Shown here: one piece after another, positions 1 to 64,000 of the stretch
How the letters are laid out: the number at the start of each line of letters is the position of its first letter
How positions within the stretch are numbered: position 1 is the first letter of the stretch
Virus record (IMG/VR): IMGVR_UViG_3300034064_001073
Coordinates: 15,874 to 79,873 of that record
Strand: one strand, 5' to 3'
DNA length: 64,000 nt
Source: a virus
The notes under the pieces: model-generated
What the model was told of the DNA's origin: nothing
The model's database searches: none
The model's input: the letters and a program-made list of their open reading frames with translations, nothing else
Position numbers and translations under genes: made by a program

Positions 1-217
1 TTTCTTCCTGCGAACTTATTCTTTCAGGTGGAACTTCAAAATACAGATCATTAATCCAAAAGGCATGATTGAACTTATCACCATACTCTTGGTATCCAGT
101 ATTTAGCAAAGCATCGCTAACTGTTTCTCCATCAACATTTTCATCTAAGTAATTCTTAGCAGCATAAGAGTCTATTCTAGCTCTTCCACCACCAGCGTTA
201 TATCTATTATCAGCCAT
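1..217 (-). CDS. Partial CDS running off the left edge; probable tail/baseplate protein
   Basis: Manual translation MADNRYNAGG...FWINDLYFEVPPERISSQEE is open to base 1. Its ATG overlaps the TAA of the upstream gene (TAATG coupling at 215-219). Confidence 0.7.
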   Translation of the reverse strand, partial: MADNRYNAGGGRARIDSYAAKNYLDENVDGETVSDALLNTGYQEYGDKFNHAFWINDLYFEVPPERISSQEE

Positions 218-3200
218 TATAGTTGCCTCTCCAAATCCGAAGGGATATTGTAATTGTGATTAATTTTTACGCCAACTTGTGCACCTGGAATTATTCCCTG
301 AATAGATCTTGCATATTCAACAGGATTAGTTTTATCAACAATCATTCCTCTGTTAGATATTCTTACAGCCGCGTTATTCAAATAAGATTTAGAAGCAATA
401 GAGTTAGGAGAACTCATAGCGCCAGACATCTCAGCAGAGCCGGCACTTCTTGCCATTTCTTCATCTTGGGTTTGATTATAATTCGAGTAGTTATCACTAA
501 GAAGATTTCCACTATTGATAAGTTTCATATCTGCATTAGTTGGGGTCATCATCATTCTACCAGGTGGCGGTGGTGGGACATCTACTAATGGTTCGTCGTC
601 GTATCCTGAGTTAAACAAAGCATAGGCTCCTGCTGTTACAGCTGCACCAACCATACCTGCTCTCGCAAATTTATTAGCAAAAAGAGACTTAGCAGATTCC
701 TTGTTTTCTTTAAGCTCTTTCTGGGCTAACTGTTTTGCTACTGAGTTTTTACCTCTGCCAGCTGCTTTTGCTTTTTCTGTTGCATTTAAACGTGCGAGAT
801 CTTCTGCTCCAAAGCTAGAAGCATTAGCGCCAGTTAATGCGTCTTTAAACTCAGTGACTTTTTTCTTAAACTCTTGACGCTTTGCTTCTGGTAATGCAGA
901 CATAGCAAAATCAATAAGCATATCGCTTCTGCCAGAGTCAAGTTGATGTAAAGCAAACTCAGAGTCTGCACTACCTGATAGGTAAGAATTCAATATATCT
1001 CCTGCTGTTGTCTTTTCTGATTTCTTACCACCGCCAGCTAGAATAGAAGCTCTTGCTAATGAGAACGAACCTAACGTGGCATCGCTGGTTTCATCAATCT
1101 TGTCTGCATCTCTAAATCCAAAATCTTTCAAAAGACTCTTATACTCAGCTAAACCTTTTGTTAAATCTTCATTTTCCAACGCAGAATGGAAACGACTGTA
1201 TAGAAGTTTTCTAGGTGACATAGCCATATGCTTGAAACCAACAGCTTTCTGCTCTAGAGCTTGCAAGAAGTTTGACATCTCTTCTGACGAGCCTCGATCA
1301 ATGCCACCTGTGCTTCTCATAACATAGTTTATTTTATGTAGTGCTCTAGCTGTATTTGAAATAATACCGACATCTTCTTGTCCAACTTGTCTCATGAAAG
1401 CGGTTTGTTTTCTAGTTAACTTGACGCTACCACCAGTAAGTAACTTCTGTAGACTTTCATCAATTGCTTTTTCGTTTGCCATACTTCTCATATCATAGTT
1501 CTTTTGTCTTTGATATTGAGTTGAAAGATTTGGCGCGCTAATTAAATCTGAGATTCCCTCCCAGTAATCTTTAATGTTCTTACCACTTCTATTTCTATTA
1601 CCTGCACCTACAGCCATAACAGCAGCTGTGTCTCCGTCAAAGTCAGATGAAGTTTTACCAGATATAAAAGCACCAATTCTTTTCCAGATTTCCTGACCAT
1701 CTATGTCGACTTTCTCACCTAGAATATTAGCTGTATATCCTCCAGTCTTGTCTCTTCGAGGATCGTAATACCCAGCCATCGTAGAAACTGACTCTACGCT
1801 AATCTGAGGATTTTGCCAACCCATAACAGCGTATTTCTTTCCTTCTTCTAAGACTCCTCGTTTCATTTTCTTTAAATAGTTTTTCTCACTAGCAGAAGCA
1901 CCTCTCATCATTTCGTCAAAGTGGCCTTCAATAACTCTTTTACTCATACCTATTCCATAGCCTTGAGTTTCCTTTGCTACTTTATCATCTAAGTTTGCAA
2001 TGACCATGCCATACTCAGCACCACGTAGTCTTCCTTCAAAGGGGGCGTTAAAGGCTTCCATGCCTTTTCTCGCCCCAACATCCATCAACTTTCTACGTAG
2101 GTCTAGAAAGGCCTTCTTATCCACGTCTGCAATGTTTGTTTCAACTGTATTTAATACTTCAGTTATCATTTCTTGCAAGTCTGTGTCTTCTACATTTCTA
2201 CCAGCTCTGCTATCTCTTAGAGATAACTTCTTAACATCATCAGCAGATGGTATGTAAATATGGCCGCCTTCATGCTTTAAGAATCCGCCTTTAGTTTTAA
2301 TCCTGTTAAAAGCTGTTCTTCGTGCAGGTTCAGCTTCTTGTTTTGTAAAATCCAAAACGCGGTCTTGTTTTACTATTTCTCTATTTGAGTTCTTTGCAAA
2401 GCTAGCTAACTGAGATACATAACTAGGATCAAAAGTTTGTATTCTTTGTTGTATTGTTTCCCATACTTTTTTCATATGTCCATGTCTTTCGTTTTGCGAA
2501 TCCATCAATTGATAAAAGATATGGTCAATAAAACGACGTTCCATTCTTGCATCATTACCAGGTGTTATTGATGAAGAATCTGCAACTCCATGCAAAGATA
2601 AATTGAATACCATTTTTGAGTTTTTAATCCCAGACTGAACAGAGGATACGAAATCTTTATCTATACCTAAGTCAACAAGAGCTTGAACTCCTTCATTCGA
2701 ATTTAACATTGTTTCAAATGTACTTCCCTGCTCAAAGCCAAATACATTACCAAGTAACTGTTCACGTTCAGCCATTAGACTTGGATCTTCTATGAAAGCA
2801 TCCTCTGCCCTTTTCAAGAAACCAATCAATGCGTTAGTATCTTCCATTGAGTAGCTTTCGCCCATTCCCTTTTTCATACCCGCATGAAATGCTTTATAGC
2901 CAGCTTCCATTGTAGCTGTATCCCCGCCTGCAACTGAGTACATAGCATCGCTAGTTATATCTCCTGCGTAATTTCTAATATCACGTAAACCTAGTAACGG
3001 ATTACCAGAAGCGTCAAACTTGTTAAGAAGAAATCCTATTGCGGATTCTTGCTGAGTTCTAACATTTCTAATGTTGTCTCCCTTTATAAAGTTACGTCCT
3101 TCTCCAATGAAGGTTGTATGAGGCAAAGTTCTTGCTTCTGCGGTAGAGCCAGCAAAACTAGGATCCACTGCCGCAAAAGCCCCAGCAATTGCAGATGCAT

Positions 3201-6200
3201 TTCTTGTTCCAAGTATTTCATTAGCTTTCCCTGTTCTAACAGAGTCTCGCATTGAGCTCCAGGCACTATGAGTTGCATCAGAATCATATCCAGGAAGTTG
3301 ATCTTTGAAATCTGCAAGCTCTTCTTTTATCTGCTTCAAAGCAGCTATATGTGCATCTCTCTGTGGCTTTAGATCTGTCTGAGCAGCAACTGTTCCAAAC
3401 TGTTTAACAGTCTCTTCTTCAGCTTTTTTGCCAGCAATTGCTTTATATGCAATTGTTTTTCCTTTTCCAATCATTCTATTTAATTGTCTAAGTCTATCTG
3501 CATTTGCAAGTTTCTCTTCTTCAAAAACTTCCCTCTCTTTTAGGCGCGGCATAAGAGATTTATTTCTCTCTATCCTAGGAATACCTGGTCCCCCTAAAGA
3601 CATTCCAAAAGGTGAAACTTTGGCATCATTCTCCATTGCCATAGTCCAGCCGCCTACGCCACCTTGCTCAAGCAAAGTAAAAGGATTCTTACCAGAGAAA
3701 AAAGATTGTAGTCCTTTTCTTTGAGAACCACTAATACCTAGTAATTCTTCCACCATAGCAGAACTACCACCAGACGCTCCTAAATATTTATTTATAGTTT
3801 TTTTAATAACTTGCTCTGAGAATGCTCCAGGCCCATTATATGATGACGTAAGACTTTTTTGTAAATTAGGTCTTTTACCTTGCATCCAACTAGGGGCGTT
3901 TGCTTGTTTACCCTTTGTCTTCATTAAGGCTGAGCGAAATGAACTTTCAGCATCACCTAGACTTCCTAGGCCTCTTCTCTCAAATTCCTCTTGAAGACCT
4001 TTAACTTTCTTTTGTTGTCTGCTAAGTCTACTTGAAATGCTATTTTTAAGCATTTCTTTGCCATCTGGAATGCCTCCAAAATAACGATACATATTAGTAA
4101 AAACATCTCTATCTTGCTCTGGTAAAGATTTTGTACCTGCCATATACTTAATAGTATCTTGATTTCTTTCCCAGAACTTTGCTTCTTCTTCTAAGTTGAA
4201 AAGAGCTTGGACTTCTCCAATTGCTCTTGCTTGGAAATCTTCATTCTTTACTCTTGGAGGTTTTTGTTTTCTACTTTTTAATAGCTGATCTCTTTCAGCC
4301 ATTAAATCAAATAATGAAACAGATCCAGTTTCTGTTCCTTTACCAAAGCTTGGTCTAGTTGGAAAAACAGCATCAAGCAATTCAGATTCTGGGACTGTAT
4401 ATCTTTCTCTCTGGGACCTTAAACCAGCCTCAAGATCTGCTGTGCTTTTTTTATTCTTATTGACTCTTTTTGTCATAGAAGGACCTTTAGGTCCAGTTGG
4501 GAAAATCTCAGGCAGTCCCTCTAACAATTCCCTTTCTTGATCAAGCGGAACTCTCTCACCTAGGGATGTTTTATAATTTTCATAAGCTTTCTCAAGAGCT
4601 CCACCCCTCAAGTTCCCCATAATTTTTCGCTCTTCGCCTCTAGTAAACTTTCTTCGTTCCCCTACTATTTTTTTCTGAGCAGCAGCCGCTTTCTTTTTGT
4701 CTGTTAACTGATCCAAAGCTTTCTTTAGCGCATCAACTTCTGGAGCACGTCTTTGCACTTCTTGATCATAAAGAGTATTTCTATTAGTTTTTGCTAATTG
4801 TTTTGCATTAGTAAAGAATTCATCTTTCTGTGCTTTTTCAAAATCTTTAACTGATTGATACTCGTCATTGGTTAATTGTTCATCAAATAAAGAACTTTCA
4901 GTGCTAGTCGTAGCACCAAAGGTCTTAGTACCTTCACCAAAGCCGCTTACTCTGCCAATGCTAAATGTATAGTCATCAGTTCCGGGAATGACATCTAAAA
5001 TAGCAAGTCTTCCTTGACCAGGAACATCTACAGTAACGTCTGTAAGGTTGTCTCCTTCGACACTCTTACCAAGCCAATCACCTTGATCTAAGAAGATTGG
5101 GTTATCTTGTAACTCTTGTCTTATAGCAGCTTGTCTGGCCGCTGCATCTCCTGTTCCTGCTTTCTCTGCAATGTCAATAATGCCTTTGAATTTCTCGTTA
5201 TACTGAAATGGTTGACGAGTTGCAGGTGCACCCTTGGTTGATTTATCAATTGTAAAATGTCTTCCAGGATGTACAACTTCTTCACCTTCACTCGCGCCAA
5301 CTCTAATTCTTGTACCTTCAGGAACTGCCTGTGGATTTTCTTTCATAGATCTTTTAGTAGTTAGCCAACTGCCATGTACAAAACCTATCATGCCAGATTT
5401 TTCCATATCAGCAAAAGCACCTGATCCTCTAAACGCATAGAGATCACCTAACGTAGCGCGCATGTGCTTGAGTGCTCTCTGTGAGCCTCTATTCTGTACG
5501 TTATATGCGCTAATAATATGTCTACCAGGTCGACGTCCTATATCATTTGTAGAATAAAATTGACCAGTATCAGGATTAACTTCTCCTAGAGCTGCTCTTA
5601 CATAGTCTGGTGTTTGGGTATTGATAACTTGCCCACTCGGACCTCTTTGCACTGTTCTATAGTTAAAGATATCTTTCTTAGTTTGGTTAGGACTAGTGAG
5701 TGGTTCAATTACGTAACCATGCCCCTCTGCTTGTCTTTGGAACTCATCAAACTCTCCAACTCTTGAAGAATCATCTGGGCTGAATTCATCACTCAACTGA
5801 AGATCCTCATCCATAGGGTTCATAGTTCGAACAACTTTCATCTGAGCCGCTTTAAGAGACAAGGCTCTAGACGGAGTTCTTACAGGATCTATGTACTGTA
5901 GGATTTTATATTGATCATCAGCGTCAACATCTTTGCCACCAAACAAAGACGAACTAAGACGCCTGCCACTTTGAAGACTCTTATCAATCATTCCCATGAT
6001 TGCGCCGCCTTCACGCCCATACTTACCGTTCTTGTAAACATCTCTGCCAAATAAATACTCAAGCCCAGTCATAACTTCACTGGTTTTGTCTTTATTGATT
6101 TGCATCACTCTGCCAGTTGGACTGTACATAACCGAACCAGCAGCATCTCTATGGTAAATCTCAGCGCCTGTTGAAGCATCTTTATAATGTGACAGTTCTT

Positions 6201-7209
6201 GGATTGGCATCATAATGCTCTCAGCGTTTTCTCCGCTACCAACTCTGTACTGAGCATATCTAAATTTTTTACTAGCACTGTCCCCAATCTTCTGATCAAT
6301 CTCTACAATGTTTGACCTATTGTAGGTCATATCAACGCCTCTTCTACCTACTCGCTTTTCAAAGTTTTTTATTCGTTGAGCTTCTTCTTCCGTTAGATCA
6401 GAATCTGAAAGAAATTTAACATTGGATAGAGTGTTGTTTCCTGTTCCAAAATTAAGTAAACCTCTTGTTCCAGTTGCAGTCATTGCTCTGTTACCATGTA
6501 ATCTTTTTGAGAAAACATCAGCCATACCATCTACTCCGCCATACAAACTACTGAATGTATTAAGAAGAGGATTTAAAGCACGTCTTGCACCCTTAACATC
6601 CATGGGACCAAAGCTAGACCCCTGCAATTTGGCAAGTAAACTTTGATAGGTTTTCTGTTTATGAGTTCCTTGAAACACTCCTGAGAATCTTTTATTTTGC
6701 ATAATGTCAAGAAGCGTAAGTCTTGTAGCCTCAGCTTGTTGTCCATAGAATGAATTAGGATCTGCCGCAAAATTAAAATTGTTTACATTAAGAGGCCCAT
6801 TAACAATGGGAATTCCTCCTGGAACTCCTTGGGCACCCATAGGAGTACTTGTTACCATCTGATTGGCTACAACAAGACCGCCACCCTTTAGTCTCTTTCC
6901 TTCAAACTTATTTTTTTGCTGACTCCATAAGTACTGAAGTTGCTGAGCATTCATTGCATTTTCAATTGCAAACTGAAGACTTTTATTACTATCAGGTCGC
7001 ATATTATTTGCTTTATACTGATTACTTAATGTCTCAAAGAAAGTTCCATTCTCATACTCGCCTAATGTATTTCCGATATATGAATCGGTAGTAGTGCCAG
7101 TTAGCATTTGCTTAACTGCACTAAGTGTTAAATCGCTGCCTTTTGCTTTTCCAAAAGCTAAAGCGCCTAACCCTATGCTTAGTAAGTTAAAAATCTTATC
7201 GCTAATCAT
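217..7209 (-). CDS. 2330-aa putative virion-associated two-barrel (DPBB) DNA-dependent RNA polymerase
   Basis: SSDFDGDTAAV (DFDGD at 1630-1644) is preceded about 58 aa earlier by VMGWQNPQIS, the spacing of the beta-prime R.P...DxDGD barrel. GEGTKTFG is a possible beta-like lysine motif. The gene lies in the tail module directly after the tape-measure-like gene. Confidence 0.7.
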   Translation of the reverse strand: MISDKIFNLLSIGLGALAFGKAKGSDLTLSAVKQMLTGTTTDSYIGNTLGEYENGTFFETLSNQYKANNMRPDSNKSLQFAIENAMNAQQLQYLWSQQKNKFEGKRLKGGGLVVANQMVTSTPMGAQGVPGGIPIVNGPLNVNNFNFAADPNSFYGQQAEATRLTLLDIMQNKRFSGVFQGTHKQKTYQSLLAKLQGSSFGPMDVKGARRALNPLLNTFSSLYGGVDGMADVFSKRLHGNRAMTATGTRGLLNFGTGNNTLSNVKFLSDSDLTEEEAQRIKNFEKRVGRRGVDMTYNRSNIVEIDQKIGDSASKKFRYAQYRVGSGENAESIMMPIQELSHYKDASTGAEIYHRDAAGSVMYSPTGRVMQINKDKTSEVMTGLEYLFGRDVYKNGKYGREGGAIMGMIDKSLQSGRRLSSSLFGGKDVDADDQYKILQYIDPVRTPSRALSLKAAQMKVVRTMNPMDEDLQLSDEFSPDDSSRVGEFDEFQRQAEGHGYVIEPLTSPNQTKKDIFNYRTVQRGPSGQVINTQTPDYVRAALGEVNPDTGQFYSTNDIGRRPGRHIISAYNVQNRGSQRALKHMRATLGDLYAFRGSGAFADMEKSGMIGFVHGSWLTTKRSMKENPQAVPEGTRIRVGASEGEEVVHPGRHFTIDKSTKGAPATRQPFQYNEKFKGIIDIAEKAGTGDAAARQAAIRQELQDNPIFLDQGDWLGKSVEGDNLTDVTVDVPGQGRLAILDVIPGTDDYTFSIGRVSGFGEGTKTFGATTSTESSLFDEQLTNDEYQSVKDFEKAQKDEFFTNAKQLAKTNRNTLYDQEVQRRAPEVDALKKALDQLTDKKKAAAAQKKIVGERRKFTRGEERKIMGNLRGGALEKAYENYKTSLGERVPLDQERELLEGLPEIFPTGPKGPSMTKRVNKNKKSTADLEAGLRSQRERYTVPESELLDAVFPTRPSFGKGTETGSVSLFDLMAERDQLLKSRKQKPPRVKNEDFQARAIGEVQALFNLEEEAKFWERNQDTIKYMAGTKSLPEQDRDVFTNMYRYFGGIPDGKEMLKNSISSRLSRQQKKVKGLQEEFERRGLGSLGDAESSFRSALMKTKGKQANAPSWMQGKRPNLQKSLTSSYNGPGAFSEQVIKKTINKYLGASGGSSAMVEELLGISGSQRKGLQSFFSGKNPFTLLEQGGVGGWTMAMENDAKVSPFGMSLGGPGIPRIERNKSLMPRLKEREVFEEEKLANADRLRQLNRMIGKGKTIAYKAIAGKKAEEETVKQFGTVAAQTDLKPQRDAHIAALKQIKEELADFKDQLPGYDSDATHSAWSSMRDSVRTGKANEILGTRNASAIAGAFAAVDPSFAGSTAEARTLPHTTFIGEGRNFIKGDNIRNVRTQQESAIGFLLNKFDASGNPLLGLRDIRNYAGDITSDAMYSVAGGDTATMEAGYKAFHAGMKKGMGESYSMEDTNALIGFLKRAEDAFIEDPSLMAEREQLLGNVFGFEQGSTFETMLNSNEGVQALVDLGIDKDFVSSVQSGIKNSKMVFNLSLHGVADSSSITPGNDARMERRFIDHIFYQLMDSQNERHGHMKKVWETIQQRIQTFDPSYVSQLASFAKNSNREIVKQDRVLDFTKQEAEPARRTAFNRIKTKGGFLKHEGGHIYIPSADDVKKLSLRDSRAGRNVEDTDLQEMITEVLNTVETNIADVDKKAFLDLRRKLMDVGARKGMEAFNAPFEGRLRGAEYGMVIANLDDKVAKETQGYGIGMSKRVIEGHFDEMMRGASASEKNYLKKMKRGVLEEGKKYAVMGWQNPQISVESVSTMAGYYDPRRDKTGGYTANILGEKVDIDGQEIWKRIGAFISGKTSSDFDGDTAAVMAVGAGNRNRSGKNIKDYWEGISDLISAPNLSTQYQRQKNYDMRSMANEKAIDESLQKLLTGGSVKLTRKQTAFMRQVGQEDVGIISNTARALHKINYVMRSTGGIDRGSSEEMSNFLQALEQKAVGFKHMAMSPRKLLYSRFHSALENEDLTKGLAEYKSLLKDFGFRDADKIDETSDATLGSFSLARASILAGGGKKSEKTTAGDILNSYLSGSADSEFALHQLDSGRSDMLIDFAMSALPEAKRQEFKKKVTEFKDALTGANASSFGAEDLARLNATEKAKAAGRGKNSVAKQLAQKELKENKESAKSLFANKFARAGMVGAAVTAGAYALFNSGYDDEPLVDVPPPPPGRMMMTPTNADMKLINSGNLLSDNYSNYNQTQDEEMARSAGSAEMSGAMSSPNSIASKSYLNNAAVRISNRGMIVDKTNPVEYARSIQGIIPGAQVGVKINHNYNIPSDLERQL

Positions 7210-7217
7210 AGTAAAAC

Positions 7218-10200
7218 TTACATAAACGGATTAAGAGTATTGTACTCATTAAATGTTAGGTCAACAAAATCTTGGTTCCTATTAGGCCCTTGAATATTAT
7301 AACTATTTACACCATACCCACTGTACATCTTAGCAGCATTAGCCATTCCATTCAGTCCATTTCTAAAACTTAAGTTATTCAGATCTTGCATAGCTTTTTC
7401 ATCTACATATGGTTTTCTAGGCATATACGAGGCCCGGCTTGGATATATTCCAAAGTCATGATAGTCCATACCTTCAGACTGAATATATTTAAGCTTAACA
7501 TCTTCTAGGTCTACTGCTGGATTAAATCCAATCCAGTCTACAGCTGGCATTGATCTATGATTAAAGAATTGAGATACTTCTTGTAACTTTGCGCTTTCTA
7601 CCATTTGAGGATCTGCTACATCAAATCCTTCTTTTTGTTTCTTTATAATAAGATCAGCTGCATAGTCCATACCATAAGTGGACATAGGCCCAGCCGTTGC
7701 TGCACGATTAATAGCCTCTAAGTCTTGGTTAAGATAAAAGCCTTCCATTAGTCTTGCCTTGTAATCTGGTAAAGCATCTATGATTTCGCCTTGGCGACCA
7801 GGATTCATCTCTCTCGCAAATCCTGCGGCAAACATAGATTCTCTTCCACCTAAAACATTTGCTAATCTATCTTCAGATACATAACCTGTTCCACCAACAT
7901 AAGTATCTTGTGCTATATTCTGATATTGATTTGCTAGTTGGCCATTACCTTCCATGCTTGCCGCTTGAGACAAAGATGAATATTTAACATATTTAAGCTT
8001 GTCAAAGTACTCTTCAGTCTGTCTTTTCTCTCTTAGTCCTGGGGACTCAAAATTAAAACCAAGCCAATTATGTAACGCTGACTTTACAGCAGGAGCTATC
8101 CAGTCTGCAACTGGACTATCCCATCCTTTCATTTCGGTACCGTAAAGTTCCCTTGATTCATACTCTTCTAGAGCATCTCGAAATGGCAATAGCTTATTTA
8201 CAGGAGACATACCAAACATTCCAATATGCTCTATTGGCTGTGCAACTCTATTTGCAATATGTGTTGTAGCTTCCCATGCTCTGCCAAACATTCTTCCAAT
8301 AGGATTAGTCATTGCATAGCTAGAGATTTGAGAATCATCTCTAGCGAAGTCACCTTCTTCTCTTATATCTTGGTTAACATTAAAACCATTATTACTTACA
8401 GCGCCCCTAATAATACCTGAAGAGTCAACTGCTTGACCAATACTAGCAGGAACATCTACTGATACTCCTTGTCCAACTTGAATCTTACTAGAGAACGCAG
8501 ATTCATTTTTGCCTTTTAATTTCGCAGCTTGTTTGATTGATAAGTTGTAATCGCTAATTAAAGCATCAACATCATTAGATATGCCAGCCACACCGAATCT
8601 ACCACCGTATCCTTCAAGAGTAAAGCTCATAGTCGAAGCATCAACTGATGAAACTCTTCCACTTATGTTGTCGTAAGTGCTTGGCTTGAATTGATACGTG
8701 TCGTATTCCATGTCATTCTTTTTGTTTTCTATCATTTGTTTATGGCGATAGAAGAATTTTCTTTCTTCCTGCGTCATATCTCCGCCAGCCTTCATTAGTT
8801 CGGCTTGCCTTAAGTATCCTTTGTACTGAGGAGATTGAGGAGCAACATCTCCAAGAATATTAAGTTTGTGAAGCAAAGGGTAATCTTCTGGATTGACACC
8901 TTTCAATTCTTTATGCAAAGCTACATATCCCTTGCCTGGCATTCTATACTCACCTTCGCCATATCTGGTGCTAGTATATTGGTTGCCAAACTTAAAACTA
9001 TCTGGCATCCAACTTGGCATAGCATTTTGAATAGGATTGTATTGCTTTAAATCATCTTTGTGGAGGAATCGTCTAATAGGCTCTGATACAAATGGAACAC
9101 CAAGGAATGAACCACCACCCTGAAGATCATGGAATCTACTTGCCATATCCATATTACGAGAGAAGGACTCTAGCTCTTGTCTTTGATCAGCAAATCCAGG
9201 AGTGCCAGTTAAGTAATTCTTAGCAGTCTTCGCATAGAAACCAACTAGTCCTCCAAGTGAAGTTGTTTGCTCCCAGAAGTCTCCAAGTACTCTTCCTGGA
9301 GAATACGGCGAATAGGGTGCAGGCAAACCAAGTCCACCAATCTGTAAGTCTGGAATCTCATCAAGTCCAGTAGATCTTTCTAGTAGCTTTACATTTCCTT
9401 CTTCATCACTTCGAGCCCACTCACCTACATGCATAAGTCTTGGCTTTTTGATAAGATCTGCAAAAGGTTGAATTAGCGGATATATAAATGGAACTTGATC
9501 AAACGCAGCACCTGTTATTGGCGCTGGCCTAGTCCAGTAGTTTTCTCTCTCAAGCTTGTATGTGAAATTCTTTAATACCATTTCCGTCAATTGACCGTGA
9601 CCGCCAGATGCCCCAGCCTGAGTTGCACCTGAACTTAAACGAGCTGTCAATGTAGGGCGGTAATAAAGAATATCAGTACCCTCATAACCTGTTTGACCCA
9701 TTTCCCATTTTTGACCACGCTTAACAGCTTCTAGTCTTTTGCCTTGATTAAGCTCTCTAAGCTCAGCTGGGCGCTCTAGGGTACCCATACTGCCAGTTGC
9801 TGTGTACCATGCTGCTGCTGCTACAGTAGAAGCATACAGGATACTTCTCATTCTAGGCGCTACTCTTATTGCTTCTCTTAATCTACCAAATGCACCTTTC
9901 TCACTTGCAAAAATTCTCTCTTTTGCTTCAGCGTAAGTATGCTCAGTAATGTGTTCTGCTATTTCATCAAAGTTTGATTCATCTGCAACTTTGCCAATTG
10001 GGTTATTAAGTAATCCATATTCATTTTTTCTTTCAAGAGAGGCAATATAAGAATTTACATTACGCTCTACAACATCAGCCTGCTTAGATGATAGACCTCC
10101 TGTGTCGCCTCTTGCTATTGTAATAGCAGTTTCAAGTCTAGATCTTGCTGCGACTTTTTCTCTATCTGAAAGACCAGAGTAAGCATCCGCATGTTGTTTA

Positions 10201-12095
10201 TTTAGAATTAGTACACGTGCAGATTGCTCTCTGACTTCTTGCGCCATTTCAGCAAGAGTAATATTATTTCTATCTTTAAACTTTGCTCTTAGGAATTTTG
10301 CCCGCTCATCTTGCTCAACTAAAACGTCACTCGATAGACCAGGAATCTTTAAAGTACTAGAAAGTCTTACTCCTCTGGTGGCTGTGACATACCCCGCACC
10401 AGCTAGGAAGCCAATACCCAAAGATGAAACTACACCAGTAGAGCCAGGCATCATTTCATTAACTGCACGTCTCCATGAGTTAACGCCAAGCGCTTCTCCT
10501 GTATAGCTTCTAATTTCATTTCCTCTTGCTGCAAGGTTTGCAAAGCCAGGTATTGGACCTGCTGCAAACGGACCAACTCCAGCCATACCAAGAACACCAA
10601 GAGCTGCTCCAATTCCCGCTCCAACAAGAGTACGTTTTTGAGAATTGCTTGTTATCTCCATGCCCATTTTTTTAAAGACATCAGAAAAGCCAAGATCATC
10701 TGATATCATTTCAGGTATTTTCTTTCCAAGGTAAGCACCTAGTACAGTTAATCCGACTGTCTGTAAACCTCCAGAAATGCCCCCTGTAATAGGGTCGGCA
10801 TTCATCATGTTCCATCCTAGCTGATTGACCGTAGCCATGGTTAATGCTACCTTTGCGGCCATGCCAGCATACCTCATAAGCATTGCAGCACCATGGCCAT
10901 GGTCCAATCTTGGAGCTAGATTGTTTCTAGCTAAGAAGTTATAAATTTTCTTTTTTGGAGATGGAGATATATACTCAAGAAAATCTCCAGCTTGTCCATA
11001 TAATTCAGAAAACAATCTTGAAGTTCTCTGCAAGGCCATAGAAGCATATGCCTCAGTTAATAACGCAGTTGTTGCATACTTCTTTAAGTTCATTCTTTTG
11101 CCAGGAGAAAGCATACCGAGACTTCCTGTAGCTATGCCCTTCCTTGTTAAAGTTTGCATTCTACCCATCATACGGGTTAACTCTGGATCCATATTCTTTT
11201 CTGCCAGTAATATAAATCCTTCTCTTCCTCCGATGCCTTCTGCAAAGGTTGCACCGGTCTTCCTATCTTTTAAACCTAGGCTAGGTTCTATAATTCCAAG
11301 CAAAGCTTCAGTGAACAAACCTTTATCAACTAGACGTGCTGTCTTCTTGTTAAGCTTCTTCTTAGGCCCAGCCATATTGGTGACTTCTCCGTACATGTTA
11401 AGTGTACCAGAGAAAACGTCTCCATTCTCAAAGATTAGGTAATCTAGAAGATTTAATTTTCTTCGACTAATACCTAATTGCTTTGAATATAAATCCAATG
11501 TTCTAGATCTATTAGTTGCTCCTAAGGAATTCATACTAATGTTTAAAACAGTTTTACCTTGTCTTTTTGTCGTATAAGACAAGACATCGCTCATGTAAGT
11601 AGCTCTAGCAAATAACTTAACAACATTATCAAATATTGGTAAATTCAATCCACTTTGTTCTACTTTCTTAATTCCGGCATACCAAAAACTTTGAGGATCA
11701 TCACTAGATCTAATGTTCATTAATTCTTGAGTTGCACGAAAAGTAACAGCCCTTAAAGTCTTCATTGCTTCTTTGCCAGTCTTTAAATTAAAGACATCGC
11801 TTACTTTATTAACATGGCTAAAACTTCCAGACAATTGCCACTTCTGGAACTTTGTACTCTTTGAGAGTTCACCTGCTCCTCGAATAGCACTTGGACCCAT
11901 ATAAAAAACAAGACCACCTGCAGCCGTTTTCATTGCAAGATTCAATGCTTGATCAGCTGCAGTAACTTCTTCTCCTGCTGCACCAGAACTCTCAGCCCAT
12001 GTTTGCTTATCCTCGGAATACTGAGATCTCTCAACCGACTGGGTAAGATCATGGTATTCTGCAAGTTGTTCTGCAATTGCATTAGGAAGTGGCAT
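7218..12095 (-). CDS. 1625-aa tape-measure-like / ejected tail protein
   Basis: Follows the tube and chaperone genes, is large, and has several Gly/Ala-rich hydrophobic helices. Confidence 0.55.
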   Translation of the reverse strand: MPLPNAIAEQLAEYHDLTQSVERSQYSEDKQTWAESSGAAGEEVTAADQALNLAMKTAAGGLVFYMGPSAIRGAGELSKSTKFQKWQLSGSFSHVNKVSDVFNLKTGKEAMKTLRAVTFRATQELMNIRSSDDPQSFWYAGIKKVEQSGLNLPIFDNVVKLFARATYMSDVLSYTTKRQGKTVLNISMNSLGATNRSRTLDLYSKQLGISRRKLNLLDYLIFENGDVFSGTLNMYGEVTNMAGPKKKLNKKTARLVDKGLFTEALLGIIEPSLGLKDRKTGATFAEGIGGREGFILLAEKNMDPELTRMMGRMQTLTRKGIATGSLGMLSPGKRMNLKKYATTALLTEAYASMALQRTSRLFSELYGQAGDFLEYISPSPKKKIYNFLARNNLAPRLDHGHGAAMLMRYAGMAAKVALTMATVNQLGWNMMNADPITGGISGGLQTVGLTVLGAYLGKKIPEMISDDLGFSDVFKKMGMEITSNSQKRTLVGAGIGAALGVLGMAGVGPFAAGPIPGFANLAARGNEIRSYTGEALGVNSWRRAVNEMMPGSTGVVSSLGIGFLAGAGYVTATRGVRLSSTLKIPGLSSDVLVEQDERAKFLRAKFKDRNNITLAEMAQEVREQSARVLILNKQHADAYSGLSDREKVAARSRLETAITIARGDTGGLSSKQADVVERNVNSYIASLERKNEYGLLNNPIGKVADESNFDEIAEHITEHTYAEAKERIFASEKGAFGRLREAIRVAPRMRSILYASTVAAAAWYTATGSMGTLERPAELRELNQGKRLEAVKRGQKWEMGQTGYEGTDILYYRPTLTARLSSGATQAGASGGHGQLTEMVLKNFTYKLERENYWTRPAPITGAAFDQVPFIYPLIQPFADLIKKPRLMHVGEWARSDEEGNVKLLERSTGLDEIPDLQIGGLGLPAPYSPYSPGRVLGDFWEQTTSLGGLVGFYAKTAKNYLTGTPGFADQRQELESFSRNMDMASRFHDLQGGGSFLGVPFVSEPIRRFLHKDDLKQYNPIQNAMPSWMPDSFKFGNQYTSTRYGEGEYRMPGKGYVALHKELKGVNPEDYPLLHKLNILGDVAPQSPQYKGYLRQAELMKAGGDMTQEERKFFYRHKQMIENKKNDMEYDTYQFKPSTYDNISGRVSSVDASTMSFTLEGYGGRFGVAGISNDVDALISDYNLSIKQAAKLKGKNESAFSSKIQVGQGVSVDVPASIGQAVDSSGIIRGAVSNNGFNVNQDIREEGDFARDDSQISSYAMTNPIGRMFGRAWEATTHIANRVAQPIEHIGMFGMSPVNKLLPFRDALEEYESRELYGTEMKGWDSPVADWIAPAVKSALHNWLGFNFESPGLREKRQTEEYFDKLKYVKYSSLSQAASMEGNGQLANQYQNIAQDTYVGGTGYVSEDRLANVLGGRESMFAAGFAREMNPGRQGEIIDALPDYKARLMEGFYLNQDLEAINRAATAGPMSTYGMDYAADLIIKKQKEGFDVADPQMVESAKLQEVSQFFNHRSMPAVDWIGFNPAVDLEDVKLKYIQSEGMDYHDFGIYPSRASYMPRKPYVDEKAMQDLNNLSFRNGLNGMANAAKMYSGYGVNSYNIQGPNRNQDFVDLTFNEYNTLNPFM

Positions 12096-12146
12096 AGTAA
12101 CTTACTATAAAAAGAGTATATTCTTATTTTCTCTTAAACACCTATC

Positions 12147-13208
12147 CTATGGTTTAGTTTTAAACCTCTTTTTGAAATTAGGCTTTTGTTTTTCTACTTT
12201 TGCCGCTTCTTCTCGCTCTTTTTCTTGTTTCTCAATTATAAGTTCATATCCAGCAGGCATAAGTCCCATCTCCATTTGCATTGCGAGAGCTTCTGCGTCT
12301 GTCATACCTGGACCATTAAAGTCTCCTGACTCAAATCCTCCAAGTTGATTCTGTCTATTAATTGTAATGCCAGGAACATTAACAGCAACTCCATTAGATA
12401 TAGCAACACTGTCCTTCGGAGGAATATAATCTGTCTTTGAAATCTTCTCTTTTACTTTATTCCTATTCTCGTCTTCCTTGCTTATTTTGTTTTGTTGCTC
12501 TCTGATAATATTCTCTTTTCTCCTTTTCTCAAGATCTTGCTTCTCTTGTTGTTCTCTTACTTTAAGCAATTCTTTCAAGAAGCTTCCTTCTTCAGAATCA
12601 GGAGGTACATTTGTTTTAACTGGTTCCTTAGCAGAAGCTACCTCTTTATTCATCTCTTCTTGGTCTTCTGGGTTATATATTTCGAGTGGCTGCTTAAGCA
12701 TTCCATTCTCAAGTAGGTAACGCTCAGCACTAGCAAAAAGACTAGAGATCTTATCAAATGGCAACTTATCTAGCATCTCAAATGTGTATGCTTTAAAGAC
12801 TAAACAAATAACAGTATACATCTGATACTCAACGTTAGTTCTTGCAATGCTTCTATACATATTTAATCTATATGTAAAAGAACCAATATCAATTCTTCCG
12901 TTCTTATCAGGAATAATGCCAGAATCGCTAACATACATAATCAAGTCAGAGATAGTATCAACTACGCCAGCAGGTAGAAGATCTATCTCCATGTCTGTCC
13001 AACTCGGATCTCTAAGTGTATAGTCTCTAAAGATTTTCATCTTCAAATCCCATGGAGGAATGCTTTGGACCCGTTCAGCAAAACGAATCCTCTTGTACTC
13101 TCCCCATGGGATACGAGTATAGAACACAGTCAACTTACTAGATAAGTTGTAAGGAATATCTATAACATATAAGGGGATATCTTTGTAGTTAAAGATATCT
13201 ATATCCAT
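12147..13208 (-). CDS. Putative tail assembly chaperone-like protein
   Basis: Lies between a chaperone gene and the tape-measure-like gene. Its LLPAGVVDTISDLIMYVS segment parallels DLPAGLPDLLVNMISRLS in the neighbour. Confidence 0.5.
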   Translation of the reverse strand: MDIDIFNYKDIPLYVIDIPYNLSSKLTVFYTRIPWGEYKRIRFAERVQSIPPWDLKMKIFRDYTLRDPSWTDMEIDLLPAGVVDTISDLIMYVSDSGIIPDKNGRIDIGSFTYRLNMYRSIARTNVEYQMYTVICLVFKAYTFEMLDKLPFDKISSLFASAERYLLENGMLKQPLEIYNPEDQEEMNKEVASAKEPVKTNVPPDSEEGSFLKELLKVREQQEKQDLEKRRKENIIREQQNKISKEDENRNKVKEKISKTDYIPPKDSVAISNGVAVNVPGITINRQNQLGGFESGDFNGPGMTDAEALAMQMEMGLMPAGYELIIEKQEKEREEAAKVEKQKPNFKKRFKTKP

Positions 13209-13225
13209 TTTTTATCTTATTATGT

Positions 13226-13741
13226 TTAGAGTTCTTTGCTCAGAGAGAAAGCTAGCTCAACAGGAATAAACGCGCTTAGACGGCTAATCATGTTAACAAG
13301 TAGGTCTGGAAGACCAGCTGGAAGATCTGAGATTGCTTCTTCTGAGAGAAGAGGAAACACGCAACCAGCCTCAAGGATTTCCTTGTTAAGCTTCTCTGCG
13401 TCTTGGCCAGCAATTTCTCTAATCATTTTCATCTCACGAACTCTGAGAGGGCGAACAACAAACCACTTGCCATCCTCATGAGGATAGACAATGACTGTGC
13501 CATGTCGCTCTTTCATCTTTGTAAGGTATGACTTTGAGCATCCAAGCTTTTCAAGCGAACTATAAAGAAGTTCCTTTTCGTCAGCTGGCTCAGAATCTGG
13601 AGAATTATCTGGAAGGTCTTCTTCAGTTATTGAAGCCGAAATTTCTGCTTCCTTCTTTTCTTTTTCCTTTCTTGCCTTGTCTAGCTTTGCTGCTAGTTTA
13701 AGATCACTGTCATCTTGTAAAGTATCATCTAGGTCGACCAT
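13226..13741 (-). CDS. Tail assembly chaperone
   Basis: 171 aa, downstream of the tube genes. FVVRPLRVREMK...CVFP...LPAGLPDLL...S pattern is typical of myophage chaperones. Confidence 0.6.
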   Translation of the reverse strand: MVDLDDTLQDDSDLKLAAKLDKARKEKEKKEAEISASITEEDLPDNSPDSEPADEKELLYSSLEKLGCSKSYLTKMKERHGTVIVYPHEDGKWFVVRPLRVREMKMIREIAGQDAEKLNKEILEAGCVFPLLSEEAISDLPAGLPDLLVNMISRLSAFIPVELAFSLSKEL

Positions 13742-13749
13742 AAAAACTC

Positions 13750-14631
13750 CTAAGGACTTGCTTCAGTTTCGGGTTTAATTAACGTAAATTTATCTCTGGC
13801 TATGAACTTATAAACCTCCATAACAGGTTGGTCATCCGCCATAACTTGGTGACTTTCACCAATAAAATGAACTCCTTTTAATATTGTTGAAAAGGAATTA
13901 CTATAATCTAAGATACCAGTTTGTTTTCCGTTTAATTTAGGATCACCATATGTAATAACAATATCTAGCCCAGGCCAAGTTGCTGCACTAGAATTATTAG
14001 AAAATTGGTCTGGTCTTTTATATATTGAATTCTTATCTTTTAGATCTATAGAAGTTTGTAGATTTCTAGGATCTACTTGGGTACTCGGACCATATTGAAA
14101 AGAGCCATTTGCTGTATCAATGCTTACTCCATTTAATTGACGTTCACTTGGAGAAAATGCTGATCTATAGTCTTTTAACGCACTAGGATTATTAAATAAA
14201 TCATTTAATAGCTGATCATAGTTATCTTCTTGTCTTGCCCCTGATCCATATGTTGCATTACTCATAATCGTGCGAATCGCCTCTGCCGCCGCCCCAGGTG
14301 CTTCTTCATCATTCTGAGTAAAAGCATTTCTGCCTATAGGTCTACTTATTACGTCTTTCTTGTATTCAGCTGATAAATTGCTTGGGTAGTTATGGTAGTC
14401 TCTAATTATCTTAGAAAGATAATTTGCATGTTGGTATGTCAAATATAATTGCCCAATAACAATAACTTGTCCTGTTGCAATTGCATCAAACACCATACTA
14501 TTGTATCCATATATAGGTCTTTTATTCTGTGACAGTTCATAGGAAATGCCAAATGCATTACCAATTAAACTTTCACCAATAGTAAGTGAAATATTAGATC
14601 CAGTATATATACTTGCAACTTGTCTTGACAT
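13750..14631 (-). CDS. Tail tube-like protein (paralog 3)
   Basis: YTGSNI...ISYELSQNKRPIYGY...G.L and terminal FIARD align by eye with the tube gene at 15628. Confidence 0.65.
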   Translation of the reverse strand: MSRQVASIYTGSNISLTIGESLIGNAFGISYELSQNKRPIYGYNSMVFDAIATGQVIVIGQLYLTYQHANYLSKIIRDYHNYPSNLSAEYKKDVISRPIGRNAFTQNDEEAPGAAAEAIRTIMSNATYGSGARQEDNYDQLLNDLFNNPSALKDYRSAFSPSERQLNGVSIDTANGSFQYGPSTQVDPRNLQTSIDLKDKNSIYKRPDQFSNNSSAATWPGLDIVITYGDPKLNGKQTGILDYSNSFSTILKGVHFIGESHQVMADDQPVMEVYKFIARDKFTLIKPETEASP

Positions 14632-14645
14632 TAAATCTCCAGAGT

Positions 14646-15422
14646 TTAGTTCATCGTAGTAGGAGCTTGACTACCAGCTGGAGCCTGAAGTGGTGGCGCT
14701 AACTGCTCATCTTCAGTCTCTGCCTCTTGTGGTCCATTGAACTGACTTCGCCATGCTTTTGTTTCGTCCATATTTACTGCATGGAAATACTCAATGTCTC
14801 TTGCGATGTACTGATATTGTACTTCAGTATATATATCTTCTACTGACATTGTTTGAGAATCATGCACAATATCAACACCATATAGAATAATTTTCCCGAC
14901 ATCATTGTCTTCATTCAAAAACAAAATAATAATGTCAAAAGGGGGTAAGTCTGATGGCTTAGTTATTTCTCCGAATAAACTAGTATCCCATGAGAAGTCC
15001 CATTGCTTTTTTAACTTTTCTTTATTTATCTCACTGGTTTTTTCTGGGATTACATACTCTACATCCCCAGAACTATAGGTAAGAAAGCCGCCTTTGTCAC
15101 TTACGCTAGTAATGCCAGTTGCAAACTTATTCTCATTCAAAACATGCAAATGCATTTGATTAAAGATTAAGGTTCCAGCAATAGTTCTTCCACCCCTTGC
15201 AATACCAATTGGGTTTTTAAACCCTAATGCCTTAACAGGAGTCTTTGAATTGTATGTTGAGATACTGATGGTCTGAAGAGTTCCAATCTTGAAAACCTTC
15301 TCTTCATTCAATTGCTCTGTACCTCTCATATACTGAGGTAGGCGTATTATTGCGTTTATATCGCAACCAGAGAAGCCCATTCTTCCGCCTCTGGAGTATC
15401 CTGCACTGAATGATCCCGACAT
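14646..15422 (-). CDS. Tail tube-like protein (paralog 2)
   Basis: FSGCDI...NPIGIARGGRTIAGTLIF...DLPPFDI...YIARD, clearly homologous to 15628-16266. Confidence 0.75.
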   Translation of the reverse strand: MSGSFSAGYSRGGRMGFSGCDINAIIRLPQYMRGTEQLNEEKVFKIGTLQTISISTYNSKTPVKALGFKNPIGIARGGRTIAGTLIFNQMHLHVLNENKFATGITSVSDKGGFLTYSSGDVEYVIPEKTSEINKEKLKKQWDFSWDTSLFGEITKPSDLPPFDIIILFLNEDNDVGKIILYGVDIVHDSQTMSVEDIYTEVQYQYIARDIEYFHAVNMDETKAWRSQFNGPQEAETEDEQLAPPLQAPAGSQAPTTMN

Positions 15423-15423
15423 G

Positions 15424-15552
15424 TTACCTTTTTAAGTGAGACTCAAATTTATTTAGTATGTCTGTAAAATAGACATAAGCAAGAAACGCCACAACAAGTA
15501 CGACTATTGCTGCAGATATTTTTATTCTATCAGTTAAAGATTGTTTGTCCAT
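15424..15552 (-). CDS. 42-aa single-pass membrane protein not in the ORF track
   Basis: MDKQSLTDRIKISAAIVVLVVAFLAYVYFTDILNKFESHLKR, with GGAGG 7 nt upstream of the ATG; fills the intergenic gap. Confidence 0.6.
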   Translation of the reverse strand: MDKQSLTDRIKISAAIVVLVVAFLAYVYFTDILNKFESHLKR

Positions 15553-15570
15553 AAGCAATCCTCCATAAAT

Positions 15571-15601
15571 AAAAAACCCACGTATATATTATATACGTGG
15601 G
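15571..15601 (-). terminator. Intrinsic terminator after the tail tube gene
   Basis: CCCACGTATAT/ATATACGTGGG inverted repeat followed by a T6 run on the minus strand. Confidence 0.8.
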
Positions 15602-15627
15602 CTTCTTAGGAGGTTTAACTAATACTC

Positions 15628-16266
15628 TTAGGCGATTGTAATGCTACCACCGTCGCGAGTAATAGTACCGATGTTGGAGATACCCGAACCTTCGTCTCTG
15701 CTAGCAGTCCAACGAGTAACCGCACGGGCGAGATACGTTGTCTGCATGTCAGCTTGACGATCTTCAATACCCATGCCCCAACCTTCGTTCATGAGCTCAC
15801 ACCCGTGAATGACGCAACGAGCTTGGATACCAAACTCATTACAGGCTGCAACAGTAATATCAAATGGAGGAATCTGGTCCGCATAGAAAGCTCTGCTGAC
15901 AGCACCAAGTGCCTCAGGGTTAACATCCGCAGTGATTGCTCCGATTGCCGCATCGTCCTGCTTAAGATCAGACGGAGAGATTTCATACTTCTTCTTTACG
16001 AAGTTACCAAGGTTGCCCGTTGAGAACTGCTCAAGAATAGCATGTGTATCAAACTGAATGAAGATAAGTGAACCAGCAATACCACGCTTGCCACGTGAGA
16101 AACCACGAGGGTTGGCCTCACCTAGCACGTAGATAGGAGCCTTTTCACGCTGAATAGCATAAGAGACTGCCATTAGGTTACCGACTTCCTTGGCGCCAAA
16201 GACAGCTTTGATGTCTGCGCCAGAGAAGCTATTAAATGATCTTGTTGTAAAATCTGCTGCGGCCAT
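15628..16266 (-). CDS. Major tail tube protein
   Basis: Directly after the sheath, with a strong AAGGAG SD and a downstream terminator. Motifs SFSGADI...RGFSRGKRGIAGSLIF...DQIPPFDI. Confidence 0.8.
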   Translation of the reverse strand: MAAADFTTRSFNSFSGADIKAVFGAKEVGNLMAVSYAIQREKAPIYVLGEANPRGFSRGKRGIAGSLIFIQFDTHAILEQFSTGNLGNFVKKKYEISPSDLKQDDAAIGAITADVNPEALGAVSRAFYADQIPPFDITVAACNEFGIQARCVIHGCELMNEGWGMGIEDRQADMQTTYLARAVTRWTASRDEGSGISNIGTITRDGGSITIA

Positions 16267-16284
16267 TTTTGTTCTCCTTTAGAA

Positions 16285-19200
16285 TTACTGTGCGCTTAAG
16301 TTGACTGAGAAGGTAATCTGACGAAGCTCAAACACCGGAGTGATTGTAAGCTTAACTTTCATCTTACCAAGAACACGGTCTGAAGCGCTTTGCTCAATCT
16401 TGAACGAAGCACTAGTAACCGTCTGGATCGGCTCACCAGAGATGTTATCCTTAAGGACTTCACCAATAGCGGATTCAAGAGCAGCTCTCATTGGAGCAGA
16501 AAGACCTTTACCAACGAATGGACGAGTTGCAGTTCTTAGCTGGTCAACTAGTCTTGAGATGATTCTGACTGTTGTAAGTCTGGTATAGTCAGAAGTTGGT
16601 GAAGCAAACGTCGGTGAATCTGCGATTGAGGCAGTTGTACCGTTTGGCTCGCTCTTAGCAAGGACAAGACCAAGACCACAGCCTGCGTCAACAACCTTTG
16701 TCTCCACTCTGTAGTCAATGGTAAGCTGAGGAAGCTTTTCATTGATTAGTGAGTTTGCAACTGAGATGTTAGGAAGAAGACCAGCAACCATTGTAGCTGC
16801 GTTTAAGATGTAGTTAGGACGGCGAGGATTTAGGTCATCGGTTGTTCTGCCAAAGAAGGCAACAACGCTAATGTACTTACCAAGATCAACCTTGCGGTTG
16901 TTCTCATCAAGAACAAGATTGACCTCAGCATAGTCAATTAGACCATCCTTCGTAAGGAAGAGTCCACCATGCTTTAAGCCGTTGTTGAAGTCGCTGCGAC
17001 CACCAACAAACTTATGACCAAGTAGGCCATTGCCATCTTCTGTAACATAGTAAGCATTCTCTTCGCCGTCAAAGACGTACGTAGGAGCTTTGCCATAATA
17101 AGCTCTGATTGCACGAGGATTGAGACCCTCTGGAATCGTAGTGCCAATTACACCATGAACAAACTTGTAATCGCTTGAGTTCTCATGGCAATACTTAGCA
17201 AGAAGATGAGCAAAGTTTACCTCAGAATAAAGAGCAGTAGCAGGCGCCTCACTCGCAAGACCAGCACTGGATATCTTTGCAGCAAGACCATCATCTGACC
17301 AGTAATAGGTATATGTATAGTCGCCGTTATTGACAACTGATAGATAACCCAAGACATCCTTTGCGGAGCCAGGAACAGGATATGTATCTGTTGTGAAAGT
17401 TGACTCTAGGCCATCAGCAATGTTAGCGCTATTCAAGTGGACCGAGAGAGGAACGATAAAGTCAAAAGCAGCAAGATCAAGATCTTCAAAAGCAGTATGA
17501 AGCTTTTCGTATCTCTTAAGAAGAGAAAGACTTTGTCCAGCATCACCAGCGTCAAATGTAACCTGAGAAGGTCCAAAGCCAGCGTGGGCAGCCATATAAG
17601 CCGCAGATCCTAGCTCACCAAACAAAGCTCCACGAAGACCATAAGAACTAACAACACCTCCACTTGCAACCTTTGAAAGAGGCATATAGACGCCACCTTG
17701 CACATTACCAAAGGCTCTATCAATGGAAATAGGATAGAGACCAAGGTTGCGGCTTCTACCATGAGCAGATGAATTAACAGTTATGCCAATACCTGCACCA
17801 TTCACAGACGCCGCAGAAGTCATAAACGGTCTAGCTGTATAACCAGCGTAAGGATGACCAACTGGGTAGACAAGAACGCCATTCGCATTCGTAACGCCAT
17901 TAGCGGTAATTGTTACCACATTGTCAGCACGAGTAATACTAAACGGAAGGTCTGTTGCAATAAGAGCTACTCTAATTTCCTCAGCAACATCGGCGGCGGT
18001 TATAGCTTGAATTCCAGCTGTGCCTGCCTTCGAAACCTGTGAAATTAGACCAAGAGAAGTAACCGCTGTAACAGTTAGTGTAAGGTCATCGGTGCCATCA
18101 CCACCAAGATCTTCACCTGCAATAACAAGTGTATCACCAGTGCTGAATGGCTTATGAATACGTCTTGTACCAGAAACACTAAAGCCTGTAACTGCATTAC
18201 CGCTACCAGCGCCAGAAACTTCTGTTACTGTAAGAATAAGATTATTCAAGCTAGTACCACCAAGGGACTCGCCATCGAAGTAGAAAACATCGCCTACCAT
18301 ATAGTCTTGGCCGCCTTCTACAAGCGTTATCATGCTAGTTGTGTATGCACCACTTGTTGCATAAGGCACTTCAACGTCTATTTCTAGACCTGTACCTTCA
18401 TCGCCGCCGTCACGGTCAACAAAGAAGTCATCTGTAATGTCAGTAGTTGTAAGACCGTATAACATTACTTGGGCGCTTGCTGCGCTACCACCGTCAACAA
18501 TTGAGACTACCGCAGCAGCAGCCGTATAGCTCACAGGAGTGCTTCCAGTCGGAAGAGTGACATTAAACTCAGGCATCGAACGGAAAGTCCAAGTCTCGCC
18601 GTCACCTGGCTGGTTCTGCACAGTGCCGCTCTCAGCTGTAAGACCAGTGTAGTCGTTTGAAGATAAGTCACCTTCAATGGCCTGACCTGAAACCGCAAGT
18701 GAATAAGTACCACCGGTGTATGATCCGCCAACTGAAGTTGTGATTCTAAGAGTCTCTACATTACCATCAGCAGTGCCAGGGTCAACGTCAGCGATATCAA
18801 AAGAAACATCAACTTCACCATTATCGGTTGTTGCGCCATCAAAAGCATTACCCATCCAGACAATTGAATCTGTTGCAAGATTAACAACAACAAGCTCAGC
18901 AACAATGCGGCTTTGATCTGCTGCGGCTCCGGGCACTTCTGAGTAGTTCTCAGCATGCTTATAAGCAACAGCATAGTTTGCAGCAGCTTCAGGCGACTGT
19001 TGAATTGGAGTTATCTTAAAGCCAGCAGGCGCGTCGTCATAGTCGGCACCAATGCCAGACACTGAAGGAGCAGTACCAGGAAGACGATAAAGATAAATGT
19101 TAGAACCGCCGCCCTTCTTAACTTCTGATGCACCACGAGTTAGCTCGGAGGTTGCACCAAATTCACGAACGACAGAAGCAATATCAGTCACTAGATAGGG

Positions 19201-19326
19201 CTCACTTGTTAGACCTTTACCAGCTGTGCCAATGACTAGAACAGACTGGCTAGTATTAGTCGTCATTTGGCCGAGGTTTCCGTCCTGAAGCTCTACATAA
19301 CTACCAGGTAAATTTACATATGGCAT
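16285..19326 (-). CDS. Contractile tail sheath protein with a large insertion
   Basis: N-terminal LPGSYVELQDG...VIGTAGKG...FG and C-terminal DYTRLTTVRI...PFVGK...ITPVFELRQITFSV are sheath signatures. Confidence 0.9.
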   Translation of the reverse strand: MPYVNLPGSYVELQDGNLGQMTTNTSQSVLVIGTAGKGLTSEPYLVTDIASVVREFGATSELTRGASEVKKGGGSNIYLYRLPGTAPSVSGIGADYDDAPAGFKITPIQQSPEAAANYAVAYKHAENYSEVPGAAADQSRIVAELVVVNLATDSIVWMGNAFDGATTDNGEVDVSFDIADVDPGTADGNVETLRITTSVGGSYTGGTYSLAVSGQAIEGDLSSNDYTGLTAESGTVQNQPGDGETWTFRSMPEFNVTLPTGSTPVSYTAAAAVVSIVDGGSAASAQVMLYGLTTTDITDDFFVDRDGGDEGTGLEIDVEVPYATSGAYTTSMITLVEGGQDYMVGDVFYFDGESLGGTSLNNLILTVTEVSGAGSGNAVTGFSVSGTRRIHKPFSTGDTLVIAGEDLGGDGTDDLTLTVTAVTSLGLISQVSKAGTAGIQAITAADVAEEIRVALIATDLPFSITRADNVVTITANGVTNANGVLVYPVGHPYAGYTARPFMTSAASVNGAGIGITVNSSAHGRSRNLGLYPISIDRAFGNVQGGVYMPLSKVASGGVVSSYGLRGALFGELGSAAYMAAHAGFGPSQVTFDAGDAGQSLSLLKRYEKLHTAFEDLDLAAFDFIVPLSVHLNSANIADGLESTFTTDTYPVPGSAKDVLGYLSVVNNGDYTYTYYWSDDGLAAKISSAGLASEAPATALYSEVNFAHLLAKYCHENSSDYKFVHGVIGTTIPEGLNPRAIRAYYGKAPTYVFDGEENAYYVTEDGNGLLGHKFVGGRSDFNNGLKHGGLFLTKDGLIDYAEVNLVLDENNRKVDLGKYISVVAFFGRTTDDLNPRRPNYILNAATMVAGLLPNISVANSLINEKLPQLTIDYRVETKVVDAGCGLGLVLAKSEPNGTTASIADSPTFASPTSDYTRLTTVRIISRLVDQLRTATRPFVGKGLSAPMRAALESAIGEVLKDNISGEPIQTVTSASFKIEQSASDRVLGKMKVKLTITPVFELRQITFSVNLSAQ

Positions 19327-19346
19327 ATTTTCTCCTTTGAATTAAA

Positions 19347-20105
19347 TTAACTTGAGGGTGTTATCTGTAGAATAATTTGTTTGAGGACAAGAATACTGGT
19401 CCAAGTAAGTTTTTCAATTGAAACAGCATATTTTAAAGTTCTTTTGTGCCTAAGTGCTTCCGTATCATCTCCTGTGTCCTCAACAAATGTGAAGTCTAGG
19501 ACCCCACTGTATTTAACATACCATAGATAAGTCTTTATAATATCTGCAATCCATTCCTTGATTTGGTCAGCTTCATGTGCAGTTTTTGCATAGACACTTA
19601 AGCCAATATTGTAGTCTAATCTCTGGCCATAAATATAAACCTCAGAACTGTCGTCTTGAGGGTCAATGTACTTCCCAAGAAGAATACTTGTAACCATTCT
19701 ACGAGAAGGCGAATTTACTGGGCCAGAGCCTGCAGCGCCTGGTTTCCCATCTGAAACTTTAAATATAATTGTTGGTGTCTCACTCTCAACGTTGATAATT
19801 GGACGCTGAATTATAAGACGATCGTTATTCAGCCAAGCAGGTTTCATTGTGGAAGTTGCCATATCTATAACTTGCTGGAGTATTTCCATTACTTCATAGA
19901 TTGTGTTAACTTTGAATTTCTCGTTCTGAAGTTTAACTATAGCACGCCCGCCAGGCTCAAGGATTATGTTATTAGGAATAGGCTGTAAGACTACATTACC
20001 TAAGTTCTCAGACTCCATAATATTTACAAGTGTTGTCTGTTGAGCTTCACTCAGATCTTTCAGTAGCTGTGGAGTTAATGGATTTAACATTAGTATTTCC
20101 TGCAA
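19347..20105 (-). CDS. Putative tail terminator / neck protein
   Basis: Position before the sheath; YNIGLSVYAKTAHEADQI fold pattern. Confidence 0.55.
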   Translation of the reverse strand: MQEILMLNPLTPQLLKDLSEAQQTTLVNIMESENLGNVVLQPIPNNIILEPGGRAIVKLQNEKFKVNTIYEVMEILQQVIDMATSTMKPAWLNNDRLIIQRPIINVESETPTIIFKVSDGKPGAAGSGPVNSPSRRMVTSILLGKYIDPQDDSSEVYIYGQRLDYNIGLSVYAKTAHEADQIKEWIADIIKTYLWYVKYSGVLDFTFVEDTGDDTEALRHKRTLKYAVSIEKLTWTSILVLKQIILQITPSS

Positions 20106-20638
20106 TATAAGATTATGTATTCTATCCGGCCAGTGTCTGAGCGTTTTTCATTCAAAGTATTAATTGTCCAAGTAATCCCTCTTCTTTCTGGCTTTAAAAG
20201 ATTCCCATCTACGTCCAAGGAAAGCTCTATTACTTTGTCTTCATAGTCTACTTTGATTGTGTTTTGAAAATAAAACTTACAGAATTGTTTTTTGCTTCTA
20301 CCAATCTCAGTAAGCAAAGAGGCGCCTGCCTTTTCCTGGTCACTACCAATCTCAACTTTGAAAGTGTCGACATAATGCTCATCCCATAGATAGCCTTCAC
20401 CCAGACAAATTGTACATCTTTGGTGGCCTTGTCCTTCTTTTGCCACATTGCAAGAACAAGGAATTCTGTACCTATTGTCATTGCGTCTAAATTTACGAAG
20501 CATTACTTTGAATGCTTTTGGGATTTCATAGACTGAACCTTCAAAAGTATCCTTGGTTTCTTTGCGCAAGTCTACTTCTTTTTGTGTAATCTTTGGACCT
20601 GAACTTGTGCGGTAAAAGCGACTTCTTCCTACTGACAT
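20090..20638 (-). CDS. Putative head closure (neck) protein
   Basis: CSC...CTICLGEGY Zn-ribbon pattern and terminal RSDTGRIEY; lies in the neck gene block. Confidence 0.6.
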   Translation of the reverse strand: MSVGRSRFYRTSSGPKITQKEVDLRKETKDTFEGSVYEIPKAFKVMLRKFRRNDNRYRIPCSCNVAKEGQGHQRCTICLGEGYLWDEHYVDTFKVEIGSDQEKAGASLLTEIGRSKKQFCKFYFQNTIKVDYEDKVIELSLDVDGNLLKPERRGITWTINTLNEKRSDTGRIEYIILYCRKY

Positions 20639-20647
20639 TAGTCCTCC

Positions 20648-21736
20648 TTAACTTCCAGTATCTGGCCAGTTCCCATTTATATTTCTATAGATGTACCGGT
20701 AACGATAACGATTTTGGTACGCATAGTCTGGGTAGTATCTGTAAGATCCAGGTAGCCTGGTCTTGACGTTAACACTAGGGGCGAATCTAGGCATGTTATC
20801 AATTGATCTACCAAAGGCAGGATAGTCTGCTCCCATATATCCTTTTATAGCCATACCAGCATTAAGGCTAGCACCATAAGAAAGGTTGCCATTGCTATGA
20901 AGAATTCTATGTAAGTCTTCATCACGCTTTCTCATCTGCTCAATCTTAACTTTTAATGCAGCAGCGTTGTCAGCCCATTCAACTTTAAGATCGCCAAGTT
21001 GCTTGGCACGAGGTGCTCCAAGCGCAAGTGAAATATTCTCTATAAGATCAATTGAGCTATTAATAATTACATATTCACTCTTAACATAGTTAAGCCATTT
21101 TTCTGTGCCATTCTGTCTTGGCATGTCAAAAATCATAGCGTCTACAACTTTTGAATATCTATAGATAAGATAGTTAACAGTGTCTGCGTCGACGTCGCCT
21201 ACGATACTACCAACGCTAGATAAGACTTGGTCATAGGTTGCATACATAGGAGTGTATCTACTAGTAAACCAAGACTCATCCTCTATGCCAATGGAACCAA
21301 CATCAGCCCCAACTTCTTTGATACCTCTGATCTCAATGACATATTGATTATTATTAAGTAAAGTATCAAACCCTTCATCTTGAGAATAGGAATTAGATAC
21401 GTCATCACTTGGAGTAATAGTAAACGGGATAAGACTTGTGAACATGATAGGAACAAGTGCTGTACCAACATTTATTTCAAAGTAAGCCCACCACTCACCA
21501 ACTTGCGCATCATCAGCAGTCAGGTAACTATAAGTATATTGACCATATTTACTTGGCGCGCCAGGATCGTCTTGGTAGACAATTGCATCATCTTCAAGGT
21601 TCACACCAGGAAGTCCTGGCTTTCTACCATAAGGATAGATAGACACAAGAGGATTAAGTCCATTAGCTAGATAGCCATTGCCATCTCTAACTTGGCAAAC
21701 AATATCAACTGTTTCTCCTTGTATTACGGTTAACAT
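20648..21736 (-). CDS. Putative head-tail adaptor protein
   Basis: WFTSRYTPMYAT...KQLGDLKVEW adaptor-like motifs; position downstream of the major capsid gene. Confidence 0.55.
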   Translation of the reverse strand: MLTVIQGETVDIVCQVRDGNGYLANGLNPLVSIYPYGRKPGLPGVNLEDDAIVYQDDPGAPSKYGQYTYSYLTADDAQVGEWWAYFEINVGTALVPIMFTSLIPFTITPSDDVSNSYSQDEGFDTLLNNNQYVIEIRGIKEVGADVGSIGIEDESWFTSRYTPMYATYDQVLSSVGSIVGDVDADTVNYLIYRYSKVVDAMIFDMPRQNGTEKWLNYVKSEYVIINSSIDLIENISLALGAPRAKQLGDLKVEWADNAAALKVKIEQMRKRDEDLHRILHSNGNLSYGASLNAGMAIKGYMGADYPAFGRSIDNMPRFAPSVNVKTRLPGSYRYYPDYAYQNRYRYRYIYRNINGNWPDTGS

Positions 21737-21737
21737 A

Positions 21738-22844
21738 TTATTCCCTTATTATGTTAATGATAATTTTTTTGCCATTAACAATCCAAGAGTAGCCAACGCC
21801 GACCGCATCTTGATTGCCATCCATAACATTTCTAAACAACTTAATTGTATCTGCCGTAACAGAACTTGGATCAATGTTCTTATTAAAAGTAAGAATAATT
21901 TGTTTAGTTTTCAAGGATATATTACTAGAGCCATATTCTGGTTCAATTTTTACCAATTGAAACTCAGTTGCTGCTTCATTAATCTCTGCTTGAGTAGGAG
22001 CATCAAGCCCAATAGGGCTTTGTGAAACCGTACTCGGCAACTCTTTGACTTGGTTAACAGCAGTAGAGAAGTCTATCTTATAAGTATCAGCCAAGTATTC
22101 AATTGGTCGTAAGTTTATAGTCCAAACATCACCAATCTTAAAGGAGTCGTTTGCGCCTCCTAGGAATTCAAGATAGATGTCTTTATCTTTTGATATTTTA
22201 TTTCTTCCAGTAAGAGGAAACAAATCAAAATATATATCTGGCTCGCTTTCAAAAGACCATCTTACTTTACAAGAAGAAGAGTTACCTGCTTTGATTACTT
22301 CGACAACAATAACATCATTAAGCTCACCTACATAGTAGCCAGACGCTTTTAATGTTCCGTCTCCTGTAGAAGTAATAAGGTCTTTCTCTGCATCAAACAC
22401 AGTTCGAGATCCAATATAACTCCACTCATTACCAGGAGTAGCGGAGCCACTAATCAGTAAACGATAATCTGTTTTTTCTTGTAAGAAAGACTTTGGTCTA
22501 ATAATAATTTTGCTTTTAACATCAACGTCATAGGCATAACTCATTTGCTCTTCAAGAGGTTCGCCCGAGGCGTCACATCTTATAACCTCTAGCTCAACTG
22601 GAACTTCACCTTTTAGATGCAAGCTCTCAAGGACTTTAGAGTAAGAAGTCTCATTGGAGAATCTGTAAAGCTTTTCTTCAAACTCAATACCCGTAACAAT
22701 ATGGTTATCTGGGCCAACTAAACTAATACTATTCTCAGCAAGAAACTCAGAGACTTCTTGATTAAAAAGAATTTCAATCTTTTCCCCTGTGGGAAAAACA
22801 TTAAAGCCATCATCTGGCCAGACTGAATGAATAGTAAAAGCCAT
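21738..22844 (-). CDS. Ig-like domain virion protein
   Basis: Two Ig-like starts (SVWPDDG...IEILFNQEV and KIEPEYG...IILTFNKNIDPSSV). Confidence 0.55.
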   Translation of the reverse strand: MAFTIHSVWPDDGFNVFPTGEKIEILFNQEVSEFLAENSISLVGPDNHIVTGIEFEEKLYRFSNETSYSKVLESLHLKGEVPVELEVIRCDASGEPLEEQMSYAYDVDVKSKIIIRPKSFLQEKTDYRLLISGSATPGNEWSYIGSRTVFDAEKDLITSTGDGTLKASGYYVGELNDVIVVEVIKAGNSSSCKVRWSFESEPDIYFDLFPLTGRNKISKDKDIYLEFLGGANDSFKIGDVWTINLRPIEYLADTYKIDFSTAVNQVKELPSTVSQSPIGLDAPTQAEINEAATEFQLVKIEPEYGSSNISLKTKQIILTFNKNIDPSSVTADTIKLFRNVMDGNQDAVGVGYSWIVNGKKIIINIIRE

Positions 22845-22846
22845 CT

Positions 22847-23071
22847 CTAGAACTCCTCAATGTAAGATTCAAGAGTGCACTCAACCTCGCAACCAGTAAC
22901 TAGTGTAATTTGCTGAGTTTCAAGACTCTCCGCCTCTATAGCACAATCCTCACTTTCCATAATAGCCTGATGCTCTTCAAAGGCTAGCCTTCTAAATAGG
23001 GCATCCATGTCTTTGCTGGATGTAACAGTTGCAAGCGCAAGGGCAATTTTATCTTCTAAACTCATATGCAC
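22847..23071 (-). CDS. Small acidic hypothetical protein
   Basis: 74-aa ORF with an AGGAG SD. Confidence 0.55.
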   Translation of the reverse strand: MHMSLEDKIALALATVTSSKDMDALFRRLAFEEHQAIMESEDCAIEAESLETQQITLVTGCEVECTLESYIEEF

Positions 23072-23098
23072 TCCTAGTAATAATATCTGGCTACGGAC

Positions 23099-23107
23099 AT
23101 TATAACA
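23099..23107 (-). promoter_or_regulatory. Possible host-type extended -10 promoter (TGTTATAAT)
   Basis: Exact TGnTATAAT right after the capsid terminator, about 30 nt upstream of the 74-aa ORF. Confidence 0.4.
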
Positions 23108-23146
23108 AAAGAAAGCCCCCAGGCCTTTCGACCCAGGGGCTTTTTA
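23107..23146. terminator. Intrinsic terminator after the major capsid gene, possibly bidirectional
   Basis: AGCCCC...GGGGCT stem flanked by A-rich and T-rich runs. Confidence 0.75.
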
Positions 23147-23172
23147 TCTATTAGCTATTAGCTAGTGGTTAA

Positions 23173-24459
23173 TTAGTAACCAACGACTGGCTTAGTACCT
23201 GGAACAACCGCAGCAAAGTTACCACCCACTGTAGGATCGTAGACAGGACGTGCAATCTCAGGAGAGTAGTAGTTCTGATCGCAGAAGACATTCTTAAGCG
23301 TGATTGAACCCTGACCTTCGTTGTACATGAAGATACCCCACTTCTCTGACCACTTCATCTTGAAGGTCTCAAAGTACTTGTCCTCCCACTCATCAGCAAC
23401 AATGCCTGAGCCAACAATTAGAGCACCAAGTGACTTGCTATCGCAAAGAACGATATCGGTAAGCTTAGTAGCAGGATCGTAAGGCATAAAGCGTGAAGTG
23501 ACAATGCGGAGACCAAACGGAAGACCAAGAGGAAGCTGAGGAGCAGCTGTAATGGCGTTAACGTTGAAGTCCTTAAGAGTAGCAGGATTGCCACCTGCAA
23601 CAGGTGAAGCACCAAGCTGGCCGCGTGAATAACCCTTTGAAAGAACACCCTTAACGGCGTCAGGAACACCACTAACGTTAGCAGCCGAACCCGAATAGTT
23701 ACCAAATAGATTGGAGCTACCGCTCTGCATGGCAAATGCACGAAGGACGGGGTCGCGGACAAACATAAGGTAAGTAAGAGGATGGCAGATTAGCGTATCA
23801 GGTGTAAAGCCTCTCTGAATGAGAAGGTGATATGCATTGAAAATATCATCCATGGTAAGGGTACCATTGGTCTTCATCGTGATGTCACGACCAGTCGTGA
23901 TACCAAGAGCTGACTGCTGAGGATTGACGTTATCAAATGCAGGAACGCTGATGTTCGTGATATGCTTGGCGATTTCGGTCTCCTTGCGGCGAGCGAAAGC
24001 ACGACCAGCCTCACGGGCAAGGTAACCAAGGAGATTCCAATTGGAAGCCTTGATAGCCTCTTGCGTAAGGGAGATCATAACACCCCACTTGTCAATGGCG
24101 GCCGTAGCCATACCACCGCCAGTTGTCACACGCTCTTCACGGTAACCTTCAAGCTCAGTGACCTTATGGACAGTGAAAGCTGAAAGGGCAGGAAGGCGGA
24201 ACTCAGTGATACCATCCGGTGCAGGAATGGTGTCAAGGAGTGGGGTAAGATTGAGCATAGGCTCCATCGGCTCCATCATAATCTCAACAATTGAGTGCTT
24301 GACCCAGGGCCCAAGCTCAGCTGATGTAATCGCGTCTTCGATTGAAAGACGTGAGTCGCTGCTATGGTCTGAGCCAGGAAGCCAACCGTTGTTCTTGATG
24401 AGCGCTGTAAGCTCACTCTGATCAGCAATTTCTAGGTTCTTATGCTTTAGTCTTGACAT
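23173..24459 (-). CDS. Major capsid protein (HK97 fold)
   Basis: 428 aa. KWGVMISLTQEAI...AGRAFARRKE and FTPDTLICHPLTY are HK97-fold hallmarks; strong SD and downstream terminator. Confidence 0.9.
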   Translation of the reverse strand: MSRLKHKNLEIADQSELTALIKNNGWLPGSDHSSDSRLSIEDAITSAELGPWVKHSIVEIMMEPMEPMLNLTPLLDTIPAPDGITEFRLPALSAFTVHKVTELEGYREERVTTGGGMATAAIDKWGVMISLTQEAIKASNWNLLGYLAREAGRAFARRKETEIAKHITNISVPAFDNVNPQQSALGITTGRDITMKTNGTLTMDDIFNAYHLLIQRGFTPDTLICHPLTYLMFVRDPVLRAFAMQSGSSNLFGNYSGSAANVSGVPDAVKGVLSKGYSRGQLGASPVAGGNPATLKDFNVNAITAAPQLPLGLPFGLRIVTSRFMPYDPATKLTDIVLCDSKSLGALIVGSGIVADEWEDKYFETFKMKWSEKWGIFMYNEGQGSITLKNVFCDQNYYSPEIARPVYDPTVGGNFAAVVPGTKPVVGY

Positions 24460-24493
24460 TTTTCGGTTCTCCTTATTGAGATTATGATTTTAA

Positions 24494-25984
24494 TTAGAGT
24501 AGGACGCGCACGATGGCAGCGAACTGACCACCGAATGACTGATGAATTTCTGCAGGATGACCATCGTTAGCCGAACCAGGAGTACGATCAGCAAGTGACA
24601 CGCCTTCGTAATCATGGAAAGTCTTAACAGCAGCAAGATCAGCCTTAGGTGAACGGTCAAGTGTATAGCACTTACCAACAATGTCCTCTGGACGATGGAA
24701 CGCAGTAGTAGCCATGTCTACTGAGCCAGTAGTGCCTTCGGTATCGGTCTCGTCAGGACGGGCAATGTAAGGAACAAAGTTAGAATACTTGTCATAAGCA
24801 AGATAATCGCCAGGCCTGACTGTACCAGTCACTGAGGCAAAAACCTTAGCAGGAGCTGCGGCTGTATCAACTGCAGGAGCAGGTGAGTACGAAAACTTAA
24901 CAAGATCTGTTGCAACTAGACCAGTAGGAATAGCGTCGCCGCCAGCCTCATAAAGGAAAAGAATGCCAAGGTCACGGTCAAGGAACCAATCACCAGCCGC
25001 TTTTAGCGCGTTGGGGCTATTCTTCTCTTTCTTAAGAAGACCAGTGGTCTTTATGGTAGTAGAAGTACTGTTAGTCACAACTAGCGGATTATAAACATTG
25101 CTTTCAACACCCTTTGTGCCAAGAGCAAGAGCAACCCAGTCTGTAGCAGTAAGATCTGCATAACGATCTGCAAGTAATGTTGTCTTTAGAACTGATTCAC
25201 TTCCAAGGAACCACTTAGCCGAACCACTTTCAAGGTGAGAAAGAGCGGAGACTTTATTCCCAGAAATAGCAGGAACAGCCTCTGAGCCATTTGTTGCAGG
25301 AGCAACAGGAAGACGAAGAGTATGATCCTGGCCAGTCCAGAAGGTTGACTTATTCTCACGACGATAGTTCATGAAACGAAGTTTATTAGGCTGAGTACCA
25401 TCGCCGCCAGCCCAAGCGTAAACCACGTTAGCAGCAATACCAATGGGACGAGAAACAAGAGCATCGCAAGTCTCAGCTCCACCAATAAGACCACGGCTAC
25501 GAAGTCGCTTGGTAAGATTAAGCTCGGGGAAGGCATCGCCCGCTCCGTCGCTGCTCTTTAAATATGTTTTGGCCGCAGTAACAGGAAGACCAGTACCAAG
25601 GTCTTCAATCTGCTCTTCCACGTCCTCTGCCGTATACTGAAGAATTGCGTCGCCATCTGCAGCCGCCTTCCAAGCAAGACGAATACCAGCAGGAACAAGA
25701 CGACCTACAGTGCCATGATTAATGGTTGAGGTGGCATTCTCTCCGTTAAGGGTCTCGCGGGTGAGGGCGACAAGCTTACCAGGCATAACAACAACCTTAT
25801 CGGTGAAGACGTGACGCTGATAGTCGTAAGTGAAATAGCCAGCGGCTGAGTTAGTCGCAGTAGCGCTGACAGGAAGCCAAGCCGCTGCGGCAAGGTCATT
25901 TTGAGGAGCAACCGTGTCGCCGTGCGTAGGGGCGATAATCGGCTTACCGTAATCGATATCTCTAAACTTTCTGTATGTTGCCAT
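24494..25984 (-). CDS. Head decoration / capsid-associated protein
   Basis: Directly upstream of the capsid gene. VVMPGKLVAL, RPIGIA and PGDYLAYD beta-rich motifs. Confidence 0.55.
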   Translation of the reverse strand: MATYRKFRDIDYGKPIIAPTHGDTVAPQNDLAAAAWLPVSATATNSAAGYFTYDYQRHVFTDKVVVMPGKLVALTRETLNGENATSTINHGTVGRLVPAGIRLAWKAAADGDAILQYTAEDVEEQIEDLGTGLPVTAAKTYLKSSDGAGDAFPELNLTKRLRSRGLIGGAETCDALVSRPIGIAANVVYAWAGGDGTQPNKLRFMNYRRENKSTFWTGQDHTLRLPVAPATNGSEAVPAISGNKVSALSHLESGSAKWFLGSESVLKTTLLADRYADLTATDWVALALGTKGVESNVYNPLVVTNSTSTTIKTTGLLKKEKNSPNALKAAGDWFLDRDLGILFLYEAGGDAIPTGLVATDLVKFSYSPAPAVDTAAAPAKVFASVTGTVRPGDYLAYDKYSNFVPYIARPDETDTEGTTGSVDMATTAFHRPEDIVGKCYTLDRSPKADLAAVKTFHDYEGVSLADRTPGSANDGHPAEIHQSFGGQFAAIVRVLL

Positions 25985-26006
25985 AATTTTCTCCTATAAT
26001 TTGGGG

Positions 26007-26822
26007 TTAGACTTTCACGTCTAGTGGGTTAAACTTTCCTGAAACAAAGCCAGAACGCACTTGTTGAACAAGATAGTTCTCAGCTTTATTTATATCATGA
26101 TTTCGTAATTCTTTGTATTTACTAGCCACTCTTCGCTCTACAGATGTCCAGTATTCTGGTGTAATATCCATTGCATCTTCAATGGTATTTACATCAAGCT
26201 TCTTACCAAGCTCTTTAGGCTCAGCAGAATCTTCAATGATAATCTCTTCTGACTCTGAACTATCGGCAACCTCAGTTGTCGCTTCTTCGGCCGAATCCAT
26301 TGGGCCACTCATTTCTTCTTCAATTTCCTCACCGGAAGATTCACTTGGAATTTCCATGCCAGCAGTCTGAAGAGAGGAACCAAGTTGCCACTGCCACTTC
26401 TGATGCATATCAATACGCTCAGCTACGAAGTTTGCAACACCTTGCTCATTGGCAGCATTAGCCATGTCAAAGACATCCTTAAGCATAGCAAGCATCACCA
26501 CATTCTTCTTGTACATATCAAGAGCAAGTTCACTTGCTTCAGTAGTCATAGAATCATCTTTGATTGATGCAGTCTCGACCATGTAAGTAAGAGAGTGAGG
26601 AAATGAACCAAGCTTGCGGATATTTTCAGCAAGTGGGTCTACTGAACTAGAGTAGATGTCATCATAGATATTTCCAAATAGCTCATGATACTGAGCAAAA
26701 TCAGGGCCAGCAACATTCCAATGTGCACGATGTGCAGTAGAGTACAGAGCAATTACATTGCTAAGCAGGCCTTTGAGGGCATCAGCCACTTGAGCTGTAC
26801 TAGTTGTCATTTCAGTTTCCAT
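26007..26822 (-). CDS. dps: Dps/ferritin-like domain with an acidic linker and a C-terminal helical (scaffold-like) tail
   Basis: HRAHWNVAGPDFAQYHELF...DPLAENIRKLG...HQKWQWQL is the Dps signature, followed by about 115 extra residues. Confidence 0.85.
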   Translation of the reverse strand: METEMTTSTAQVADALKGLLSNVIALYSTAHRAHWNVAGPDFAQYHELFGNIYDDIYSSSVDPLAENIRKLGSFPHSLTYMVETASIKDDSMTTEASELALDMYKKNVVMLAMLKDVFDMANAANEQGVANFVAERIDMHQKWQWQLGSSLQTAGMEIPSESSGEEIEEEMSGPMDSAEEATTEVADSSESEEIIIEDSAEPKELGKKLDVNTIEDAMDITPEYWTSVERRVASKYKELRNHDINKAENYLVQQVRSGFVSGKFNPLDVKV

Positions 26823-26889
26823 ATTATTCCTCCAAAAGGATTAAGTTAAATTAATAATTACATAGTGATTCTAGCATAATTTCTATACT

Positions 26890-29640
26890 TTAGCCACCTA
26901 TACCAGGAGCAGGATAAGCGCCGAGGGGAGGAGTCTCTTTCTTGCTCCACACAATAGGAGCCATAATCTTTTTTAGCTCAGACCTCTTCTTGACAGTTAC
27001 TTCTTCAGTCTTGTCATATAGGCCATCCTCACCCATTTTAGCAATAGTAAGAATAGTAGCAGGATCTTCCTCTGATGCATCTACACTTAAACCAAGACCA
27101 TGAGTAACAGTTCCTTTGCTATGCATAGCATCAATGACTCCATATCCTTCTTTCATTTCAGCTGCGTCGTCCTGCTCACCAAGTGAACCTGAACTAACAC
27201 CAACTTCATTACCTTTGCTATCAAGACGATAAGAAACAAAGTCACCTACAGCAAAAGTTGGCGTTGACGGAGTTGTATAAGTTTTCTCAGGAGTATAAGT
27301 ATCTTCGACTGAAGACTTAACACTTTCCTCAATGGCAGTTTCAACAACTGGCTCATTGTAAACAAAGTCACCCATCACCCAAGGACCCTTAACTGAATCT
27401 TCAGTTCTCATACGTTCAATTTGTGCAGCTTTGGCATTTGCCCAGCTCTTGCCGCCATCGCCACCCCAAAGATCCCAAGCAATACGACCAGGAGAGGGAA
27501 AGCCTTCTTCGCCTTGGTTGAAGCCAGAAGCTTTCTTGTCAACCTCATGACGTGCAAAGAAACTCTTCATACGCATAACGGTAGAAGGAGAAAGCTCTTT
27601 CTTGTTCATAATGTCTCTAGCGCGCGCTACTCCAACGCCGGTACCACCGCGCTTGAACTCTGCACGCCACTCAAGAGCACGTTTTGCAGCTGACGCCATA
27701 CCAGGTGTTGGAACAAATCCCTCAGCGGCATCATCAATTTCTGGAGCAAATAAGTCTTGAATTTCTTCACCAAACTCACTCTCGTCCATCTTGGACTTGC
27801 CGGCATCTTGCATACGTGCAAGCATCTTCTGGGCACGAGCCTGGATTGACTTAACCTTATCCTCAGCAAGACCCTTAACCTGACCAGCCCTAGCAATAGC
27901 ATTACGAAGATGAGGAAGGTCAACCTTGCCATCCTCTCCTTTGTACGGTAAATGGCGAAGTGAGCGAGGTTTAGTTTTGCCCTCTTCATCCTTCTCGCCA
28001 CCTGACTCAACATAAAAGAAAGAACTATCTGGAAGATTGTTAACGTAAGCAGTCGACCAAACAGCATCGTCAATGCTGATTGTTTTTACCATCTCAGAGA
28101 ACATCTCAGCCGACATATTATCGGCTAGCTCTACATTAAAGTTGTTAGCAAGGAACTCTTTAACAGAGTCTAGCAATGACTTACTATCAAGCTCAACTTT
28201 GGCAAGCTTCTCATCTGTGATAGCCTTATCAGAGCGTAGCTCTTTAAGTTCTGACATTACCTCTACAGAAGCAATAGATTTTGACTTAATGTATTCGTCA
28301 ACAATCGAAAGAATTTCCTTCTTATTGTCGTCTGATAGTACGCTTGGCATTTCTTGCTCCTCTTCATTGGTTGAGTTAGTTTGGTCTTCCATAGATTCTG
28401 TCTTGTTTGCTGAGACTAGTCCGTCTGGAATAACAGCAAATCTGCAGTAACCATTAGGCTCTATGGTTTGGGAAATAATTTTACAACGACTCTCACTGGC
28501 ATGAAGAGCGCAATTGCCGCACTTAACCCCAATGCTTAGATTTTCATTCTCTGGCCCACTTTCATAGCCAACCCAAATACCAGGAGCCTTATCAAGAGGT
28601 CCAACTTTACTAGCAAGAGTCATTAGTGAATCGGCTAGAGCCTTTTCCTCTTCTGAAAGTTGACTGTAAAGATCAATATAGTCATCTGCTATTTCAACTG
28701 GAACTGTAGCAACTGGACCGTTATCAAAGCTGGCCATAATCTCTGAGTCACTAATATCAGTAGCCGCATTTTTAAAGCAGTCGGTCACAACCATAGTAGT
28801 CTTGAAATTTTCTAGGTATTGCTGAAGGGCGTCGCCACCAACCTCTTTATAATTCATTACTCTAGCATGAACATCAGCAGGATGTGTAACATAAGCATAG
28901 CCACGATAGCGAAGACCGCTTGGGACGCCATACGCTTTGGTCCCATCAATATCGTCGCCAATGTCCCATTCCATCTCGTCAGTCTTGTAAGACTTACCGC
29001 TAATAGAATCGTAAAGATCATTAGGAGTCATCTCAACACTAACTGTAAGATAGCGCCCATCAAGGGTTTTCTCTACAGCCTCTGGATCTGTAACAAGTCC
29101 TTTGACAAGTACCCATCCAAGGCCCTCAAAATCCTCATCAGTCATCATTCCAGACTTGGCAAGCTTCTTCATATAGGGAGCCATAGCAACGTCAGGAGCC
29201 TTAAGTATAAGGCCATCCTTGATCATTGTAGAGCTAACATTATAGGCAGCCTTAGGGTTGTCTACCCAAGTTCCACCAATAGCACGACCAACAGCTCCAA
29301 CCTCTCTATTCTCAATTTTCTTACCATCAACAACAGCAACTTCCTTATGCATAGGCTTAATAGGGATGTTGTATGGATTAGTAAGTGTAGGAATTGCATC
29401 TTTCAAGTCAGATGGCATATAGATAAGGTTATTCTGAGTAGGTCTCATTCCATGAGTAACCTTTGTAAGAGTTACTAGACCAACCTTGTTTTCTGCCACA
29501 CCATCACTGATAAAGTATTTGAAGTCAAGAAAGTGTGGGCTCTTCTTGTCCCAAACTTCATGGGTGAAATCGCCCTTAACACTACTAACAAAATAGTCCT
29601 GAACAATACCTTCTTGTAATAGTCTCTTACTTATCTTCAT
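26890..29640 (-). CDS. Prohead protease/scaffold with several accessory domains
   Basis: Lies between portal and capsid genes. N-terminal VTHG...H...GRAIG...DPEAVEKTLDGRYLTVSV...VTHPAD fits a prohead serine protease. The C-terminal part carries HiPIP-like, WSTAYVNNLPD, WDLWGGD and Tudor-like domains. Confidence 0.8.
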   Translation of the reverse strand: MKISKRLLQEGIVQDYFVSSVKGDFTHEVWDKKSPHFLDFKYFISDGVAENKVGLVTLTKVTHGMRPTQNNLIYMPSDLKDAIPTLTNPYNIPIKPMHKEVAVVDGKKIENREVGAVGRAIGGTWVDNPKAAYNVSSTMIKDGLILKAPDVAMAPYMKKLAKSGMMTDEDFEGLGWVLVKGLVTDPEAVEKTLDGRYLTVSVEMTPNDLYDSISGKSYKTDEMEWDIGDDIDGTKAYGVPSGLRYRGYAYVTHPADVHARVMNYKEVGGDALQQYLENFKTTMVVTDCFKNAATDISDSEIMASFDNGPVATVPVEIADDYIDLYSQLSEEEKALADSLMTLASKVGPLDKAPGIWVGYESGPENENLSIGVKCGNCALHASESRCKIISQTIEPNGYCRFAVIPDGLVSANKTESMEDQTNSTNEEEQEMPSVLSDDNKKEILSIVDEYIKSKSIASVEVMSELKELRSDKAITDEKLAKVELDSKSLLDSVKEFLANNFNVELADNMSAEMFSEMVKTISIDDAVWSTAYVNNLPDSSFFYVESGGEKDEEGKTKPRSLRHLPYKGEDGKVDLPHLRNAIARAGQVKGLAEDKVKSIQARAQKMLARMQDAGKSKMDESEFGEEIQDLFAPEIDDAAEGFVPTPGMASAAKRALEWRAEFKRGGTGVGVARARDIMNKKELSPSTVMRMKSFFARHEVDKKASGFNQGEEGFPSPGRIAWDLWGGDGGKSWANAKAAQIERMRTEDSVKGPWVMGDFVYNEPVVETAIEESVKSSVEDTYTPEKTYTTPSTPTFAVGDFVSYRLDSKGNEVGVSSGSLGEQDDAAEMKEGYGVIDAMHSKGTVTHGLGLSVDASEEDPATILTIAKMGEDGLYDKTEEVTVKKRSELKKIMAPIVWSKKETPPLGAYPAPGIGG

Positions 29641-30269
29641 TAGCCTTCCTTATAATGACTTTGCTATTAGGATGATCAGGCGGTAAATCATAATATTTAC
29701 TATCTAGGATTTTCCTATTATCTATTATAGACTTACTACTTTGATTATATACCTGGTATGATTCTTCGCCATTATCCTTTAAAGCATTGAAAACACCCCA
29801 GTTATAACTTCTCATTCTTTCTGTCTCGTAGATAGTCATCATCCTATGACCAATCGTCTTAGCTGTATCTGTTATAGTGCTACCTTGTCGATTGCGCATC
29901 TCAATGTGTAGCTTGTCTATGAAAAACTTCTGGACCTTTAACTGAAACTCTATGTTTCCTGTATGAGTCTCAGAAGTTAAATTAGATGAATCAGCATATT
30001 CAGAGTAGCCTTTTATGTAGGCCTTTATGCTGTTGTCTTTAAGCATGATAGAGAAGCGCTCAAAAGCAGCGTCAACAGTAAACTCAGGATGAACTTCATA
30101 GTCAGCCTTTTCTCTTAGATGACTAACTAACCCATTTACATCTTCTCTGTACTCGTCAAAGTCCAGAATCTTATCTGTTACTAGACTACCTGGACCACTT
30201 TTAGTACCATACTGGTTTGATGGCCTAACAGCATTCGCATTAGCTTTGCCACTAGGCGGCGTTACTGAA
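29627..30269 (-). CDS. -1-frame extension of the portal (MuF/minor head-like C-terminus)
   Basis: The frame of ORF 29627-30046 stays open up to the A10 run at 30270-30279 (NSVTPPSG...RPSNQYGTK...). It ends with ETERMRSYNWG...LPPDHPNS, similar to the MuF PPxHPNC motif. Confidence 0.65.
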
Positions 30270-31806
30270 TTTTTTTTTTAATATCGCGTGAATCTTTCTC
30301 AGGTGCCACTGGCTTTTTTGCAATATTACCAGCTGCTAGATCTCTAGCCTTTTGTAAATCACCAGAAGACATAGGAGTTTTATCGCTCTTAGCAGAAGTC
30401 TCAGCCAACGGAGACATTGGATTTGCTCCAAGTCTAAGAAGCTCTTGAGCCTCAGTAATCATCTTGTAATATGAATGATCCCAATCGTTATCTGTAGAGC
30501 TTGACATACCAATGCGGTCTCTTAACTCATCATGGCTAATTGCGCTATTCAACCATAACTGGATAGCCGCATTCTCTTTCTTTATTTGATTTTCAACATC
30601 TATTTCCTTGAATCTAAGAACAACTTTATTCTCTGGTTCAAGCCAGTCAAAGCTATTGTCCTCTGAACTTTCTTGGAGCATAGGAACAATAAGATGAGCA
30701 TAAATTTGTTCTTCAAGAACAAGCTGATCACTTTTAACTGCATTAATAAGACTACTAGACATAGTAGCTGCAGTTGACCTATTAGCAGTATCACCTTCGC
30801 CAATGTCTACCGTTGATAGACCAAGCGCGGCAAGAACACGCTTCTTGAAATAATCAAGATAGCTTTCAGCTCTAAGTGAGCGTCCTTCCGCTCCAATCAT
30901 TTTAATCTCATGGCGCTCAGGAGTAACAAAGAAACCTTCTGGTGGTTGATTATTAATAATCTCAGTAACCATACTAATTTCATCTCTTCCGTCTGGAAGT
31001 ATAGTTGCAGGCATTGCTTCTGTTCCAATCTTATACTGGACAATAGGAAAGATTGTTTGATGTAGTAGAACTTCTACGTCAGTCTCAATTCGACGTAAAG
31101 CCTTGATATCTTCAATTGCTGCACTGCATCTTGGGGTACCAACAATAAAGCCTTCAAGCTTATTAACATGAAAATGAATAATTTCATTAGGCTCATATAT
31201 AGTAGTAGGACGAGTATTCTCGGTCCAGTCTTCTTCGCTGTATTGTCGATACTTTATGGGCTGTTTAAGGTCGTTGACCTTAACCTGGATCATACTGGTA
31301 GGAAGTATATGAAGTGAGCTAATTGGGGCTATTTTGCGCCCCTTAGAGTCAGTTCTAGTATAGCCTCCAGATGTCTTGTCATTGCGCTTAACAAGAACAA
31401 AACAATTGCTATATCTAATAATGTTCTTAGCTATATCAGTTATAAACTGGCGAGGTGTAGTGCGACTAACATAGCAAACTTCTTTAAAGCGCCGCTCTAT
31501 GTACTCTACAAGATCAGGGTCTTTTCCTATAACCTCATACCCCTCTTTCATAAACAAAGAAAGCTTCTTGTCAAAGCTAATCTGTAAGTAAGCCTCAATC
31601 GTAGCAACTTTATCTATTTCTTTGAAGTCATGCTCTAGCTTTTGCCAGTCATTCATAAAGTACGGACGAGTAGTCCTATAGTTAAATACTGGATCCTTAG
31701 TCTTTTCCAAGCTAGGTCCAGGCATCTTACTCTCAGCATCATCTATTACTTTAATCGATGAAGCAAGATTCTTAAGATTAATAACTTGTGCTTTTAATTT
31801 AAACAT
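30262..31806 (-). CDS. Portal protein
   Basis: 514 aa between TerL and the protease. SNCFVLVKRN...IIHFH...GTP...DIKALRRIE...LGLS...G...NRSTA portal pattern. Confidence 0.85.
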   Translation of the reverse strand: MFKLKAQVINLKNLASSIKVIDDAESKMPGPSLEKTKDPVFNYRTTRPYFMNDWQKLEHDFKEIDKVATIEAYLQISFDKKLSLFMKEGYEVIGKDPDLVEYIERRFKEVCYVSRTTPRQFITDIAKNIIRYSNCFVLVKRNDKTSGGYTRTDSKGRKIAPISSLHILPTSMIQVKVNDLKQPIKYRQYSEEDWTENTRPTTIYEPNEIIHFHVNKLEGFIVGTPRCSAAIEDIKALRRIETDVEVLLHQTIFPIVQYKIGTEAMPATILPDGRDEISMVTEIINNQPPEGFFVTPERHEIKMIGAEGRSLRAESYLDYFKKRVLAALGLSTVDIGEGDTANRSTAATMSSSLINAVKSDQLVLEEQIYAHLIVPMLQESSEDNSFDWLEPENKVVLRFKEIDVENQIKKENAAIQLWLNSAISHDELRDRIGMSSSTDNDWDHSYYKMITEAQELLRLGANPMSPLAETSAKSDKTPMSSGDLQKARDLAAGNIAKKPVAPEKDSRDIKKKIQ

Positions 31807-34081
31807 TGTCTACGTTTGCTCCTAATGCAACTCGACGCCAGAACTCTAGGCTTTCACCTTTGCTTATTATAGACGATTTTGCTCTGTCACAATTTATAAG
31901 ATTAAATCTACTGTCTGTGGCCGGATTTATTAGATATTTAATAGGAGTGGTTCTCTGAAAACCTTTATTTCTGTTCTGTCTTGCCTTTTCCTCGTAAACA
32001 GGTTGACTATTAAAGTATTCCTTCATTGGGAAATCACTATTAGGATCTGGATCCCAAGGATCCCAAGGACTCTCATTAGTTGAGTTGCCATTCTCATCTT
32101 TCATAGGTATACAAGGCTCAATGCCCTTAGAGGTAGCAGCCTTATAGAGGCCAAGAGCAAAAGATAGTAACTGAGAGACTGCCATAATTTTTGTGCAAAG
32201 AACAATATTAGAATCAGTCTTCTCACCAAATAAAGTCTTAATAACATCCGAACCATATTCTACAATTTTTGTTTGAGCCCCAACATATTCAATAAAGTCA
32301 TAGATTGCAGTTTTAATCATTTCAAGAGAGTCCAACGCATCCCCTCGGCCCATCAAAGGATTGGTAATCGTTGATAGAAATTTCATTCCATTAGAGTTCA
32401 ATGCTCCCTCCAAGGCTTTGCCAACCTCTTGTTGATCTATGCCTATTTCTCCATTGGCGTTATTAAAATATTTCTGACTCCATTTAGTCAGCGCACTTAT
32501 TTTGTTATCTTCTCCTGTTCCTGAGTTTACCCAGTTTGACAGTTCTTCTGTAGTAAATCCATACTGCTTCCCAGCCTTATCAATGTCCTGAATACTTACA
32601 AGACTATTAATTGTGCATAGTGCGTAGTTTGGAAGGGGAGAGATATTGGCACGAATACTCATTTGTAACAAGTTGAGTAGAGGCTCAATAATTCCTCTCA
32701 TAACTAAATCTCTTAGAAAGTTTAGACCAAAGTTTGCATTTGCCGAGAACACTTCCGCCCAAGTATAGACTAAAAGACCACCAAGCGTAGCAATAACAAA
32801 TAGTAGCTCTAACGGACACAGAGATCCAAGTCTTAGTAGGGAGCAGTAGTTAGCTTTTAGATGGAACTCAAGATCACTAGCAAATCTTATCTTGTCCCAT
32901 AGAGCTTTCGTAATACGTAATTGCTCTTTCATTTTCAATTCAAGATCTACACCAAAAACAAAATCGCTGCCTTTGAATAGATCACCTGGACCTTTCATAT
33001 TTCCAAGATCGTCTTTCAGCTTTTGCCATTCGCCGCCAAAGCACTCATAGCATCCGTCCCAACCACGAATTAAGTCACCAAGATCTTTAGCTGGTTCTCC
33101 AATTGCTCTTGCCTTGAGCTTAGAAGGCTCCTTGCCTCTAAATAGAACGTCTATGGCACTATTTTGCTTGTCTATTCCATTAAGAGTACTCTCTATGCTG
33201 TGGACCACTTCCCTGGTCTTCTCAGCCTCATTAAACAAAGGTATAAGGCCAACTTTCTGAGAGACATTATCTTCACTAAGTTTTATTTCGTTCTGAGCTA
33301 AGGAAGTTTCTAGTCCAAACATATCTCTGAAAATATCAAACTCTTCATAGACTTTCCATCTCTTATCTTCTCCTAGATTGTTCAACCAGTCAGAGGTCAT
33401 CTTGCCTAAAGTTTCTTTAGGCTTAGAGTCATAGTCTTTTTTAATTGTTTTTTGAGCTTGGTATGCAAAAGCAAGAGCAACAAGCGGGCCAAACTTAGTT
33501 GACATATCTTCGTCTTCTGTTATGCCAGACATTGCGTCTTTCTGTAACTCTTTAGTTGTAGAGTTTATTTGGTTTTTTGCTTTTAATTCTGTGTAAAGCT
33601 TTGTATGCTTTTTTAACTCTTGTATCTCTTGATAGGTTAACTTGCCTTTTTGATGATTAGGAAAAAGAAAATCTGCGACTAAGCATTCGTCATGATCCTC
33701 ACTAGTATAAGGAACACTATAGTTTATATCCTTTAACCTATCAGCAGTCTCTGCAAGAAACTTATCTAAAGTTGCTGCTTGTATAGCTGCTTCTTCTCTG
33801 TTTTCTTTTCTAAGGGCTTCAACTGCAAGAGAACTAATGTCTCTTGCTTTACCATTGTAAAGCTCAGAATCTAGTATCTGGTTGTATTCTTTGTTTGAGT
33901 TTAGATTAGATAGTAAGTCTTGTATCAGACTATTCAGCTCTGTTGCAGAGAGTTTATTTACGTCCCTGTTCTCTACTTTATTACCAGGCCCTTCATCTCT
34001 GCTTACTTCTTCTAGTTGAATACCTTGGTTCGTGCTATTACTTTGAATAAAGAACTTTTTGTTTAAAGGAAGCTTTTCCAT
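31799..34081 (-). CDS. 760-aa hypothetical protein with hydrophobic helices
   Basis: Long ORF overlapping the portal start; Cys pairs and a TM-like LLFVIATLGGLLVYTW segment. Confidence 0.7.
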   Translation of the reverse strand: MEKLPLNKKFFIQSNSTNQGIQLEEVSRDEGPGNKVENRDVNKLSATELNSLIQDLLSNLNSNKEYNQILDSELYNGKARDISSLAVEALRKENREEAAIQAATLDKFLAETADRLKDINYSVPYTSEDHDECLVADFLFPNHQKGKLTYQEIQELKKHTKLYTELKAKNQINSTTKELQKDAMSGITEDEDMSTKFGPLVALAFAYQAQKTIKKDYDSKPKETLGKMTSDWLNNLGEDKRWKVYEEFDIFRDMFGLETSLAQNEIKLSEDNVSQKVGLIPLFNEAEKTREVVHSIESTLNGIDKQNSAIDVLFRGKEPSKLKARAIGEPAKDLGDLIRGWDGCYECFGGEWQKLKDDLGNMKGPGDLFKGSDFVFGVDLELKMKEQLRITKALWDKIRFASDLEFHLKANYCSLLRLGSLCPLELLFVIATLGGLLVYTWAEVFSANANFGLNFLRDLVMRGIIEPLLNLLQMSIRANISPLPNYALCTINSLVSIQDIDKAGKQYGFTTEELSNWVNSGTGEDNKISALTKWSQKYFNNANGEIGIDQQEVGKALEGALNSNGMKFLSTITNPLMGRGDALDSLEMIKTAIYDFIEYVGAQTKIVEYGSDVIKTLFGEKTDSNIVLCTKIMAVSQLLSFALGLYKAATSKGIEPCIPMKDENGNSTNESPWDPWDPDPNSDFPMKEYFNSQPVYEEKARQNRNKGFQRTTPIKYLINPATDSRFNLINCDRAKSSIISKGESLEFWRRVALGANVDNV

Positions 34082-34092
34082 TTTTTATCTTA

Positions 34093-34542
34093 CTAAGCAG
34101 CTAAAGTTGTCTCTGTTGCATTAATTTTAATTGTTGCTTCACTAAAAAAATTAACGCCATTCCCTTTAGGAACGAATGTCTTTAGCATAAGATACCTACT
34201 TCTAATTGCTCCAGGCTCTATATTCGGAAGGATAACTGTGTTGTTGTATGGTAAATTCTCCCAGTTCTGAGCTCTTATATCTGCAGTAACAGACTCCATA
34301 GGCATTAACTGATAGATAATTCCATTGTTTGAAATAGGTCCATTAGTCACACCATTGATAGCAATAGAAACTGTAATGTTTGTATAGCCAAGATCTTCAT
34401 TGTCATTTTGCAATGTTAAAGTCTGATAGCGATATGAACCATCTGTAGTGTCATGGAAGGCTATTATTTTTGTATTTAAATTTTCTACTAGTTGGTCTGA
34501 AAGACCAGTCACTGGATCATTGATATAAAGTGCAAGTCCCAT
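34093..34542 (-). CDS. Hypothetical beta-rich (possibly virion) protein
   Basis: 149-aa ORF in the operon between TerL and portal. Confidence 0.65.
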   Translation of the reverse strand: MGLALYINDPVTGLSDQLVENLNTKIIAFHDTTDGSYRYQTLTLQNDNEDLGYTNITVSIAINGVTNGPISNNGIIYQLMPMESVTADIRAQNWENLPYNNTVILPNIEPGAIRSRYLMLKTFVPKGNGVNFFSEATIKINATETTLAA

Positions 34543-34551
34543 AGGATTTCC

Positions 34552-36690
34552 TTATTTAATAGTTCGACCACTTGGTCGTTGGTAGTTATGCCGTGAGTTA
34601 AACACTGGAGCTATTGCTTGTCCCATGTTTCCCTTGCCGTCTCTAGTAACAATCATATCTCTTTCCCAAGCTCTTCTATCTAAGTCACTGTAGTGTTCTG
34701 TTGTTTTCTGGTAAGGACCAGAACCATTTTTTCTACCTTCTATAGCAGAAGTCCTTTCATTTTGCAAGTGTTTAAGTAATTCTCCTCCTGTTAATTTCCT
34801 AGCATGAGGATCTTGTAGCTGCTCACCAAGCATTGAATGTCCAACAGTCTCTGTTATTCCAAAGCTAGAAATCATACCCTTAGACATAGCAAGAGGACCT
34901 TCCTCTATGGTAAAGGCTACTAAGCTTAGCATGAAGGCGTCTAAGGCGTGATCACCAATGCTTGTGTTGTCTTGTCCAAACACAGGAGTTCCATTTGGTT
35001 GACGAGATTTAATTATATAGTTTAGAAGTTGCTTTCTTAGCAAGTCATCCTCAAAGGAAAACTTAACAATTCTATCTTCAAATCTACGGACTGCATTTTC
35101 TACTAGAAAAGGTTTGGCTGGATGTTCAATAACTCTACCAGTTGAAGGCTCTCTGATTGAGACCTTACTTCCAAAGTCATAAGCTTTAATTCTTCTTTGA
35201 ACATTAAACTCATAAGTCCCTGGCTTCTGCTGAGAGGACCACATTTTTAGAGTCTCCCATTGAGTAGCACCGTGTCCTTTGTCAACATAGATATGTTGTG
35301 GTTGCCAAAAAGTAAGAAGTTCTGTTATCTTCTGAAGACCTTGTAGCTGTGTAAAGTTTTGCTTTGGAACATTTATAATTTCCATTACTTGTAACCCAAT
35401 CTGAGGATGAAATCCTGTAATACATATCCAAGTACCAAAGCTAGTATTCCAGTCAACTCCTAAACTATATCTAAAGCCAGGAAGTTGGCCGTCTATCTTC
35501 GCTTCGCGCATTTGCGCATAAGTATATCCATCCATAGCGCTAGTAACTAATGGAGCAGCAAACACGCCATCGGCATTGCTAATAAACATTGCCATAACTT
35601 CTTGTAGCCAACCGTCACTCGTATATTCTCTACGCATCTCATTGCGTAATGATTTCCAGTTAATCTTTGTCTGGGCAAACGGCGTTTCATCAATAACTGC
35701 TGTTGGAAAATAGAATTCTTTCCAGTCTGGAGCTTCTTGGCACCATTCATAAAACTTACTACGAAGACCACTTGGAGTAGATGCAACTCTTATTAGACAA
35801 TCACTGTGAGACTGCGCAATCGGTAAGATTGTTGTAAAGTCTTTTTCAGTCATATAGTCAACCTCATCTAGAACTATAACGTGCGCGTCCTGACCACGAA
35901 CAGCACTAGCACCATTACTACCAGTCGTGAAGCCAGAAATTATAGCTCCATTATCAAGTCTTAGTTGATGATAAGGAGATTGCTTATATCTAAATTCTTT
36001 TTTTAAACTAATATTGCTATTTAGCAATTCAAGAATTCTGTTAAATATAGCTGTAACTTGCGAGTCAAAAGGACAACAAATAAGAATTTTAATTCCATTC
36101 ACGTTCTCTTTTATCTCATCGTCAAAGTATTCTCTAATTCTAGTAAAGGCATGGAATAGTATCTCAATAGCAAGCGCGTCTGATTTACCTGAACGTCTTC
36201 CAAACCTAAAGACCTTTTTCTTACTCTGGCAACGAAGAGCAATCTCTTGATGTGCTCTAGGTTTCCATCCAAACATTTTATTAGCAAAGGTAACTGGATC
36301 TGTATTAATAATTAATGCGTCTTTCTCTTCAGGAGAAAGTTCATTAGCAAACTCCGAGTATTGCTCTAGATAGTCCTTTGGAATCAAAGGACAGCTAATT
36401 TGAAAGGCATGAGTTGGAAAAGCTTTTGGATCAGCTTTAACTTTCCTTTTACTTTCAATGGGATGAGTTGGGTAGTCTTTTTTATATTTTTCAATATGAG
36501 AAATCTGACAATTCTCGCAACCTGAAGAACACTTTGCACCAGTCTTTGTTTTTGTTTTCAGCCCATAATTATTAATATAATCTCGGACAATAGTAGAAGC
36601 AAAAGGAGTCCAGTAGTCTACATAAGACACGTCTGAACTTTCTGTTTCTACTTTTTTATATAGATTTTCTATTGCAAGTATTTCATTCAT
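34552..36690 (-). CDS. terL: Terminase large subunit
   Basis: Walker A GRRSGKS, Walker B IVLDE, coupling motif ASTP, RNase H-like LGVDW and DHALDA. Likely start is the ATG at 36690, next to the upstream stop. Confidence 0.93.
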   Translation of the reverse strand: MNEILAIENLYKKVETESSDVSYVDYWTPFASTIVRDYINNYGLKTKTKTGAKCSSGCENCQISHIEKYKKDYPTHPIESKRKVKADPKAFPTHAFQISCPLIPKDYLEQYSEFANELSPEEKDALIINTDPVTFANKMFGWKPRAHQEIALRCQSKKKVFRFGRRSGKSDALAIEILFHAFTRIREYFDDEIKENVNGIKILICCPFDSQVTAIFNRILELLNSNISLKKEFRYKQSPYHQLRLDNGAIISGFTTGSNGASAVRGQDAHVIVLDEVDYMTEKDFTTILPIAQSHSDCLIRVASTPSGLRSKFYEWCQEAPDWKEFYFPTAVIDETPFAQTKINWKSLRNEMRREYTSDGWLQEVMAMFISNADGVFAAPLVTSAMDGYTYAQMREAKIDGQLPGFRYSLGVDWNTSFGTWICITGFHPQIGLQVMEIINVPKQNFTQLQGLQKITELLTFWQPQHIYVDKGHGATQWETLKMWSSQQKPGTYEFNVQRRIKAYDFGSKVSIREPSTGRVIEHPAKPFLVENAVRRFEDRIVKFSFEDDLLRKQLLNYIIKSRQPNGTPVFGQDNTSIGDHALDAFMLSLVAFTIEEGPLAMSKGMISSFGITETVGHSMLGEQLQDPHARKLTGGELLKHLQNERTSAIEGRKNGSGPYQKTTEHYSDLDRRAWERDMIVTRDGKGNMGQAIAPVFNSRHNYQRPSGRTIK

Positions 36691-36691
36691 A

Positions 36692-39600
36692 TTAGTAAGA
36701 TAGCATTGAAGACGTCCCATATATAGCAGTTGAACCTGAGTATCTTGCTTTTGGAGCGCTCATCATATAACTCTCATTTCCTATAGCTTTCATTGCACTG
36801 AATCTAGAATTTTCCATTGCATTTATAGAACGTTGCCTAATGCTTGCGCCCATTGAGCTAGACATACCTGGAGTTGGACCTCTATTCCAAGAAATACCGC
36901 CCATTCTGCCAGACCTAATATACTGTGCACCTTGGTTTCTAACATCAAAAATCTTAAAAGCAGTATAGCCTGCAGCAGCAGCAACTGCGGCTCCAGTTAA
37001 TCCAACCATAGGATTAAGCAAGGCCCCAGCAATAACTTTGTTTTGAACAAGCCCAGTAGCAATGCCAAGAGCTGTATTGCCTACGCCTCCGACTATACCT
37101 GCTTGCCTATAGCCTGATTTAAAGTCGCCAATAGCACCGTGCGCCATAAGAGCAGGAGCAATAATCGTAGATAGACCTCCCATCTTGACTAACTGTTTGT
37201 TTAGCCAGCCATCTCCAACTTGATCAAGAAGTTTAAAGCCATGATATCGGGCACCATGAAAAAACTTTGAAATGCCACTCGAATTGCTATGTGCCGCAGA
37301 GATATAGTTTTTCCAACCTTGGTAAGCGTCATCTAAATTATTAGCCACTTGCCAAAAAGCTTCTTCAGCCCTATATACTGGATGTACATATCCAGTTGAG
37401 CCTAAGGCTCTGCCAAAGAAAGAGTCAATAAACCCTGATGCTTTACCACTTTGGTCAAAACCAGTAACTCTACGGTTTAAACCAAAGTCATTGATTACTG
37501 AACCTAAGCCTGCAAAAAAACCTCTAGTAGTTAAGTCTAGTTCGTTTTGAACAAAACCACTATTATAGATTCTTGAACCGTAGTTCCTATTTACAGACCC
37601 TGGTGGTGCCATTGGACTTCCTAAGACAGCTGGACTAGTACCTGTTTTTAATCCTTGAAGGGCTTTGTAAGTACCTACAGCAGCACCTGCTCCTCCTATT
37701 ATAGCAGCGCCTGTTATCAGTGCCCCTGAAAGACTTGACGGACCCGCTGGGGCTCCTGTCGCAGCAGATGCTATGCTTGGGAAAGCTGCTGCAGCCGCTC
37801 CTACGGCAATGCCTATTCCAAGGCCTTTTAATGATTTAAGTCTTCTTATTCTGTCAGGGGTAAGTTTAAATCTAGCTTTAATTTCTTTTTCTGCGGTTTG
37901 CAGTATTTTTCGAGACTTAGCGTTGTCAGATCTAGAATGAAAATTTAAAGTTCTAGGCCTATCTAAGTGTCCAAATGGAAGTCCAGTTTCTGGGTCATTT
38001 TTTTTAATACCTAGCATCTTCGTAAGATGCTCTCGGGCCTTGTGTGGCTGTGAAGCTTCTTGAGTTCCAAAAAATTGTCTAAAAGTTTCAAAGAATGAAG
38101 AAATTTCTCTAGTTCTTCCAAGTGGAGTAGCAGCGTCTCCGTTTGATGGAAATGCTTGTTGAATTTCTTTTACAAAAGGATGACTAGCATGAGTACTATT
38201 TAACTGTTTGTACCCCCAGTCAAAAAAGCCATTGCCTCTGCTTAAGGCAAAGCCTATATCCTCCGGAGTACCCTCTTCGCTTATAAGATAGCCAAATTCC
38301 GCTCCTACCTTCATCTCTCGTTGGTGAGCGCCATTTCCAACGCAAAAATTGCCACCATATTTAATATTTATTGCATTAGCTCCTATTTGGGCTTCTTCAG
38401 CCGTGGCTAATCTAAGCTTTAATTTTTTACCTAAAAATTCACCAGAAGTTTCAATCTCTCTAGGCATATTAGTAGAAACATCGGTAGGAAGACCCGCTCT
38501 TAACCCAATCCAAGAATCTACAACATCATTTATATTTTTAATTCCTCCTAAAATACTTTGTTCATTCTTGCCCTTATTTTCAAAATAATAACTTAAAAAT
38601 TGCCCATACCCACCAGCAAGAAAAGGTTTAATTGCAGCAGCTACCTCTCTGCCGGTTGAAGCATCTATTTTTGCCAGAATAGGATGTAATCCTTCTTCAA
38701 CTGCAGCCATTGCTGATGGAGATTTAAATAAGAAATCTTGTAGTCCTGGGCTTGCACTAGGAAGAAAATGTGCAGCAGCAAGATCTACGTCAGAAACACC
38801 TATAAAATCTCTACCAGTTGCGAGAGAAGTTCTATTTATCAAAGAATCCCCTGGAGATTTGCCAGCCCGTAAAGGCGCAGGCCTTCGACCTGCTACTGCT
38901 CCTATATCCCATTGGGAATCCGTAACTGAAGGTAGGACTTCTCGATCGCTAAAACCTTTCAAAACAAAAGGTAAATTTTTTCCCTTAACAAAAGGAAGTA
39001 TAGCCTTGATTTCTCCCGGTAAAGAATCAATATTTTGTCCAATTTTATTTGCTCTTCCAGCAAAGTCTGAGAATTCCATGAGAGAAAGATCTATTTGTCT
39101 ACTCTCAGGTACAATTCCGAAAGCTTTAGCTTTTTTTGTTCTTTCTGGAACAGCTGCTGCAGTTTGAGACCACTGAAGCAAGTCCTCATCTGTCACCGGA
39201 GTTTGCCAATATCTTTTTGCTGCTTTTAATTCTTCAGTATGATATGTTCTGCCTAAATGCTCAGCTTTTAGAGTCAATCCAACAGGTAACGCAGGAATTC
39301 TTTTTTCTGCAGTGCGAGGGTAGTCAAGTAACGCTTTTCCTGCATGATTTAGGCCAGCTCCACCTTCATCATATATCTGATCACTATTAGAAGGATCTAT
39401 ATATTCAAAAACTTTCATTACCGCTTCCATAGCGGGTCTATCATGGTAATCTAAAATAGCATCTGACATTCTCATGACTGGATTTGGGTCACCTAGTCCA
39501 GCAGATGAAATAGAAAACCTTGAAGTTTGCTTAAACGCGGTGTCATTAAAATGATACAAGGCACTAAAAACTCTATCCGCAGTTAAACCTTCTTCAGCCA

Positions 39601-39928
39601 TCATAGGCGCAAATCTACGCCAATTTATTTCAAAATTGTTTCGAACGGATTGTCCATCTATCTGACCTGTTCTAGAAACTAAATTTCTATTTTGGCTTGT
39701 TTGTATTTCTTTAAAATTACTATCTGTAATAGCACCTTGCTCAAGATCATAAATATCTTTAATGCTGCTTGCATTAAGTGTGTTAGAGGCGTTACTATAT
39801 CTAGGGGATTTTGTTGCATCAGTAACCGTTTCCGCTATATCTGGAAAAATATTTTGCAAACGACTAATGTCTGCATTGCCAAGATACATCTCATCTATAA
39901 CTTTTTTAAGATCTGGATTTTCAGCCAT
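36692..39928 (-). CDS. 1078-aa putative ejected/internal virion protein: unique N-terminus plus shared C-terminal module
   Basis: Last 300 aa are paralogous to those of 39942-42788; two Gly/Ala hydrophobic helices precede the module. Confidence 0.7.
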   Translation of the reverse strand: MAENPDLKKVIDEMYLGNADISRLQNIFPDIAETVTDATKSPRYSNASNTLNASSIKDIYDLEQGAITDSNFKEIQTSQNRNLVSRTGQIDGQSVRNNFEINWRRFAPMMAEEGLTADRVFSALYHFNDTAFKQTSRFSISSAGLGDPNPVMRMSDAILDYHDRPAMEAVMKVFEYIDPSNSDQIYDEGGAGLNHAGKALLDYPRTAEKRIPALPVGLTLKAEHLGRTYHTEELKAAKRYWQTPVTDEDLLQWSQTAAAVPERTKKAKAFGIVPESRQIDLSLMEFSDFAGRANKIGQNIDSLPGEIKAILPFVKGKNLPFVLKGFSDREVLPSVTDSQWDIGAVAGRRPAPLRAGKSPGDSLINRTSLATGRDFIGVSDVDLAAAHFLPSASPGLQDFLFKSPSAMAAVEEGLHPILAKIDASTGREVAAAIKPFLAGGYGQFLSYYFENKGKNEQSILGGIKNINDVVDSWIGLRAGLPTDVSTNMPREIETSGEFLGKKLKLRLATAEEAQIGANAINIKYGGNFCVGNGAHQREMKVGAEFGYLISEEGTPEDIGFALSRGNGFFDWGYKQLNSTHASHPFVKEIQQAFPSNGDAATPLGRTREISSFFETFRQFFGTQEASQPHKAREHLTKMLGIKKNDPETGLPFGHLDRPRTLNFHSRSDNAKSRKILQTAEKEIKARFKLTPDRIRRLKSLKGLGIGIAVGAAAAAFPSIASAATGAPAGPSSLSGALITGAAIIGGAGAAVGTYKALQGLKTGTSPAVLGSPMAPPGSVNRNYGSRIYNSGFVQNELDLTTRGFFAGLGSVINDFGLNRRVTGFDQSGKASGFIDSFFGRALGSTGYVHPVYRAEEAFWQVANNLDDAYQGWKNYISAAHSNSSGISKFFHGARYHGFKLLDQVGDGWLNKQLVKMGGLSTIIAPALMAHGAIGDFKSGYRQAGIVGGVGNTALGIATGLVQNKVIAGALLNPMVGLTGAAVAAAAGYTAFKIFDVRNQGAQYIRSGRMGGISWNRGPTPGMSSSMGASIRQRSINAMENSRFSAMKAIGNESYMMSAPKARYSGSTAIYGTSSMLSY

Positions 39929-40844
39929 GTTAGCCTCTTGTTTAATAGGATAGTACTGGAGTTATCCCATGGATTCCAGTTGAATTAGCATATCTGCTTT
40001 TTGGAACATTCATCATGTAGCTTTCATTGCCCATTGCTTTCATTGCATTAAATTTCGAGTTGTTCATAGAGTTAAGTGCCCGCTGTCTTGCCGTTGCTGC
40101 CATTGAGCCTGACATACCAGGTGTTGGGCCACGATTCCAAGACAAGCCACCCATTCTACCTGATCTTATATAGTTAGCACCTTCATTCCTGACATCAAAG
40201 ATTTTGAATGCAGCATAGCCAGCTGCAGCTGTAATACCTGCGCCTAATAGGCCAGTAAGTGGATTAAGCAAAATACCAGCAATAACTTTATTCTGAACAA
40301 GACCACTTATAAGACCAGTCACAGTCTTAAGAGCGCCACCAATCAGTCCACCTCTTCTGTAACCTTCTTTAAAGTCAGTTAAAGCTCCATGTGCCATTAA
40401 TGCGGGCGCTACTACAGTGCTAAATCCGCCTGCTTTAACTAGTTGTTTATTTAGCCATCCGTCTCCAACTGAATCTAAGGCTCTGAAGCCATGATATCTA
40501 ACTCCCTGAAAAAGCTTGCTAATTCCACTTGAGTTCTTATATGAAGTATTGATATAGTCTTTCCATCCCTGGTAAGCATCATCTATGTTATGTGCAACTT
40601 TCCAGAAGGCTTCTTCTTTCCTAAAAACAGGATGAACATATCCGTCTCCTTTTAATGACTTACCAAAAAGAGAATCAATAAAGCTATCAGGAGCGCCACT
40701 AGTATCAAAGCTACCTGTTCTTCTATTAAAACCAAAGTCGTTAATAACTGATCCAAGACCAGCAAAGAAACCTCTTGTAGTAAGATCAAGTTCGTTCTGA
40801 ACAAAACTGCTGTTATAGATACGAGATCCTCTGTTTCTATTTAC
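36692..40844 (-). repeat. Diverged 903-bp duplication (36692-37594 and 39942-40844)
   Basis: Same length, colinear and highly similar protein translation, with many synonymous changes. Confidence 0.9.
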
Positions 40845-42788
40845 CGCACCTGCTGCTCCAGCGGCACCAGCGGCTCCTGCGCCACCTCCTGCACCACCAC
40901 CAGCCGCACCTGCGGCCGCCGCCCCAGTCTTTCCTATCTTAGTGAATAAGTAAGCACCAACACCTGCTGCAGTAGCAACTCCAGCCCCAATAGCCAATGT
41001 ACTACCAAGTCCACCATCTGTAGGACTAGTCCCCGTTGAAGCTGATGCAGCAGCAGGAAGACCAATACCCAACGCCCCTATCAGGCCTATTATGCCAAAA
41101 GTTTTACCATGTTTGTTTATAGCCTTGACTGCCCTCTCAATGCCTGTTTCAACATTTTTAAGACTTTTACCTCCAGGAAGAAGTTCCGCAGGAACATCAG
41201 CATAGAATAGTTCTGCCTGCTTAGCTAATTGTTCGTGTATCTCTCTAGGACTAAATCCAAACATAAGGGCAGCATCTGGAGCCATTGCAGTCTTCCGAGT
41301 GGGACCCCTGCCAAAAAGAGGATAATCAAAACCCGCATCAAGAGCCTCTTCATAGTATTTTGACTTTACAAAATTATGTAAATCAATAGCCTCATCAGTA
41401 TACCCTAAAGCTTTACCAATTTCTTTGTGATATTCAATAGTGCCTTCTGTTCCAGCTTCAGCGTGTTTCTTTATAATCTCAATAGCCTTATCAACCGTTT
41501 CTCTGGGTCCATAAAGGTATTCTGATGCATTAGATGCATTTGGAACTAAAGAACCAATTTCAACTTCAATATTGGGTGGTGTGCCTCTAGGCTCCCACCC
41601 GGGAGCACCTGTATCTCTTTCAAAGTCATGTTTTATTCTTCCACGGAGATACACGTCTTTGGGATTTTGGTCTTCTAAATCATTAAGTAATCTTGTAGGG
41701 CTACTTCCCATGTAAAGAGGTTTTTTGCCTTTTGTTACTAGATCTATTTCACTAGCCTCATCGAGTACGCCCATGCCGTGAGGTGCAAGCTTTGTTTTTA
41801 TTTCTAGGGCCTCAGGTAACCCCTCATCAAACATAGCGTGGGTCGCTGCATAGTACCGGAGTGGCCCATTGTAACCATTGCCTCCATATGTGAAATGACT
41901 CATCTGCGTTGGAAGTCTAGAACCTGAATTCTGTATGCTCAAAAAAGGATAGTTCTTCTGGACTTGGGCAGGAGAACAACAATTAAGATACAAATCTTTA
42001 ATTTTACCTAATTCCTCAACGCTTTCATCACTCCACTGCCTCCACCCGCCGTCACCACCGCCTGGGGAGTTCCAGTGACTATGTAAAGTTCCATCTGTGC
42101 CTCCATGTATAGTTCCGAGGAATATTTGTTGTCCACTGGTTGTACCAGGCTTCAGCTTTCCAGACAACTGTACAGCATAAGAACCCGCCGAACCTTCTTG
42201 GTTAAACAACCTGGAGTGGTCTTGACTTACACTGAAAACATTATGTTGAGAAAGAAAATTCTGCGCACCTGCTCTTGTTTGCTTCTGATGAGGCTGCCCC
42301 TGCGACGTTGGATGGCTATGCGCATCTCTTACTTGTCTTACTAGGCCATAAAAATCATCGTCCTCAAGAGTTTTCTTACCCCAATCCGTTGCATCATATG
42401 CCTCAAATATAGCTCCATCTCTATGCCACTGCGCGTCATCATAATTTAAACCTTCTATTTTTTTCAAAAACTCAGGCGAGCGCACAGCAGCTCTACCTTC
42501 TGGGCTGTCTCTAAACTGCTCTTGGCTTAAGAATCTAGGGCCTCGGCCAGCTGCTTTATCTGCGTTCCACTGTCTTAATTCTTCCTGTTCTTTTTTCTCG
42601 TAAGCTCTGTTTCCTTCTACAACTCTATTACTCTCGTAACTAGCACGTCTTTTCTCGTTACTATCATTTTCTGCGCCAAACCAATGCTTATCAACTTTCA
42701 GAGGCGGCAATACTCCACCATGAGTGCCAAAGAAATCATGCAGCTTATCCGCTGCAGTATTAAGGAAATCGTAAATCTTCTCAGACAT
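39942..42788 (-). CDS. 948-aa putative ejected/internal virion protein, paralog of 36692-39928
   Basis: Shares the VNRN.GSRIYNS.FVQNELDLTTRGFFAGLGSVINDFG...LSY module. Confidence 0.7.
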   Translation of the reverse strand: MSEKIYDFLNTAADKLHDFFGTHGGVLPPLKVDKHWFGAENDSNEKRRASYESNRVVEGNRAYEKKEQEELRQWNADKAAGRGPRFLSQEQFRDSPEGRAAVRSPEFLKKIEGLNYDDAQWHRDGAIFEAYDATDWGKKTLEDDDFYGLVRQVRDAHSHPTSQGQPHQKQTRAGAQNFLSQHNVFSVSQDHSRLFNQEGSAGSYAVQLSGKLKPGTTSGQQIFLGTIHGGTDGTLHSHWNSPGGGDGGWRQWSDESVEELGKIKDLYLNCCSPAQVQKNYPFLSIQNSGSRLPTQMSHFTYGGNGYNGPLRYYAATHAMFDEGLPEALEIKTKLAPHGMGVLDEASEIDLVTKGKKPLYMGSSPTRLLNDLEDQNPKDVYLRGRIKHDFERDTGAPGWEPRGTPPNIEVEIGSLVPNASNASEYLYGPRETVDKAIEIIKKHAEAGTEGTIEYHKEIGKALGYTDEAIDLHNFVKSKYYEEALDAGFDYPLFGRGPTRKTAMAPDAALMFGFSPREIHEQLAKQAELFYADVPAELLPGGKSLKNVETGIERAVKAINKHGKTFGIIGLIGALGIGLPAAASASTGTSPTDGGLGSTLAIGAGVATAAGVGAYLFTKIGKTGAAAAGAAGGGAGGGAGAAGAAGAAGAVNRNRGSRIYNSSFVQNELDLTTRGFFAGLGSVINDFGFNRRTGSFDTSGAPDSFIDSLFGKSLKGDGYVHPVFRKEEAFWKVAHNIDDAYQGWKDYINTSYKNSSGISKLFQGVRYHGFRALDSVGDGWLNKQLVKAGGFSTVVAPALMAHGALTDFKEGYRRGGLIGGALKTVTGLISGLVQNKVIAGILLNPLTGLLGAGITAAAGYAAFKIFDVRNEGANYIRSGRMGGLSWNRGPTPGMSGSMAATARQRALNSMNNSKFNAMKAMGNESYMMNVPKSRYANSTGIHGITPVLSY

Positions 42789-42792
42789 AAGC

Positions 42793-45141
42793 TTATCCTC
42801 TTCTTAGCGCACTCAAGGCAAGTGTCAAATTACCATCATCATTGTACTGCCCCGGCCTAGATCTACTTCTAGTAGGCTTAAGACTTGGGTTTTGGAAGTA
42901 CAACTCATCTGCGTCATTTAATCCAACCATAGAAGGATTAGTCATTCTAACTCTATTAGATTGATCTGCCTGCATCTGTGCTTCTGCGCTGATGTTTTGT
43001 TTTGTTGCTCCAGCTAGTGCATTAATAGGGTGGTCAGCAGGTGCTCCATACGCAGAAGCTTTAGCTGCTGCCCCTACAAATCCAACTGCAGCACCTGCGC
43101 CACCTAATCCAAACATTAATGCATTATCAGACATAAAACCTGTATTCATTGCAGGTCGAATAGGCACGCCAGCAGGAGCTGCAGGAGCTGTTGCAGGTTG
43201 TCCAGGTTTCGCAGGCTTAGCAGCAGGAGTAACAGTGTGAATGCCAGGTTTTGCAGGATCAAATTCATATGATCTATTAATTCTATGTGCACCTCCAAAG
43301 AAATTGTCTTTCTTATACTGCTGAAGAACTTGCCGCTCATTCTGTTCAGCGGGCGTCATTCTTGCTGGTAAATTACCTTTCTGAGTTTTCTTTGGGGCTA
43401 ATTGCTCTAATCTTTCATTGACAGTTGGAGTAGCAACATCTTTTTCTCTGTAAGGAGTCAATACATCTTTCTCATATGAATTCGCTGCATATCTACCAAG
43501 ATAAACTGGAGCACCTGCCGCCATACCAGCTGCACCGGCACCAATTCTACCTATGTCTTGAAATAGAGAACCTGCCATATCTTTTTGGCCTGGCTCAATC
43601 ATTGCATCTTTTTCTGTCTGGCTAAAACGTCTTCTTAAGTCGCTAACTTGCTGATTCTCTGCAGTTGGTTTAAGTTTTGCTTCCTGTTTAAGTAACTCCT
43701 GCTTGTTTGATTGTAAAGCACCTATTTCATCTGTTGCTGCAGCTTCTGCTTTCTGAGCAACTGAATGCGCATTATAGTCTTCTACAAACTGATCAGCTCC
43801 TTTCCCAGTTGGAACGGGAGTAGGGGGAGTAGGAAGATTATACACACCAAAAGAGCCATGATTAGCAGGATAGACACCACGGGACTTAGCTTGCTGAGTT
43901 TGTTGACGAGTTGCAGGAGGCGCTGAGTATTTTATTCCAGCAGCCGCTTGTGCTTTCTCCTCAGGAGTTCCATTCAGTTGCGCATTCAGTCTGGCTCTTT
44001 CAGCTCTTGCTTGTGCTGGAGTCATGCTTGCAAAAGGATTAGTACTTGTTGCTCCTTTAAAATTCTCTGGATTCTTAGGGTCTAATCTTTTGTCTAAGTT
44101 TGCCATCTCTTCTAGTCTCTCATCATAAACGTCATCAGCAACAGGCTTTGCTCCTGCTTTCACACTGTCATCATAAGCCATTTTTTTTTCACCATTTTTC
44201 CATCTTTGATCTCTGAGACTTTGGAGTCTTTCATTCAAACTATGTCTATTGGTGCTTAATTCAGTATGAATAGCATCAAACTCAGTCTGCAAAGCGGGAT
44301 CAGTCAATGCAGCTTTTACATCTGCTTGCGGTGATCGCCCAGTCATTCCTACTGTTTTTGCAATTTCGCCTCTTCTAACTCTTAGTTGCCTAGCTCTTTC
44401 TCTCTCTGCAGCTTGTTGAGCTTTTGTTAGTTGTGGCATTCCCCCAAGAGTGGTCTCTAGTCCTGTAATTTCTGCCTCTAGCCTAGTATCCTCTGCAGCT
44501 AAACGAGGACCCTCCGATTGACGTACAATTTGAGGTCCAGTTGCTGGCTTTGCGGGAGTTCCTTGCCATTTTCCAACCAAAGCCTCTTGCTGTTCTCTTG
44601 CGGCAGTCTGTTTTTTTGCAGCCTCGTCTATTGCTGTGTCAATCCTAGTTACAGCTTCTTTATTTCCTTTTACTGCTGTTCTTGCTTGTCTTTGTCTTTG
44701 TACTGCCATAGTAGGAGTAGCAGTTACTGTGTCCATTACAGAATCTGTATAAGCTTCAAAGTCGTCAACATTTCCACCTGCAACTGTTTGAAATCCTTGT
44801 CTCAGCGCACCAAAAAGAGTCTTTGGTCTGTTTGGATTAACTGCGTCATAGGCTTTTAATCCGTCAGGGGTCATCATTGAGCGACCAATTGCTCTTAAAC
44901 CGTAGTCAGCACCCTGAGCTGCAATACCAACTGCTCCTCCTACCATAGCTCCAGTAGCCGCTGCTCCTACTCTGCCTGCAACAGGAGTTTCTCCTAGGTA
45001 TTCATCCTCTTCTGGATTATAACTATAGGCTCCCTTGATACCACCAGCAATAGCACCTACACCACCAATTCCTAAAGTCCCACCAACGTGGGAAGCAGCT
45101 CCACTCATTGACTTGAAAAAATTAACAATTGCGTTTGCCAT
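42793..45141 (-). CDS. 782-aa Ala/Gly-rich coiled-coil putative ejected virion protein
   Basis: Glycine-zipper helices near both ends and a coiled-coil middle; translationally coupled to the upstream gene. Confidence 0.65.
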   Translation of the reverse strand: MANAIVNFFKSMSGAASHVGGTLGIGGVGAIAGGIKGAYSYNPEEDEYLGETPVAGRVGAAATGAMVGGAVGIAAQGADYGLRAIGRSMMTPDGLKAYDAVNPNRPKTLFGALRQGFQTVAGGNVDDFEAYTDSVMDTVTATPTMAVQRQRQARTAVKGNKEAVTRIDTAIDEAAKKQTAAREQQEALVGKWQGTPAKPATGPQIVRQSEGPRLAAEDTRLEAEITGLETTLGGMPQLTKAQQAAERERARQLRVRRGEIAKTVGMTGRSPQADVKAALTDPALQTEFDAIHTELSTNRHSLNERLQSLRDQRWKNGEKKMAYDDSVKAGAKPVADDVYDERLEEMANLDKRLDPKNPENFKGATSTNPFASMTPAQARAERARLNAQLNGTPEEKAQAAAGIKYSAPPATRQQTQQAKSRGVYPANHGSFGVYNLPTPPTPVPTGKGADQFVEDYNAHSVAQKAEAAATDEIGALQSNKQELLKQEAKLKPTAENQQVSDLRRRFSQTEKDAMIEPGQKDMAGSLFQDIGRIGAGAAGMAAGAPVYLGRYAANSYEKDVLTPYREKDVATPTVNERLEQLAPKKTQKGNLPARMTPAEQNERQVLQQYKKDNFFGGAHRINRSYEFDPAKPGIHTVTPAAKPAKPGQPATAPAAPAGVPIRPAMNTGFMSDNALMFGLGGAGAAVGFVGAAAKASAYGAPADHPINALAGATKQNISAEAQMQADQSNRVRMTNPSMVGLNDADELYFQNPSLKPTRSRSRPGQYNDDGNLTLALSALRRG

Positions 45142-48100
45142 TATCTGCGCTCCTTGCGTCTGCCTCTGTTGCGTTCTAAGCCACCAGCCATTGCCATAAT
45201 TTGCATATCAGCCATACCGTTTTTCCTGCCTCTAGAAGCTGCGTTCACAGACTGAAAAATTTCATTATAGTCATTATAAGACATATCCATAGCATAGGTC
45301 ATTTCTTCGTTTCTGGCTTGTGAGGCGTCTACAGCCTGCTGCTTAGAGGTGCCAGGACTTCTATCAAAGTGGAACTTAAAAGCACTTGCAGGACTTAAAA
45401 CGTTATAGCCTTTTCTTTCTTTGCCAGGAATACCAGTATGTACACCTGCATAAAATGGATCCGAAAACATCCCCTTATCCGATGCTCTGGCTATTCTTTC
45501 TGCTGCGTTAAATTGCTTCTGGTTTACAAGATCTTCTTGGGCAGTATTTCTATATAGTACAGTTGCTAAGCCTTGATTGACCATTTCATATGAATAGTTG
45601 ATTCCAGAGTCGTCAGTTACAATACCAACTGAACGACCAAATGTACTACCCTGGCCAGTTACAACTTGGGCTCCAGTTCTAGCCGAAAGTACGTTCGTTA
45701 AGTATTGCTTGCCTCTTTGAGCAAATGGCATTTCGCCAGGACCACCAAAGCCTTCGTGAGCAGTTTCAGGAGCATCCATACCAGAAAGACGAACGCTACC
45801 AAGATTACGCCTACCTAAACCCATAAATCCTTTACTGATAATTTCTACTGTATCCGCGTCGCCAACTGCGTAATCAACTTTACTAGAATCAATGGCAGAC
45901 ACAGCAAAACCTGCAGGATTCATCTTATCAATACCAGTATTAGTGGGAGTCATGACATTTCGCATTGCCCCTCTTCCGCCTCTCTCCCTGACATCCTCAG
46001 GGTTAAGTATTTCTCTTTCATCGCCAGACATTTTCAGTATATCTTTTGTTGTAGGCTTGTAGCTTGGCATATCTACCATATAATTAGCAGAAGCTCCAGT
46101 GACAAATGCGCCAGCTGCGCCAGCCATACCAAGTCCTCTTCTTGCATTCTTCATAATGTACTCAGAAATCTCTGGGCTTGCTCCAGATATCCTGCTCATT
46201 AATCCACTGTCTAGTCCTCTTGGGCTAAAGAGAACAGAGCCAACTGTATCTACTCCTAATTTTAACTTATCTTTTGCAGAAACTGCAAAATTATAAGCAG
46301 ATCCGATTGTTTCATAATTAGGAGTAACAACCTTAGGAGTACTGTAATCGCCTGTCGCGACTAACTCTTTTTTTCTTTCAGATATAGCTTCATATATAAA
46401 ATCTGCAGAAGAAGCAAGTCTTTCAGCTCCTGAGCCCCTATTAAGTCTTGATCTAATCCCTTGGATTGTTGGAGCCAAAGAAGTATCTAGAGCGCTTCTA
46501 AAGCCGTCACCGCCTGACATTCTTAAAGCTAAAGAAGCACGAGACACTTCATCTTCTGTCATAGATGGAGTAACAGCTATTCCTTGTTCTGAAAGCCTAT
46601 CAACTTCATCTTGACTAAAAAGTCTTCCTGCCTGGTTTTCCTGATGAAGATGAGACTTAAGATCTAGAAGTCTACTGCCCAAATCTCTTGCTTTGATTCC
46701 TCTTGCTGTAAAGTTATCACCTTCAGCATACCTTCTAATGACAGTGCTCTTCACCCTATTTCTAGCAACGGTCTTCAACTCATCTACGCTGACAGGTAAA
46801 TCCGTACCCATTTGATGTCCTAGCTGACTCTTGATTATATCTTCAATTGGCATATTGCCTGCTTTCAACGCAGCAAAAGACCCACTACCATAACGCTTAT
46901 CAACGTGCATTCTTGTCGCTTCATCTAACTCTTTAGTGTATTCATCTTTGATGAAGTCTTGAATATTCCAGTCAGACTGACTCTTTAATACACTTACTTC
47001 CGCACCAGTCGCAGTTACCATTGTATGCTTTATTCTGCCAACAGCCATTGGCATAGAAAATGCTTCATGCATTGCTGGGTTTACATTTATTGTCTGCAAT
47101 TTTCCAGCTTCATCGGTGTAACTGTGAGTAATCATATTTGCAGGATTTGGAGCGTATAGCCCCTCTGCGACACCTGTGTAGCTGTCAACCGTTTCATTAA
47201 TTCTTAATAACTCTTTGTCTAGGTTATAAGCTCTTGTTATGTCAGAGTGCGTTCCTTTTATAGTGCCTTTAGTGGCATCTCTACTTAGTTGGCCTTGCTT
47301 AATTCCAATAGGTGTATCTCCAAACCATTTTTCATCAAGTTCCAATTCCGTATCTTTAATTTTTGCTAACTCAAGCCATCCCAGCTTTTTCTCGTCTCCT
47401 AAAATTGACAAGGATGAGAACAAGGAGCGCACTTGGTCTAGTGCAGACGCAGATTCCTTAGCACGGTAAATATTTGCAACATCATTTAGTACTTCAGGTA
47501 ACTTACCTTCTTGCAGTAGTCTACCCTGAACCATAACGTCAGATAAGGCTTGGTGAGCCTCATCAAAGCCAAGAATAACCTGTGAAGCTAAGTTAATATT
47601 CGTTCCAGATGTTAAGTCTCCACTAGTCTCTATCAGACCAGTCTGCATTAGCCCTGAGAATAACATCTTTGTAAGATCAAGCTGATCTCGGGTATTTAAC
47701 CCAGCTGATACATTCTTAACATAAGCAGGCAATAAAGAAATAACGTCTTCATTCTTACCTTGTTGTCTTAGTATTCTTGCTTGTTCCGTGAAGAAGAAGT
47801 TATTAGCATCAAGAATATTTCTTTTTCTTTCGCTTTTCCAAGTAGCAGAAAGCATGCTACGCATGTCTCTCAAACTTGTAATTGTTCCACCAAAAGCTCT
47901 AGACATGTCCCTGTCAGAGTTTAAGTAGTTACCGTGGTCTTCGAGTGAAGGCTCAAAAGCATCCGCAACGCCACTGCGTTTCTGCGTTAAGAAATGTTCC
48001 CAAAGTTTACCTACACGAAAAGACTCATATGGTAAATTTGCAGCCATAAGTGTTCTTCCTTCTTTGCTTGCCTGTTTGGCAAAAAGCATAGAATGTTTAG

Positions 48101-49100
48101 CTCCTTCTTTCTGGCTGTATACTCTTTGCCCAGACTTTAACTCTAGGTAACCTTCCTTTTTTAATTGATTCTGAAGCTCTTGTATTCTAGCTTCAGTTAT
48201 AATTTTACTTCCACTTGGACCTTCTCCGTATTCCTCATAGAATTCGCTAAGCCAAGGAAACTTCCCACTTGCCCAAGTACCAAATCTTTGCTTGAACTCT
48301 GCTTCGCTTCTAGGGATATAGCTAAAAGTTCTGAAAGTAGCCTCTCTGCTTCCGTCTGGGGCATCTTCCACATCTCTTATAATTGCCTCTGGCATAAGAT
48401 TCAACGAGAGGAATCCCTCTGCCATTTGTTCTTTAGGTGACATGCGCCCTATCGCAGCAGCAGCACTCAGGGCTGCGCTGTCGTTACTCGCTCCAACTGT
48501 CTTCTTTAGTTCCTCTATCTTTGCCATATCGCCCATAGCAATCTGCAAGATAGGAGCGTCTTTAAAGAGACCACCAGTTTCAATGTCTATAATTAGTGCG
48601 TTCTTAACAATGTCATCAAGCTTGAAATTAAAACCTGACATTGCCATAGCATCAAGCTTCAATTGTTTGATAGCAGTACTTGTTAGACCGCCAATAATCT
48701 CAGATGGCCTTGCCTTATCTTTGCCTGTCGCAAAGTTAGCCATTTGCTTGCCAACTTCCCTATACATCATTACTGCATCTTTTTTTACTTCATCTGTGTA
48801 AGAGAAAAAATTATCAGTATTCTCTGTTCCAATTAAAGTATCCATCATAGTGACAATCTTTTTATTGGCACCAGTTATATCATTTAAAAACTTAGTAGCA
48901 CCTAAGGTTGCGCGATAGGTACCTTTAAGGATTGATGTAGAAAGAGTAAAAGTTCCACGAACCGCAGCATCAATACCAGAGATAAAGTTAGTATGGTCGT
49001 ATTTACCTTTAAGCGCAGTAATAGCTTTAATGGGATCGGCATCAGGATTAACAAAGTAATCCTTTAAGGTATAGACCTTATCTCCTTTGCCATCCGCCAT
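45141..49100 (-). CDS. 1319-aa protein with an N-terminal DEDDh exonuclease-like domain and a C-terminal SNase (thermonuclease) domain
   Basis: IIDIETGGL...ILQIA, AANLPYE and HQALSDV match DEDDh motifs. GDADTV...VRLSGMDAPE...FGRSVG...VNQGLA...AERIARASDKGMF match SNase. Confidence 0.8.
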   Translation of the reverse strand: MADGKGDKVYTLKDYFVNPDADPIKAITALKGKYDHTNFISGIDAAVRGTFTLSTSILKGTYRATLGATKFLNDITGANKKIVTMMDTLIGTENTDNFFSYTDEVKKDAVMMYREVGKQMANFATGKDKARPSEIIGGLTSTAIKQLKLDAMAMSGFNFKLDDIVKNALIIDIETGGLFKDAPILQIAMGDMAKIEELKKTVGASNDSAALSAAAAIGRMSPKEQMAEGFLSLNLMPEAIIRDVEDAPDGSREATFRTFSYIPRSEAEFKQRFGTWASGKFPWLSEFYEEYGEGPSGSKIITEARIQELQNQLKKEGYLELKSGQRVYSQKEGAKHSMLFAKQASKEGRTLMAANLPYESFRVGKLWEHFLTQKRSGVADAFEPSLEDHGNYLNSDRDMSRAFGGTITSLRDMRSMLSATWKSERKRNILDANNFFFTEQARILRQQGKNEDVISLLPAYVKNVSAGLNTRDQLDLTKMLFSGLMQTGLIETSGDLTSGTNINLASQVILGFDEAHQALSDVMVQGRLLQEGKLPEVLNDVANIYRAKESASALDQVRSLFSSLSILGDEKKLGWLELAKIKDTELELDEKWFGDTPIGIKQGQLSRDATKGTIKGTHSDITRAYNLDKELLRINETVDSYTGVAEGLYAPNPANMITHSYTDEAGKLQTINVNPAMHEAFSMPMAVGRIKHTMVTATGAEVSVLKSQSDWNIQDFIKDEYTKELDEATRMHVDKRYGSGSFAALKAGNMPIEDIIKSQLGHQMGTDLPVSVDELKTVARNRVKSTVIRRYAEGDNFTARGIKARDLGSRLLDLKSHLHQENQAGRLFSQDEVDRLSEQGIAVTPSMTEDEVSRASLALRMSGGDGFRSALDTSLAPTIQGIRSRLNRGSGAERLASSADFIYEAISERKKELVATGDYSTPKVVTPNYETIGSAYNFAVSAKDKLKLGVDTVGSVLFSPRGLDSGLMSRISGASPEISEYIMKNARRGLGMAGAAGAFVTGASANYMVDMPSYKPTTKDILKMSGDEREILNPEDVRERGGRGAMRNVMTPTNTGIDKMNPAGFAVSAIDSSKVDYAVGDADTVEIISKGFMGLGRRNLGSVRLSGMDAPETAHEGFGGPGEMPFAQRGKQYLTNVLSARTGAQVVTGQGSTFGRSVGIVTDDSGINYSYEMVNQGLATVLYRNTAQEDLVNQKQFNAAERIARASDKGMFSDPFYAGVHTGIPGKERKGYNVLSPASAFKFHFDRSPGTSKQQAVDASQARNEEMTYAMDMSYNDYNEIFQSVNAASRGRKNGMADMQIMAMAGGLERNRGRRKERR

Positions 49101-49109
49101 AATCTAGCC

Positions 49110-50417
49110 TTAGTCATCATCAAAGTCTACTCCATCTGCGTCTACAGTATTATCTCTTATTAAACTATTAATCTTGTTTAATGCAGAAGACATTTTTGTC
49201 ATAGTTGAACTAACACTCTCAGACTTAGTAGCTTCAATCTTAGCTCTCGCATTAATCTTAGCTTCTGGACTGCTTAGAAGTTCTTTCATTAATTGACTAC
49301 GCATCTTTTGAAAGCGTTCTTTTAATGCGAAAGCAGGGTGCTCCTTCATCGCAGTCTTAACGGGATTACCATGTAAGTCACTACTTAACACAGCCTCCTG
49401 CATTAAATCCCTACCTTCACCAAAGCTATCCCCTTGACTTAATAGCATATTAACACGTATCTCATAGATATCCAACTCAGCAAGTTTAGTTGCTAGGCTA
49501 ATTATAGTAGGAGTAATGTGATTTAAGTTATGAAAATTCTCACTACAGTATTGCTTAACCTTAACCTGAAGAATGCTTGCTTCTACAGGGCAAGGTTGTA
49601 ACAAGGGAAATTTACTAGCAAGAAGATCAGCTGTGCCGTTGTCCCTTTTAACAACAAACCAACATGAACTACGGATAGGGCAACTCTCATATCCTTTACA
49701 AATAAGCGGCACACTAGCATAAGTACCATGTTTAATTGCAGCTAGATGAGACCTCATTCTTGCGGCACTCTGTGGAGTTATATGTAGATCCTTATATAAG
49801 TCAGGATCACTGCCAAGAAAAGCACCTAAGCTACTATTAGAAAAAAAGCTATTTACATCTACGTTGCTATTATCACTAGTATTTAATGCAGACTGGAAAG
49901 CGTCACGTAAGCTGATACTAGTAGAAGAAGTATTATCAAGGGGAGCAGCTCTTTCCAGTAATGTTTCATCGTTATCTAAAAGCTCACCTACTCTGTCAAG
50001 TAGAACTTGGGTATTAGCCTCCACGCCGCCGAGACCATTAGCGTTCCTGTTGCCTGAAATCATACTAGAATCTTTTAATAGACTATTAGTCTTATCGAAG
50101 GACTTGTCTTCCTTTATCTCTAAGTCCTTGGTTGGTAGTCCTTTTGCTGTAGCTGCGAGAGAGACACTATCATCCTCTAATGCTTGAAGATCAAAGGGCA
50201 TCTCCTCATCTCTACTAGAAAACTCCAATCTATTAGAAAGCTTATCAGAGAGAAGATAAGGATCTATAACTTGTCCTGTTACAGTACCAGTATAAGTAGG
50301 CTGAGAAAGCCGCGCCGCATTCTTATAAGGATTATCGGCTCCACGCCCTGCACTGTTATCGTGCGAGGATCTAGGTTTATTCCTATTAGCCTTGTTAATA
50401 TCATTATAGTGTGCCAA
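49110..50417 (-). CDS. Putative terminase small subunit (TTG start)
   Basis: First gene of the operon. Cys cluster CKGYESCPIRSSC...CPVE is followed by a helical HPAFALKERF...LMKELLSSPEAK segment resembling the P27-type TerS C-terminus. Confidence 0.5.
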   Translation of the reverse strand: MAHYNDINKANRNKPRSSHDNSAGRGADNPYKNAARLSQPTYTGTVTGQVIDPYLLSDKLSNRLEFSSRDEEMPFDLQALEDDSVSLAATAKGLPTKDLEIKEDKSFDKTNSLLKDSSMISGNRNANGLGGVEANTQVLLDRVGELLDNDETLLERAAPLDNTSSTSISLRDAFQSALNTSDNSNVDVNSFFSNSSLGAFLGSDPDLYKDLHITPQSAARMRSHLAAIKHGTYASVPLICKGYESCPIRSSCWFVVKRDNGTADLLASKFPLLQPCPVEASILQVKVKQYCSENFHNLNHITPTIISLATKLAELDIYEIRVNMLLSQGDSFGEGRDLMQEAVLSSDLHGNPVKTAMKEHPAFALKERFQKMRSQLMKELLSSPEAKINARAKIEATKSESVSSTMTKMSSALNKINSLIRDNTVDADGVDFDDD

Positions 50418-50950
50418 GAATTCCTCTTCGTTACTATTTATCTCTAGTAATTAAACTTTCCTATAAGAGCTGATACCATAAATTTTGCTGTATAGGGACA
50501 AAAGAAAAGCCTTATATATTATTTAAGGAAAGCTCTATATATATTTTAGGAAAAAAGTCTAAAGAAAAGCTAGGGGAAAAGGGGGTATAGGTCTAGGATA
50601 AAAGTCCTTTATCTCTGTAACTTATATTTATTTTTATATTTTTATGGAAAAGAGTGGGTACTTATACTCGTGGGCCCCTATACTTACCCTACCCCTATCC
50701 CGTTTTAGCCCACCCCCTTTAAAGACTATGTACCAGGGGATGAGGGTCTTTCCAACTCTCACCAATTGCTAGCATCCCGCTAGCTTTGGACATTACCCCA
50801 CAAGGGTAGTAAGGAACGCCATGTGCACGCTCGCACAAGCCCCCACCCCCACCACACACACCTCCATCACACACACTACCATGAATAACATTCATAACAA
50901 CAATAACAACACCATCACGAATAACGATAACGTCAACATCAACGAAGAGA
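50418..50950. other. Divergent strand-switch region with a composition boundary
   Basis: Gene orientation flips here. An AT-rich tract is followed by C-runs and a G-free C/A tract (50840-50882), and GC and codon usage change abruptly. Confidence 0.7.
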
Positions 50951-50955
50951 AGAAA

Positions 50956-51762
50956 ATGAAGATCGACCGCGAAGATAAGTTCATGTTCTCTATCATTATG
51001 GTACTTGTTACGTTCATTACGACACTGTTCATCTATTCGGTGAGTATCACTCGTGAACATGCGGCGGCTATGTATGAGAAAGAAGTCCGTCAGGCTGTCT
51101 GGGTAGCCGATAGCGACTATGCAGAGGTTGTGATGCAGTTGGAAGAGTACCTTGACGAAAAGTTTCATGCAGAAAACAATATCCACCATGGTATTGGCCC
51201 TGTTGCAACCAAAGGCGATAAGGGCCCTCTTGAGGACACTTGGGACTGTACCGCTTGGAAGTGGAAGGGTAAAGTCTATACGGCAGAACACTGTGTACGT
51301 GAAAACTACGAGGAAACTATGGGTGACGTAGTTGTATCGGCTGATAAGTACCCCCATGCCATCAAAGAGGATCTATATGACATCGGTATTGAATGTAGCA
51401 CGGATCTGCGCTGGTGGGGTGCGAATACGGACATGTGGGGCTACATTCCTTTTGAGCAGGCATTTAATCACTATAAGCAAGTAGTGAATGGTGCAACTGT
51501 TACTAATCAGCGCTTCATCTGTGCTGCTAGCATCAGCCTTGAGATTGCTCCTGTGGTTGGCGACTCTGGTGGCCCGCTTATGGCTGGTGATGAAGTCATT
51601 GGCTTCGTCAGCTATGGTGAGAGCCCGAAGTGGGCTGACAGTGATATGCTTGAGAACTTTGACATCAAATATAAGGACGCCCTATATGGTGACCTTACAT
51701 ATTGCTGGGGTGTACTGGATAGAAGCCAGGATACGATCAGCAAGTCGGAACAGTCCAACTAA
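50956..51762 (+). CDS. Membrane-anchored trypsin-like serine protease
   Basis: YTAEHCV (His), YDIGI (Asp) and GDSGGPL (Ser) triad motifs, plus an N-terminal TM helix. Start is uncertain (ORF is open from 50821). Confidence 0.85.
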   Translation: MKIDREDKFMFSIIMVLVTFITTLFIYSVSITREHAAAMYEKEVRQAVWVADSDYAEVVMQLEEYLDEKFHAENNIHHGIGPVATKGDKGPLEDTWDCTAWKWKGKVYTAEHCVRENYEETMGDVVVSADKYPHAIKEDLYDIGIECSTDLRWWGANTDMWGYIPFEQAFNHYKQVVNGATVTNQRFICAASISLEIAPVVGDSGGPLMAGDEVIGFVSYGESPKWADSDMLENFDIKYKDALYGDLTYCWGVLDRSQDTISKSEQSN

Positions 51763-54700
51763 TGCTTAATAACATGAAAAATAACATCAACATTAATAAG
51801 GTGAATCTCATGTACAAGTTTCTTGCTCTTGCTTTTGCCATCTTCTTCGCAGTGGAGTTTGCTATGTTTGATATTGTGGAAGTCATGAAGAATGTTCTCA
51901 TTGCCGTTGCCCTTGTTGCCACTGGTGCATTTGCTGCAATGCTAAAAAACAACATCGCCCTTACGGGCAAGGAGAATCCCGCCATGGGAATTGAGCGTTT
52001 GGCCTGTACGGCTCGCATCTTCGTTGCAAGCGTTATTGCAGCGATCTTCCCTGTCGTGACCGCTCAGCATGCGGTCGAAATCCACTTCATCTTCGGCTTT
52101 ATCAGGTCGATTGTGGAGAGTGTTGCTCTGCAGTCTAAGTCGTTCCGCGTTAAGATGGCAAAAGTCATCAAGGCTCGCGGTCGTCGTATGGCCAAGGCGA
52201 AAAACTGGACGGTCATCCGCTACCAGCGTTGGTTGGTAAAGTGGGGCATGGCCAATAAGGCAAAGAAGGCAAAGATGAAGAAGAGCAACAACAGCTTTGT
52301 TGTTAAGGTAAGCAAGATGTCACGTGAACAGCGCCGTCGCCTTGCTCACCAGTGGCGCAAGAAGGCAGGAATTAAGCACGTGAACAAGGTTGTCTTGCCA
52401 TCTGACAAGAAGGAGCCGATGTTCATCTACAGCGAGGGATCCAAGATTCCTGGTGGCCGTAAGAGCTCGCCGCCTGCCTTTATCCATGTGGCAACAACCA
52501 TTGCCGCACGCAAGCGCAACAACAACGGTGGAAAGAACGTGAAGACTGGTCCTGCGTTCAACACTCGTGCCAGGATTCTTGCACAGCTTGACCGCAAGAA
52601 GAACGAAAAGACTCGTCCTCAGAACGAGATCAAGGCGCGAATCGCTGCACGCAAAGCAGCTCGCCGCCACGTCAGGGCAAACAGCCCTATCTTGGCAATG
52701 ATTGCCGCAATCGCCATCACTGGCCGTGACTTGGCTGATTCCCTTATGGGGCAGTCGCTGACGGAACTTCTGCAGGGTGGGCCTGCATTTGTGATCTTCG
52801 GCATCATTGCCGTCATCTGTGGCCTTGCTCTTCTCAACTGGGCAAATCAGGAAGAGAAGAAGGGCGATAATGGCGACGAGACGGGCAAATTCCGCCTGTA
52901 CAGCGGTCCCTTTGTGGGCCAGGGAGAGAATATGGAAGACGACAATACCCAGACCGCCAAGGAGGTCAAGATGGGAATGATTGAGAACAGCAATAACGTG
53001 CTTCGGGCTATCCTCGAAAAGCTCACGGGGGTTGGCAATGAAATGACGTCTCCGATGGCTAAGAGCGACAGGGAGGTTAAGACTTATGGTCGTACCCTTG
53101 ATGCCCTTGGCTACGAGGAGACGGCTCTCACCATCCTCCATAAGGGTTTCCGTAAAATGGTCATTCGTGACCTGACGGACGACGATGTTCGTGCCCTGGA
53201 AGGTAAGTTCATCTGGAAGACCGAGAACTGCATGGTTATCGTCCGTGACAGCCAGCAATACGAGATGCCCAATGAGTGCTTTACTGCACTGATGAAGGCG
53301 GTCGTGGTTGCTGGTCAGGTCCCTGACAGCAAGAAGGTTGTAACCCTGCAAGAGGTCAACAAGTACATGGGCTCGCTCCTGTGGGCTCGTGCCTCGGTGG
53401 TCTCCATCAAGCTCAGCGAGATCCTTGTCATGAGCAAGGCAGTATCGGATCTCTACGACGGCACCGTCTACGTTTCGGCCACGTTTGCGGCTCAGGCTGG
53501 CTGGCAGGGTTACGCGATTCGTCGTATCCTCACGGCCAAGGGCTTGGTCAAGGGCATGGTTATCGTGCTCCCTGACACGTACTTCCCGGCCGGTATCAGC
53601 ATCATTGCGAGTGAGATCAAGCAGCACTTGTCTCTTCGCAACGATAACGGTAAGGCCATTGTCATGCAGCCTCAGGGCGATGGTCACAGTGGTTCGGCCC
53701 GTACACTCTCCATGCAGCTCTGGGCAATGATCATGGGTGTCTTTGTTGGCAGCAAGCGCTTCGATGCGTTCGCTAGCGACAGCTACAAGGATGCCATGAA
53801 CGGCTTGGACAAGGCCACGGAGAAGATGCTTGATCCTGCTGAAGAAGGCGAGGATGGCCGTGACAAGCTGCTGGCAGAGGCGGCACGTCAGCACGGGTTC
53901 AATCCCGTCGCGGCATTCCGCAGCTACGGCATGGCCCTTGCGCAGGGTCTCACCAAGGCCTTCAACCCGAAGAAGGTCAACCTTGCACCTAAGAGTGCTA
54001 ATGGCAAGGTCCTCGCTCCTGAAGGGTATCCCATGATGATCCCCTGGATGGCGCTTGCCGATGCATTCACTAATGCCAAGCAGGATGTACCCGCCTGGAT
54101 GGCAGAGAAGCTTGAGGTCGCTATCGTTATCGAGAAGGCCTTGATGAAGCGTGCGAATGGCGCTATTCCTGTACTTGTGAGCAATCTCAAGATGCTGGAT
54201 GCTGCCAAGGTCAACGGCATCCGTCAGTATGTCATTGCTGCGATTGCTACTCGTATCCCGACGGGTAAGACCTCGGGTATCGAAGTTCTCCTGTTCGACG
54301 CTGACGAGTTCGGCACCCGTCCTGTGGACATCGGACCTGGCCTTGTCGGTCGCAAGAGCAAGGATGTAGAGTTCTGGTTGTTCCCCAACCAGGAGACTCT
54401 TGCATTCAAAATGGCTTCGGAAGGCGGCGACGATGATGACCTTTACAAGTTTCTAACTGGCAAGCTCCTTGAGATTGCTCGTGACGGTCTTGTGTGGCGC
54501 GACAGCATCCTCGAAGAGACCTCTGAGTCAAAGGACAAGGAGACGAAGCTGCGTAATTTCCTCAAGAAGTTCGCAGCAGAGATGCGCATCGACAAGGGCA
54601 AGCTTACCGCCATGATGGACATGCCCTTCGCCAAGAAGTTCGCAGCTGGTAAAGTTATGGTCGGCTGGCCGTCGCTCCTCGGCGTCAAGAAGGTATCCGA

Positions 54701-57700
54701 TGGGTACCGCATTGAGATCGAGGAAGTCAACGAGGACGCTATCTTTATGACGGTCAACAGCCGTCAGGACATCGAAGCGCAGATGGACTTGTTTGCGAAG
54801 ACCATGGTGGCAAACAATGATAGCCCGTTCAGCGCGGCCATCGGTACGGTCGCGCAGTCTCACAAGTTCGCCTTGGGCATCTTGGCGGGTCACGTTGTGC
54901 TTCCTGAGCACATCCGTCACATTGCCAAGGACTGGGCGCTGTTCGTGGTCCGCACCATCCTGCTTTCTGACATGGTCGATGCCTGTAACAAGGGCAAAGG
55001 CTACAAGAAGGCTGCAGAGGCACTCCAGGAGCTCAATTGGGCCTGGGGCTGGCTCTGTTACCAGATTGCCAAGGTCGAGGACGCTAAGGTCGTATGCCCC
55101 AGCCAGTACCTGGTAAGCGTGCCTCCCATGGCTCGTGACCTGTTCAAGGCCCGTCATGCAGAGACCTATGAGCTGGATGGCAAGACCCGCAAGCCTGGTT
55201 CAATGCTTGCTAACTTGTTCAGCTACCATGAAAAGCTGGGCAATGCGGTAGAAGCTCTTGCTACCAGTCAGCATGACCGCATGGAGTTCGCAGCTACCGT
55301 GAGCGTAATGGCTGACGCAGTTTCGATCCCGATGGGTGGTGCTCCCTCTGCCCAGGCGTTCGTTGCTCCTATCTGGAAGAAGGTCTGGTCGGAGAGCGGT
55401 CGTCTCAAGACCTACCTTGATGGCCTTCAGTGGCTGTCTGAGCGGAAAGAAGAGGGCAATGATGACGTCAAGGCTAATCAGCGCTATATGGCTGAGCTCA
55501 ACGACATCACGGTGTGGGCGGCTCACGCGGAATTCGACATGACTGTCCTTGCTGCTCTTGTGGACGCCAATCCCAAGGCAAGCAAGGCTGAGATCGAGGC
55601 TATGTTCAAGATCGCCAAGCTTGCCATGATTTACGTCAATGGCTTCAAGGCGCTGCACGTACCAGACAACAGCATCAAGATCATCATGGACAAGGACGGC
55701 AAGTTCGTGGCCTCGGGTGGTGTTGCTGGCTACCTTCTTCCGACCTGTGGCTCAAGCAGCTGTGTCGGCAAGGATGGAGAGGCGGAGTTTGTGGGTGGCA
55801 GTGAGATCCTCATCGAGTGGATGATGGATCCTGCGGTCATTGCTGCAGTCGCCGCACGCAAGGCTGTTGATGGCGACTTCAAGTTCGTGACCTTTGTCAT
55901 GAAGACGGATGCCTTCGGTGATGTAGTCAACGGTAAGCGTCCTCTCCTTTACACGGAAGACGACTTCACTGGTAAGACCGTCATGGAGATTCTCGGGATG
56001 CCTGGTGTCTACTTGGCTGGCAATACCGATGATGAGGCTCACGAGATGCAGAGCACGTTCCTTGCTGGCATCGCAGACGATGTCAAGAAGAAGCGCAAGG
56101 ACACGCTTGTTGCAATGAAGCGCGCGATTGCCGACGCCAAGGCCCGTGCTGCAGAGGCTAAGACGCAGAACAAGCATAAGCTTTATGCTCAGCTTATGCA
56201 GCAGGCCGCAGAGGCTCAGGACAAGCTGACCGCCTTTGCCGCGAGCTCGTTCGCAGAGCTTCTTGGCGCATTCAAGATCCGCAGCGTCGAGGAGAATGTC
56301 AAGGGCACTGCAGTTGTCGAGACCATCGACACCTTCCTCTGGCAGGACGCTAAGAAGCAGGCGTATGCTCAGTACCACAACACCTTTGTTATCGTCAAGT
56401 TCGAGTCTGACTCGGATCCTGAGGGTGACAAGGTTGAGGTTGTTGCTCCTGTTGAGGTTGTCGCAGCTCCTGTGGTGCCTGCTGTTGTGGCTCCTATTGT
56501 GGCTCCTGTTCAGAAAGATAAGGGTGATCTTCTTGGTCGGCTTAACCGCATTCATAATGTCAAGGAGCCTGCTGTTGTGGCAACTCCTGCCGTGACTCCC
56601 GTTTACCGGATCGCTTTCACGGGTCACCGCCCTGAGAAGATTGGTGGCTACGATGAGAGCAGCCCGATGCGCGTCGCTGTGAAGAACGCCATTGCAGATG
56701 CATTGAAGCGTGCAATTGCTAAGCATGGCGAATCCAAGGAGATCATCGTCGTTACGGGCGGTGCCCTCGGTGTAGATACTGATGCAGCCCGTGAAGCGTA
56801 CAAGCTTGGTCTTAAGTTCATCGTGGCGCGTCCTTGCAGTGACCACGGTGAAAACTTCAAGGCTGACGCTAAGGTTGCCTATCAAAAGATGCTCAAGATT
56901 GCTCATAAGGTTGTTCTCGTCAATGAGCAGCCGTACGACTTGGCAGGCAAAGCAGACTGTCTCCATGCCCGCAACCGCTGGATGGTCGACAACTGTGACG
57001 CTGTCGTTGCTATCTGGGACGGCTCTCCTAGCGGCACTTCGAACTGCGTTGCCTATGCAAAGAAGGCCAATCGTCCAATGATCATCATCAACCCGAATGA
57101 TCTAATGGGCAACGAACCTACTCCTCCTAGTGATCCTAAGCCTGCTCCTGAGACTGCTCCTAGTGTGAGATCAACAACGCTTGGTCTTCCTAATCGTCTT
57201 GCAGATCAGGTTGAAGTTGAAGCCAAACTCGGACTTCCTGAGGATGGTCGTAGCTTTACTGGAGAAATCCAGACACCAAACGGAAATACGATTGCAAGCA
57301 AATATACCCGCATTGTGTACGGCGACCATGGTCCCTACATCGAGCTCGATGCTGCTAGTGTTGACCTTAGCAAATGGCAGATCCGTCAGAAAGGTTCTCA
57401 GGCTTGGTATGACGAAGCCCGGCTTGATGGAGTAATGCTGTACATTCAAAATCGGGATGTCAGCACCCTCCCGAATCCTCCTGCGGGCGCAAAGTCTACG
57501 CGCAACAACCGCCCCGAAGGGTATGCAGACTATCAGCCAGGAATGCTGTACGTTGATCCCTTTAAGGTCAAGATTGTTCCTGCTGCTACTGTATCAGAGG
57601 TTCCTGCTGTGAAGAATGAACGCAAGGACTATCCCATCAGCGGTCATACCTACCGTGAGATCTTCCAGGAAAATGGCAAATATAGTGCTGAACTTGCAGA

Positions 57701-58292
57701 GAAGTTCTTCGACCTTGATTACGTCCTCGATCTGCGGCGCGAACCTCAGAACCAGCATGACAACAATGCGATTGCCCTGTATGCTCAAAGGGACAAAGTC
57801 GGATACGTGCCTAAGGATCTTGCAAAAATGCTTGCCCCCATGATAGATGCTAATCCTAGACAGAAGTACAACTTCCAAGCAGTAGTCACTGGTTGGGATT
57901 CTGGCTATCCTCGTTTTGCCTTGGAATTTGTAACCGTTCATCAGGGTCGTAAAGGAAAAGAAGATGGCCGCCAGTACCAGTACTGGGCAGTTGACAAGAA
58001 TGAAGCAAAAGACTACGGCTCCTTTGTTGACACAGCAATCGTCTCCCTCTCGACTATGATCTCCACCAAGGAAAATCCTGCGCGTTGGGACGAAATGAAG
58101 ACTCAGTACTCTAAGGTATCTGGCTACTGGTTTGACCTCTGCGATGGAGATACGGAAAGCCACAATAAGTTCTTTGCTTGGTTGGAAAACCAGGGACTCA
58201 CTGGTATCAACTTCCTTGGCGGCGAAGATAACAAGTATGTCGTCACCTTTGGAACTAAGGTGATTATGTCGCGCAAGAGCAATGTAGGCTAA
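51762..58292 (+). CDS. 2176-aa YonO/cellular-RdRP-like single-subunit RNA polymerase fused to SLOG (YspA/DUF1273-like), an unknown domain and HIRAN
   Basis: YDGTVYVS...R...KGLVKGMV...SEIK fits barrel 1 and ATRIP...LFP...ASEGGDDDDLY fits barrel 2. IAFTGHRP...TGGALGVD...RNRWMVD...WDGSPSGT is SLOG. LRREPQNQHDNNAIAL...VGYVP is HIRAN. There is a strong internal GGAGG-ATG at 52961-52973. Confidence 0.75.
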   Translation: MLNNMKNNININKVNLMYKFLALAFAIFFAVEFAMFDIVEVMKNVLIAVALVATGAFAAMLKNNIALTGKENPAMGIERLACTARIFVASVIAAIFPVVTAQHAVEIHFIFGFIRSIVESVALQSKSFRVKMAKVIKARGRRMAKAKNWTVIRYQRWLVKWGMANKAKKAKMKKSNNSFVVKVSKMSREQRRRLAHQWRKKAGIKHVNKVVLPSDKKEPMFIYSEGSKIPGGRKSSPPAFIHVATTIAARKRNNNGGKNVKTGPAFNTRARILAQLDRKKNEKTRPQNEIKARIAARKAARRHVRANSPILAMIAAIAITGRDLADSLMGQSLTELLQGGPAFVIFGIIAVICGLALLNWANQEEKKGDNGDETGKFRLYSGPFVGQGENMEDDNTQTAKEVKMGMIENSNNVLRAILEKLTGVGNEMTSPMAKSDREVKTYGRTLDALGYEETALTILHKGFRKMVIRDLTDDDVRALEGKFIWKTENCMVIVRDSQQYEMPNECFTALMKAVVVAGQVPDSKKVVTLQEVNKYMGSLLWARASVVSIKLSEILVMSKAVSDLYDGTVYVSATFAAQAGWQGYAIRRILTAKGLVKGMVIVLPDTYFPAGISIIASEIKQHLSLRNDNGKAIVMQPQGDGHSGSARTLSMQLWAMIMGVFVGSKRFDAFASDSYKDAMNGLDKATEKMLDPAEEGEDGRDKLLAEAARQHGFNPVAAFRSYGMALAQGLTKAFNPKKVNLAPKSANGKVLAPEGYPMMIPWMALADAFTNAKQDVPAWMAEKLEVAIVIEKALMKRANGAIPVLVSNLKMLDAAKVNGIRQYVIAAIATRIPTGKTSGIEVLLFDADEFGTRPVDIGPGLVGRKSKDVEFWLFPNQETLAFKMASEGGDDDDLYKFLTGKLLEIARDGLVWRDSILEETSESKDKETKLRNFLKKFAAEMRIDKGKLTAMMDMPFAKKFAAGKVMVGWPSLLGVKKVSDGYRIEIEEVNEDAIFMTVNSRQDIEAQMDLFAKTMVANNDSPFSAAIGTVAQSHKFALGILAGHVVLPEHIRHIAKDWALFVVRTILLSDMVDACNKGKGYKKAAEALQELNWAWGWLCYQIAKVEDAKVVCPSQYLVSVPPMARDLFKARHAETYELDGKTRKPGSMLANLFSYHEKLGNAVEALATSQHDRMEFAATVSVMADAVSIPMGGAPSAQAFVAPIWKKVWSESGRLKTYLDGLQWLSERKEEGNDDVKANQRYMAELNDITVWAAHAEFDMTVLAALVDANPKASKAEIEAMFKIAKLAMIYVNGFKALHVPDNSIKIIMDKDGKFVASGGVAGYLLPTCGSSSCVGKDGEAEFVGGSEILIEWMMDPAVIAAVAARKAVDGDFKFVTFVMKTDAFGDVVNGKRPLLYTEDDFTGKTVMEILGMPGVYLAGNTDDEAHEMQSTFLAGIADDVKKKRKDTLVAMKRAIADAKARAAEAKTQNKHKLYAQLMQQAAEAQDKLTAFAASSFAELLGAFKIRSVEENVKGTAVVETIDTFLWQDAKKQAYAQYHNTFVIVKFESDSDPEGDKVEVVAPVEVVAAPVVPAVVAPIVAPVQKDKGDLLGRLNRIHNVKEPAVVATPAVTPVYRIAFTGHRPEKIGGYDESSPMRVAVKNAIADALKRAIAKHGESKEIIVVTGGALGVDTDAAREAYKLGLKFIVARPCSDHGENFKADAKVAYQKMLKIAHKVVLVNEQPYDLAGKADCLHARNRWMVDNCDAVVAIWDGSPSGTSNCVAYAKKANRPMIIINPNDLMGNEPTPPSDPKPAPETAPSVRSTTLGLPNRLADQVEVEAKLGLPEDGRSFTGEIQTPNGNTIASKYTRIVYGDHGPYIELDAASVDLSKWQIRQKGSQAWYDEARLDGVMLYIQNRDVSTLPNPPAGAKSTRNNRPEGYADYQPGMLYVDPFKVKIVPAATVSEVPAVKNERKDYPISGHTYREIFQENGKYSAELAEKFFDLDYVLDLRREPQNQHDNNAIALYAQRDKVGYVPKDLAKMLAPMIDANPRQKYNFQAVVTGWDSGYPRFALEFVTVHQGRKGKEDGRQYQYWAVDKNEAKDYGSFVDTAIVSLSTMISTKENPARWDEMKTQYSKVSGYWFDLCDGDTESHNKFFAWLENQGLTGINFLGGEDNKYVVTFGTKVIMSRKSNVG

Positions 58293-58490
58293 TCTCTTTG
58301 CGACTAGAATGGTAAGCAACAAGCAGGCCATTTTTTTCTTCTTTCCTAAAATAGTCCAGATACTCCGCTGCCTTTGTTCGTTCCTCCGCGAAGGCCTATA
58401 TGTACCTTGTAATGCCTGCACCCGCCTGCATAGCCTCCTTCGTCGTCCAGATCTAGTGAGCACTTTTGCTCCTCTTGTACGGTGTCCCCC

Positions 58491-58673
58491 ATGGTCAATC
58501 CCGTTTTTGATGTCCTTACGAAGCCCCAACTCCTTGCGCTGCGGGCGATGCTCGTACACCAGGCCAGCCTCGACGAACTTGAGACCGCGGCCTACATCGA
58601 GACCTGCAAGACCCTCGTCGCAGAGATCGATGAGATGATGGAGCATGCCGAGATGTACTGCTCTGAAGTCTAA
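58491..58673 (+). CDS. Small early hypothetical protein
   Basis: Between promoter copy 1 and a terminator; codon usage like its neighbours. Start is 58482 or 58491. Confidence 0.6.
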   Translation: MVNPVFDVLTKPQLLALRAMLVHQASLDELETAAYIETCKTLVAEIDEMMEHAEMYCSEV

Positions 58674-58685
58674 CGCATCCTCTCA

Positions 58686-58717
58686 ACCCTCGGCTTCGGC
58701 TGGGGGTTTCGCTTTCT
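58686..58717 (+). terminator. Intrinsic terminator
   Basis: ACCCTCGGC-TTCG-GCTGGGGGT followed by a T-rich tail. Confidence 0.8.
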
Positions 58718-58915
58718 CACTCCGCTCCCCGGCCACAAGGCTCCAGCTGCAGCAGCCCTTCGGGAACCAGGCTCCGCTTCACAGTGGGGTAACTCCAGCA
58801 ACCAGGCCCTTCGGCCGCGACAAGGACCGTCAGCAGAGGGAAAAGAGGCCGGACTCCGCTGAATAACCAGATGGCTTGTGGCAACTAGGGGTCTTACGAG
58901 GCTCCTTCGTCGCCC

Positions 58916-59157
58916 AAAGCAGCGGATGGTGGCTGCCGCTACCCGTATCAGAGAAGGCCTGTCGGTCTCTGGTATGTATCAGACAGGGGCGGTTCCCAGT
59001 CCGCTTAACACAAAAACTGGCTGTCATCCCTTTAGGATGGCATGTTAATAAACGTCCCCTCTTGGACGTGTTCCTGGTAGTGGTAGTCCTACCTACTGCG
59101 TACCAGGATAGAGAGGTAAAGCCCCAGCACGGTAGGACGTGTTGGGGTTTTATTTTT
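58916..59157 (+). ncRNA. Structured multi-pseudoknot ncRNA, copy A
   Basis: Promoter-to-terminator unit with no credible ORF. Hairpin-loop CCTGTC pairs with GACAGG, CCAGT with ACTGG, and GTCCTAC with the terminator loop GTAGGAC. Homologous to copies B and C. Confidence 0.7.
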
Positions 59158-59221
59158 CTCACTCCGCTCAATAACCAGATGGCTCATACAACCAGGGGTC
59201 TAACGAGCTCCTTCGTCGCTT

Positions 59222-59555
59222 AAGTACGTGAGGTAGTTGCGCACCTCTTAGACATGCTCACAACCCTGGGTGAGCGTGAGGAGCCTAGCGAGGCAGGCAC
59301 AGAGGGAGAGTAGACTGGGCTCAATCCACCAGTAGATGCCACACCAATAGTTGTCGGGCATCAAAGCACTAGAAAGGGCCTGTCGGGTTCTAGTGTACAG
59401 TAGACAGGTGCGGTTGCCAATTCCGCATTACGATTTGGATAAGCCTCCTCTTAGGCTGATAGACTCGTAACTAGTAGTGACCCTGCTAGTGTCCTAATAC
59501 GAGATAGAGAAGTAGAGCCCCTGACACAGTAGGACGTGTTGGGGGTTTTATTTTT
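59222..59555 (+). ncRNA. Structured multi-pseudoknot ncRNA, copy B
   Basis: Same core as A with different stem sequences, an extra 5' domain of about 140 nt, and a near-identical terminator. Confidence 0.7.
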
Positions 59556-59623
59556 GTTACTCCGCTATATAACTAGATTACTAGTAAGTGTATAGTGGTT
59601 TGTTAGGGGCTCCTTCGTCGCCC

Positions 59624-59773
59624 AAAGCACTGGGCGTTGACGCTCTGCCATCTCCGTTGGTAGAGACTAGTTCTAATAGACGGGGAGTCCCAAGTCGTCC
59701 TTACGGGCTTGGATAAGACTATCAACAGAAGGACAGATTCCCACTACTAGGCCGGTAGTGGGTTTCTTTTTTT
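59624..59773 (+). ncRNA. Short pseudoknot ncRNA, copy C
   Basis: CTCTGCCA/TGGTAGAG stem whose loop TCTCCGT pairs with ACGGGGA; CCAAGT pairs with GCTTGG. Shares TTACG...TTGGATAAG with B and ends in the terminator CCCACTAC/GTAGTGGG plus a T-run. Confidence 0.6.
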
Positions 59774-59835
59774 GGCCTCCTTCGTCGGCCAGAGAACATG
59801 AGGCACTTTCGCCTCTTGGTCCATTGGAGGACAGC

Positions 59836-60048
59836 ATGAAAGCAGGCAAGTATCACTCCTACGACTGGCGCACAGAGCGGGATGCGGATGCTAATAGGAG
59901 CGTCTTCAGGGCCGCATGGAAGGCAAAGTTCCCTGGGGTCGTGCCGCAGTTCGCCATCATCTTGGATGACGGCAGTTGCCACTGGTGGAACGAGTGGCCG
60001 GATGGGCGGACTCGCCGCCTCCCGCCCGGCACATTCAACATCGAGTAA
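59836..60048 (+). CDS. Small early hypothetical protein
   Basis: GGAGG SD and ATG at 59836; lies between promoter copy 5 and the terminator at 60055-60087. Confidence 0.7.
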   Translation: MKAGKYHSYDWRTERDADANRSVFRAAWKAKFPGVVPQFAIILDDGSCHWWNEWPDGRTRRLPPGTFNIE

Positions 60049-60283
60049 AGATAGACCCCCTGACTTCGGTTGGGGGTTTTTCTTTTCTCACTCCGCTATA
60101 GACCTACAAGGCTCCAGCTCTCAGGCTCTTCGACGGTCGGCAGGTAGGAACCCAACAGCAAAAAGAGGCGAAAATATAGACTCCGCTATGGACCGGAAAG
60201 ACTTTCATCAACTAGTAGTGTAACGGCCTCCTTCGTCGGTTAGGTATGATGAGGTAATGTTGCCTCTGCATTGGAGAATGAAC

Positions 60284-60466
60284 ATGGATAGCGTTTTCTT
60301 TCTTGACAGCCTGAACAACGTATGGCAGACCTGTGGCGCTGACGATAACGATGCTGTGGCATTCGGGCCGAGGGGTTGCGCACGCCGCGTGCCTGCCGCC
60401 TGCTACAACGTTTACCAGAACGACGAGATCGAGGCTGGATGGCAGCTCATCGAGATCACTGGCTAA
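60284..60466 (+). CDS. Small early hypothetical protein
   Basis: GGAG SD; lies between promoter copy 6 and the terminator at 60473-60506. Confidence 0.65.
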   Translation: MDSVFFLDSLNNVWQTCGADDNDAVAFGPRGCARRVPAACYNVYQNDEIEAGWQLIEITG

Positions 60467-60613
60467 TGTGTGACCCTCTGGCTTCGGTCGGAGGGTTTCG
60501 CTTTTCTCGGCTCCGATGACCGGACGGATGGTTCCAGCTCCCAGTAGTCTTACGAGCCTCCTTCGTCGGCCAGAGCATCGGGCAATTGCGCCCCTATTTG
60601 ACTGGAGAATGTC

Positions 60614-61036
60614 ATGAACAGTGTGAACATGGTTGGCCTCCTTACGGCCAGTTCGAAGGTTGAGGGTGACTTTCTCTTCATCGTCCTGGACAACCAGGGC
60701 GAGATGCCGACTCTCGGTTTCAAGGGTAAGCAGAGAGAGGCGGTCGAGAAGTGGGGTGAGCCCAAGCGCATGGTGTCGGTGTCGGGCGCATTGCGTACCG
60801 TCATCAACGGCAACCAGAAGATGACCTTCGTGGATGTCGCCTATAGTCGCTTCCTTGACAGCCAGAAGAAGGTTGTTGAGGAAACGAAGGTTGCGGCCCC
60901 AGCAAAGGTTGCGGCCCCTGCGAAGGTTGCTGCTCCTGCGAAGGCTCCTGCAAAGGCTCCTCCGAAGGTCTCTGCAAAGGCTCCTGCCAAGGCTCCTGCG
61001 ACGGCTGCTCCAGTCGACAACGACGTGCCCTGGTAG
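60614..61036 (+). CDS. ssb: Single-stranded DNA-binding protein with an APAK-repeat linker
   Basis: MNSVNMVGLLT...VSVSGALRT...RFLDS fits the SSB OB fold; acidic-aromatic tail DNDVPW (compare DDIPF). Has its own promoter copy and terminator (61044-61078). Confidence 0.8.
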   Translation: MNSVNMVGLLTASSKVEGDFLFIVLDNQGEMPTLGFKGKQREAVEKWGEPKRMVSVSGALRTVINGNQKMTFVDVAYSRFLDSQKKVVEETKVAAPAKVAAPAKVAAPAKAPAKAPPKVSAKAPAKAPATAAPVDNDVPW

Positions 61037-61279
61037 ACTCGTGACCCTCTGGCTTCGGTCGGAGGGTCTTGCTTTTTGGGCTCCGCTCCCCGGCCACAAG
61101 GCTAGACCTACAACAGCCCTTCAGGAACAAGGCTCCGCTATAGACCTACAAAGTTCCAGCTCCCGTGGCTCTTCGGTCTGCGGAGGACCCGTCAGCAGAG
61201 AAAAAAGTGGCGAAAAATATAGGACCTCCTTCGTCGGTTAGGTTTTGTGAGGAATAGTCCTCGGAGTTTGGAGTATGTC

Positions 61280-61441
61280 ATGAAGTACGAGAAGGTTTCC
61301 CTTGAAGACTGCTATGGCGTTTCGACTGGCGGAGAAGATGACATGATCGAGAAGATCGATAACAAGAGCGAAGGAATGTGGGATCACCGCCCAGACCGTG
61401 TCGACTCGGAGTACATGGACTTCGAAGAGTACGAAGAGTAA
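61280..61441 (+). CDS. Small, very acidic early protein
   Basis: GGAG SD; 53 aa rich in D/E; terminator at 61448-61469. Confidence 0.65.
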   Translation: MKYEKVSLEDCYGVSTGGEDDMIEKIDNKSEGMWDHRPDRVDSEYMDFEEYEE

Positions 61442-61529
61442 AGAAATGGCCCGAAAGGGTTTTTTCTTTCCCCAGACTCCGCTCAATGTCTCGGATACTC
61501 GAACGATAAAGGGGCCTCCTTCGTCGGCC

Positions 61530-61959
61530 ACATTTATTGGGTTTTGACACTGGTCAGGCCAAAGATTTAAGGCGTCGAGTAGGTTACATTGCGAACTCTA
61601 GGGGATGTAAACCCTATTGCTCGTACTGCAAGACGTCACCTTCTAATCCTCTAGAAAAATCATAAGCGCGCCTACCGCTTATGGGAACCTAGAGGTGTCA
61701 GGGTTGCAAACCTGGCTATAAAGATAGGCTGGCTGCTAGTGGATCCCTGCCACTAGTGGACAAGATGAACATGGGGCTTTGTCTACTAGGTAGGACCCCT
61801 GCCGCTAGTAGCAAGATAGACATGGGGTGGTTACTAGTTCGCTAGTAACGACTGGGAAGGGGTTCGCACGCTAGCAAATAAGACGACCCGTACCCTTTTG
61901 ATTAGTCTGGTGACGCAACGGACCACACGCGGCTATGGGTTCGATTCCCATATGATTGA
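61530..61959 (+). ncRNA. About 430-nt structured RNA with a tandem pseudoknot repeat and a 3' tRNA-like element
   Basis: No ORF; dense inverted repeats; duplicated unit at 61733-61776 and 61783-61827; T-arm TATGGG-TTCGATT-CCCATA at 61934-61952. Confidence 0.6.
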
Positions 61960-61988
61960 ATTACTTTACCCGTCCTAAGGAGGACACA

Positions 61989-62447
61989 ATGAACATGAAT
62001 GAGCGTCTTGAAGATTTCGTAGAGAAGATGGGAATGCGATTGGGGTTCTTGTGGGATACTACTGCCAGCTTGACCTGGAGTGGTAACTTTGGGCCGACTG
62101 TCGAGAGGGTAGAGAAGGAAGGTGAGACGATGATGGGCGATTTCTACCTGACCAATGGATTGCTGCACAGCGATCACTGCGGACACAAGGCGACGTTCAC
62201 CATCAGTGTCCCCGGCCAGCACCCAGATGGGTTCATCATGAACTGGCTGAAGATCGAGATCACGAACCTTGACTGGAATGGCGACGGCATCACGCACGAT
62301 GATCCGACTTACTCCCTGCCTGAGTTGAGTTCCAAGTACAACAAGATGGAGTTCAGGGAGGGCTTGAAGTTGGCGGAAACGTCTGCTCAGATTATCGTGG
62401 ACTTTGAAATGGTCTTGGAGGATGTCAAGGCCTCCTTCGTCGGTTAG
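61989..62447 (+). CDS. Early hypothetical protein
   Basis: AAGGAGG SD and ATG at 61989. Promoter copy 10 overlaps its last codons. Confidence 0.75.
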   Translation: MNMNERLEDFVEKMGMRLGFLWDTTASLTWSGNFGPTVERVEKEGETMMGDFYLTNGLLHSDHCGHKATFTISVPGQHPDGFIMNWLKIEITNLDWNGDGITHDDPTYSLPELSSKYNKMEFREGLKLAETSAQIIVDFEMVLEDVKASFVG

Positions 62448-62580
62448 GTATCGTGACTAGTAGGTCAACAGTCTGCAACCTGCCTGTCGGTAGGATAACC
62501 TATCAGATGTCATGTCTGGTAGCCACAAAGGCTGAATCACTTCCTTATGGTACAAAACTGGTTCGAATCCAGTTAGGAAG
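62446..62580 (+). ncRNA. Structured leader ending in a minimal tRNA-like element
   Basis: Several hairpins, then CTTCCT...AACTGG-TTCGAAT-CCAGTT-AGGAAG at 62540-62580. Confidence 0.5.
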
Positions 62581-62607
62581 ACTTTACCCCCTTATATAGG
62601 TGACAAG

Positions 62608-62811
62608 ATGAAACATGTGCCCGGACATAGTTCGATGGATGAGCAGGCTATGGAGACTGTAATCTCTCATGGGAAGTTTCTTCTTGAGAGAGCAAATGCA
62701 GTACTACATTTATATCCCCAGCTCCAAGAGTATAGGGATGCACTGGTAGAGATGCAGAAGTATGCCGAGAAGGCAATGGATAATGGACACTTCCCCGATT
62801 CCGACCTCTAA
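62608..62811 (+). CDS. Small hypothetical protein
   Basis: AGGTGA SD; 67 aa. Confidence 0.65.
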   Translation: MKHVPGHSSMDEQAMETVISHGKFLLERANAVLHLYPQLQEYRDALVEMQKYAEKAMDNGHFPDSDL

Positions 62812-62829
62812 CGTCCTTAGGAGGACAAC

Positions 62830-63024
62830 ATGTACAATGCGACAATTTCGAAGAATCAAGAGACTGGTAGCGCGTTTCTCTCGGTCTACAACGAAGAGGG
62901 AAACCTTGTCATAGGTATCGACGTCCGTGCTGATGGTAGCATGGAGGTCCACAATCACGATGGTGTTGCTGGTTTCGACCACATCGCCTGCATCCATGAC
63001 GTTCTTTCACAGATCGCCAAGTAG
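62830..63024 (+). CDS. Small hypothetical protein
   Basis: AGGAGG SD; 64 aa. Confidence 0.7.
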   Translation: MYNATISKNQETGSAFLSVYNEEGNLVIGIDVRADGSMEVHNHDGVAGFDHIACIHDVLSQIAK

Positions 63025-63032
63025 GTTACAAG

Positions 63033-63491
63033 ATGAATATGAATACCGTTAAGGATATGGACAAGATCTTGGGAATCCTGGATGCCGAAGTGGCAAAGAG
63101 GAAGATTCCTTTTGATGCGATTCCAGAGAGAACAGGGGCGGAGTATCGTGCCCTAGCCGAAGACCATGAAGAGTATGTTGCTCTTCTTGCAAGAGAGAGG
63201 AAGGTAATCAATGCCTACTTCAATGCCGTTCAGATGCAGGAGTGGGCACAGAACCACAAGCGCTGGATACAGACGGGATTGAACGGTTATACTACCCATG
63301 AGTTGAGCCCTGTTGGCAAAGAGACCCTGAAGAAGTTCATCAGCAAAATAGTTGAGGAAACCTGGTGGGATGCCAATGAGGACCGCCTTATGGCAGAATT
63401 CGAAAGTTCCCGCCAGTACCTCGGTGACGACGACCGCAACTTTGAGTGGTACATTGAGAGAGAATATGAGACTTACCTTCGCAACCTTTAA
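63033..63491 (+). CDS. Hypothetical protein
   Basis: 152-aa ORF in a tightly packed operon. Confidence 0.7.
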   Translation: MNMNTVKDMDKILGILDAEVAKRKIPFDAIPERTGAEYRALAEDHEEYVALLARERKVINAYFNAVQMQEWAQNHKRWIQTGLNGYTTHELSPVGKETLKKFISKIVEETWWDANEDRLMAEFESSRQYLGDDDRNFEWYIEREYETYLRNL

Positions 63492-63502
63492 CGAGAAAGA
63501 CA

Positions 63503-63649
63503 ATGAAGCATATCAATCTTAGAGTGTTTGTCGTAAACAAGGGTATCATTATTAGTGAGAGACACAATGATGTCCAGACTGCGATGAATCGGGGCGAGAG
63601 TCTTGCTTCCAGCTTGGGTGGTCGATGGACTATCACAATTAACAAGTAA
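63503..63649 (+). CDS. 48-aa hypothetical protein not in the ORF track
   Basis: MKHINLRVFVVNKGIIISERHNDVQTAMNRGESLASSLGGRWTITINK, starting 11 nt after the previous stop. Confidence 0.55.
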   Translation: MKHINLRVFVVNKGIIISERHNDVQTAMNRGESLASSLGGRWTITINK

Positions 63650-64000
63650 ACAGAGATTGGGGAAAACGCGTTATCCCCCCAATAGGTAACACTGGTTGAT
63701 CCTTTAAAAAGGCCAGAGGTTTGGTAACCCAGAAAATCCTGCCAAGATCTAGTCCGCTAGATTGGGAGCACAAACAACTGTCCTAGTTCAGAAAATAACT
63801 AGGTGGTACGTCTGGTAATCCAGAACGCAAGGGCCTCTTCTTCTAGCAATAAAAGGAGGGGCCCTTTAACTTTCCCTCAACCCCGGAGACGATGTGTTTG
63901 ACAAGACGGCATTTGTTGTTTTCGTAATCTTGCTATATGGGACTAGACTACTAGTCGTAGATTTCCCAGTGATACTATCAACGCTGGATCTACTACTATG

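Follow-up and report, generated by a model that had tools for sequence, protein, structure and literature searches.

Which enzyme reads an 11-base signal that is repeated ten times in a phage early region, and is the signal read as sequence or as shape? The locus that raises this question lies in a window of 64,000 nucleotides (the whole stretch of DNA analysed here), a fragment (46% by CheckV) of the genome of a freshwater myophage of approximately 175 kb; near-identical contigs occur in four public lake-water DNA runs, and no RNA run is listed among the public runs with the window DNA. On the evidence of sequence comparison and structure models, this one lake-water phage appears to carry two very divergent cellular-type ("two-barrel") RNA polymerases together with a ten-copy promoter-like signal. 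Promoter recognition by single-chain two-barrel phage polymerases (YonO, crAss gp66, P23-45 gp64/gp96) is largely unclear, and single-stranded templates are preferred. The signal makes the promoter of this enzyme class testable: the locus is a compact pair in which a polymerase core of ~1100 residues goes with a signal of 11 bases whose stem covaries at two pairs, and relatives in which polymerase and signal have both changed supply a natural control.

The first polymerase candidate, P0002, lies between the sheath and tube genes and the Baseplate_J gene and adjoins a tape-measure-like protein. A sequence-only reading of the window had placed a DFDGD protein in the tail module, and it is there, with SSDFDGDTAAV at residues 1852–1862. 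Across its family (11 members, down to 31% identity), GKTSSDFDGD and WQNPQI..ES are invariant, the QNPQI..ES block upstream of DFDGD being an R/N-x-P-x-L-like motif. An AF2 model of residues 1340–2160 (pLDDT 68, with the DFDGD loop below 50) predicts a double-psi barrel carrying the DFDGD loop in a beta'-like context. The top ~47 Foldseek matches to this model were RNA polymerase beta' chains, at E about 1e-2, and VIA aligned 247–367 residues with RNA polymerase largest subunits, giving Z scores of 8–8.7 to archaeal A', Rpb1, Mtb beta' and ASFV, of 7–9 to DPBB domains, and of 6.8 (20% identity) to P23-45 gp96. No second barrel was seen in the folded part, residues 1340–2160; the candidate beta-type barrel motif, GRVSGFGEGTKTF, belongs to the N-terminal conserved module, and R753, E759, G760, K762 and G765 in its region are invariant within the family. 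The ESM Atlas gave no usable match for that module. PDB sequence searches with P0002, its family profile and P0001 returned no polymerase match, Pfam RNA polymerase and RdRP models matched neither P0002 nor P0001, a tblastn search of 50,697 phage records with P0002 was without a match, and hhalign of the P0002 family against the P0001 family gave no match. Judged by its modelled fold, P0002 appears to be an RNA polymerase, though a highly divergent one, and the virion probably carries it; we infer the packaging from its location in the tail module, which is what was observed.

The second candidate, P0001, comprises a hydrophobic N-terminus, a predicted two-barrel polymerase core (residues 430–1560), a SLOG domain (residues 1617–1781) and a HIRAN domain (residues 1989–2031). 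A YonO-like polymerase had been proposed as the second early gene; its place after the protease gene stands, and the family profile does not follow, PF05183 matching neither P0001 (at E up to 0.01) nor 8 distant relatives. The model of P0001 (pLDDT 64, pTM 0.41) is, as in P0002, of low confidence in the catalytic-loop region. Its top three Foldseek matches were QDE-1, with which VIA aligned 486–507 residues at modest scores (Z 5.7–6.2, rmsd >6 Å); other scores were Z 6.0 to RDR2, 5.0 to P74-26 gp62, 4.9 to P23-45 gp64 and 4.2 to gp96. In a wide VIA search, a helical hairpin at model residues 1000–1080 dominated the matches, and the non-helical structural matches were all two-barrel polymerases. 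By predicted fold (structure prediction, Foldseek and VIA), both large proteins match two-barrel polymerases, as the earlier reading had supposed. P0001 carries no DxDGD; SEGGDDDD is invariant instead (13 homologues), and the loop, G[GA]DxDD, is one residue shorter than DxDGD. This loop is kept across most of a 33-cluster P0001 family, with the DxDD pattern holding in distant members, and RR..KG, RxPT and GGDxDD are invariant across P0001 of the window and its relatives in G001, L003 and G002 (in G002 the loop reads DADD). The distant relatives, too, were without a match to Pfam RNA polymerase or RdRP models, and tblastn of P0001 against the 50,697 phage records gave matches in the SLOG part only. 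From its model, P0001 appears to belong to a small clade, so far undescribed, of single-chain two-barrel polymerases with a DxDD loop, and the supposedly invariant DxDGD loop would then have a conserved shorter form.

The signal itself, motif B (CTCCTTCGTCG, 11 bases), occurs in exactly 10 copies within 4 kb (58435–62442). Ten copies heading short units had been claimed, and all ten match exactly, each on the + strand. Allowing one mismatch raises the count to 11, versus 0.46 expected; 0/100 shuffles reach 11. Small ORFs, including the SSB-like one, follow five of the copies; the other five head stretches that lack a credible ORF, of which three are RNA units ending in a terminator and two are long leaders that precede ORFs. 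Coordinates are collected in Table 1.

Table 1. Features of the window discussed in the text (positions in the 64,000-nucleotide window).
Feature	Position	Strand	Basis or context
P0002, 2330 aa, candidate virion RNA polymerase; giant protein of the tail operon, beta'-type double-psi barrel predicted	217..7209	-	
DFDGD codons (P0002 aa 1856–1860)	1630..1644	-	
GRVSGFGEGTKTF (P0002 aa 753–765), candidate beta-type barrel motif, N-terminal conserved module	4915..4953	-	sequence conservation, motif scan
1625-aa Gly/Ala-rich neighbour, tape-measure-like	7218..12095	-	no family match; one hydrophobic segment; after sheath and tube genes
Divergent intergenic region, AT-rich, before the early block; no motif B	50418..50820	.	
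Trypsin-like serine protease, first early gene, one hydrophobic segment	50821..51762	+	Pfam Trypsin E 6e-8; GDSGGP
P0001, 2176 aa, second early gene (+ strand block)	51762..58292	+	
GGDDDD codons (P0001 aa 888–893), metal-loop candidate	54423..54440	+	
Motif A, CTCCGCT, eleven copies	58363..61483	+	most copies just behind a terminator T-run, with motif B ~45 nt further on
Motif B copy 1	58435..58445	+	before ORF 58491–58673
Motif B copy 2	58902..58912	+	before ORF-less unit U1 (58913–59156)
Motif B copy 3	59208..59218	+	before ORF-less unit U2 (59219–59556)
Motif B copy 4	59610..59620	+	before ORF-less unit U3 (59621–59770)
Motif B copy 5	59777..59787	+	directly after terminator T-run; before ORF 59836–60048
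Motif B copy 6	60228..60238	+	before ORF 60278–60466
Motif B copy 7	60558..60568	+	before SSB-like ORF 60614–61036
Motif B copy 8	61226..61236	+	before ORF 61280–61441
Motif B copy 9	61516..61526	+	before 460-nt structured leader U4 (61527–61985), then ORF 61989–62447
Motif B copy 10	62432..62442	+	overlaps end of ORF 61989–62447; before leader U5 (62443–62600)
SSB-like 140-aa protein: ~85-aa domain, Pro/Ala/Lys-rich linker, C-terminal DNDVPW	60614..61036	+	
Intrinsic terminator, one of about eight closing short units	60057..60076	+	
Further terminators	59740–59762, 60472–60497, 61043–61068, 61448–61461		listed by scan
Further terminators	59120–59156, 59517–59556		from folds

That motif B behaves like a promoter is supported, at the level of sequence, by its fixed spacing, an invariant A and its abutment to terminators. 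The A at +4 is invariant, G at +13 opens a 5' stem-loop in 22/26 copies, and the distance from motif B to this stem-loop is fixed at 12 nt. Several copies abut the upstream terminator, which leaves no room for another promoter, and no sigma-70-like sites were found before the units. In the complete relative G001 (174 kb), CTCCTNCGTCG occurs 15 times, always on the + strand, and 12 of these copies cluster in the 6.5 kb that directly follow its polymerase gene. Against motif B stands motif A, which lies upstream of many units and could itself be the true promoter.

The motifs are observed, and so are the way they are conserved and covary, the folds predicted for the proteins and the pattern of co-occurrence; from these we infer a reader for each signal, a start site, a folding strand and a possible part for the SSB-like protein. 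The reading that we favour, tentatively and at somewhat less than an even chance, is a two-polymerase cascade of the P23-45 kind, with P0001 reading motif B as a new promoter type. P0002 would transcribe the first genes (protease and P0001) from the AT-rich region at 50.4–50.8 kb, which shares conserved blocks with G001. P0001 would then initiate transcription close to the invariant +4 A, a few bases past each CTCCTNCGTCG motif, and the product would be about ten short terminator-bounded units, specifying small proteins, the SSB-like protein and structured non-coding RNAs. Reading of the motif would combine sequence, in its 10 invariant bases, with shape, a short stem forming at some stage; the form we favour is a melted template strand on which CGACGNAGGAG folds about a GNA triloop through C-G, tandem G.A/A.G and C-G. 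The SLOG and HIRAN fusions of P0001 would serve as domains binding single-stranded DNA or nucleotides.

The sequence-only reading held that sequence cannot show which polymerase reads the motif; a comparison of relatives nonetheless points to the early one. G002 and G003, both complete, have a P0002 copy at 65–72% identity and no motif B, and their early polymerase is a very divergent, only HMM-level relative of P0001. They carry a conserved hairpin, AGGGGCTATCGCCCCTT (5 copies in G002, 4 in G003), that is absent from G000 and G001, and two of the G002 copies lie 44 and 52 nt before a start codon, which is the placement of motif B. Because the motif is absent where P0001 has diverged though P0002 is kept, it tracks the early polymerase, in a comparison of about three motif-bearing lineages with a single one that lacks it. 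These relatives bear directly on the alternative that motif B is the promoter of the virion polymerase P0002, with the short units immediate-early and P0001 used for later transcription, RNA-templated synthesis or priming. Such an arrangement would resemble N4 and P23-45, in which the virion enzyme reads the first promoters; the units resemble typical host-takeover genes, and P0002 has a canonical DFDGD whereas the loop of P0001 is unusual. We nevertheless consider it unlikely: P0002 persists in G002 and G003 without the motif, in G001 the motif is unchanged although P0002 is only ~30% identical, and no motif copy precedes the protease and P0001 genes. A Pfam search for T7-like polymerases found no match in G000 and G001, and likewise gave none in control genomes.

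Evidence that shape contributes to the proposed P0001 promoter comes from the flanks of the core. Position ±1 is Watson–Crick in 23/26 copies (14 C-G and 9 G-C, with G/G or C/C never seen; 13 C-G, 8 G-C and 3 unpaired among the 24 distinct copies), and position ±2 is Watson–Crick in 23/26 as well, as G-C or A-T. The resulting stem has 3 outer pairs and one inner C-G around a 3-nt loop, with two non-Watson–Crick positions between. The motif had been described as hairpin-forming, and of this the covariation of the flanks stands, while the predicted folding energies do not exceed those of shuffles (nearest-neighbour DNA folding of -0.7 to -4.3 kcal/mol, weak on both strands, which it does not tell apart). 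Those energies, the small number of outer pairs and the invariance of ten of the eleven core bases, which makes the signal mostly sequence, would all agree with a phage-polymerase promoter read as plain sequence, duplex or melted, with no hairpin and with flanks that are a by-product of duplication history or symmetric contact; the promoters of P23-45 are also described as linear motifs (PMC10770324). We hold this improbable, since the flanks swap C-G for G-C at ±1 and G-C for A-T at ±2, 0/500 shuffles equal the observed pairing, slid controls fall to 9–46% (+ strand) and 24–63% (reverse strand), and the sole variable core base sits exactly at the centre of the triloop.

A more far-reaching form of the P0001 reading, which we regard as possible but rather doubtful, is that the DxDD-loop clade reads a folded mini-hairpin on a single-stranded template, in which C-G and tandem sheared G.A pairs would close the GNA triloop, with the SSB and the fused domains helping, to make an array of structured regulatory RNAs; the strategy of N4 would thereby have been reinvented by an unrelated fold. 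Part of this proposal is that the promoter shape is kept while its sequence co-evolves with the polymerase, as CTCCTNCGTCG in one lineage versus GGGGCTATCGCCCC in another. The promoters of the N4 virion RNA polymerase (PMC4496689) are similar in their GC-rich core with inverted-repeat flanks on the template strand, in a three-base purine-rich loop with G.A pairing in or next to it, and in a loop centre ~9–11 nt before the likely start, and an SSB-type gene is nearby here. The N4 enzyme, whose promoters depend on supercoiling and on the SSB of E. coli, differs in being T7-like, of unrelated fold, and N4 has 3 promoters as against 10–15 here. The claim of a template-strand hairpin of N4 type did not hold up in this form: N4 stems have 5–7 pairs, compared with 3 outer pairs and one inner C-G here, and the pair counts, 90.8% on the + strand or RNA and 87.5% on the template strand, do not separate the strands or DNA from RNA. 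In three of the window copies, ±2 or ±3 is a G.T pair, and this turns into A.C on the template strand.

An SSB gene was said to lie behind one copy; an SSB-like ORF does follow copy 7, and its putative assignment is structural: the ESM Atlas model of exactly this protein matches an SSB cluster with TM 0.59 over 97 residues, and with TM 0.54, within residues 1–100, the linker and DNDVPW end being read from the sequence, and SSB profiles gave no match in Pfam at E up to 1 (PF00436, PF16773) or in PHROG at E up to 0.1. In G002 the corresponding array includes an SSB gene of canonical appearance.

Motif B might instead act in RNA, as a stem-loop in transcripts begun upstream (at CTCCGCT or by read-through) that is a processing or protein-binding site and sets the 5' ends of the units. 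The G.T pairs suit the + strand or RNA slightly better, motif A lies upstream of many motif B copies at the distance given in Table 1, and the core holds an anti-Shine-Dalgarno-like CCUCC. We think this quite unlikely, in view of a very weak RNA form (a stem of 3 bp that has either a loop of 9 nt or mismatched pyrimidines), efficient-looking terminators directly before several copies, and stretches between motif A and motif B that are unstructured (z +1.2 to +2.4). That host RNA polymerase reads the motif through a phage sigma factor, ECF-fashion with CGTC serving as the -10 element, is very improbable, for although G001 encodes a sigma-70 family protein and the CGTC of the motif resembles ECF -10 elements, there is no conserved -35 at any spacing upstream of motif B, the flank covariation is not expected of a sigma promoter, and the G001 sigma gene lies in a low-GC part of the genome far from the array.

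The products of these candidate promoters had been proposed to be largely structured ncRNAs, which is half borne out. Five of the ten units are ORF-less, two of these being the long leaders before ORFs, each with a T-arm-like element. Folding is stronger than in shuffles for three of the ORF-less stretches (z -6.8, -3.9 and -3.2), and the structure claimed for such units is borne out for these; the other two are weaker (z -2.1 and -1.3), and coding controls give z -0.6 to -2.4. An Rfam search of 50.4–64 kb (E up to 1) turned up neither tRNAs nor other families, apart from a terminator-like NsiR1 match, and ARAGORN called no tRNA at default settings and gave sub-threshold calls only at relaxed ones. 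We rejected as a gene a 115-codon TTG frame across U1 (58876–59223), which spans a terminator and a motif copy and whose G001 copy has 1- and 4-base indels. The array suggests that a large share of the early programme may go to structured RNAs, which are more conserved than the neighbouring proteins.

The closest known precedent for the favoured cascade is Thermus phage P23-45, with a tape-measure-fused virion RNA polymerase gp96, a non-virion RNA polymerase gp64, and AT-rich and GC-rich promoter motifs (Chaban et al. 2024, PMC10770324; PDB 8H2M, 8H2N, 8F72). The combination at this locus had been put forward as one not known to be described; it is less new than that, since in P23-45 a virion polymerase fused to a tail protein is already accompanied by another polymerase and by two promoter motifs. 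In both phages the tail operon encodes a giant protein whose DFDGD sits in a double-psi barrel (here as predicted), one of the first genes specifies a further polymerase, a two-barrel single chain (as modelled, in the case of P0001), and there are two upstream types, AT-rich before the polymerase gene and GC-rich before later units. The two phages differ in morphology (myovirus here, siphovirus P23-45) and have no detectable sequence similarity; the P0002 barrel is near the C-terminus rather than the N-terminus, P0001 has the DxDD loop, hydrophobic N-terminus, SLOG and HIRAN, and the promoter flanks here covary, whereas the parts of the P23-45 account that were consulted mention no hairpin. 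If our reading is true, a cascade of the P23-45 type also occurs in unrelated freshwater myophages.

Other two-barrel enzymes share single elements with this locus. The gp66 of crAss-like phage phi14:2 transcribes single-stranded and not double-stranded DNA (bioRxiv 10.1101/2020.03.07.982082); it and QDE-1, which needs an ssDNA-binding protein, share a two-barrel build, giant or in a single chain, and a preference for single-stranded DNA, and in phi14:2 intergenic regions are very strongly transcribed early in infection. Unlike in our case, no promoter motif was found for gp66, and there is no relation at sequence level. The non-virion RNA polymerase of AR9 (PMC5449584) is a phage two-barrel enzyme that reads a promoter on the template strand, but it is multisubunit and its promoter is linear, contains uracil and has no stem. 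Bacillus phage 0305phi8-36 encodes a YonO/RdRP-like gp99 with the same motif order as P0001 (R..KG, RxP, GG..D.D.D), followed by SLOG gp97 as a separate gene and then by small ORFs; its loop is DTDGD, as against DxDD in P0001, which PF05183 does not match, and the P0001 family profile gave no significant match to gp99. The terminases of the window phage and 0305phi8-36 are 28.5% identical, a distant relation.

The window takes up positions 15874-79873 of one virus contig of 79,873 bp (rated 46% complete) and is organized into a minus-strand structural block and a plus-strand early block (see table). Because the structural block carries sheath and tube-like genes and reaches a Baseplate_J gene beyond the window, the phage is contractile-tailed. 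We observed a sharp GC split between the blocks (38-40% over positions 1-50400, 52-55% over 51700-62000). Gene order and the GC split are common to the window and its complete relatives of 174-176 kb, G001 (which has terminal repeats), G002 and G003, with the split between structural and early blocks kept in G001 and G002. Almost identical DNA was found again in lake-water metagenomes. Among cultured phages, Moorella phage MTATph1 and Bacillus phage 0305phi8-36 come closest by terminase, at 28-31% identity.

Features of the window discussed in the text
Feature	Window coordinates	Strand	Remarks
Structural block	217-50417	minus	~39% GC; terminase, portal, capsid, sheath, tube-like and further structural genes
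P0002 gene	217-7209	minus	tail operon
Early block	from 50821	plus	52-55% GC
P0001 gene	51762-58292	plus	second early gene
U1	58913-59156		ORF-less unit behind motif B
U2	59219-59556		ORF-less unit behind motif B
U3	59621-59770		ORF-less unit behind motif B
U4	61527-61985		ORF-less unit behind motif B
T-arm-like element GGGTTCGATTCCC	61939-61953	plus	inside ORF-less leader U4
U5	62443-62600		ORF-less unit behind motif B
T-arm-like element TGGTTCGAATCCAG	62552-62566	plus	inside ORF-less leader U5

The 2330-aa tail-operon protein P0002 had been singled out for its DFDGD sequence, which indeed proves invariant in a gene lying between the sheath/tube genes and Baseplate_J. P0002 has no match in Pfam, PHROG, PDB sequences or phage-record DNA. 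Across its 10 homologues, which reach down to 31% identity, both GKTSSDFDGD (aa 1851-1860) and, ~55 residues earlier, WQNPQI..ES (aa 1798-1807) are invariant, a layout like the NR.P.LH...NADFDGD arrangement of beta' subunits. We built an AlphaFold model of aa 1340-2160 using the family alignment (mean pLDDT 68); in a Foldseek search of this model against the PDB, the first ~47 matches are RNA polymerase beta' chains, among them the AR9 and phiKZ phage enzymes, with weak E values (~1e-2) yet probabilities near 0.99. An independent all-against-all structural search matched RNA polymerase largest subunits (archaeal, eukaryotic, mycobacterial, ASFV and vaccinia) at Z 8.0-8.7 over 247-367 aligned residues, as well as QDE-1 (Z 7.5) and the P23-45 gp96 barrel (Z 6.8, 20% identity). 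P0002 is thus very probably an RNA polymerase catalytic protein. The predicted barrel spans aa ~1730-1910, and the folded part shows no other. Farther towards the N-terminus, a conserved module (aa 300-780), set off by a variable 600-residue insert, carries GRVSGFGEGTKTFG, in which R, E, G, K and G are invariant; it may be the beta-type barrel. P0002 may be complete as a two-barrel enzyme and probably travels in virions.

In the 2176-aa early protein P0001, SLOG/YpsA at aa 1617-1781 and HIRAN at aa 1989-2031 are the sole Pfam matches. Its core (aa 430-1560) is 50-68% identical across 12 homologues, with invariant YAIRR..G..KGM, RIPTGKTSG and SEGGDDDD motifs. The predicted model (pLDDT 64) is poor near the acidic loop; its top three Foldseek matches are QDE-1. 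Re-alignment gave 486-507 residues for QDE-1 (Z 5.7-6.2), 446 for RDR2 (Z 6.0), 294-356 for the non-virion polymerases of P74-26 (Z 5.0) and P23-45 (Z 4.9) and 307 for gp96 (Z 4.2), the remaining rows being matches to a single helical hairpin. A profile search, in which the profile took in the very divergent G002 homologue, found 33 family clusters among 1.84 billion representatives. Most keep [ED]G[GA]DxDD, and the loop is thus DxDD, shorter by one residue than DxDGD and free at its middle position (D, A, L, F, R and others). For the proposal that P0001 is a second YonO-like polymerase, the structural alignments to QDE-1, RDR2 and gp64 point to the two-barrel class, but PF05183 matches neither P0001 nor its distant relatives; we consider it likely that P0001 belongs to a separate clade of two-barrel polymerases, so far undescribed. 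Overall, structure prediction and Foldseek, suggested as a check by the sequence-only reading, returned beta' chains for P0002 and QDE-1 for P0001, with a single barrel in the modelled part of P0002.

The N-terminus of P0001 contains three or four hydrophobic segments; within aa 1-430 (window 51762-53050), long basic stretches stand beside membrane-span-like hydrophobic segments. The first early gene (50821-51762) encodes a trypsin-like serine protease with one membrane-span-like segment. A membrane-anchored early complex is hinted at by these segments.

Downstream of the P0001 gene lie, as had been noticed from the sequence, ten copies of motif B, CTCCTTCGTCG, heading short units; the count is exact, every copy is on the plus strand (58435-62442) and the units are terminator-bounded. 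In G001 the motif takes the form CTCCTNCGTCG (N = T, G or A) and is present 15 times, on the plus strand only; 12 of these copies fall in the 6.5 kb immediately downstream of its polymerase gene. A third, short contig adds one. In this 26-copy set, the bases flanking the motif are complementary in 23 copies (14 C/G and 9 G/C, never G/G or C/C), and the next pair outward is Watson-Crick in 23; no pairing extends beyond this second pair. Flank pairing (90.8% on the plus strand, 87.5% on the minus strand) exceeds 500 of 500 shuffles and every slid control on either strand. A short stem is thus real, whether formed by the plus or the template strand and whether as DNA or RNA. Sheared G.A pairs and GNA triloops bear on the choice of strand: the template-strand core, CGACGNAGGAG, is able to close as C-G, G.A, A.G, C-G around GNA, with the loop centre as the sole variable core base, whereas on the plus strand the G.A/A.G positions are pyrimidine mismatches. 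Pairing chemistry therefore favours the template strand, and N4 promoters likewise use sheared G.A (PMC4496689). Counting against a template-strand stem, the folding energy under standard rules is just -0.7 to -4.3 kcal/mol, no better than that of shuffles, and G.T pairs present in three window copies turn into A.C on that strand.

Several features make motif B look like a promoter. Four bases past it is an invariant A, followed by purines; G at +13 starts a 5' stem-loop in 22/26 copies; where an ORF follows, the start codon lies 40-48 nt past the motif, preceded by GGAG. Intrinsic terminators close the units, and several copies start 0-10 nt beyond the preceding terminator's T-run, leaving no room there for another promoter. 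No sigma-70-like sites were found ahead of the units.

The sequence-only reading held that sequence cannot show which polymerase reads the motif; comparison of the relatives points instead to the early one. G002 and G003 retain structural genes 65-96% identical to the window's and P0002 at 65-72%, but contain no motif B; tblastn did not find the P0001 core in either, and a profile search recovered a 1471-aa protein with diverged motifs (RR..KG, RWPTS, DGGDADD) and an 83% identical SLOG. Conversely, in G001 P0002 is only ~30% identical, yet the P0001 type (53%) and motif B are both kept. This pattern suggests that motif B travels with the early polymerase, in a small sample of roughly three lineages against one. 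Motif B and P0001 together yield a promoter hypothesis that can be tested directly, for a class of enzymes without known promoters. On this reading, the G002 polymerase would go with GGGGCTATCGCCCC as the window polymerase would with CTCCTTCGTCG. Early arrays of G002 (L019 15684-19980) and G003 (36346-40570) carry five and four copies, respectively, of AGGGGCTATCGCCCCTT, an element that neither the window genome nor G001 has. It is a perfect 5-bp hairpin plus T-run and may be no more than a terminator; two of the copies in G002 stand 44 and 52 nt ahead of start codons, and the element might serve as terminator, promoter or both.

A further motif, motif A (CTCCGCT), occurs 14 times in the window; 11 of the copies fall within 58363-61483 (plus strand), most directly after terminator T-runs and ~45 nt ahead of motif B. 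It also occurs in G001 and G002 and so, unlike motif B, does not follow the type of early polymerase; motif A may represent another class of promoter. The low-GC part of G001 encodes a sigma-70 family protein (G001:C1:14910-15119, plus strand; region 2, E 7e-21), by which host polymerase is probably redirected to another gene class.

Motif B heads small ORFs at 5 of its 10 copies and stretches without a credible ORF at the other 5. The presumed SSB gene behind one copy is ORF 60614-61036. No HMM matches its product, but the Atlas model is similar to SSB (TM 0.59), the linker and tip are SSB-like, and G002 carries a canonical-looking SSB within the corresponding early array. The claim that the ORF-less units are structured holds for U1, U2 and U4 (fold z-scores -6.8, -3.9 and -3.2), while U3 (-2.1) and U5 (-1.3) fall within the range of coding controls (-0.6 to -2.4). 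Identity to G001 is 88-96% for U1, for U3, for part of U4 and for U5 plus its following ORF, against 63% for the DNA of the polymerase gene. Coding by U1 is excluded by 1- and 4-base indels between the window and G001 copies. When three sequences are compared, compensatory change appears in 11 of the 66 predicted pairs. In U1, a 7-nt stretch (59086-59092, plus strand) is complementary to the unit's own terminator loop (59132-59138), and the pairing survives a double change in G001 (G to A, C to T), which suggests a possible pseudoknot or terminator switch. The tRNA T-arm-like elements of U4 and U5 are conserved in G001 and G002, the second stem being altered in G002 to G.U-compatible pairs; neither ARAGORN nor Rfam called a tRNA there.

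For P23-45, PMC10770324 describes a virion polymerase fused to the tail, another polymerase encoded among the first genes, and two types of upstream sequence, an overall logic that agrees with that of the window phage as read from sequence and predicted folds. Ahead of the window's early operon is a conserved AT-rich region without motif B. The window phage differs from P23-45 in the clade of its enzyme, with DxDD, fused SLOG and HIRAN domains and a hydrophobic N-terminus, in its myovirus context and in the covarying stem of its promoter candidate. In 0305phi8-36, the RdRP-like polymerase gp99 (loop DTDGD), the SLOG protein gp97 and small ORFs follow in a row, the same order as in fused P0001 and its downstream array. 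Motif B resembles N4 promoters in geometry only: a short covarying stem is present, but not the 5-7 bp stem that defines N4. The original observation as a whole is confirmed; its interpretation as a two-barrel polymerase using N4-style hairpins finds partial support, in the two-barrel matches and the promoter-like motif but not in an N4-type stem.

Elsewhere in the structural genes, all on the minus strand, a staphylococcal-nuclease domain occupies aa 1103-1213 of a 1319-aa protein encoded where the block begins (45141-49100), and a 271-aa head-module protein (26007-26822) matches PHROG 3636, 'DNA binding protein' (E 6e-22). Two neighbouring large genes (36692-42788) have a common ~900-bp 3' part and differing 5' parts, with repeats at 37185-37605 and 40435-40855 that are 72-74% identical. 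Just beyond the window, aa 2244-2418 of a 2666-aa tail-module protein (2793-10793 of L028, the window's own genome G000) match an endolysin-annotated PHROG family.

Follow-up and report, generated by a model that had tools for sequence, protein, structure and literature searches.

We found that a 2,330-aa protein encoded by an uncultured phage, here called P0001, is probably a very divergent single-chain RNA polymerase (RNAP) of the two-barrel, cellular type, which would be borne in the virion and enter the cell with the DNA. Its gene is a single open frame at 217..7209 on the minus strand in the ORF list of the window (the whole stretch of 64,000 nucleotides analysed, positions 15,874 to 79,873 of IMG/VR record IMGVR_UViG_3300034064_001073). 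The frame starts 8 bp past the stop codon of the upstream gene, which encodes a 1,625-aa protein, and at its end it shares 1 nt with the start of the following gene. The features of P0001, from its N-terminus to its C-terminus, are as follows.

6313..7209, minus strand: N-terminal region (aa 1-299), with a conserved Gly/Ala-rich, mildly hydrophobic N-terminus
5590..6312, minus strand: lobe/protrusion-like region (aa 300-540), with weak likeness to RNAP beta/Rpb2 (Z 3.9-4.5)
5281..5535, minus strand: conserved RRPxR / GSxRAL / SGAFxDM segment (aa 559-643), candidate first half of a second barrel
4942..5277, minus strand: small beta domain (aa 645-756), RNAP beta-flap / sandwich-barrel-hybrid-like (Z 3.5-3.8)
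4885..4941, minus strand: EGxKx[EF]G[SA]TxS motif (aa 757-775) with invariant K762, immediately following the flap-like domain
3190..4842, minus strand: linker (aa 790-1340), rich in K/E/L/G/A and poorly conserved
880..3192, minus strand: beta'/QDE-1-like predicted catalytic module (aa 1340-2110; AF2 model, pLDDT 78.9, pTM 0.65)
1606..2025, minus strand: predicted double-psi beta-barrel (DPBB) A (aa 1729-1868), superposing on 7dbo_B, 7dww_A, 7dvc_A and 8rja_J
1807..1818, minus strand: WQNP (aa 1798-1801), where beta' has its R.P motif, 58 aa upstream of DFDGD
1630..1644, minus strand: DFDGD (aa 1856-1860), candidate Mg-binding triad
1312..1413, minus strand: bridge-helix candidate (aa 1933-1966), a 34-residue helix with invariant GQ...G..S
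1174..1296, minus strand: trigger-loop candidate (aa 1972-2012), a helix-loop-helix with invariant Q1987, F1992, K1993 and H1994 (compare beta' QLTMRTFH)
1228-1260, minus strand: ALEQKAVGFKH (aa 1984-1994), within the trigger-loop-like helix-loop-helix
220..879, minus strand: conserved C-terminal tail (aa 2111-2330), with an Ala/Gly-rich hydrophobic stretch and a PPPPPG motif (aa 2184-2218, window 556-660)

The original prediction was built on three short motifs, and all of them are present at the positions given for them: DFDGD, WQNP about 58 aa upstream of it, and the helical ALEQKAVGFKH segment, which falls at the trigger-loop position. The D.D.D pattern occurs just twice in the whole of P0001, and an exact DFDGD would be expected by chance about 0.002 times in 2,330 aa, as estimated from the protein's own composition. 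The family alignment behind the motif counts and the models is shallow, with 16 sequences and identity down to 24%. Across it the non-motif parts of P0001 diverge, whereas the active-site-like residues stay invariant: D1856, D1858, D1860, Q1799, P1801, K1852, S1854, Q1987, F1992, K1993 and H1994 are the same in 16 of 16 sequences, and the metal motif reads DFDGD in 15 and DFDHD in the remaining one. Because the key residues are invariant in sequences as distant as this, the motifs are not a product of chance. It had also been pointed out correctly that the usual Arg of the R.P motif is replaced by Gln, and we found Gln at this position in all 16 family members. The corresponding segments are NRAPTLH in E. 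coli beta', FRNP in P23-45 gp96, NRRP in gp64 and YRIP in phi14:2 gp66.

The suggestion that the protein is an RNA polymerase was supported by the predicted fold of the C-terminal module, for which Foldseek and an unbiased VIA search both ranked two-barrel RNAPs first. The top 50 PDB matches of the model in Foldseek comprised RNAP largest subunits, QDE-1 and phage RNAPs alone, with E-values of just 3e-3 to 2e-2. When VIA was applied to the Foldseek matches, Z was 10.7 for QDE-1 (348 aligned residues, 7.5 Å), 10.1 for RDR2, 9.8 and 9.1 for the phage non-virion RNAPs P74 gp62 and P32 gp64, and 9.1 for E. coli beta' (366 aligned, 5.6 Å); for a model of 771 residues, a Z near 10 counts as moderate. 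The unbiased search covered 48,161 PDB chains; two-barrel RNAPs alone took ranks 1-12, followed by isolated DPBB domains, with Z values of 10.6 for QDE-1, 9.9 for RDR2, 8.6 for archaeal A' and 8.5 for Pol II. The archaeal A' alignments stop at model residue 635, in the bridge-helix candidate, and those of beta'/Rpb1 reach residue 751.

The original prediction had staked itself on DFDGD lying in a DPBB and being conserved in homologues, and both points held. Model residues 390-529 (aa 1729-1868) superposed on isolated DPBBs at 2.3-2.7 Å, with the alignments lying within model residues 390-569; VIA gave Z 6.6 for 7dbo_B (2.3 Å over 84 residues) and Z 7.6 for 8rja_J. DFDGD sits in the loop preceding the last strand of the predicted barrel, and its three Asp are invariant in the homologues. 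The model thus predicts a DPBB-A bearing a DxDxD metal-binding loop, followed in the chain by a putative bridge helix and trigger loop. In the enzyme that we propose, this beta'-like module would contribute DPBB-A, which carries the DFDGD metal site, and also the bridge helix and a trigger loop that ends with FKH.

The N-terminal module, as modelled, resembles the beta subunit (lobe/protrusion and flap) weakly but consistently. Most of the top 50 Foldseek matches of aa 300-800 were beta/Rpb2 or isolated beta-flap, all of them weak, and the best matches in the VIA-wide search were of the same kinds (Z ≤4.5). The segment at aa 757-775 occupies the position of the GDKxxxRHGxKG motif of beta, reduced to one invariant Lys. 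Segment 559-643 had low confidence when the N module was modelled alone, and residues 607-640 turned into a confident interface with the C module. A two-chain prediction of the N and C modules, the 'chains' here being parts of one polypeptide, gave an ipSAE of 0.77, compared with 0.00 for the best control; of 80 solved complexes 58 attain this ipSAE mark, as do 2 of 110 mismatched pairs. At least 57% of the contacts agreed between docking runs, with a partner pLDDT of at least 57, and the contacts were made by exactly the three conserved segments that scored low confidence when the halves were folded alone. This result may reflect likeness to solved beta-beta' complexes.

The models weakly support a second (beta-like) barrel in P0001, which was not visible as a barrel in any model inspected. 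Its candidate basic residues are the invariant K762 and [R/K]1372, an identification that is uncertain. We propose that the beta-like module (aa 300-790, comprising the lobe, the flap-like domain and K762) would build this barrel together with the C module's first strands (aa 1364-1375 and 1529-1542), and that the variable linker of 130-700 aa would be inserted inside it. In the homologues, K762 and N1379 lie between about 134 and 707 aa apart, so that linker length varies five-fold in the family.

None of the sequence searches tied P0001 to a polymerase. Pfam returned sub-threshold noise alone (BscB_a-b, Spore_III_AB), with no peptidase domain, and there was no match in PHROGs or NCBIfam. A phmmer search of PDB found no polymerase, and the family profile gave one chance match there, to an enoyl-CoA hydratase (E 1.9). 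Using tblastn with the whole protein and with a 311-aa core, we obtained nothing from GenBank phages at E up to 10. When family profiles were compared by hhalign with single sequences of E. coli beta and beta', gp66, gp96 (first 1,250 aa) and gp64, the best E was 0.04 and off-motif; DFDID of gp66 was paired with DFDGD at an E of 0.11 only. PF00623 had no match in four related genomes (E up to 10), and all 14 control genomes were positive. In three complete related genomes neither PF00623 nor a T7-like RNAP was found, a weak result for the latter since the PF00940 control matched no genome. As there is no detectable sequence similarity to known polymerases, members of the P0001 family are annotated as 'hypothetical' everywhere.

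The gene context places P0001 among late structural genes, in support of the late tail operon described in the original prediction. The minus-strand order is terminase, portal, capsid, sheath, three tube-like paralogues, the 1,625-aa protein, P0001, further giant proteins and baseplate J, so that the P0001 gene lies between the sheath/tube genes and baseplate J and is flanked by its neighbours without a gap. A close relative (L002) has the identical order, and a distant one (L011) a similar order. The source phage is uncultured and contractile-tailed (sheath-encoding), with relatives of about 175 kb. Three giant ORFs, of 1,625, 2,330 and 2,666 aa, share the tape-measure slot. Many tape measures have hydrophobic segments and an endolysin-like match, and the 2,666-aa protein, which adjoins the baseplate genes, is alone among the three in having several hydrophobic segments together with a match to an endolysin-annotated PHROG. 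It is therefore the better tape-measure candidate. The 1,625-aa neighbour is a weaker candidate for the tape-measure-like gene that the original prediction placed beside P0001.

From the presumed expression of the P0001 gene with the tail genes we infer that the protein would be incorporated into the virion and enter the cell alongside the DNA, a proposal that draws on gene position and on analogy. The phage would then probably deliver its own transcription enzyme along with its DNA, and injected P0001 would transcribe the first phage genes without the host enzyme, like gp66 of phi14:2, a crAss-like phage, and P23-45 gp96. As a guess, the C-terminal tail, of which the last ~70 aa are well conserved, could be a virion-incorporation or membrane element; no strong hydrophobic or transmembrane segment was found in P0001. 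In a promoter/terminator scan of window positions 1-16,500, sites were no more numerous than in shuffled sequence. A ten-copy CTCCTTCGTCG motif was considered as a P0001 promoter and rejected, as it co-occurs with another large protein (51762-58292) and not with P0001 homologues.

Among known enzymes, the fusion of the P23-45 virion RNAP to the tail tape protein, which the original prediction had invoked, is a real precedent: in gp96, which belongs to a siphovirus, the N-terminal 1,100 aa of a tape measure of 5,002 aa form a clamp-less polymerase, and the tape measure also has membrane and metallopeptidase domains (PMC10770324; PDB 8H2M/8H2N). P0001 is like gp96 in being a putative single-chain two-barrel RNAP with an exact DFDGD, a tail-module gene, an x-N-P upstream of DFDGD (FRNP in gp96, WQNP in P0001) and no sequence similarity to cellular RNAPs. 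It differs in coming from a sheath-encoding phage, in having its catalytic module at the C-terminus and no peptidase domain, and in its Z of 6.4 with 8h2n_A, below those of QDE-1 and beta', with no significant hhalign match to gp96. P0001 therefore does not qualify as a gp96-type fusion to a tape measure. The ~2,200-aa virion protein gp66 of phi14:2, a crAss-like (Crassvirales) phage, has a QDE-1-like two-barrel core (bioRxiv 10.1101/2020.03.07.982082; PDB 6VR4). Like P0001, it is flanked by other giant virion proteins and carries the metal motif, bridge helix and trigger loop in the same order. However, gp66 has DFDID (Ile/Val at position 4), whereas the P0001 family has DFDGD, or DFDHD in one member, and gp66 came just at rank 24 in BFVD for the C module (Foldseek, E 2e-2); by motif and homology P0001 is not a gp66-type enzyme.

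QDE-1 and RDR2 (PDB 2J7N, 7Y7P, 7W84) are the best matches of the C module (Z 9.9-10.7) and have both barrels in one chain. They are, however, eukaryotic RNA-silencing enzymes, and the QDE-1 clade lacks a flap-like insert (PMC7824862), whereas the N module of P0001 is weakly like beta with a flap. With multisubunit RNAPs, including the phiKZ and AR9 enzymes, P0001 shares the alignment of its C module to beta'/Rpb1/A', which begins at the N-terminal clamp core and runs through to the trigger loop (Z 8-9 over 330-380 residues), the order of a beta-like and then a beta'-like part, and the weak best matches of its N module to beta lobe and flap. In contrast to these enzymes it is one chain without a Pfam match, in which Gln replaces the Arg of NRAPTLH, SSDFDGD stands in place of NADFDGD, and GDKxxxRHGxKG is down to one invariant Lys. 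Judged by sequence, with neither a PF00623 match nor the NRxP Arg, P0001 is not assigned to the multisubunit-type beta' subunits.

These comparisons bear on other readings of P0001. It might itself serve as the tape measure of the tail, or form part of one by N-terminal fusion, as in gp96, with the K/E-rich linker serving as the ruler and the polymerase threaded in the tube. The P23-45 precedent, a gene downstream of sheath/tube-like genes and upstream of baseplate genes, and a long, variable and probably extended linker would all suit such a role. We nevertheless consider it unlikely, given the two other giant proteins in the slot, of which the 2,666-aa one has several hydrophobic segments and the endolysin-annotated match, the lack of a strong hydrophobic segment and of a peptidase domain in P0001, the five-fold variation in linker length within the family, and a P0001 that is mostly globular by prediction. 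That P0001 is a structural or ejection protein with a relic polymerase fold, having lost RNA synthesis, seems to us quite improbable. Gln in place of the ribose-contacting R.P Arg in every member, the uncertain identity of the basic residue pair of barrel B, and the lack of detectable similarity to active polymerases are what such a relic might show, but it would not be expected to retain three Asp, a bridge-helix motif and a trigger-loop His invariant to 24% identity, and the active gp66, gp96 and gp64 likewise have no sequence similarity to cellular enzymes (PMC10770324; bioRxiv 10.1101/2020.03.07.982082).

We give still less credence to an active two-barrel polymerase that is unpackaged or that does something else, for example RNA-dependent synthesis in the manner of QDE-1, or priming. 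Although the best structural matches are the RNA-dependent QDE-1 and RDR2, and Gln for the ribose-sensing Arg could shift substrate choice, the gap in Z between QDE-1 and beta'/Rpb1 is just 1-2 units, and gp66, a DNA-dependent virion enzyme, is itself most similar to QDE-1 (bioRxiv 10.1101/2020.03.07.982082). If made only together with the late tail genes, a polymerase would also come too late for a non-virion role. Within the preferred reading, a virion-borne polymerase, a more specific version is quite doubtful: P0001 would be a fused beta-beta' enzyme that has a flap-like insert and belongs to the cellular clade, not to the QDE-1/YonO one, the extensible linker of 130-700 aa that splits its second barrel would let the unfolded chain pass the contractile tail and refold in the cell, and the Gln for the ribose-sensing Arg would give an unusual substrate or template specificity.

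Delivery of two-barrel RNAPs in the virion has been shown for crAss-like phages, for one Thermus siphovirus and, in the form of multisubunit enzymes, for phiKZ-like jumbo phages. The P0001 family would carry this strategy to sheath-encoding metagenomic phages of about 175 kb, as a single chain. It would also be a very distant data point on how far the RNAP core can diverge, with Gln in the R.P motif, just one Lys invariant in the beta motif and a giant stretch inserted in the second barrel. At 260 kDa, P0001 also raises the question of how so large an enzyme gets down a contractile tail. A Pfam or PHROG model could be started from the family alignment.

In BFVD, the C-module model also matched a piece of an uncharacterised protein of the Microcystis phage MaMV-DC (Foldseek, E 2.2e-4). 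This phage is cultured and sheath-encoding, with a genome of 169 kb, and its sole DFDGD-coding site lies in a giant hypothetical ORF, ORF82L (3,560 aa), beside structural genes; we infer that the matching piece belongs to ORF82L. Unlike the P0001 gene, ORF82L is on the strand opposite the capsid and sheath genes, and the family profile had no match in the genome of MaMV-DC or in that of Acinetobacter phage ME3. We found no published function for ORF82L. Phage ME3 also has a BFVD match to the C-module model, without any D[FY]DGD-coding site in its genome. The giant ORF of MaMV-DC may give an experimental handle on a structurally similar protein.

The open reading frame at window positions 217-7209 is one uninterrupted minus-strand frame of 2,330 codons, in a source record of 79.9 kb (IMG/VR; estimated completeness 46%) of which the window covers bases 15,874-79,873. 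The motifs of its product, P0001, were all found where they had been claimed:

window 1630-1644, minus strand: DFDGD, residues 1856-1860
window 1807-1818, minus strand: WQNP, residues 1798-1801, 58 residues upstream of DFDGD
residues 1984-1994 of P0001: ALEQKAVGFKH

We found no sequence match for P0001 in Pfam, PHROGs or NCBIfam, none in the PDB by single sequence or by profile, and none by tblastn against 50,697 phage records. Alignment of the family by hhalign to beta, beta', gp66 (virion RNA polymerase of crAss-like phage phi14:2), gp96 (that of Thermus phage P23-45) and gp64 failed in every case. These negatives agree with a published remark that little beyond the DxDxD region is common to two-barrel RNA polymerase families. 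A small family did emerge when metagenome proteins were searched, both by word index and exhaustively with HMMs. It consists of five homologue clusters with 43-88% identity over the region, and nine more distant 50%-identity representatives among 1.84 billion proteins searched. Relatives are also encoded on two viral contigs of 174-176 kb (L002 and L003), and a distant one on a 174-kb viral contig (L010/L011).

Next, we aligned 16 sequences of the family, down to 24% identity. The three aspartates of DFDGD (D1856, D1858 and D1860) are invariant, as are K1852 and S1854 beside them, the upstream pair Q1799 and P1801, and, further downstream, G1943/Q1944, G1948, S1951, Q1987, F1992, K1993 and H1994. 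The original prediction had cautioned that the usual arginine of the R.P motif is glutamine here, and this is correct. The position reads NRAPTLH in Escherichia coli beta', FRNP in gp96, NRRP in gp64 and YRIP in gp66, whereas it is glutamine in every member of the P0001 family. The change is thus a family-wide trait and not damage to this copy.

An AlphaFold2 model of residues 1340-2110 (the C module), built with the 16-row alignment, reached a pLDDT of 78.9 and a pTM of 0.65. Foldseek E-values against the PDB were marginal (3e-3 to 2e-2), and all of the top 50 matches were RNA polymerase largest subunits, QDE-1 or phage RNA polymerases. Realignment of these matches with VIA-align gave scores for QDE-1 (Z 10.7) and maize RDR2 (Z 10.1), along with the phage non-virion polymerases P74 gp62 (Z 9.8) and P32 gp64 (Z 9.1) and E. 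coli beta' (Z 9.1; 366 residues, 5.6 Å). In an unbiased structure search of 48,161 representative chains, ranks 1-12 were two-barrel polymerases without exception; gp96 scored Z 6.4. Below rank 12, isolated double-psi beta-barrels (DPBBs) from a formylmethanofuran dehydrogenase subunit, VCP/CDC48 N domains and designed proteins superposed on model residues 390-529 at 2.3-2.7 Å, which places DFDGD inside a predicted DPBB; the location outside a DPBB that had been named as refuting the proposal is thus not what the model shows.

C-terminal to this barrel, the model contains a 34-residue helix (residues 1933-1966) and a helix-loop-helix (residues 1972-2012) that ends in FKH. Alignments to archaeal A', which terminates with the bridge helix, end at the first of these, and alignments to beta'/Rpb1 continue through the second. 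We read the two as a putative bridge helix and trigger loop, respectively; the family's Q....FKH is comparable to QLTMRTFH of beta'. Together, the predicted barrel, the invariant motifs and the first ranks of the unbiased search support the proposed RNA polymerase, and we consider homology of the beta'-like core to RNA polymerases very likely.

The original prediction had also cautioned that the second beta-like lysine was not evident. In published single-chain enzymes, DPBB-B precedes DPBB-A. Folded alone, the conserved N module (residues 300-800) had a pLDDT of 70, with two conserved stretches at low confidence. Most of its top 50 Foldseek matches were beta/Rpb2, at weak significance (best E 0.04), and VIA (Z no higher than 4.5) placed model residues 1-240 on the beta lobe/protrusion and 346-457 on the beta-flap. 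The best rows of the unbiased search were beta (Z 3.9), a DUF2118 hybrid barrel (3.8) and the isolated E. coli beta-flap (3.8), followed by NusG domain 2 (3.6) and the Thermus beta-flap (3.5). The structural matches of the modelled N module are therefore weak but one-sided toward beta. Immediately C-terminal to the flap-like domain lies EGxKx[EF]G[SA]TxS, with invariant K762, at the place where beta carries GDKxxxRHGxKG. By eye, F.GEG[RK]N..KG.NI[RK]..R.QQ at the start of the C module resembles the strand-plus-helix DIVLNP...PSRMNIGQ of beta.

We then predicted residues 1340-2070 and 540-800 as two chains. The score was 0.77 against 0.00 for the best control, a value that 58 of 80 solved complexes attained, as against 2 of 110 mismatched pairs; contact agreement between runs was at least 57% and partner pLDDT at least 57. 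Confident contacts joined residues 607-640 to 1341-1375, 1491-1495 and 1529-1542, which are the segments disordered in each half folded alone. Among homologues, K762 and N1379 lie anywhere between about 134 and 707 residues apart. The predictions fit a second barrel built from both halves and broken up by a poorly conserved linker. The pass may also stem from resemblance to solved beta-beta' complexes, and the two chains are parts of one polypeptide, so we regard a DPBB-B in P0001 as suggestive.

The P0001 gene had been assigned to the late tail operon, and its neighbourhood bears this out. Terminase, portal and capsid genes come first on the minus strand, then a 1,013-aa sheath, and after it two small genes with tube-like paralogues. 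The features nearest to P0001 are:

window 13750-16266, minus strand: three paralogous genes (212, 258 and 293 aa) directly after the sheath, matching phrog_9206 'major head protein'
window 7218-12095, minus strand: P0002, 1,625 aa, before P0001, with a Gly-rich hydrophobic stretch at residues 489-515
beyond the window, after P0001: four proteins (447, 809, 458 and 2,666 aa), followed by small genes and baseplate J

By position, the phrog_9206 paralogues are more likely tail-tube than head proteins. P0002 had no family match. Its gene precedes that of the polymerase in both relatives we looked at, L002 and L011, and the protein may act in ejection or form a channel. P0001 starts 8 bp past the preceding stop and its end overlaps the following start. 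The gene order is identical in L002 and essentially retained in the distant L011. Promoter- and terminator-like sites showed no excess over shuffled sequence. P0001 is thus a late, structural-module gene, from which a virion role follows as the natural inference. Upstream of the terminase, the same operon encodes a 1,319-aa protein (window 45141-49100, minus strand) with a staphylococcal-nuclease domain at residues 1103-1213.

The precedent invoked, a P23-45 virion polymerase fused to the tail tape protein, accords with the literature. P0001 resembles gp96 and gp66 in outline but fits neither family definition: its motif is DFDGD and not the crAss-type DFD[IV]D, it has no hhalign-detectable homology to either protein and, unlike the gp96 type, it has no tape-measure hallmark. 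Its catalytic module is C-terminal, and its phage encodes a tail sheath. P0001 lacks both a strong hydrophobic segment and a peptidase domain, and is not clearly a tape measure. The best candidate for that role is the 2,666-aa protein (record bases 2793-10793, minus strand) directly upstream of the small genes and baseplate J, which has several hydrophobic segments and matches an endolysin-annotated PHROG at residues 2244-2418.

In BFVD, the C-module model best matched uncharacterised phage proteins, namely an unnamed entry (1e-7), one of Acinetobacter phage ME3 (8e-7) and, third among viral matches, one of Microcystis phage MaMV-DC (2e-4); crAss giant proteins followed, with gp66 only at rank 24. 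The sole DFDGD-coding site of the MaMV-DC genome lies within ORF82L, a hypothetical 3,560-aa protein beside structural genes (L018 11653-22335, minus strand). Among related genomes, PF00623 had no match in three complete ones, and a T7-like RNA polymerase search, whose controls were also silent, gave none. Collectively, the data support P0001 and its homologues as single-chain two-barrel RNA polymerases that make up a new, sequence-orphan family. Contractile-tailed phages encode these proteins in the tail module and probably deliver them with the virion. The enzyme is likely to be active; that it is packaged and injected we favour with less assurance.

Elsewhere in the window, a plus-strand gene (51762-58292) encodes a protein of 2,176 aa; GC content is 52-55% in the block around it and 38-45% in the remainder. 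SLOG/DprA-like and HIRAN domains lie in its C-terminal part, and its N-terminal 1,600 residues had no family or PDB sequence match. Just downstream, CTCCTTCGTCG occurs in ten exact copies on one strand within 4 kb (58435-62442, plus strand; 0.46 expected). The distant genome G003 carries a 51%-identical homologue within a 3,766-aa open frame, and 16 forward copies of CTCCTNCGTCG, 12 of them grouped immediately downstream of that homologue, at 127-135 kb. G001 and G002, despite closer P0001 homologues, have a counterpart only to residues ~165-311 of the protein and no copies of the motif. The motif thus goes with the 2,176-aa protein and the high-GC block and not with P0001, homologues of which occur in all three genomes. 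At ~50500-64000, GC rises abruptly and the coding strand switches relative to the structural operon. These shifts and the uneven occurrence in related genomes suggest horizontal exchange of this module.

Follow-up and report, generated by a model that had tools for sequence, protein, structure and literature searches.

The giant reading frame and its N-terminal region

The window, a 64,000-nucleotide stretch of the IMG/VR virus record IMGVR_UViG_3300034064_001073, carries on its + strand a giant open reading frame (P0001, 51762..58292) encoding 2,176 residues, as defined by its translation and by full-length homologs. The source of the gene is a lake-water phage, and identical copies of its DNA are found in contigs from independent lake metagenomes. 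From its N terminus the protein consists of a membrane/basic region, a predicted two-barrel polymerase, a linker, a SLOG domain, a putatively beta-tent-like domain, a HIRAN domain and a tail. The original prediction had placed the gene at 52971-58292; all the features it described lie where it put them, but the frame opens at 51762 rather than at 52971.

The 403 N-terminal residues (51762..52970, +) contain hydrophobic segments (aa 13-63, 77-105 and 333-363) and a basic stretch (aa 127-330) with 54 K/R versus 9 D/E. This region is also present in the reading frames of the homologs, where it is poorly conserved. At its end an in-frame AAGGAGG is followed 5 nt later by the ATG of Met404 (52959..52973, +). 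Met404 (position 52971) is invariant in 13/13 homologs and the K-E (AAG GAG) ahead of it is widely kept, with AAGGAG also found there in the related phage G001. Because this methionine is invariant, in frame and preceded by AAGGAGG, it may act as a second start, and initiation there could possibly give a soluble polymerase isoform.

Immediately upstream lies the gene of a 313-residue trypsin-like serine protease (50821..51762, +; Pfam Trypsin 6.1e-8), whose stop codon overlaps the ATG of the giant frame (TAATG). Its translation has an Asn-rich start and one hydrophobic segment, followed by the trypsin-like part with TAEHC and GDSGGP. Shorter forms of the giant protein might arise through the translationally coupled protease and the conserved internal start. 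Phage G001 has no protease gene at the corresponding position.

Fold and presumed catalytic motifs of the polymerase core

The AF2 model of residues 404-1560 (pLDDT 88.2, pTM 0.83) matched only single-chain two-barrel RNA polymerases. All of the top Foldseek matches in the PDB were of this kind (QDE-1 at 3e-6); VIA gave P74 gp62 (Z 11.8), QDE-1 (11.7), P32 gp64 (10.9) and P23-45 gp96 (8.5), and a structural search made without Foldseek gave maize RDR2 (ZmRDR2, Z 14.0), QDE-1 (11.4) and gp62 (11.3). The viral matches included phage proteins annotated as RdRP, P23-45 gp64 and crAss-like proteins; crAss gp66 matched at Z 5.9 (Foldseek 5e-3). By the model, therefore, the core has the two-barrel fold common to cellular RNA polymerases, as had been proposed from the letters, and its structural neighbours are QDE-1, plant RdRPs, YonO-like proteins, P74 gp62, P23-45 gp64 and gp96, and crAss gp66.

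The first barrel, DPBB-B-like, is assigned to residues ~523-653 (53328..53720, +) from the strand pattern of the model and conservation in 28 sequences, an assignment that presumes the element order of the two-barrel matches; it holds the basic residues R588 and K597-G598 and the E618-x-K620 motif. The second, DPBB-A-like, spans residues ~752-901 (54015..54464, +) according to model alignments: model residues 349-498 align with the DPBB domain 9lgo (91 residues, rmsd 2.8) and model residues 337-511 with residues 474-656 of Pol I A190 (100 residues, rmsd 3.4), the segment that we take to hold NADFDGD. These two alignments indirectly place the Asp loop within the second barrel, and alignments to Pol II Rpb1 continue through model residues 336-750. 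A third conserved block, LLSDMVDAxNKGKGY (aa 1067-1081; 54960..55004, +), falls in the helical region following the second barrel and may be the bridge-helix/trigger-loop area. In the 28 sequences S1069, D1073 and A1074 of this block never vary, and K1077-G1078 hardly do.

The presumed metal-binding loop, G888-G-D890-D-D892-D893 (54423..54440, +), was assigned from conservation and from comparison with FDNDGD of YonO. Its Asp run at 54429-54440 corresponds to D890-D893 and lies within S-E-G-G-D-D-D-D-x-Y, a stretch invariant in 13 homologs. The upstream motifs that had been read by eye are likewise conserved (D566-G567, R587-R588...K597-G598, S617-E618-x-K620, R831-x-P833 and F874-P875). Across 28 sequences with identity down to 21%, R831, P833, G888, D890, D892 and D893 are invariant and K597-G598, K620 and R588 nearly so, whereas the second Asp of DDDD is replaced by L, C, H, Q, Y or R in the wider family. 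The proposed shortening of DxDGD is thus real, but GGDDDD is the version of the close clade and the wider family shows G-D-x-D-D; the invariance of this loop and of R-x-P in 28 relatives therefore makes the signature DxDD, not DxDxD. R831 of the invariant R-I-P833 (54252..54260, +) is, by motif spacing, a candidate equivalent of beta' Arg425, which senses the 2'-OH (PMC7862312).

We counted against an active polymerase that its DxDD loop breaks with the defining triad of the superfamily. The protein could be a catalytically dead fold kept for a structural or ejection role, with DxDD a degenerate remnant of the universal DxDxD; the carrier features suited to membrane insertion and ejection would agree with this. 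We consider it very improbable, because a remnant would drift, yet the six loop and R-x-P residues stay invariant in sequences otherwise 21-70% identical. Despite the altered loop, R-x-P keeps its arginine and the first barrel its basic residues.

Sequence methods gave no link from the giant protein to any known polymerase family: Pfam RdRP failed to match even at E<=10, and hhalign against YonO returned a probability of 0.2%, so that similarity was not detectable. The family is rare, with 13 proteins among 5.8 billion, and the giant protein probably founds an unannotated family in which the DxDxD metal loop is replaced by the invariant DxDD. The original prediction is supported in part: the model bears out its two-barrel fold. 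The YonO-like motif order can be followed by eye (RSP...WFITP...FDNDGD versus RIP...FWLFP...GGDDDD), and the spacing agrees: R-x-P is followed by W-x-x-P, and the Asp loop comes 15-17 residues later. Both are phage-encoded single-chain two-barrel polymerases, that of the Bacillus prophage SPbeta being DNA-dependent, and SPbeta has a YpsA-like gene too, the separate yoqJ. YonO, in contrast, has FDNDGD and 839 residues without fused domains.

Structurally the core is best matched, with Z 11.4-14.0 across 500-630 residues, by the eukaryotic RNAi polymerases QDE-1 of Neurospora and plant RDR2, which are also single chains with both barrels and the same order of elements. Identity is only ~10%, their metal loop is DxDGD rather than DxDD, the setting here is a phage, and the modules at both ends of the core have no relation to theirs. 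As true RdRPs these matches would suit an RNA-dependent RNA polymerase copying the neighbouring non-coding RNAs, an option raised as speculative in the original prediction, and several of the units downstream of the gene do appear non-coding. However, nothing in the sequence favours RNA templates, and the characterised phage members compared (YonO, P23-45 gp64 and gp96, and crAss gp66) are described as DNA-dependent; we regard copying of RNA as extremely improbable.

Lineage-variable appended domains

A Pro/Val/Ala-rich linker (aa ~1555-1612; 56424..56597, +) leads to the C-terminal modules, all of which are present as predicted, by Pfam matches and conservation in homologs. The SLOG domain (aa 1617-1781; 56610..57104, +) is of YpsA type (Pfam YpsA 3.6e-14, 53.5 bits against a cut-off of 27.7; DprA 2.6e-8; PDB 2nx2 YpsA 1.2e-5). 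The YGDHGPY...NNRPEGYADY domain that comes next (aa ~1811-1945; 57192..57596, +), which has no Pfam match, carries the motifs NR..D, RIVYGDHGPYIE, PNPP.G and NNRPEGYADY; it has 28 invariant columns in 14 homologs and is modeled at pLDDT 82-95. Its fold matches (Mis18 Yippee, Z 7.2; YPEL5, 6.6; MsrB, 6.3; cereblon CULT, 5.8) tentatively suggest a beta-tent/Yippee-like fold. The HIRAN fold spans residues ~1954-2060 (57621..57941, +), with a Pfam match at residues 1989-2031 (6.5e-11, 42.4 bits against a cut-off of 24.7) and fold matches to lp_0118 (Z 11.0) and HLTF HIRAN (Z 9.1). The C-terminal tail (aa 2061-2176; 57942..58289, +) is modeled with low confidence, at pLDDT 36-58.

The appendages vary by lineage: 4/13 close homologs lack them altogether, and in others their place is taken by NADAR plus DUF4326, a metallophosphatase or a PIF1 helicase. 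HIRAN occurs in 8/13 close homologs and in P0016, while P0017 and P0018 carry a fused PIF1-type helicase. A role for SLOG and HIRAN in targeting the polymerase to ssDNA or DNA ends is plausible, but their variability fits a modular payload equally well; as the appendages vary among homologs in the manner of polyvalent phage proteins, steering of the polymerase is not required. Polyvalent proteins have variable module sets among orthologs (PMC5512222, PMC9503650). Like the polyvalent proteins of phages and conjugative elements, the giant protein is very large, combines unrelated modules and changes its set between orthologs (SLOG, NADAR, DUF4326, HIRAN, metallophosphatase); it is encoded next to the virion gene block. 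It lacks, however, a MuF or portal fusion, and its packaging is a proposal. The polymerase cited in the relevant part of Iyer et al. 2017 (PMC5512222) is the T7-like N4 vRNAP, with no mention there of a two-barrel core.

Modules with an ssDNA theme (HIRAN, the SLOG domain that also scores as DprA and, in distant relatives, PIF1) belong more usually to proteins of replication and repair, which counts against a transcriptase. They could bring the enzyme to ssDNA or 3' ends as a replicative or repair primase, or as a QDE-1-like end-initiating RNA synthase, rather than as a transcriptase. QDE-1, among the nearest folds, uses ssDNA as well as RNA (PMC9508822), and the archaeal replicative DNA polymerase PolD has a two-barrel core (PMC4996933), so a replication role has precedent for such a fold. 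We nevertheless judge this role unlikely: close homologs without any such appendage exist, PolD is absent from the structural matches of the core, and in three phages the gene is closely linked to arrays of promoter-/terminator-like units. Moreover, the arginine kept in R-x-P suggests that the substrates are NTPs, as expected of a primase and not of a DNA polymerase.

The downstream motif array and a probable phage transcriptase

An array of short transcription-unit-like cassettes (58362..62442, +), recognized from motif counts and hairpins, starts immediately downstream of the giant frame. Each cassette consists of a terminator hairpin with a T run, ACTCCGCT and, ~40-75 nt on, (G/C)CTCCTTCGTCG(C/G), followed by a small ORF with an RBS or by a non-coding stretch. 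CTCCTTCGTCG has 10 exact copies (0.46 expected) and ACTCCGCT has eight (1.2 expected); every one of these copies lies on the + strand between 58362 and 62442. The linkage of gene and array recurs in two related phages. In G001, a complete 174-kb relative, 15/15 copies of CTCCT[T/G/A]CGTCG lie on the strand of the polymerase gene, 12 of the 15 less than 7 kb after it; in G002, whose polymerase is 27% identical, ACTCCGCT again follows the gene and the second motif differs.

These observations make it most likely, at a probability of roughly 60%, that the frame at 51762-58292 encodes a single-chain two-double-psi-beta-barrel RNA polymerase, the phage's own transcriptase for the module downstream. 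We infer that the protein is catalytically active and makes RNA on phage DNA, serving the GC-rich + strand module directly behind its own gene. This module comprises short, individually terminated units, each bearing ACTCCGCT together with a CTCCTTCGTCG element whose flanks are compensatory, either of them a candidate promoter motif.

As to delivery, the protein would be a carrier, with a hydrophobic/basic N terminus and variable C-terminal nucleic-acid/nucleotide modules, and could enter the particle whole and leave it together with the DNA, as other giant phage proteins that bear an RNA polymerase do. Those of comparable size, N4 vRNAP and crAss gp66, are virion proteins. Like gp66 of crAss-like phi14:2 (~2,180 aa), the protein is a giant polypeptide with an RNAP core. 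The functional analogy with gp66 and N4 vRNAP would be an injected polymerase reading early promoters. N4 vRNAP uses DNA hairpin promoters and has a T7-like fold unrelated to the present one, and the phage here has a contractile tail with sheath and, unlike in those systems, is not a podovirus.

P23-45 has two two-barrel RNA polymerases, each with its own promoter motif, and one of them, gp96, is a giant protein documented in the virion (PMC10770324). The non-virion gp62-gp64 enzymes and the tape-measure-fused virion gp96 of P23-45/P74-26 match the core structurally, but they have no sequence similarity to it and keep DxDxD; the giant protein, unlike gp96, is no tape measure, and its further modules include SLOG and HIRAN. 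A second candidate polymerase, of 2,330 residues, is encoded in the tail operon (217-7209) and has a DFDGD motif within Q-N-P-Q...S-x-D-F-D-G-D, invariant in eight homologs. Both this protein and the DxDD polymerase are encoded in G000 and G001, and probably also in a third contig (149,650 bases).

The giant protein might be the non-virion enzyme of a P23-45-like cascade, expressed early, once the tail-operon protein has been injected or host RNA polymerase has acted first, and reading the GC-rich motifs downstream. Its gene has the GC3 of the + strand module (0.62-0.69), against 0.27-0.33 for most late genes and 0.47 for capsid. In G002 an AT-rich TACTTAAATAGT...TATGGGCTAA element precedes the small genes upstream and, as its last copy, the polymerase gene, after which the motif class changes; in P23-45 the nvRNAP gene itself is read from AT-rich vRNAP promoters, and the nvRNAP in turn uses GC-rich ones (PMC10770324). 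However, the tail-operon protein is a candidate polymerase by its motifs, and G002 (84% complete) gave no homolog of it. The non-virion phage two-barrel enzymes compared are compact (YonO, 839 aa; P74 gp62 and P32 gp64 chains, ~590 aa), whereas 2,176-3,763 residues, hydrophobic N-terminal segments and swappable effector domains resemble a packaged carrier. We give the cascade somewhat less than an even chance.

For the transcriptase we lean slightly to packaging and ejection with the DNA over early synthesis. Three points count against packaging: the gene has the high GC3 of the module rather than that of most late genes, in G002 the gene and the small genes upstream share an AT-rich element, and a second candidate polymerase sits in the tail operon. 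A sequence similar to that element, TACTTATACT, lies upstream of the operon both here and in G001.

A two-barrel polymerase fold with a DxDD loop

An AlphaFold2 model of residues 404-1560 of the giant protein (ORF 51762-58292, plus strand; 2,176 residues) was built with the family alignment and had a pLDDT of 88.2 and a pTM of 0.83. Foldseek searches of the PDB with this model gave as sole significant matches QDE-1 (3e-6), RDR2, P32 gp64, P74 gp62, phi14:2 gp66 (crAss-like) and P23-45 gp96. Upon alignment with VIA-align the Z scores were 11.8 for P74 gp62 (456 residues), 11.7 for QDE-1 (513-631 residues), 11.5 for RDR2 and 8.5 for gp96. A Foldseek-independent search of 48,161 chains placed ZmRDR2 at the top (Z 14.0, 600 residues) followed by QDE-1 (11.4) and gp62 (11.3), and the remaining rows matched only a helical hairpin (residues 1025-1108, counting Met404 as model residue 1). 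Matches among viral models were uncharacterised Caudovirales proteins, phage proteins labelled RdRP, P23-45 gp64 and crAss-like proteins. As the top matches were exclusively two-barrel RNA polymerases (Z 11-14 over 400-630 residues), the modelled core is established as a two-barrel RNA polymerase fold, and the original prediction passed its fold check. An isolated DPBB domain aligns with model residues 349-498, and residues 474-656 of Pol I A190, a segment that contains NADFDGD, align with model residues 337-511. These alignments place the Asp loop in the second barrel, the expected place of the catalytic loop.

The sequence itself gave no such kinship. The polymerase part had no match in Pfam, PHROGs, the PDB (phmmer and profile) or the ESM Atlas, nor in a tblastn search of 50,697 phage records at E<=10. 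The Pfam RdRP model (PF05183) failed to match the whole protein at E<=0.1 or the barrel segments at E<=10, and hhalign comparison of a 28-sequence family profile with YonO returned a probability of 0.2%, that is, no detectable homology. The YonO/RdRP-like motif order that had been proposed thus survives as a local pattern seen by eye (LRSPHL...KWFITP-(17)-FDNDGDKAL in YonO versus TRIPTG...FWLFP-(15)-GGDDDDLYK here, a motif-level likeness only), whereas sequence homology to YonO or to Pfam RdRP was not found. Note that DxDxD has been described as the small region in which otherwise dissimilar two-barrel RNA polymerase families retain sequence similarity (PMC10770324; also PMC7824862).

The Asp run reported earlier is indeed present as D890-D893 (54429-54440) within SEGGDDDD-x-Y. 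Thirteen homologs were found among 5.8 billion clustered proteins, and all 13 retain S886-D893, Y895, R831-I-P-T-G-K-T-S-G839, D566, R587-R588, K597-G598, S617-E618, K620 and F874-P875. A HMMER scan of 1.84 billion cluster representatives recovered only 20 clusters, the distant ones being 26-32% identical over the barrel region. In the 28-sequence alignment R831, P833, G888, D890, D892, D893, A1031, S1069, D1073, A1074 and A1084 remained invariant, and K597-G598, K620, R588 and D566-G567 were nearly so. In distant members the second Asp of the run gives way to L, C, H, Q, Y or R, so that the signature of the family as a whole is (E/D)-G-x-D-x-D-D, or DxDD; the GGDDDD site of the original prediction holds for the 13 close homologs, whereas the wider family keeps DxDD. 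The DxDxD (DbDGD) triad that the superfamily carries in DPBB-A is replaced here by an invariant G-D-x-D-D, and position 5 of the triad is variable (L/V/I/C/A/S/N/D). The loop retains three carboxylates with the third shifted up one position. No earlier report of a DxDD form of two-barrel RNA polymerase was found in the literature searched.

R831-x-P833, invariant in the 28 sequences, lies 59 residues upstream of D890 (the superfamily range is ~35-60), and by motif position R831 is the putative counterpart of beta' Arg425. The latter is the main determinant of the choice of NTP over dNTP and one of the seven catalytic residues common to two-barrel RNA polymerases (PMC7862312), and thus retention of the R-x-P arginine favours RNA synthesis. 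In the first barrel the basic residues K597-G598, K620 and R588 are candidates for the two DPBB-B basic residues. The giant protein belongs to a new, rare family of phage single-chain two-barrel polymerases having a DxDD loop and variable fused modules. An invariant DxDD would mean that the metal site tolerates another geometry, and the family lends itself to testing how the enzyme holds Mg-A.

Fused domains and the N-terminal region

The original prediction covered 52971-58292, which is the portion of the 51762-58292 ORF from Met404 on. Three segments within residues 1-403 are hydrophobic, and a region of 204 residues holds 54 K/R; the homologs also have an N-terminal region, of ~385 to ~2,000 residues. 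Met404 is invariant and has an AAGGAGG upstream of it, separated by 5 nt. Conservation extends to the K-E codons that make up this site, and at the same place G001, a related phage genome, has AAGGAG. Together these features make an internal start at Met404, giving a soluble polymerase, possible. Directly upstream, 50821-51762 encodes a membrane-anchored trypsin-like protease (TAEHC and GDSGGP motifs) with a stop codon that overlaps the ATG of the giant ORF. The protease gene is absent from the corresponding place in G001.

The SLOG and HIRAN domains named in the original prediction were both recovered. The SLOG domain matched Pfam YpsA (PF06908) at 3.6e-14 (53.5 bits versus a cut-off of 27.7, full model 1-168/168), with DprA as the second Pfam match and PDB YpsA 2nx2 at 1.2e-5. 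HIRAN matched PF08797 at 6.5e-11 (42.4 bits versus a cut-off of 24.7), and its fold gave Z scores of 11.0 (3k2y) and 9.1 (HLTF HIRAN). PHROGs searches with long homologs of the giant protein added only HIRAN-like families.

The domain that had been placed between SLOG and HIRAN (57192-57596, YGDHGPY/NNRPEGYADY) is likewise real and conserved, with ~130 residues and 28 invariant columns in 15 sequences. It is without a Pfam model and is an unannotated family of its own: elsewhere (proteins P0031-P0044) it is fused to SLOG, DUF4326 or AlkB-like 2OG-Fe(II) domains, and eukaryotic transcriptomes (MMETSP/EukProt) contain it as well. A confident model gave middling matches over 83-96 residues to Mis18/Yippee (Z 7.2), MsrB (6.3) and CULT (5.8), a resemblance to the beta-tent fold that is only suggestive. 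Most beta-tent folds (Yippee/Mis18, MsrB, CULT, RIG-I CTD) have two CxxC zinc knuckles, and no Cys is found in the invariant or nearly invariant columns of this domain.

The appendages vary among the 13 close homologs: HIRAN is found in eight, SLOG in three, NADAR plus DUF4326 in one, an N-terminal metallophosphatase in one, and no recognisable appendage in four. Distant family members carry a PIF1-type helicase or HIRAN. As in polyvalent proteins, several unrelated effector-type domains share one giant polypeptide with an architecture that differs between orthologs; such domain shuffling is a hallmark of polyvalent phage proteins. The SLOG, NADAR and DUF4326 modules of such proteins are read as counter-defence tools (PMC5512222, PMC9503650). 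The shuffling weakens the idea that the domains are integral to the polymerase, an idea that is still kept alive by the ssDNA/3'-end theme common to the appendages.

Genome setting and delivery of the polymerase

The IMG/VR virus record is 79.9 kb long and rated ~46% complete, and the window makes up its final 64 kb. A minus-strand late block at 1-50.4 kb holds sheath, capsid, portal and terminase genes plus several very large ORFs at ~39% GC. At ~51.7 kb the coding strand turns to plus and GC rises to ~55%, and the giant ORF is the first long plus-strand gene after the switch. Two sharply distinct compositions are thereby seen in the genome, ~39% GC at 1-50400 and 47-55% GC in the 51700-62500 module. 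G001, a complete relative, has the same GC jump (locus L004, 1-3000 versus 3000-18000) and the same gene order. A chimeric assembly at the jump was ruled out, as G001 has the same junction and jump with a flanking gene 81% identical. Identical contigs from independent lake metagenomes span 51706-52059 and 56433-58548, and the giant-gene stretch is present in many lake and freshwater metagenomes of different studies. Contigs from four metagenomes, which include the ORF start and the C-terminal domains, showed near-zero differences and no rearrangement joints. Within the late block, a 1,319-residue protein (45141-49100, minus strand) ends in a staphylococcal-nuclease domain (Pfam 7.9e-12). Between the late and giant-gene operons lies a conserved AT-rich intergenic region with TATATAT..., GGAAAAG repeats and TATGGAAAAGAGTGGGTACTTATACT (50420-50700 in the window; L004 2840-3090 in G001; L006 330-560 in G002, a more distant relative), which may hold divergent promoters or an origin.

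The giant gene adjoins the late operon, yet it has the composition of the plus-strand module, and the protein might be packaged in the virion or made early as a non-virion enzyme. We give packaging about an even chance, since giant size, the hydrophobic and basic N-terminal region and a swappable payload all favour it. RNA polymerase-bearing phage proteins of similarly giant size (N4 vRNAP, crAss gp66) are virion proteins. A documented virion protein of this kind is P23-45 gp96 (PMC10770324). Early synthesis is somewhat less probable. It is favoured by the GC3 of the giant gene (0.62-0.69 versus 0.27-0.33 in most late minus-strand genes and 0.47 in the capsid gene). It is also favoured by an AT-rich element that in G002 is common to the upstream small genes and precedes the giant gene too, and by the related TACTTATACT found in the conserved intergenic region of both the window and G001. 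In G002 (L006 1180-8060), nine units of terminator, TACTTAAATAGT and TATGGGCTAA in that order lie upstream of the giant gene, the last directly 5' of it, and past the gene the motifs are of another class. Across the 64-kb window TACTTAAATAGT shows no enrichment (12 matches versus 8.3 expected).

At the end of the tail operon (217-7209, minus strand; 2,330 residues) lies a candidate for a second two-barrel polymerase, in which Gln replaces the usual Arg. This protein carries GWQNPQIS-(45)-SSDFDGDTAAV, in which Q-N-P-Q and D-x-D-G-D are invariant in eight homologs; the G001 copy has DFDHD. It had no match in Pfam, PHROGs, the PDB or the Atlas, and hhalign detected no similarity to the polymerase part of the giant protein. 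The two proteins occur together in G001 and in another relative, G000, and a third co-occurrence is suggested by a longest contig of 149,650 bases listed for homologs of both. P23-45 has a tape-measure-fused virion RNA polymerase plus a separate early one with different promoter motifs, and if the tail-operon protein is a polymerase, this phage parallels that arrangement.

The family widens the range of phage transcription machines to a single-chain two-barrel enzyme joined to a DNA-3'-end reader and nucleotide-binding modules, with a helicase fusion in relatives. Its gene adjoins its probable target elements, in a phage that apparently encodes another two-barrel enzyme, one of a different type.

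Motif arrays downstream of the giant gene

The stretch at 58362-62442 contains strong terminator hairpins and two repeated motifs. ACTCCGCT occurs eight times, against 1.2 expected, and CTCCTTCGTCG has ten exact copies, against 0.46 expected; every copy is on the plus strand. The usual cassette runs terminator, ACTCCGCT, 40-75 nt, CTCCTTCGTCG, 25-45 nt, and finally either a small ORF with its RBS or non-coding sequence. In G001 (complete, terminally redundant, 174 kb; polymerase 50% identical), all 15 copies of CTCCT[T/G/A]CGTCG are on the strand of the gene, 12 within the 7 kb after it, and ACTCCGCT clusters at the same place. G002 (polymerase 27% identical) also has ACTCCGCT after the gene but a different second motif, GCTCGCTGCGCTCGCC. 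The most probable role of the giant protein is that of transcriptase for this neighbouring motif-rich module.

The flanks of the CTCCTTCGTCG element appear to pair. The column pair 8-20 is C-G in 10 and G-C in 8 of the 20 distinct copies, and the covariation score was reached by no shuffle. Two compensatory double changes (GAC...GTT versus GGG...CCT) separate units that apparently correspond, one before the MKYEKVSLEDCY gene in the window and the other before the MFEKVSLEDCY gene in G001. On the template strand the element reads CGAC-GNA-GGAG and would form a GNA triloop closed by C-G, followed by tandem G.A pairs and then covarying Watson-Crick pairs; the only core base that varies is the N of this presumed triloop. 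Nearest-neighbour DNA folding of both strands gave -0.7 to -4.3 kcal/mol (z ~0), no better than shuffles; this model is not known to include terms for GNA loops or tandem G.A pairs. Covariation alone argues for pairing, and the energy model gives no support for a stable hairpin. The element is likely structured, on either strand, and its role may be that of a promoter, an RNA signal or a terminator part.

Under an N4-like strategy, to which we assign roughly one chance in five, reached by convergence, the polymerase would recognise small DNA hairpins extruded from the template strand instead of duplex promoters. Its active site, with the shortened DxDD loop, would be suited to hairpin templates, and the fused ssDNA/3'-end modules (HIRAN, DprA-like SLOG and, in relatives, PIF1) would take part in hairpin recognition.

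Several other features were seen in or close to the array. Two segments resemble the T-arm of a tRNA (61900-61960 and 62540-62580), GGTTCGATTCCCAT and GGTTCGAATCCAGT, and after each come ACTTTACCC and an RBS; neither ARAGORN nor Rfam had a match there. The last part of a small ORF in the array (60614-61036, plus strand) encodes tandem Ala/Pro/Lys repeats (KVAAPA, KAPA) through DNA repeats of 12 and 18 nt, and similar repeats occupy the corresponding place in G001 and G002. Within 58946-59540, paired units at 58950-58998 and 59371-59419 (76% alike) follow CTCCTTCGTCG copies without an ORF and probably specify structured RNAs.
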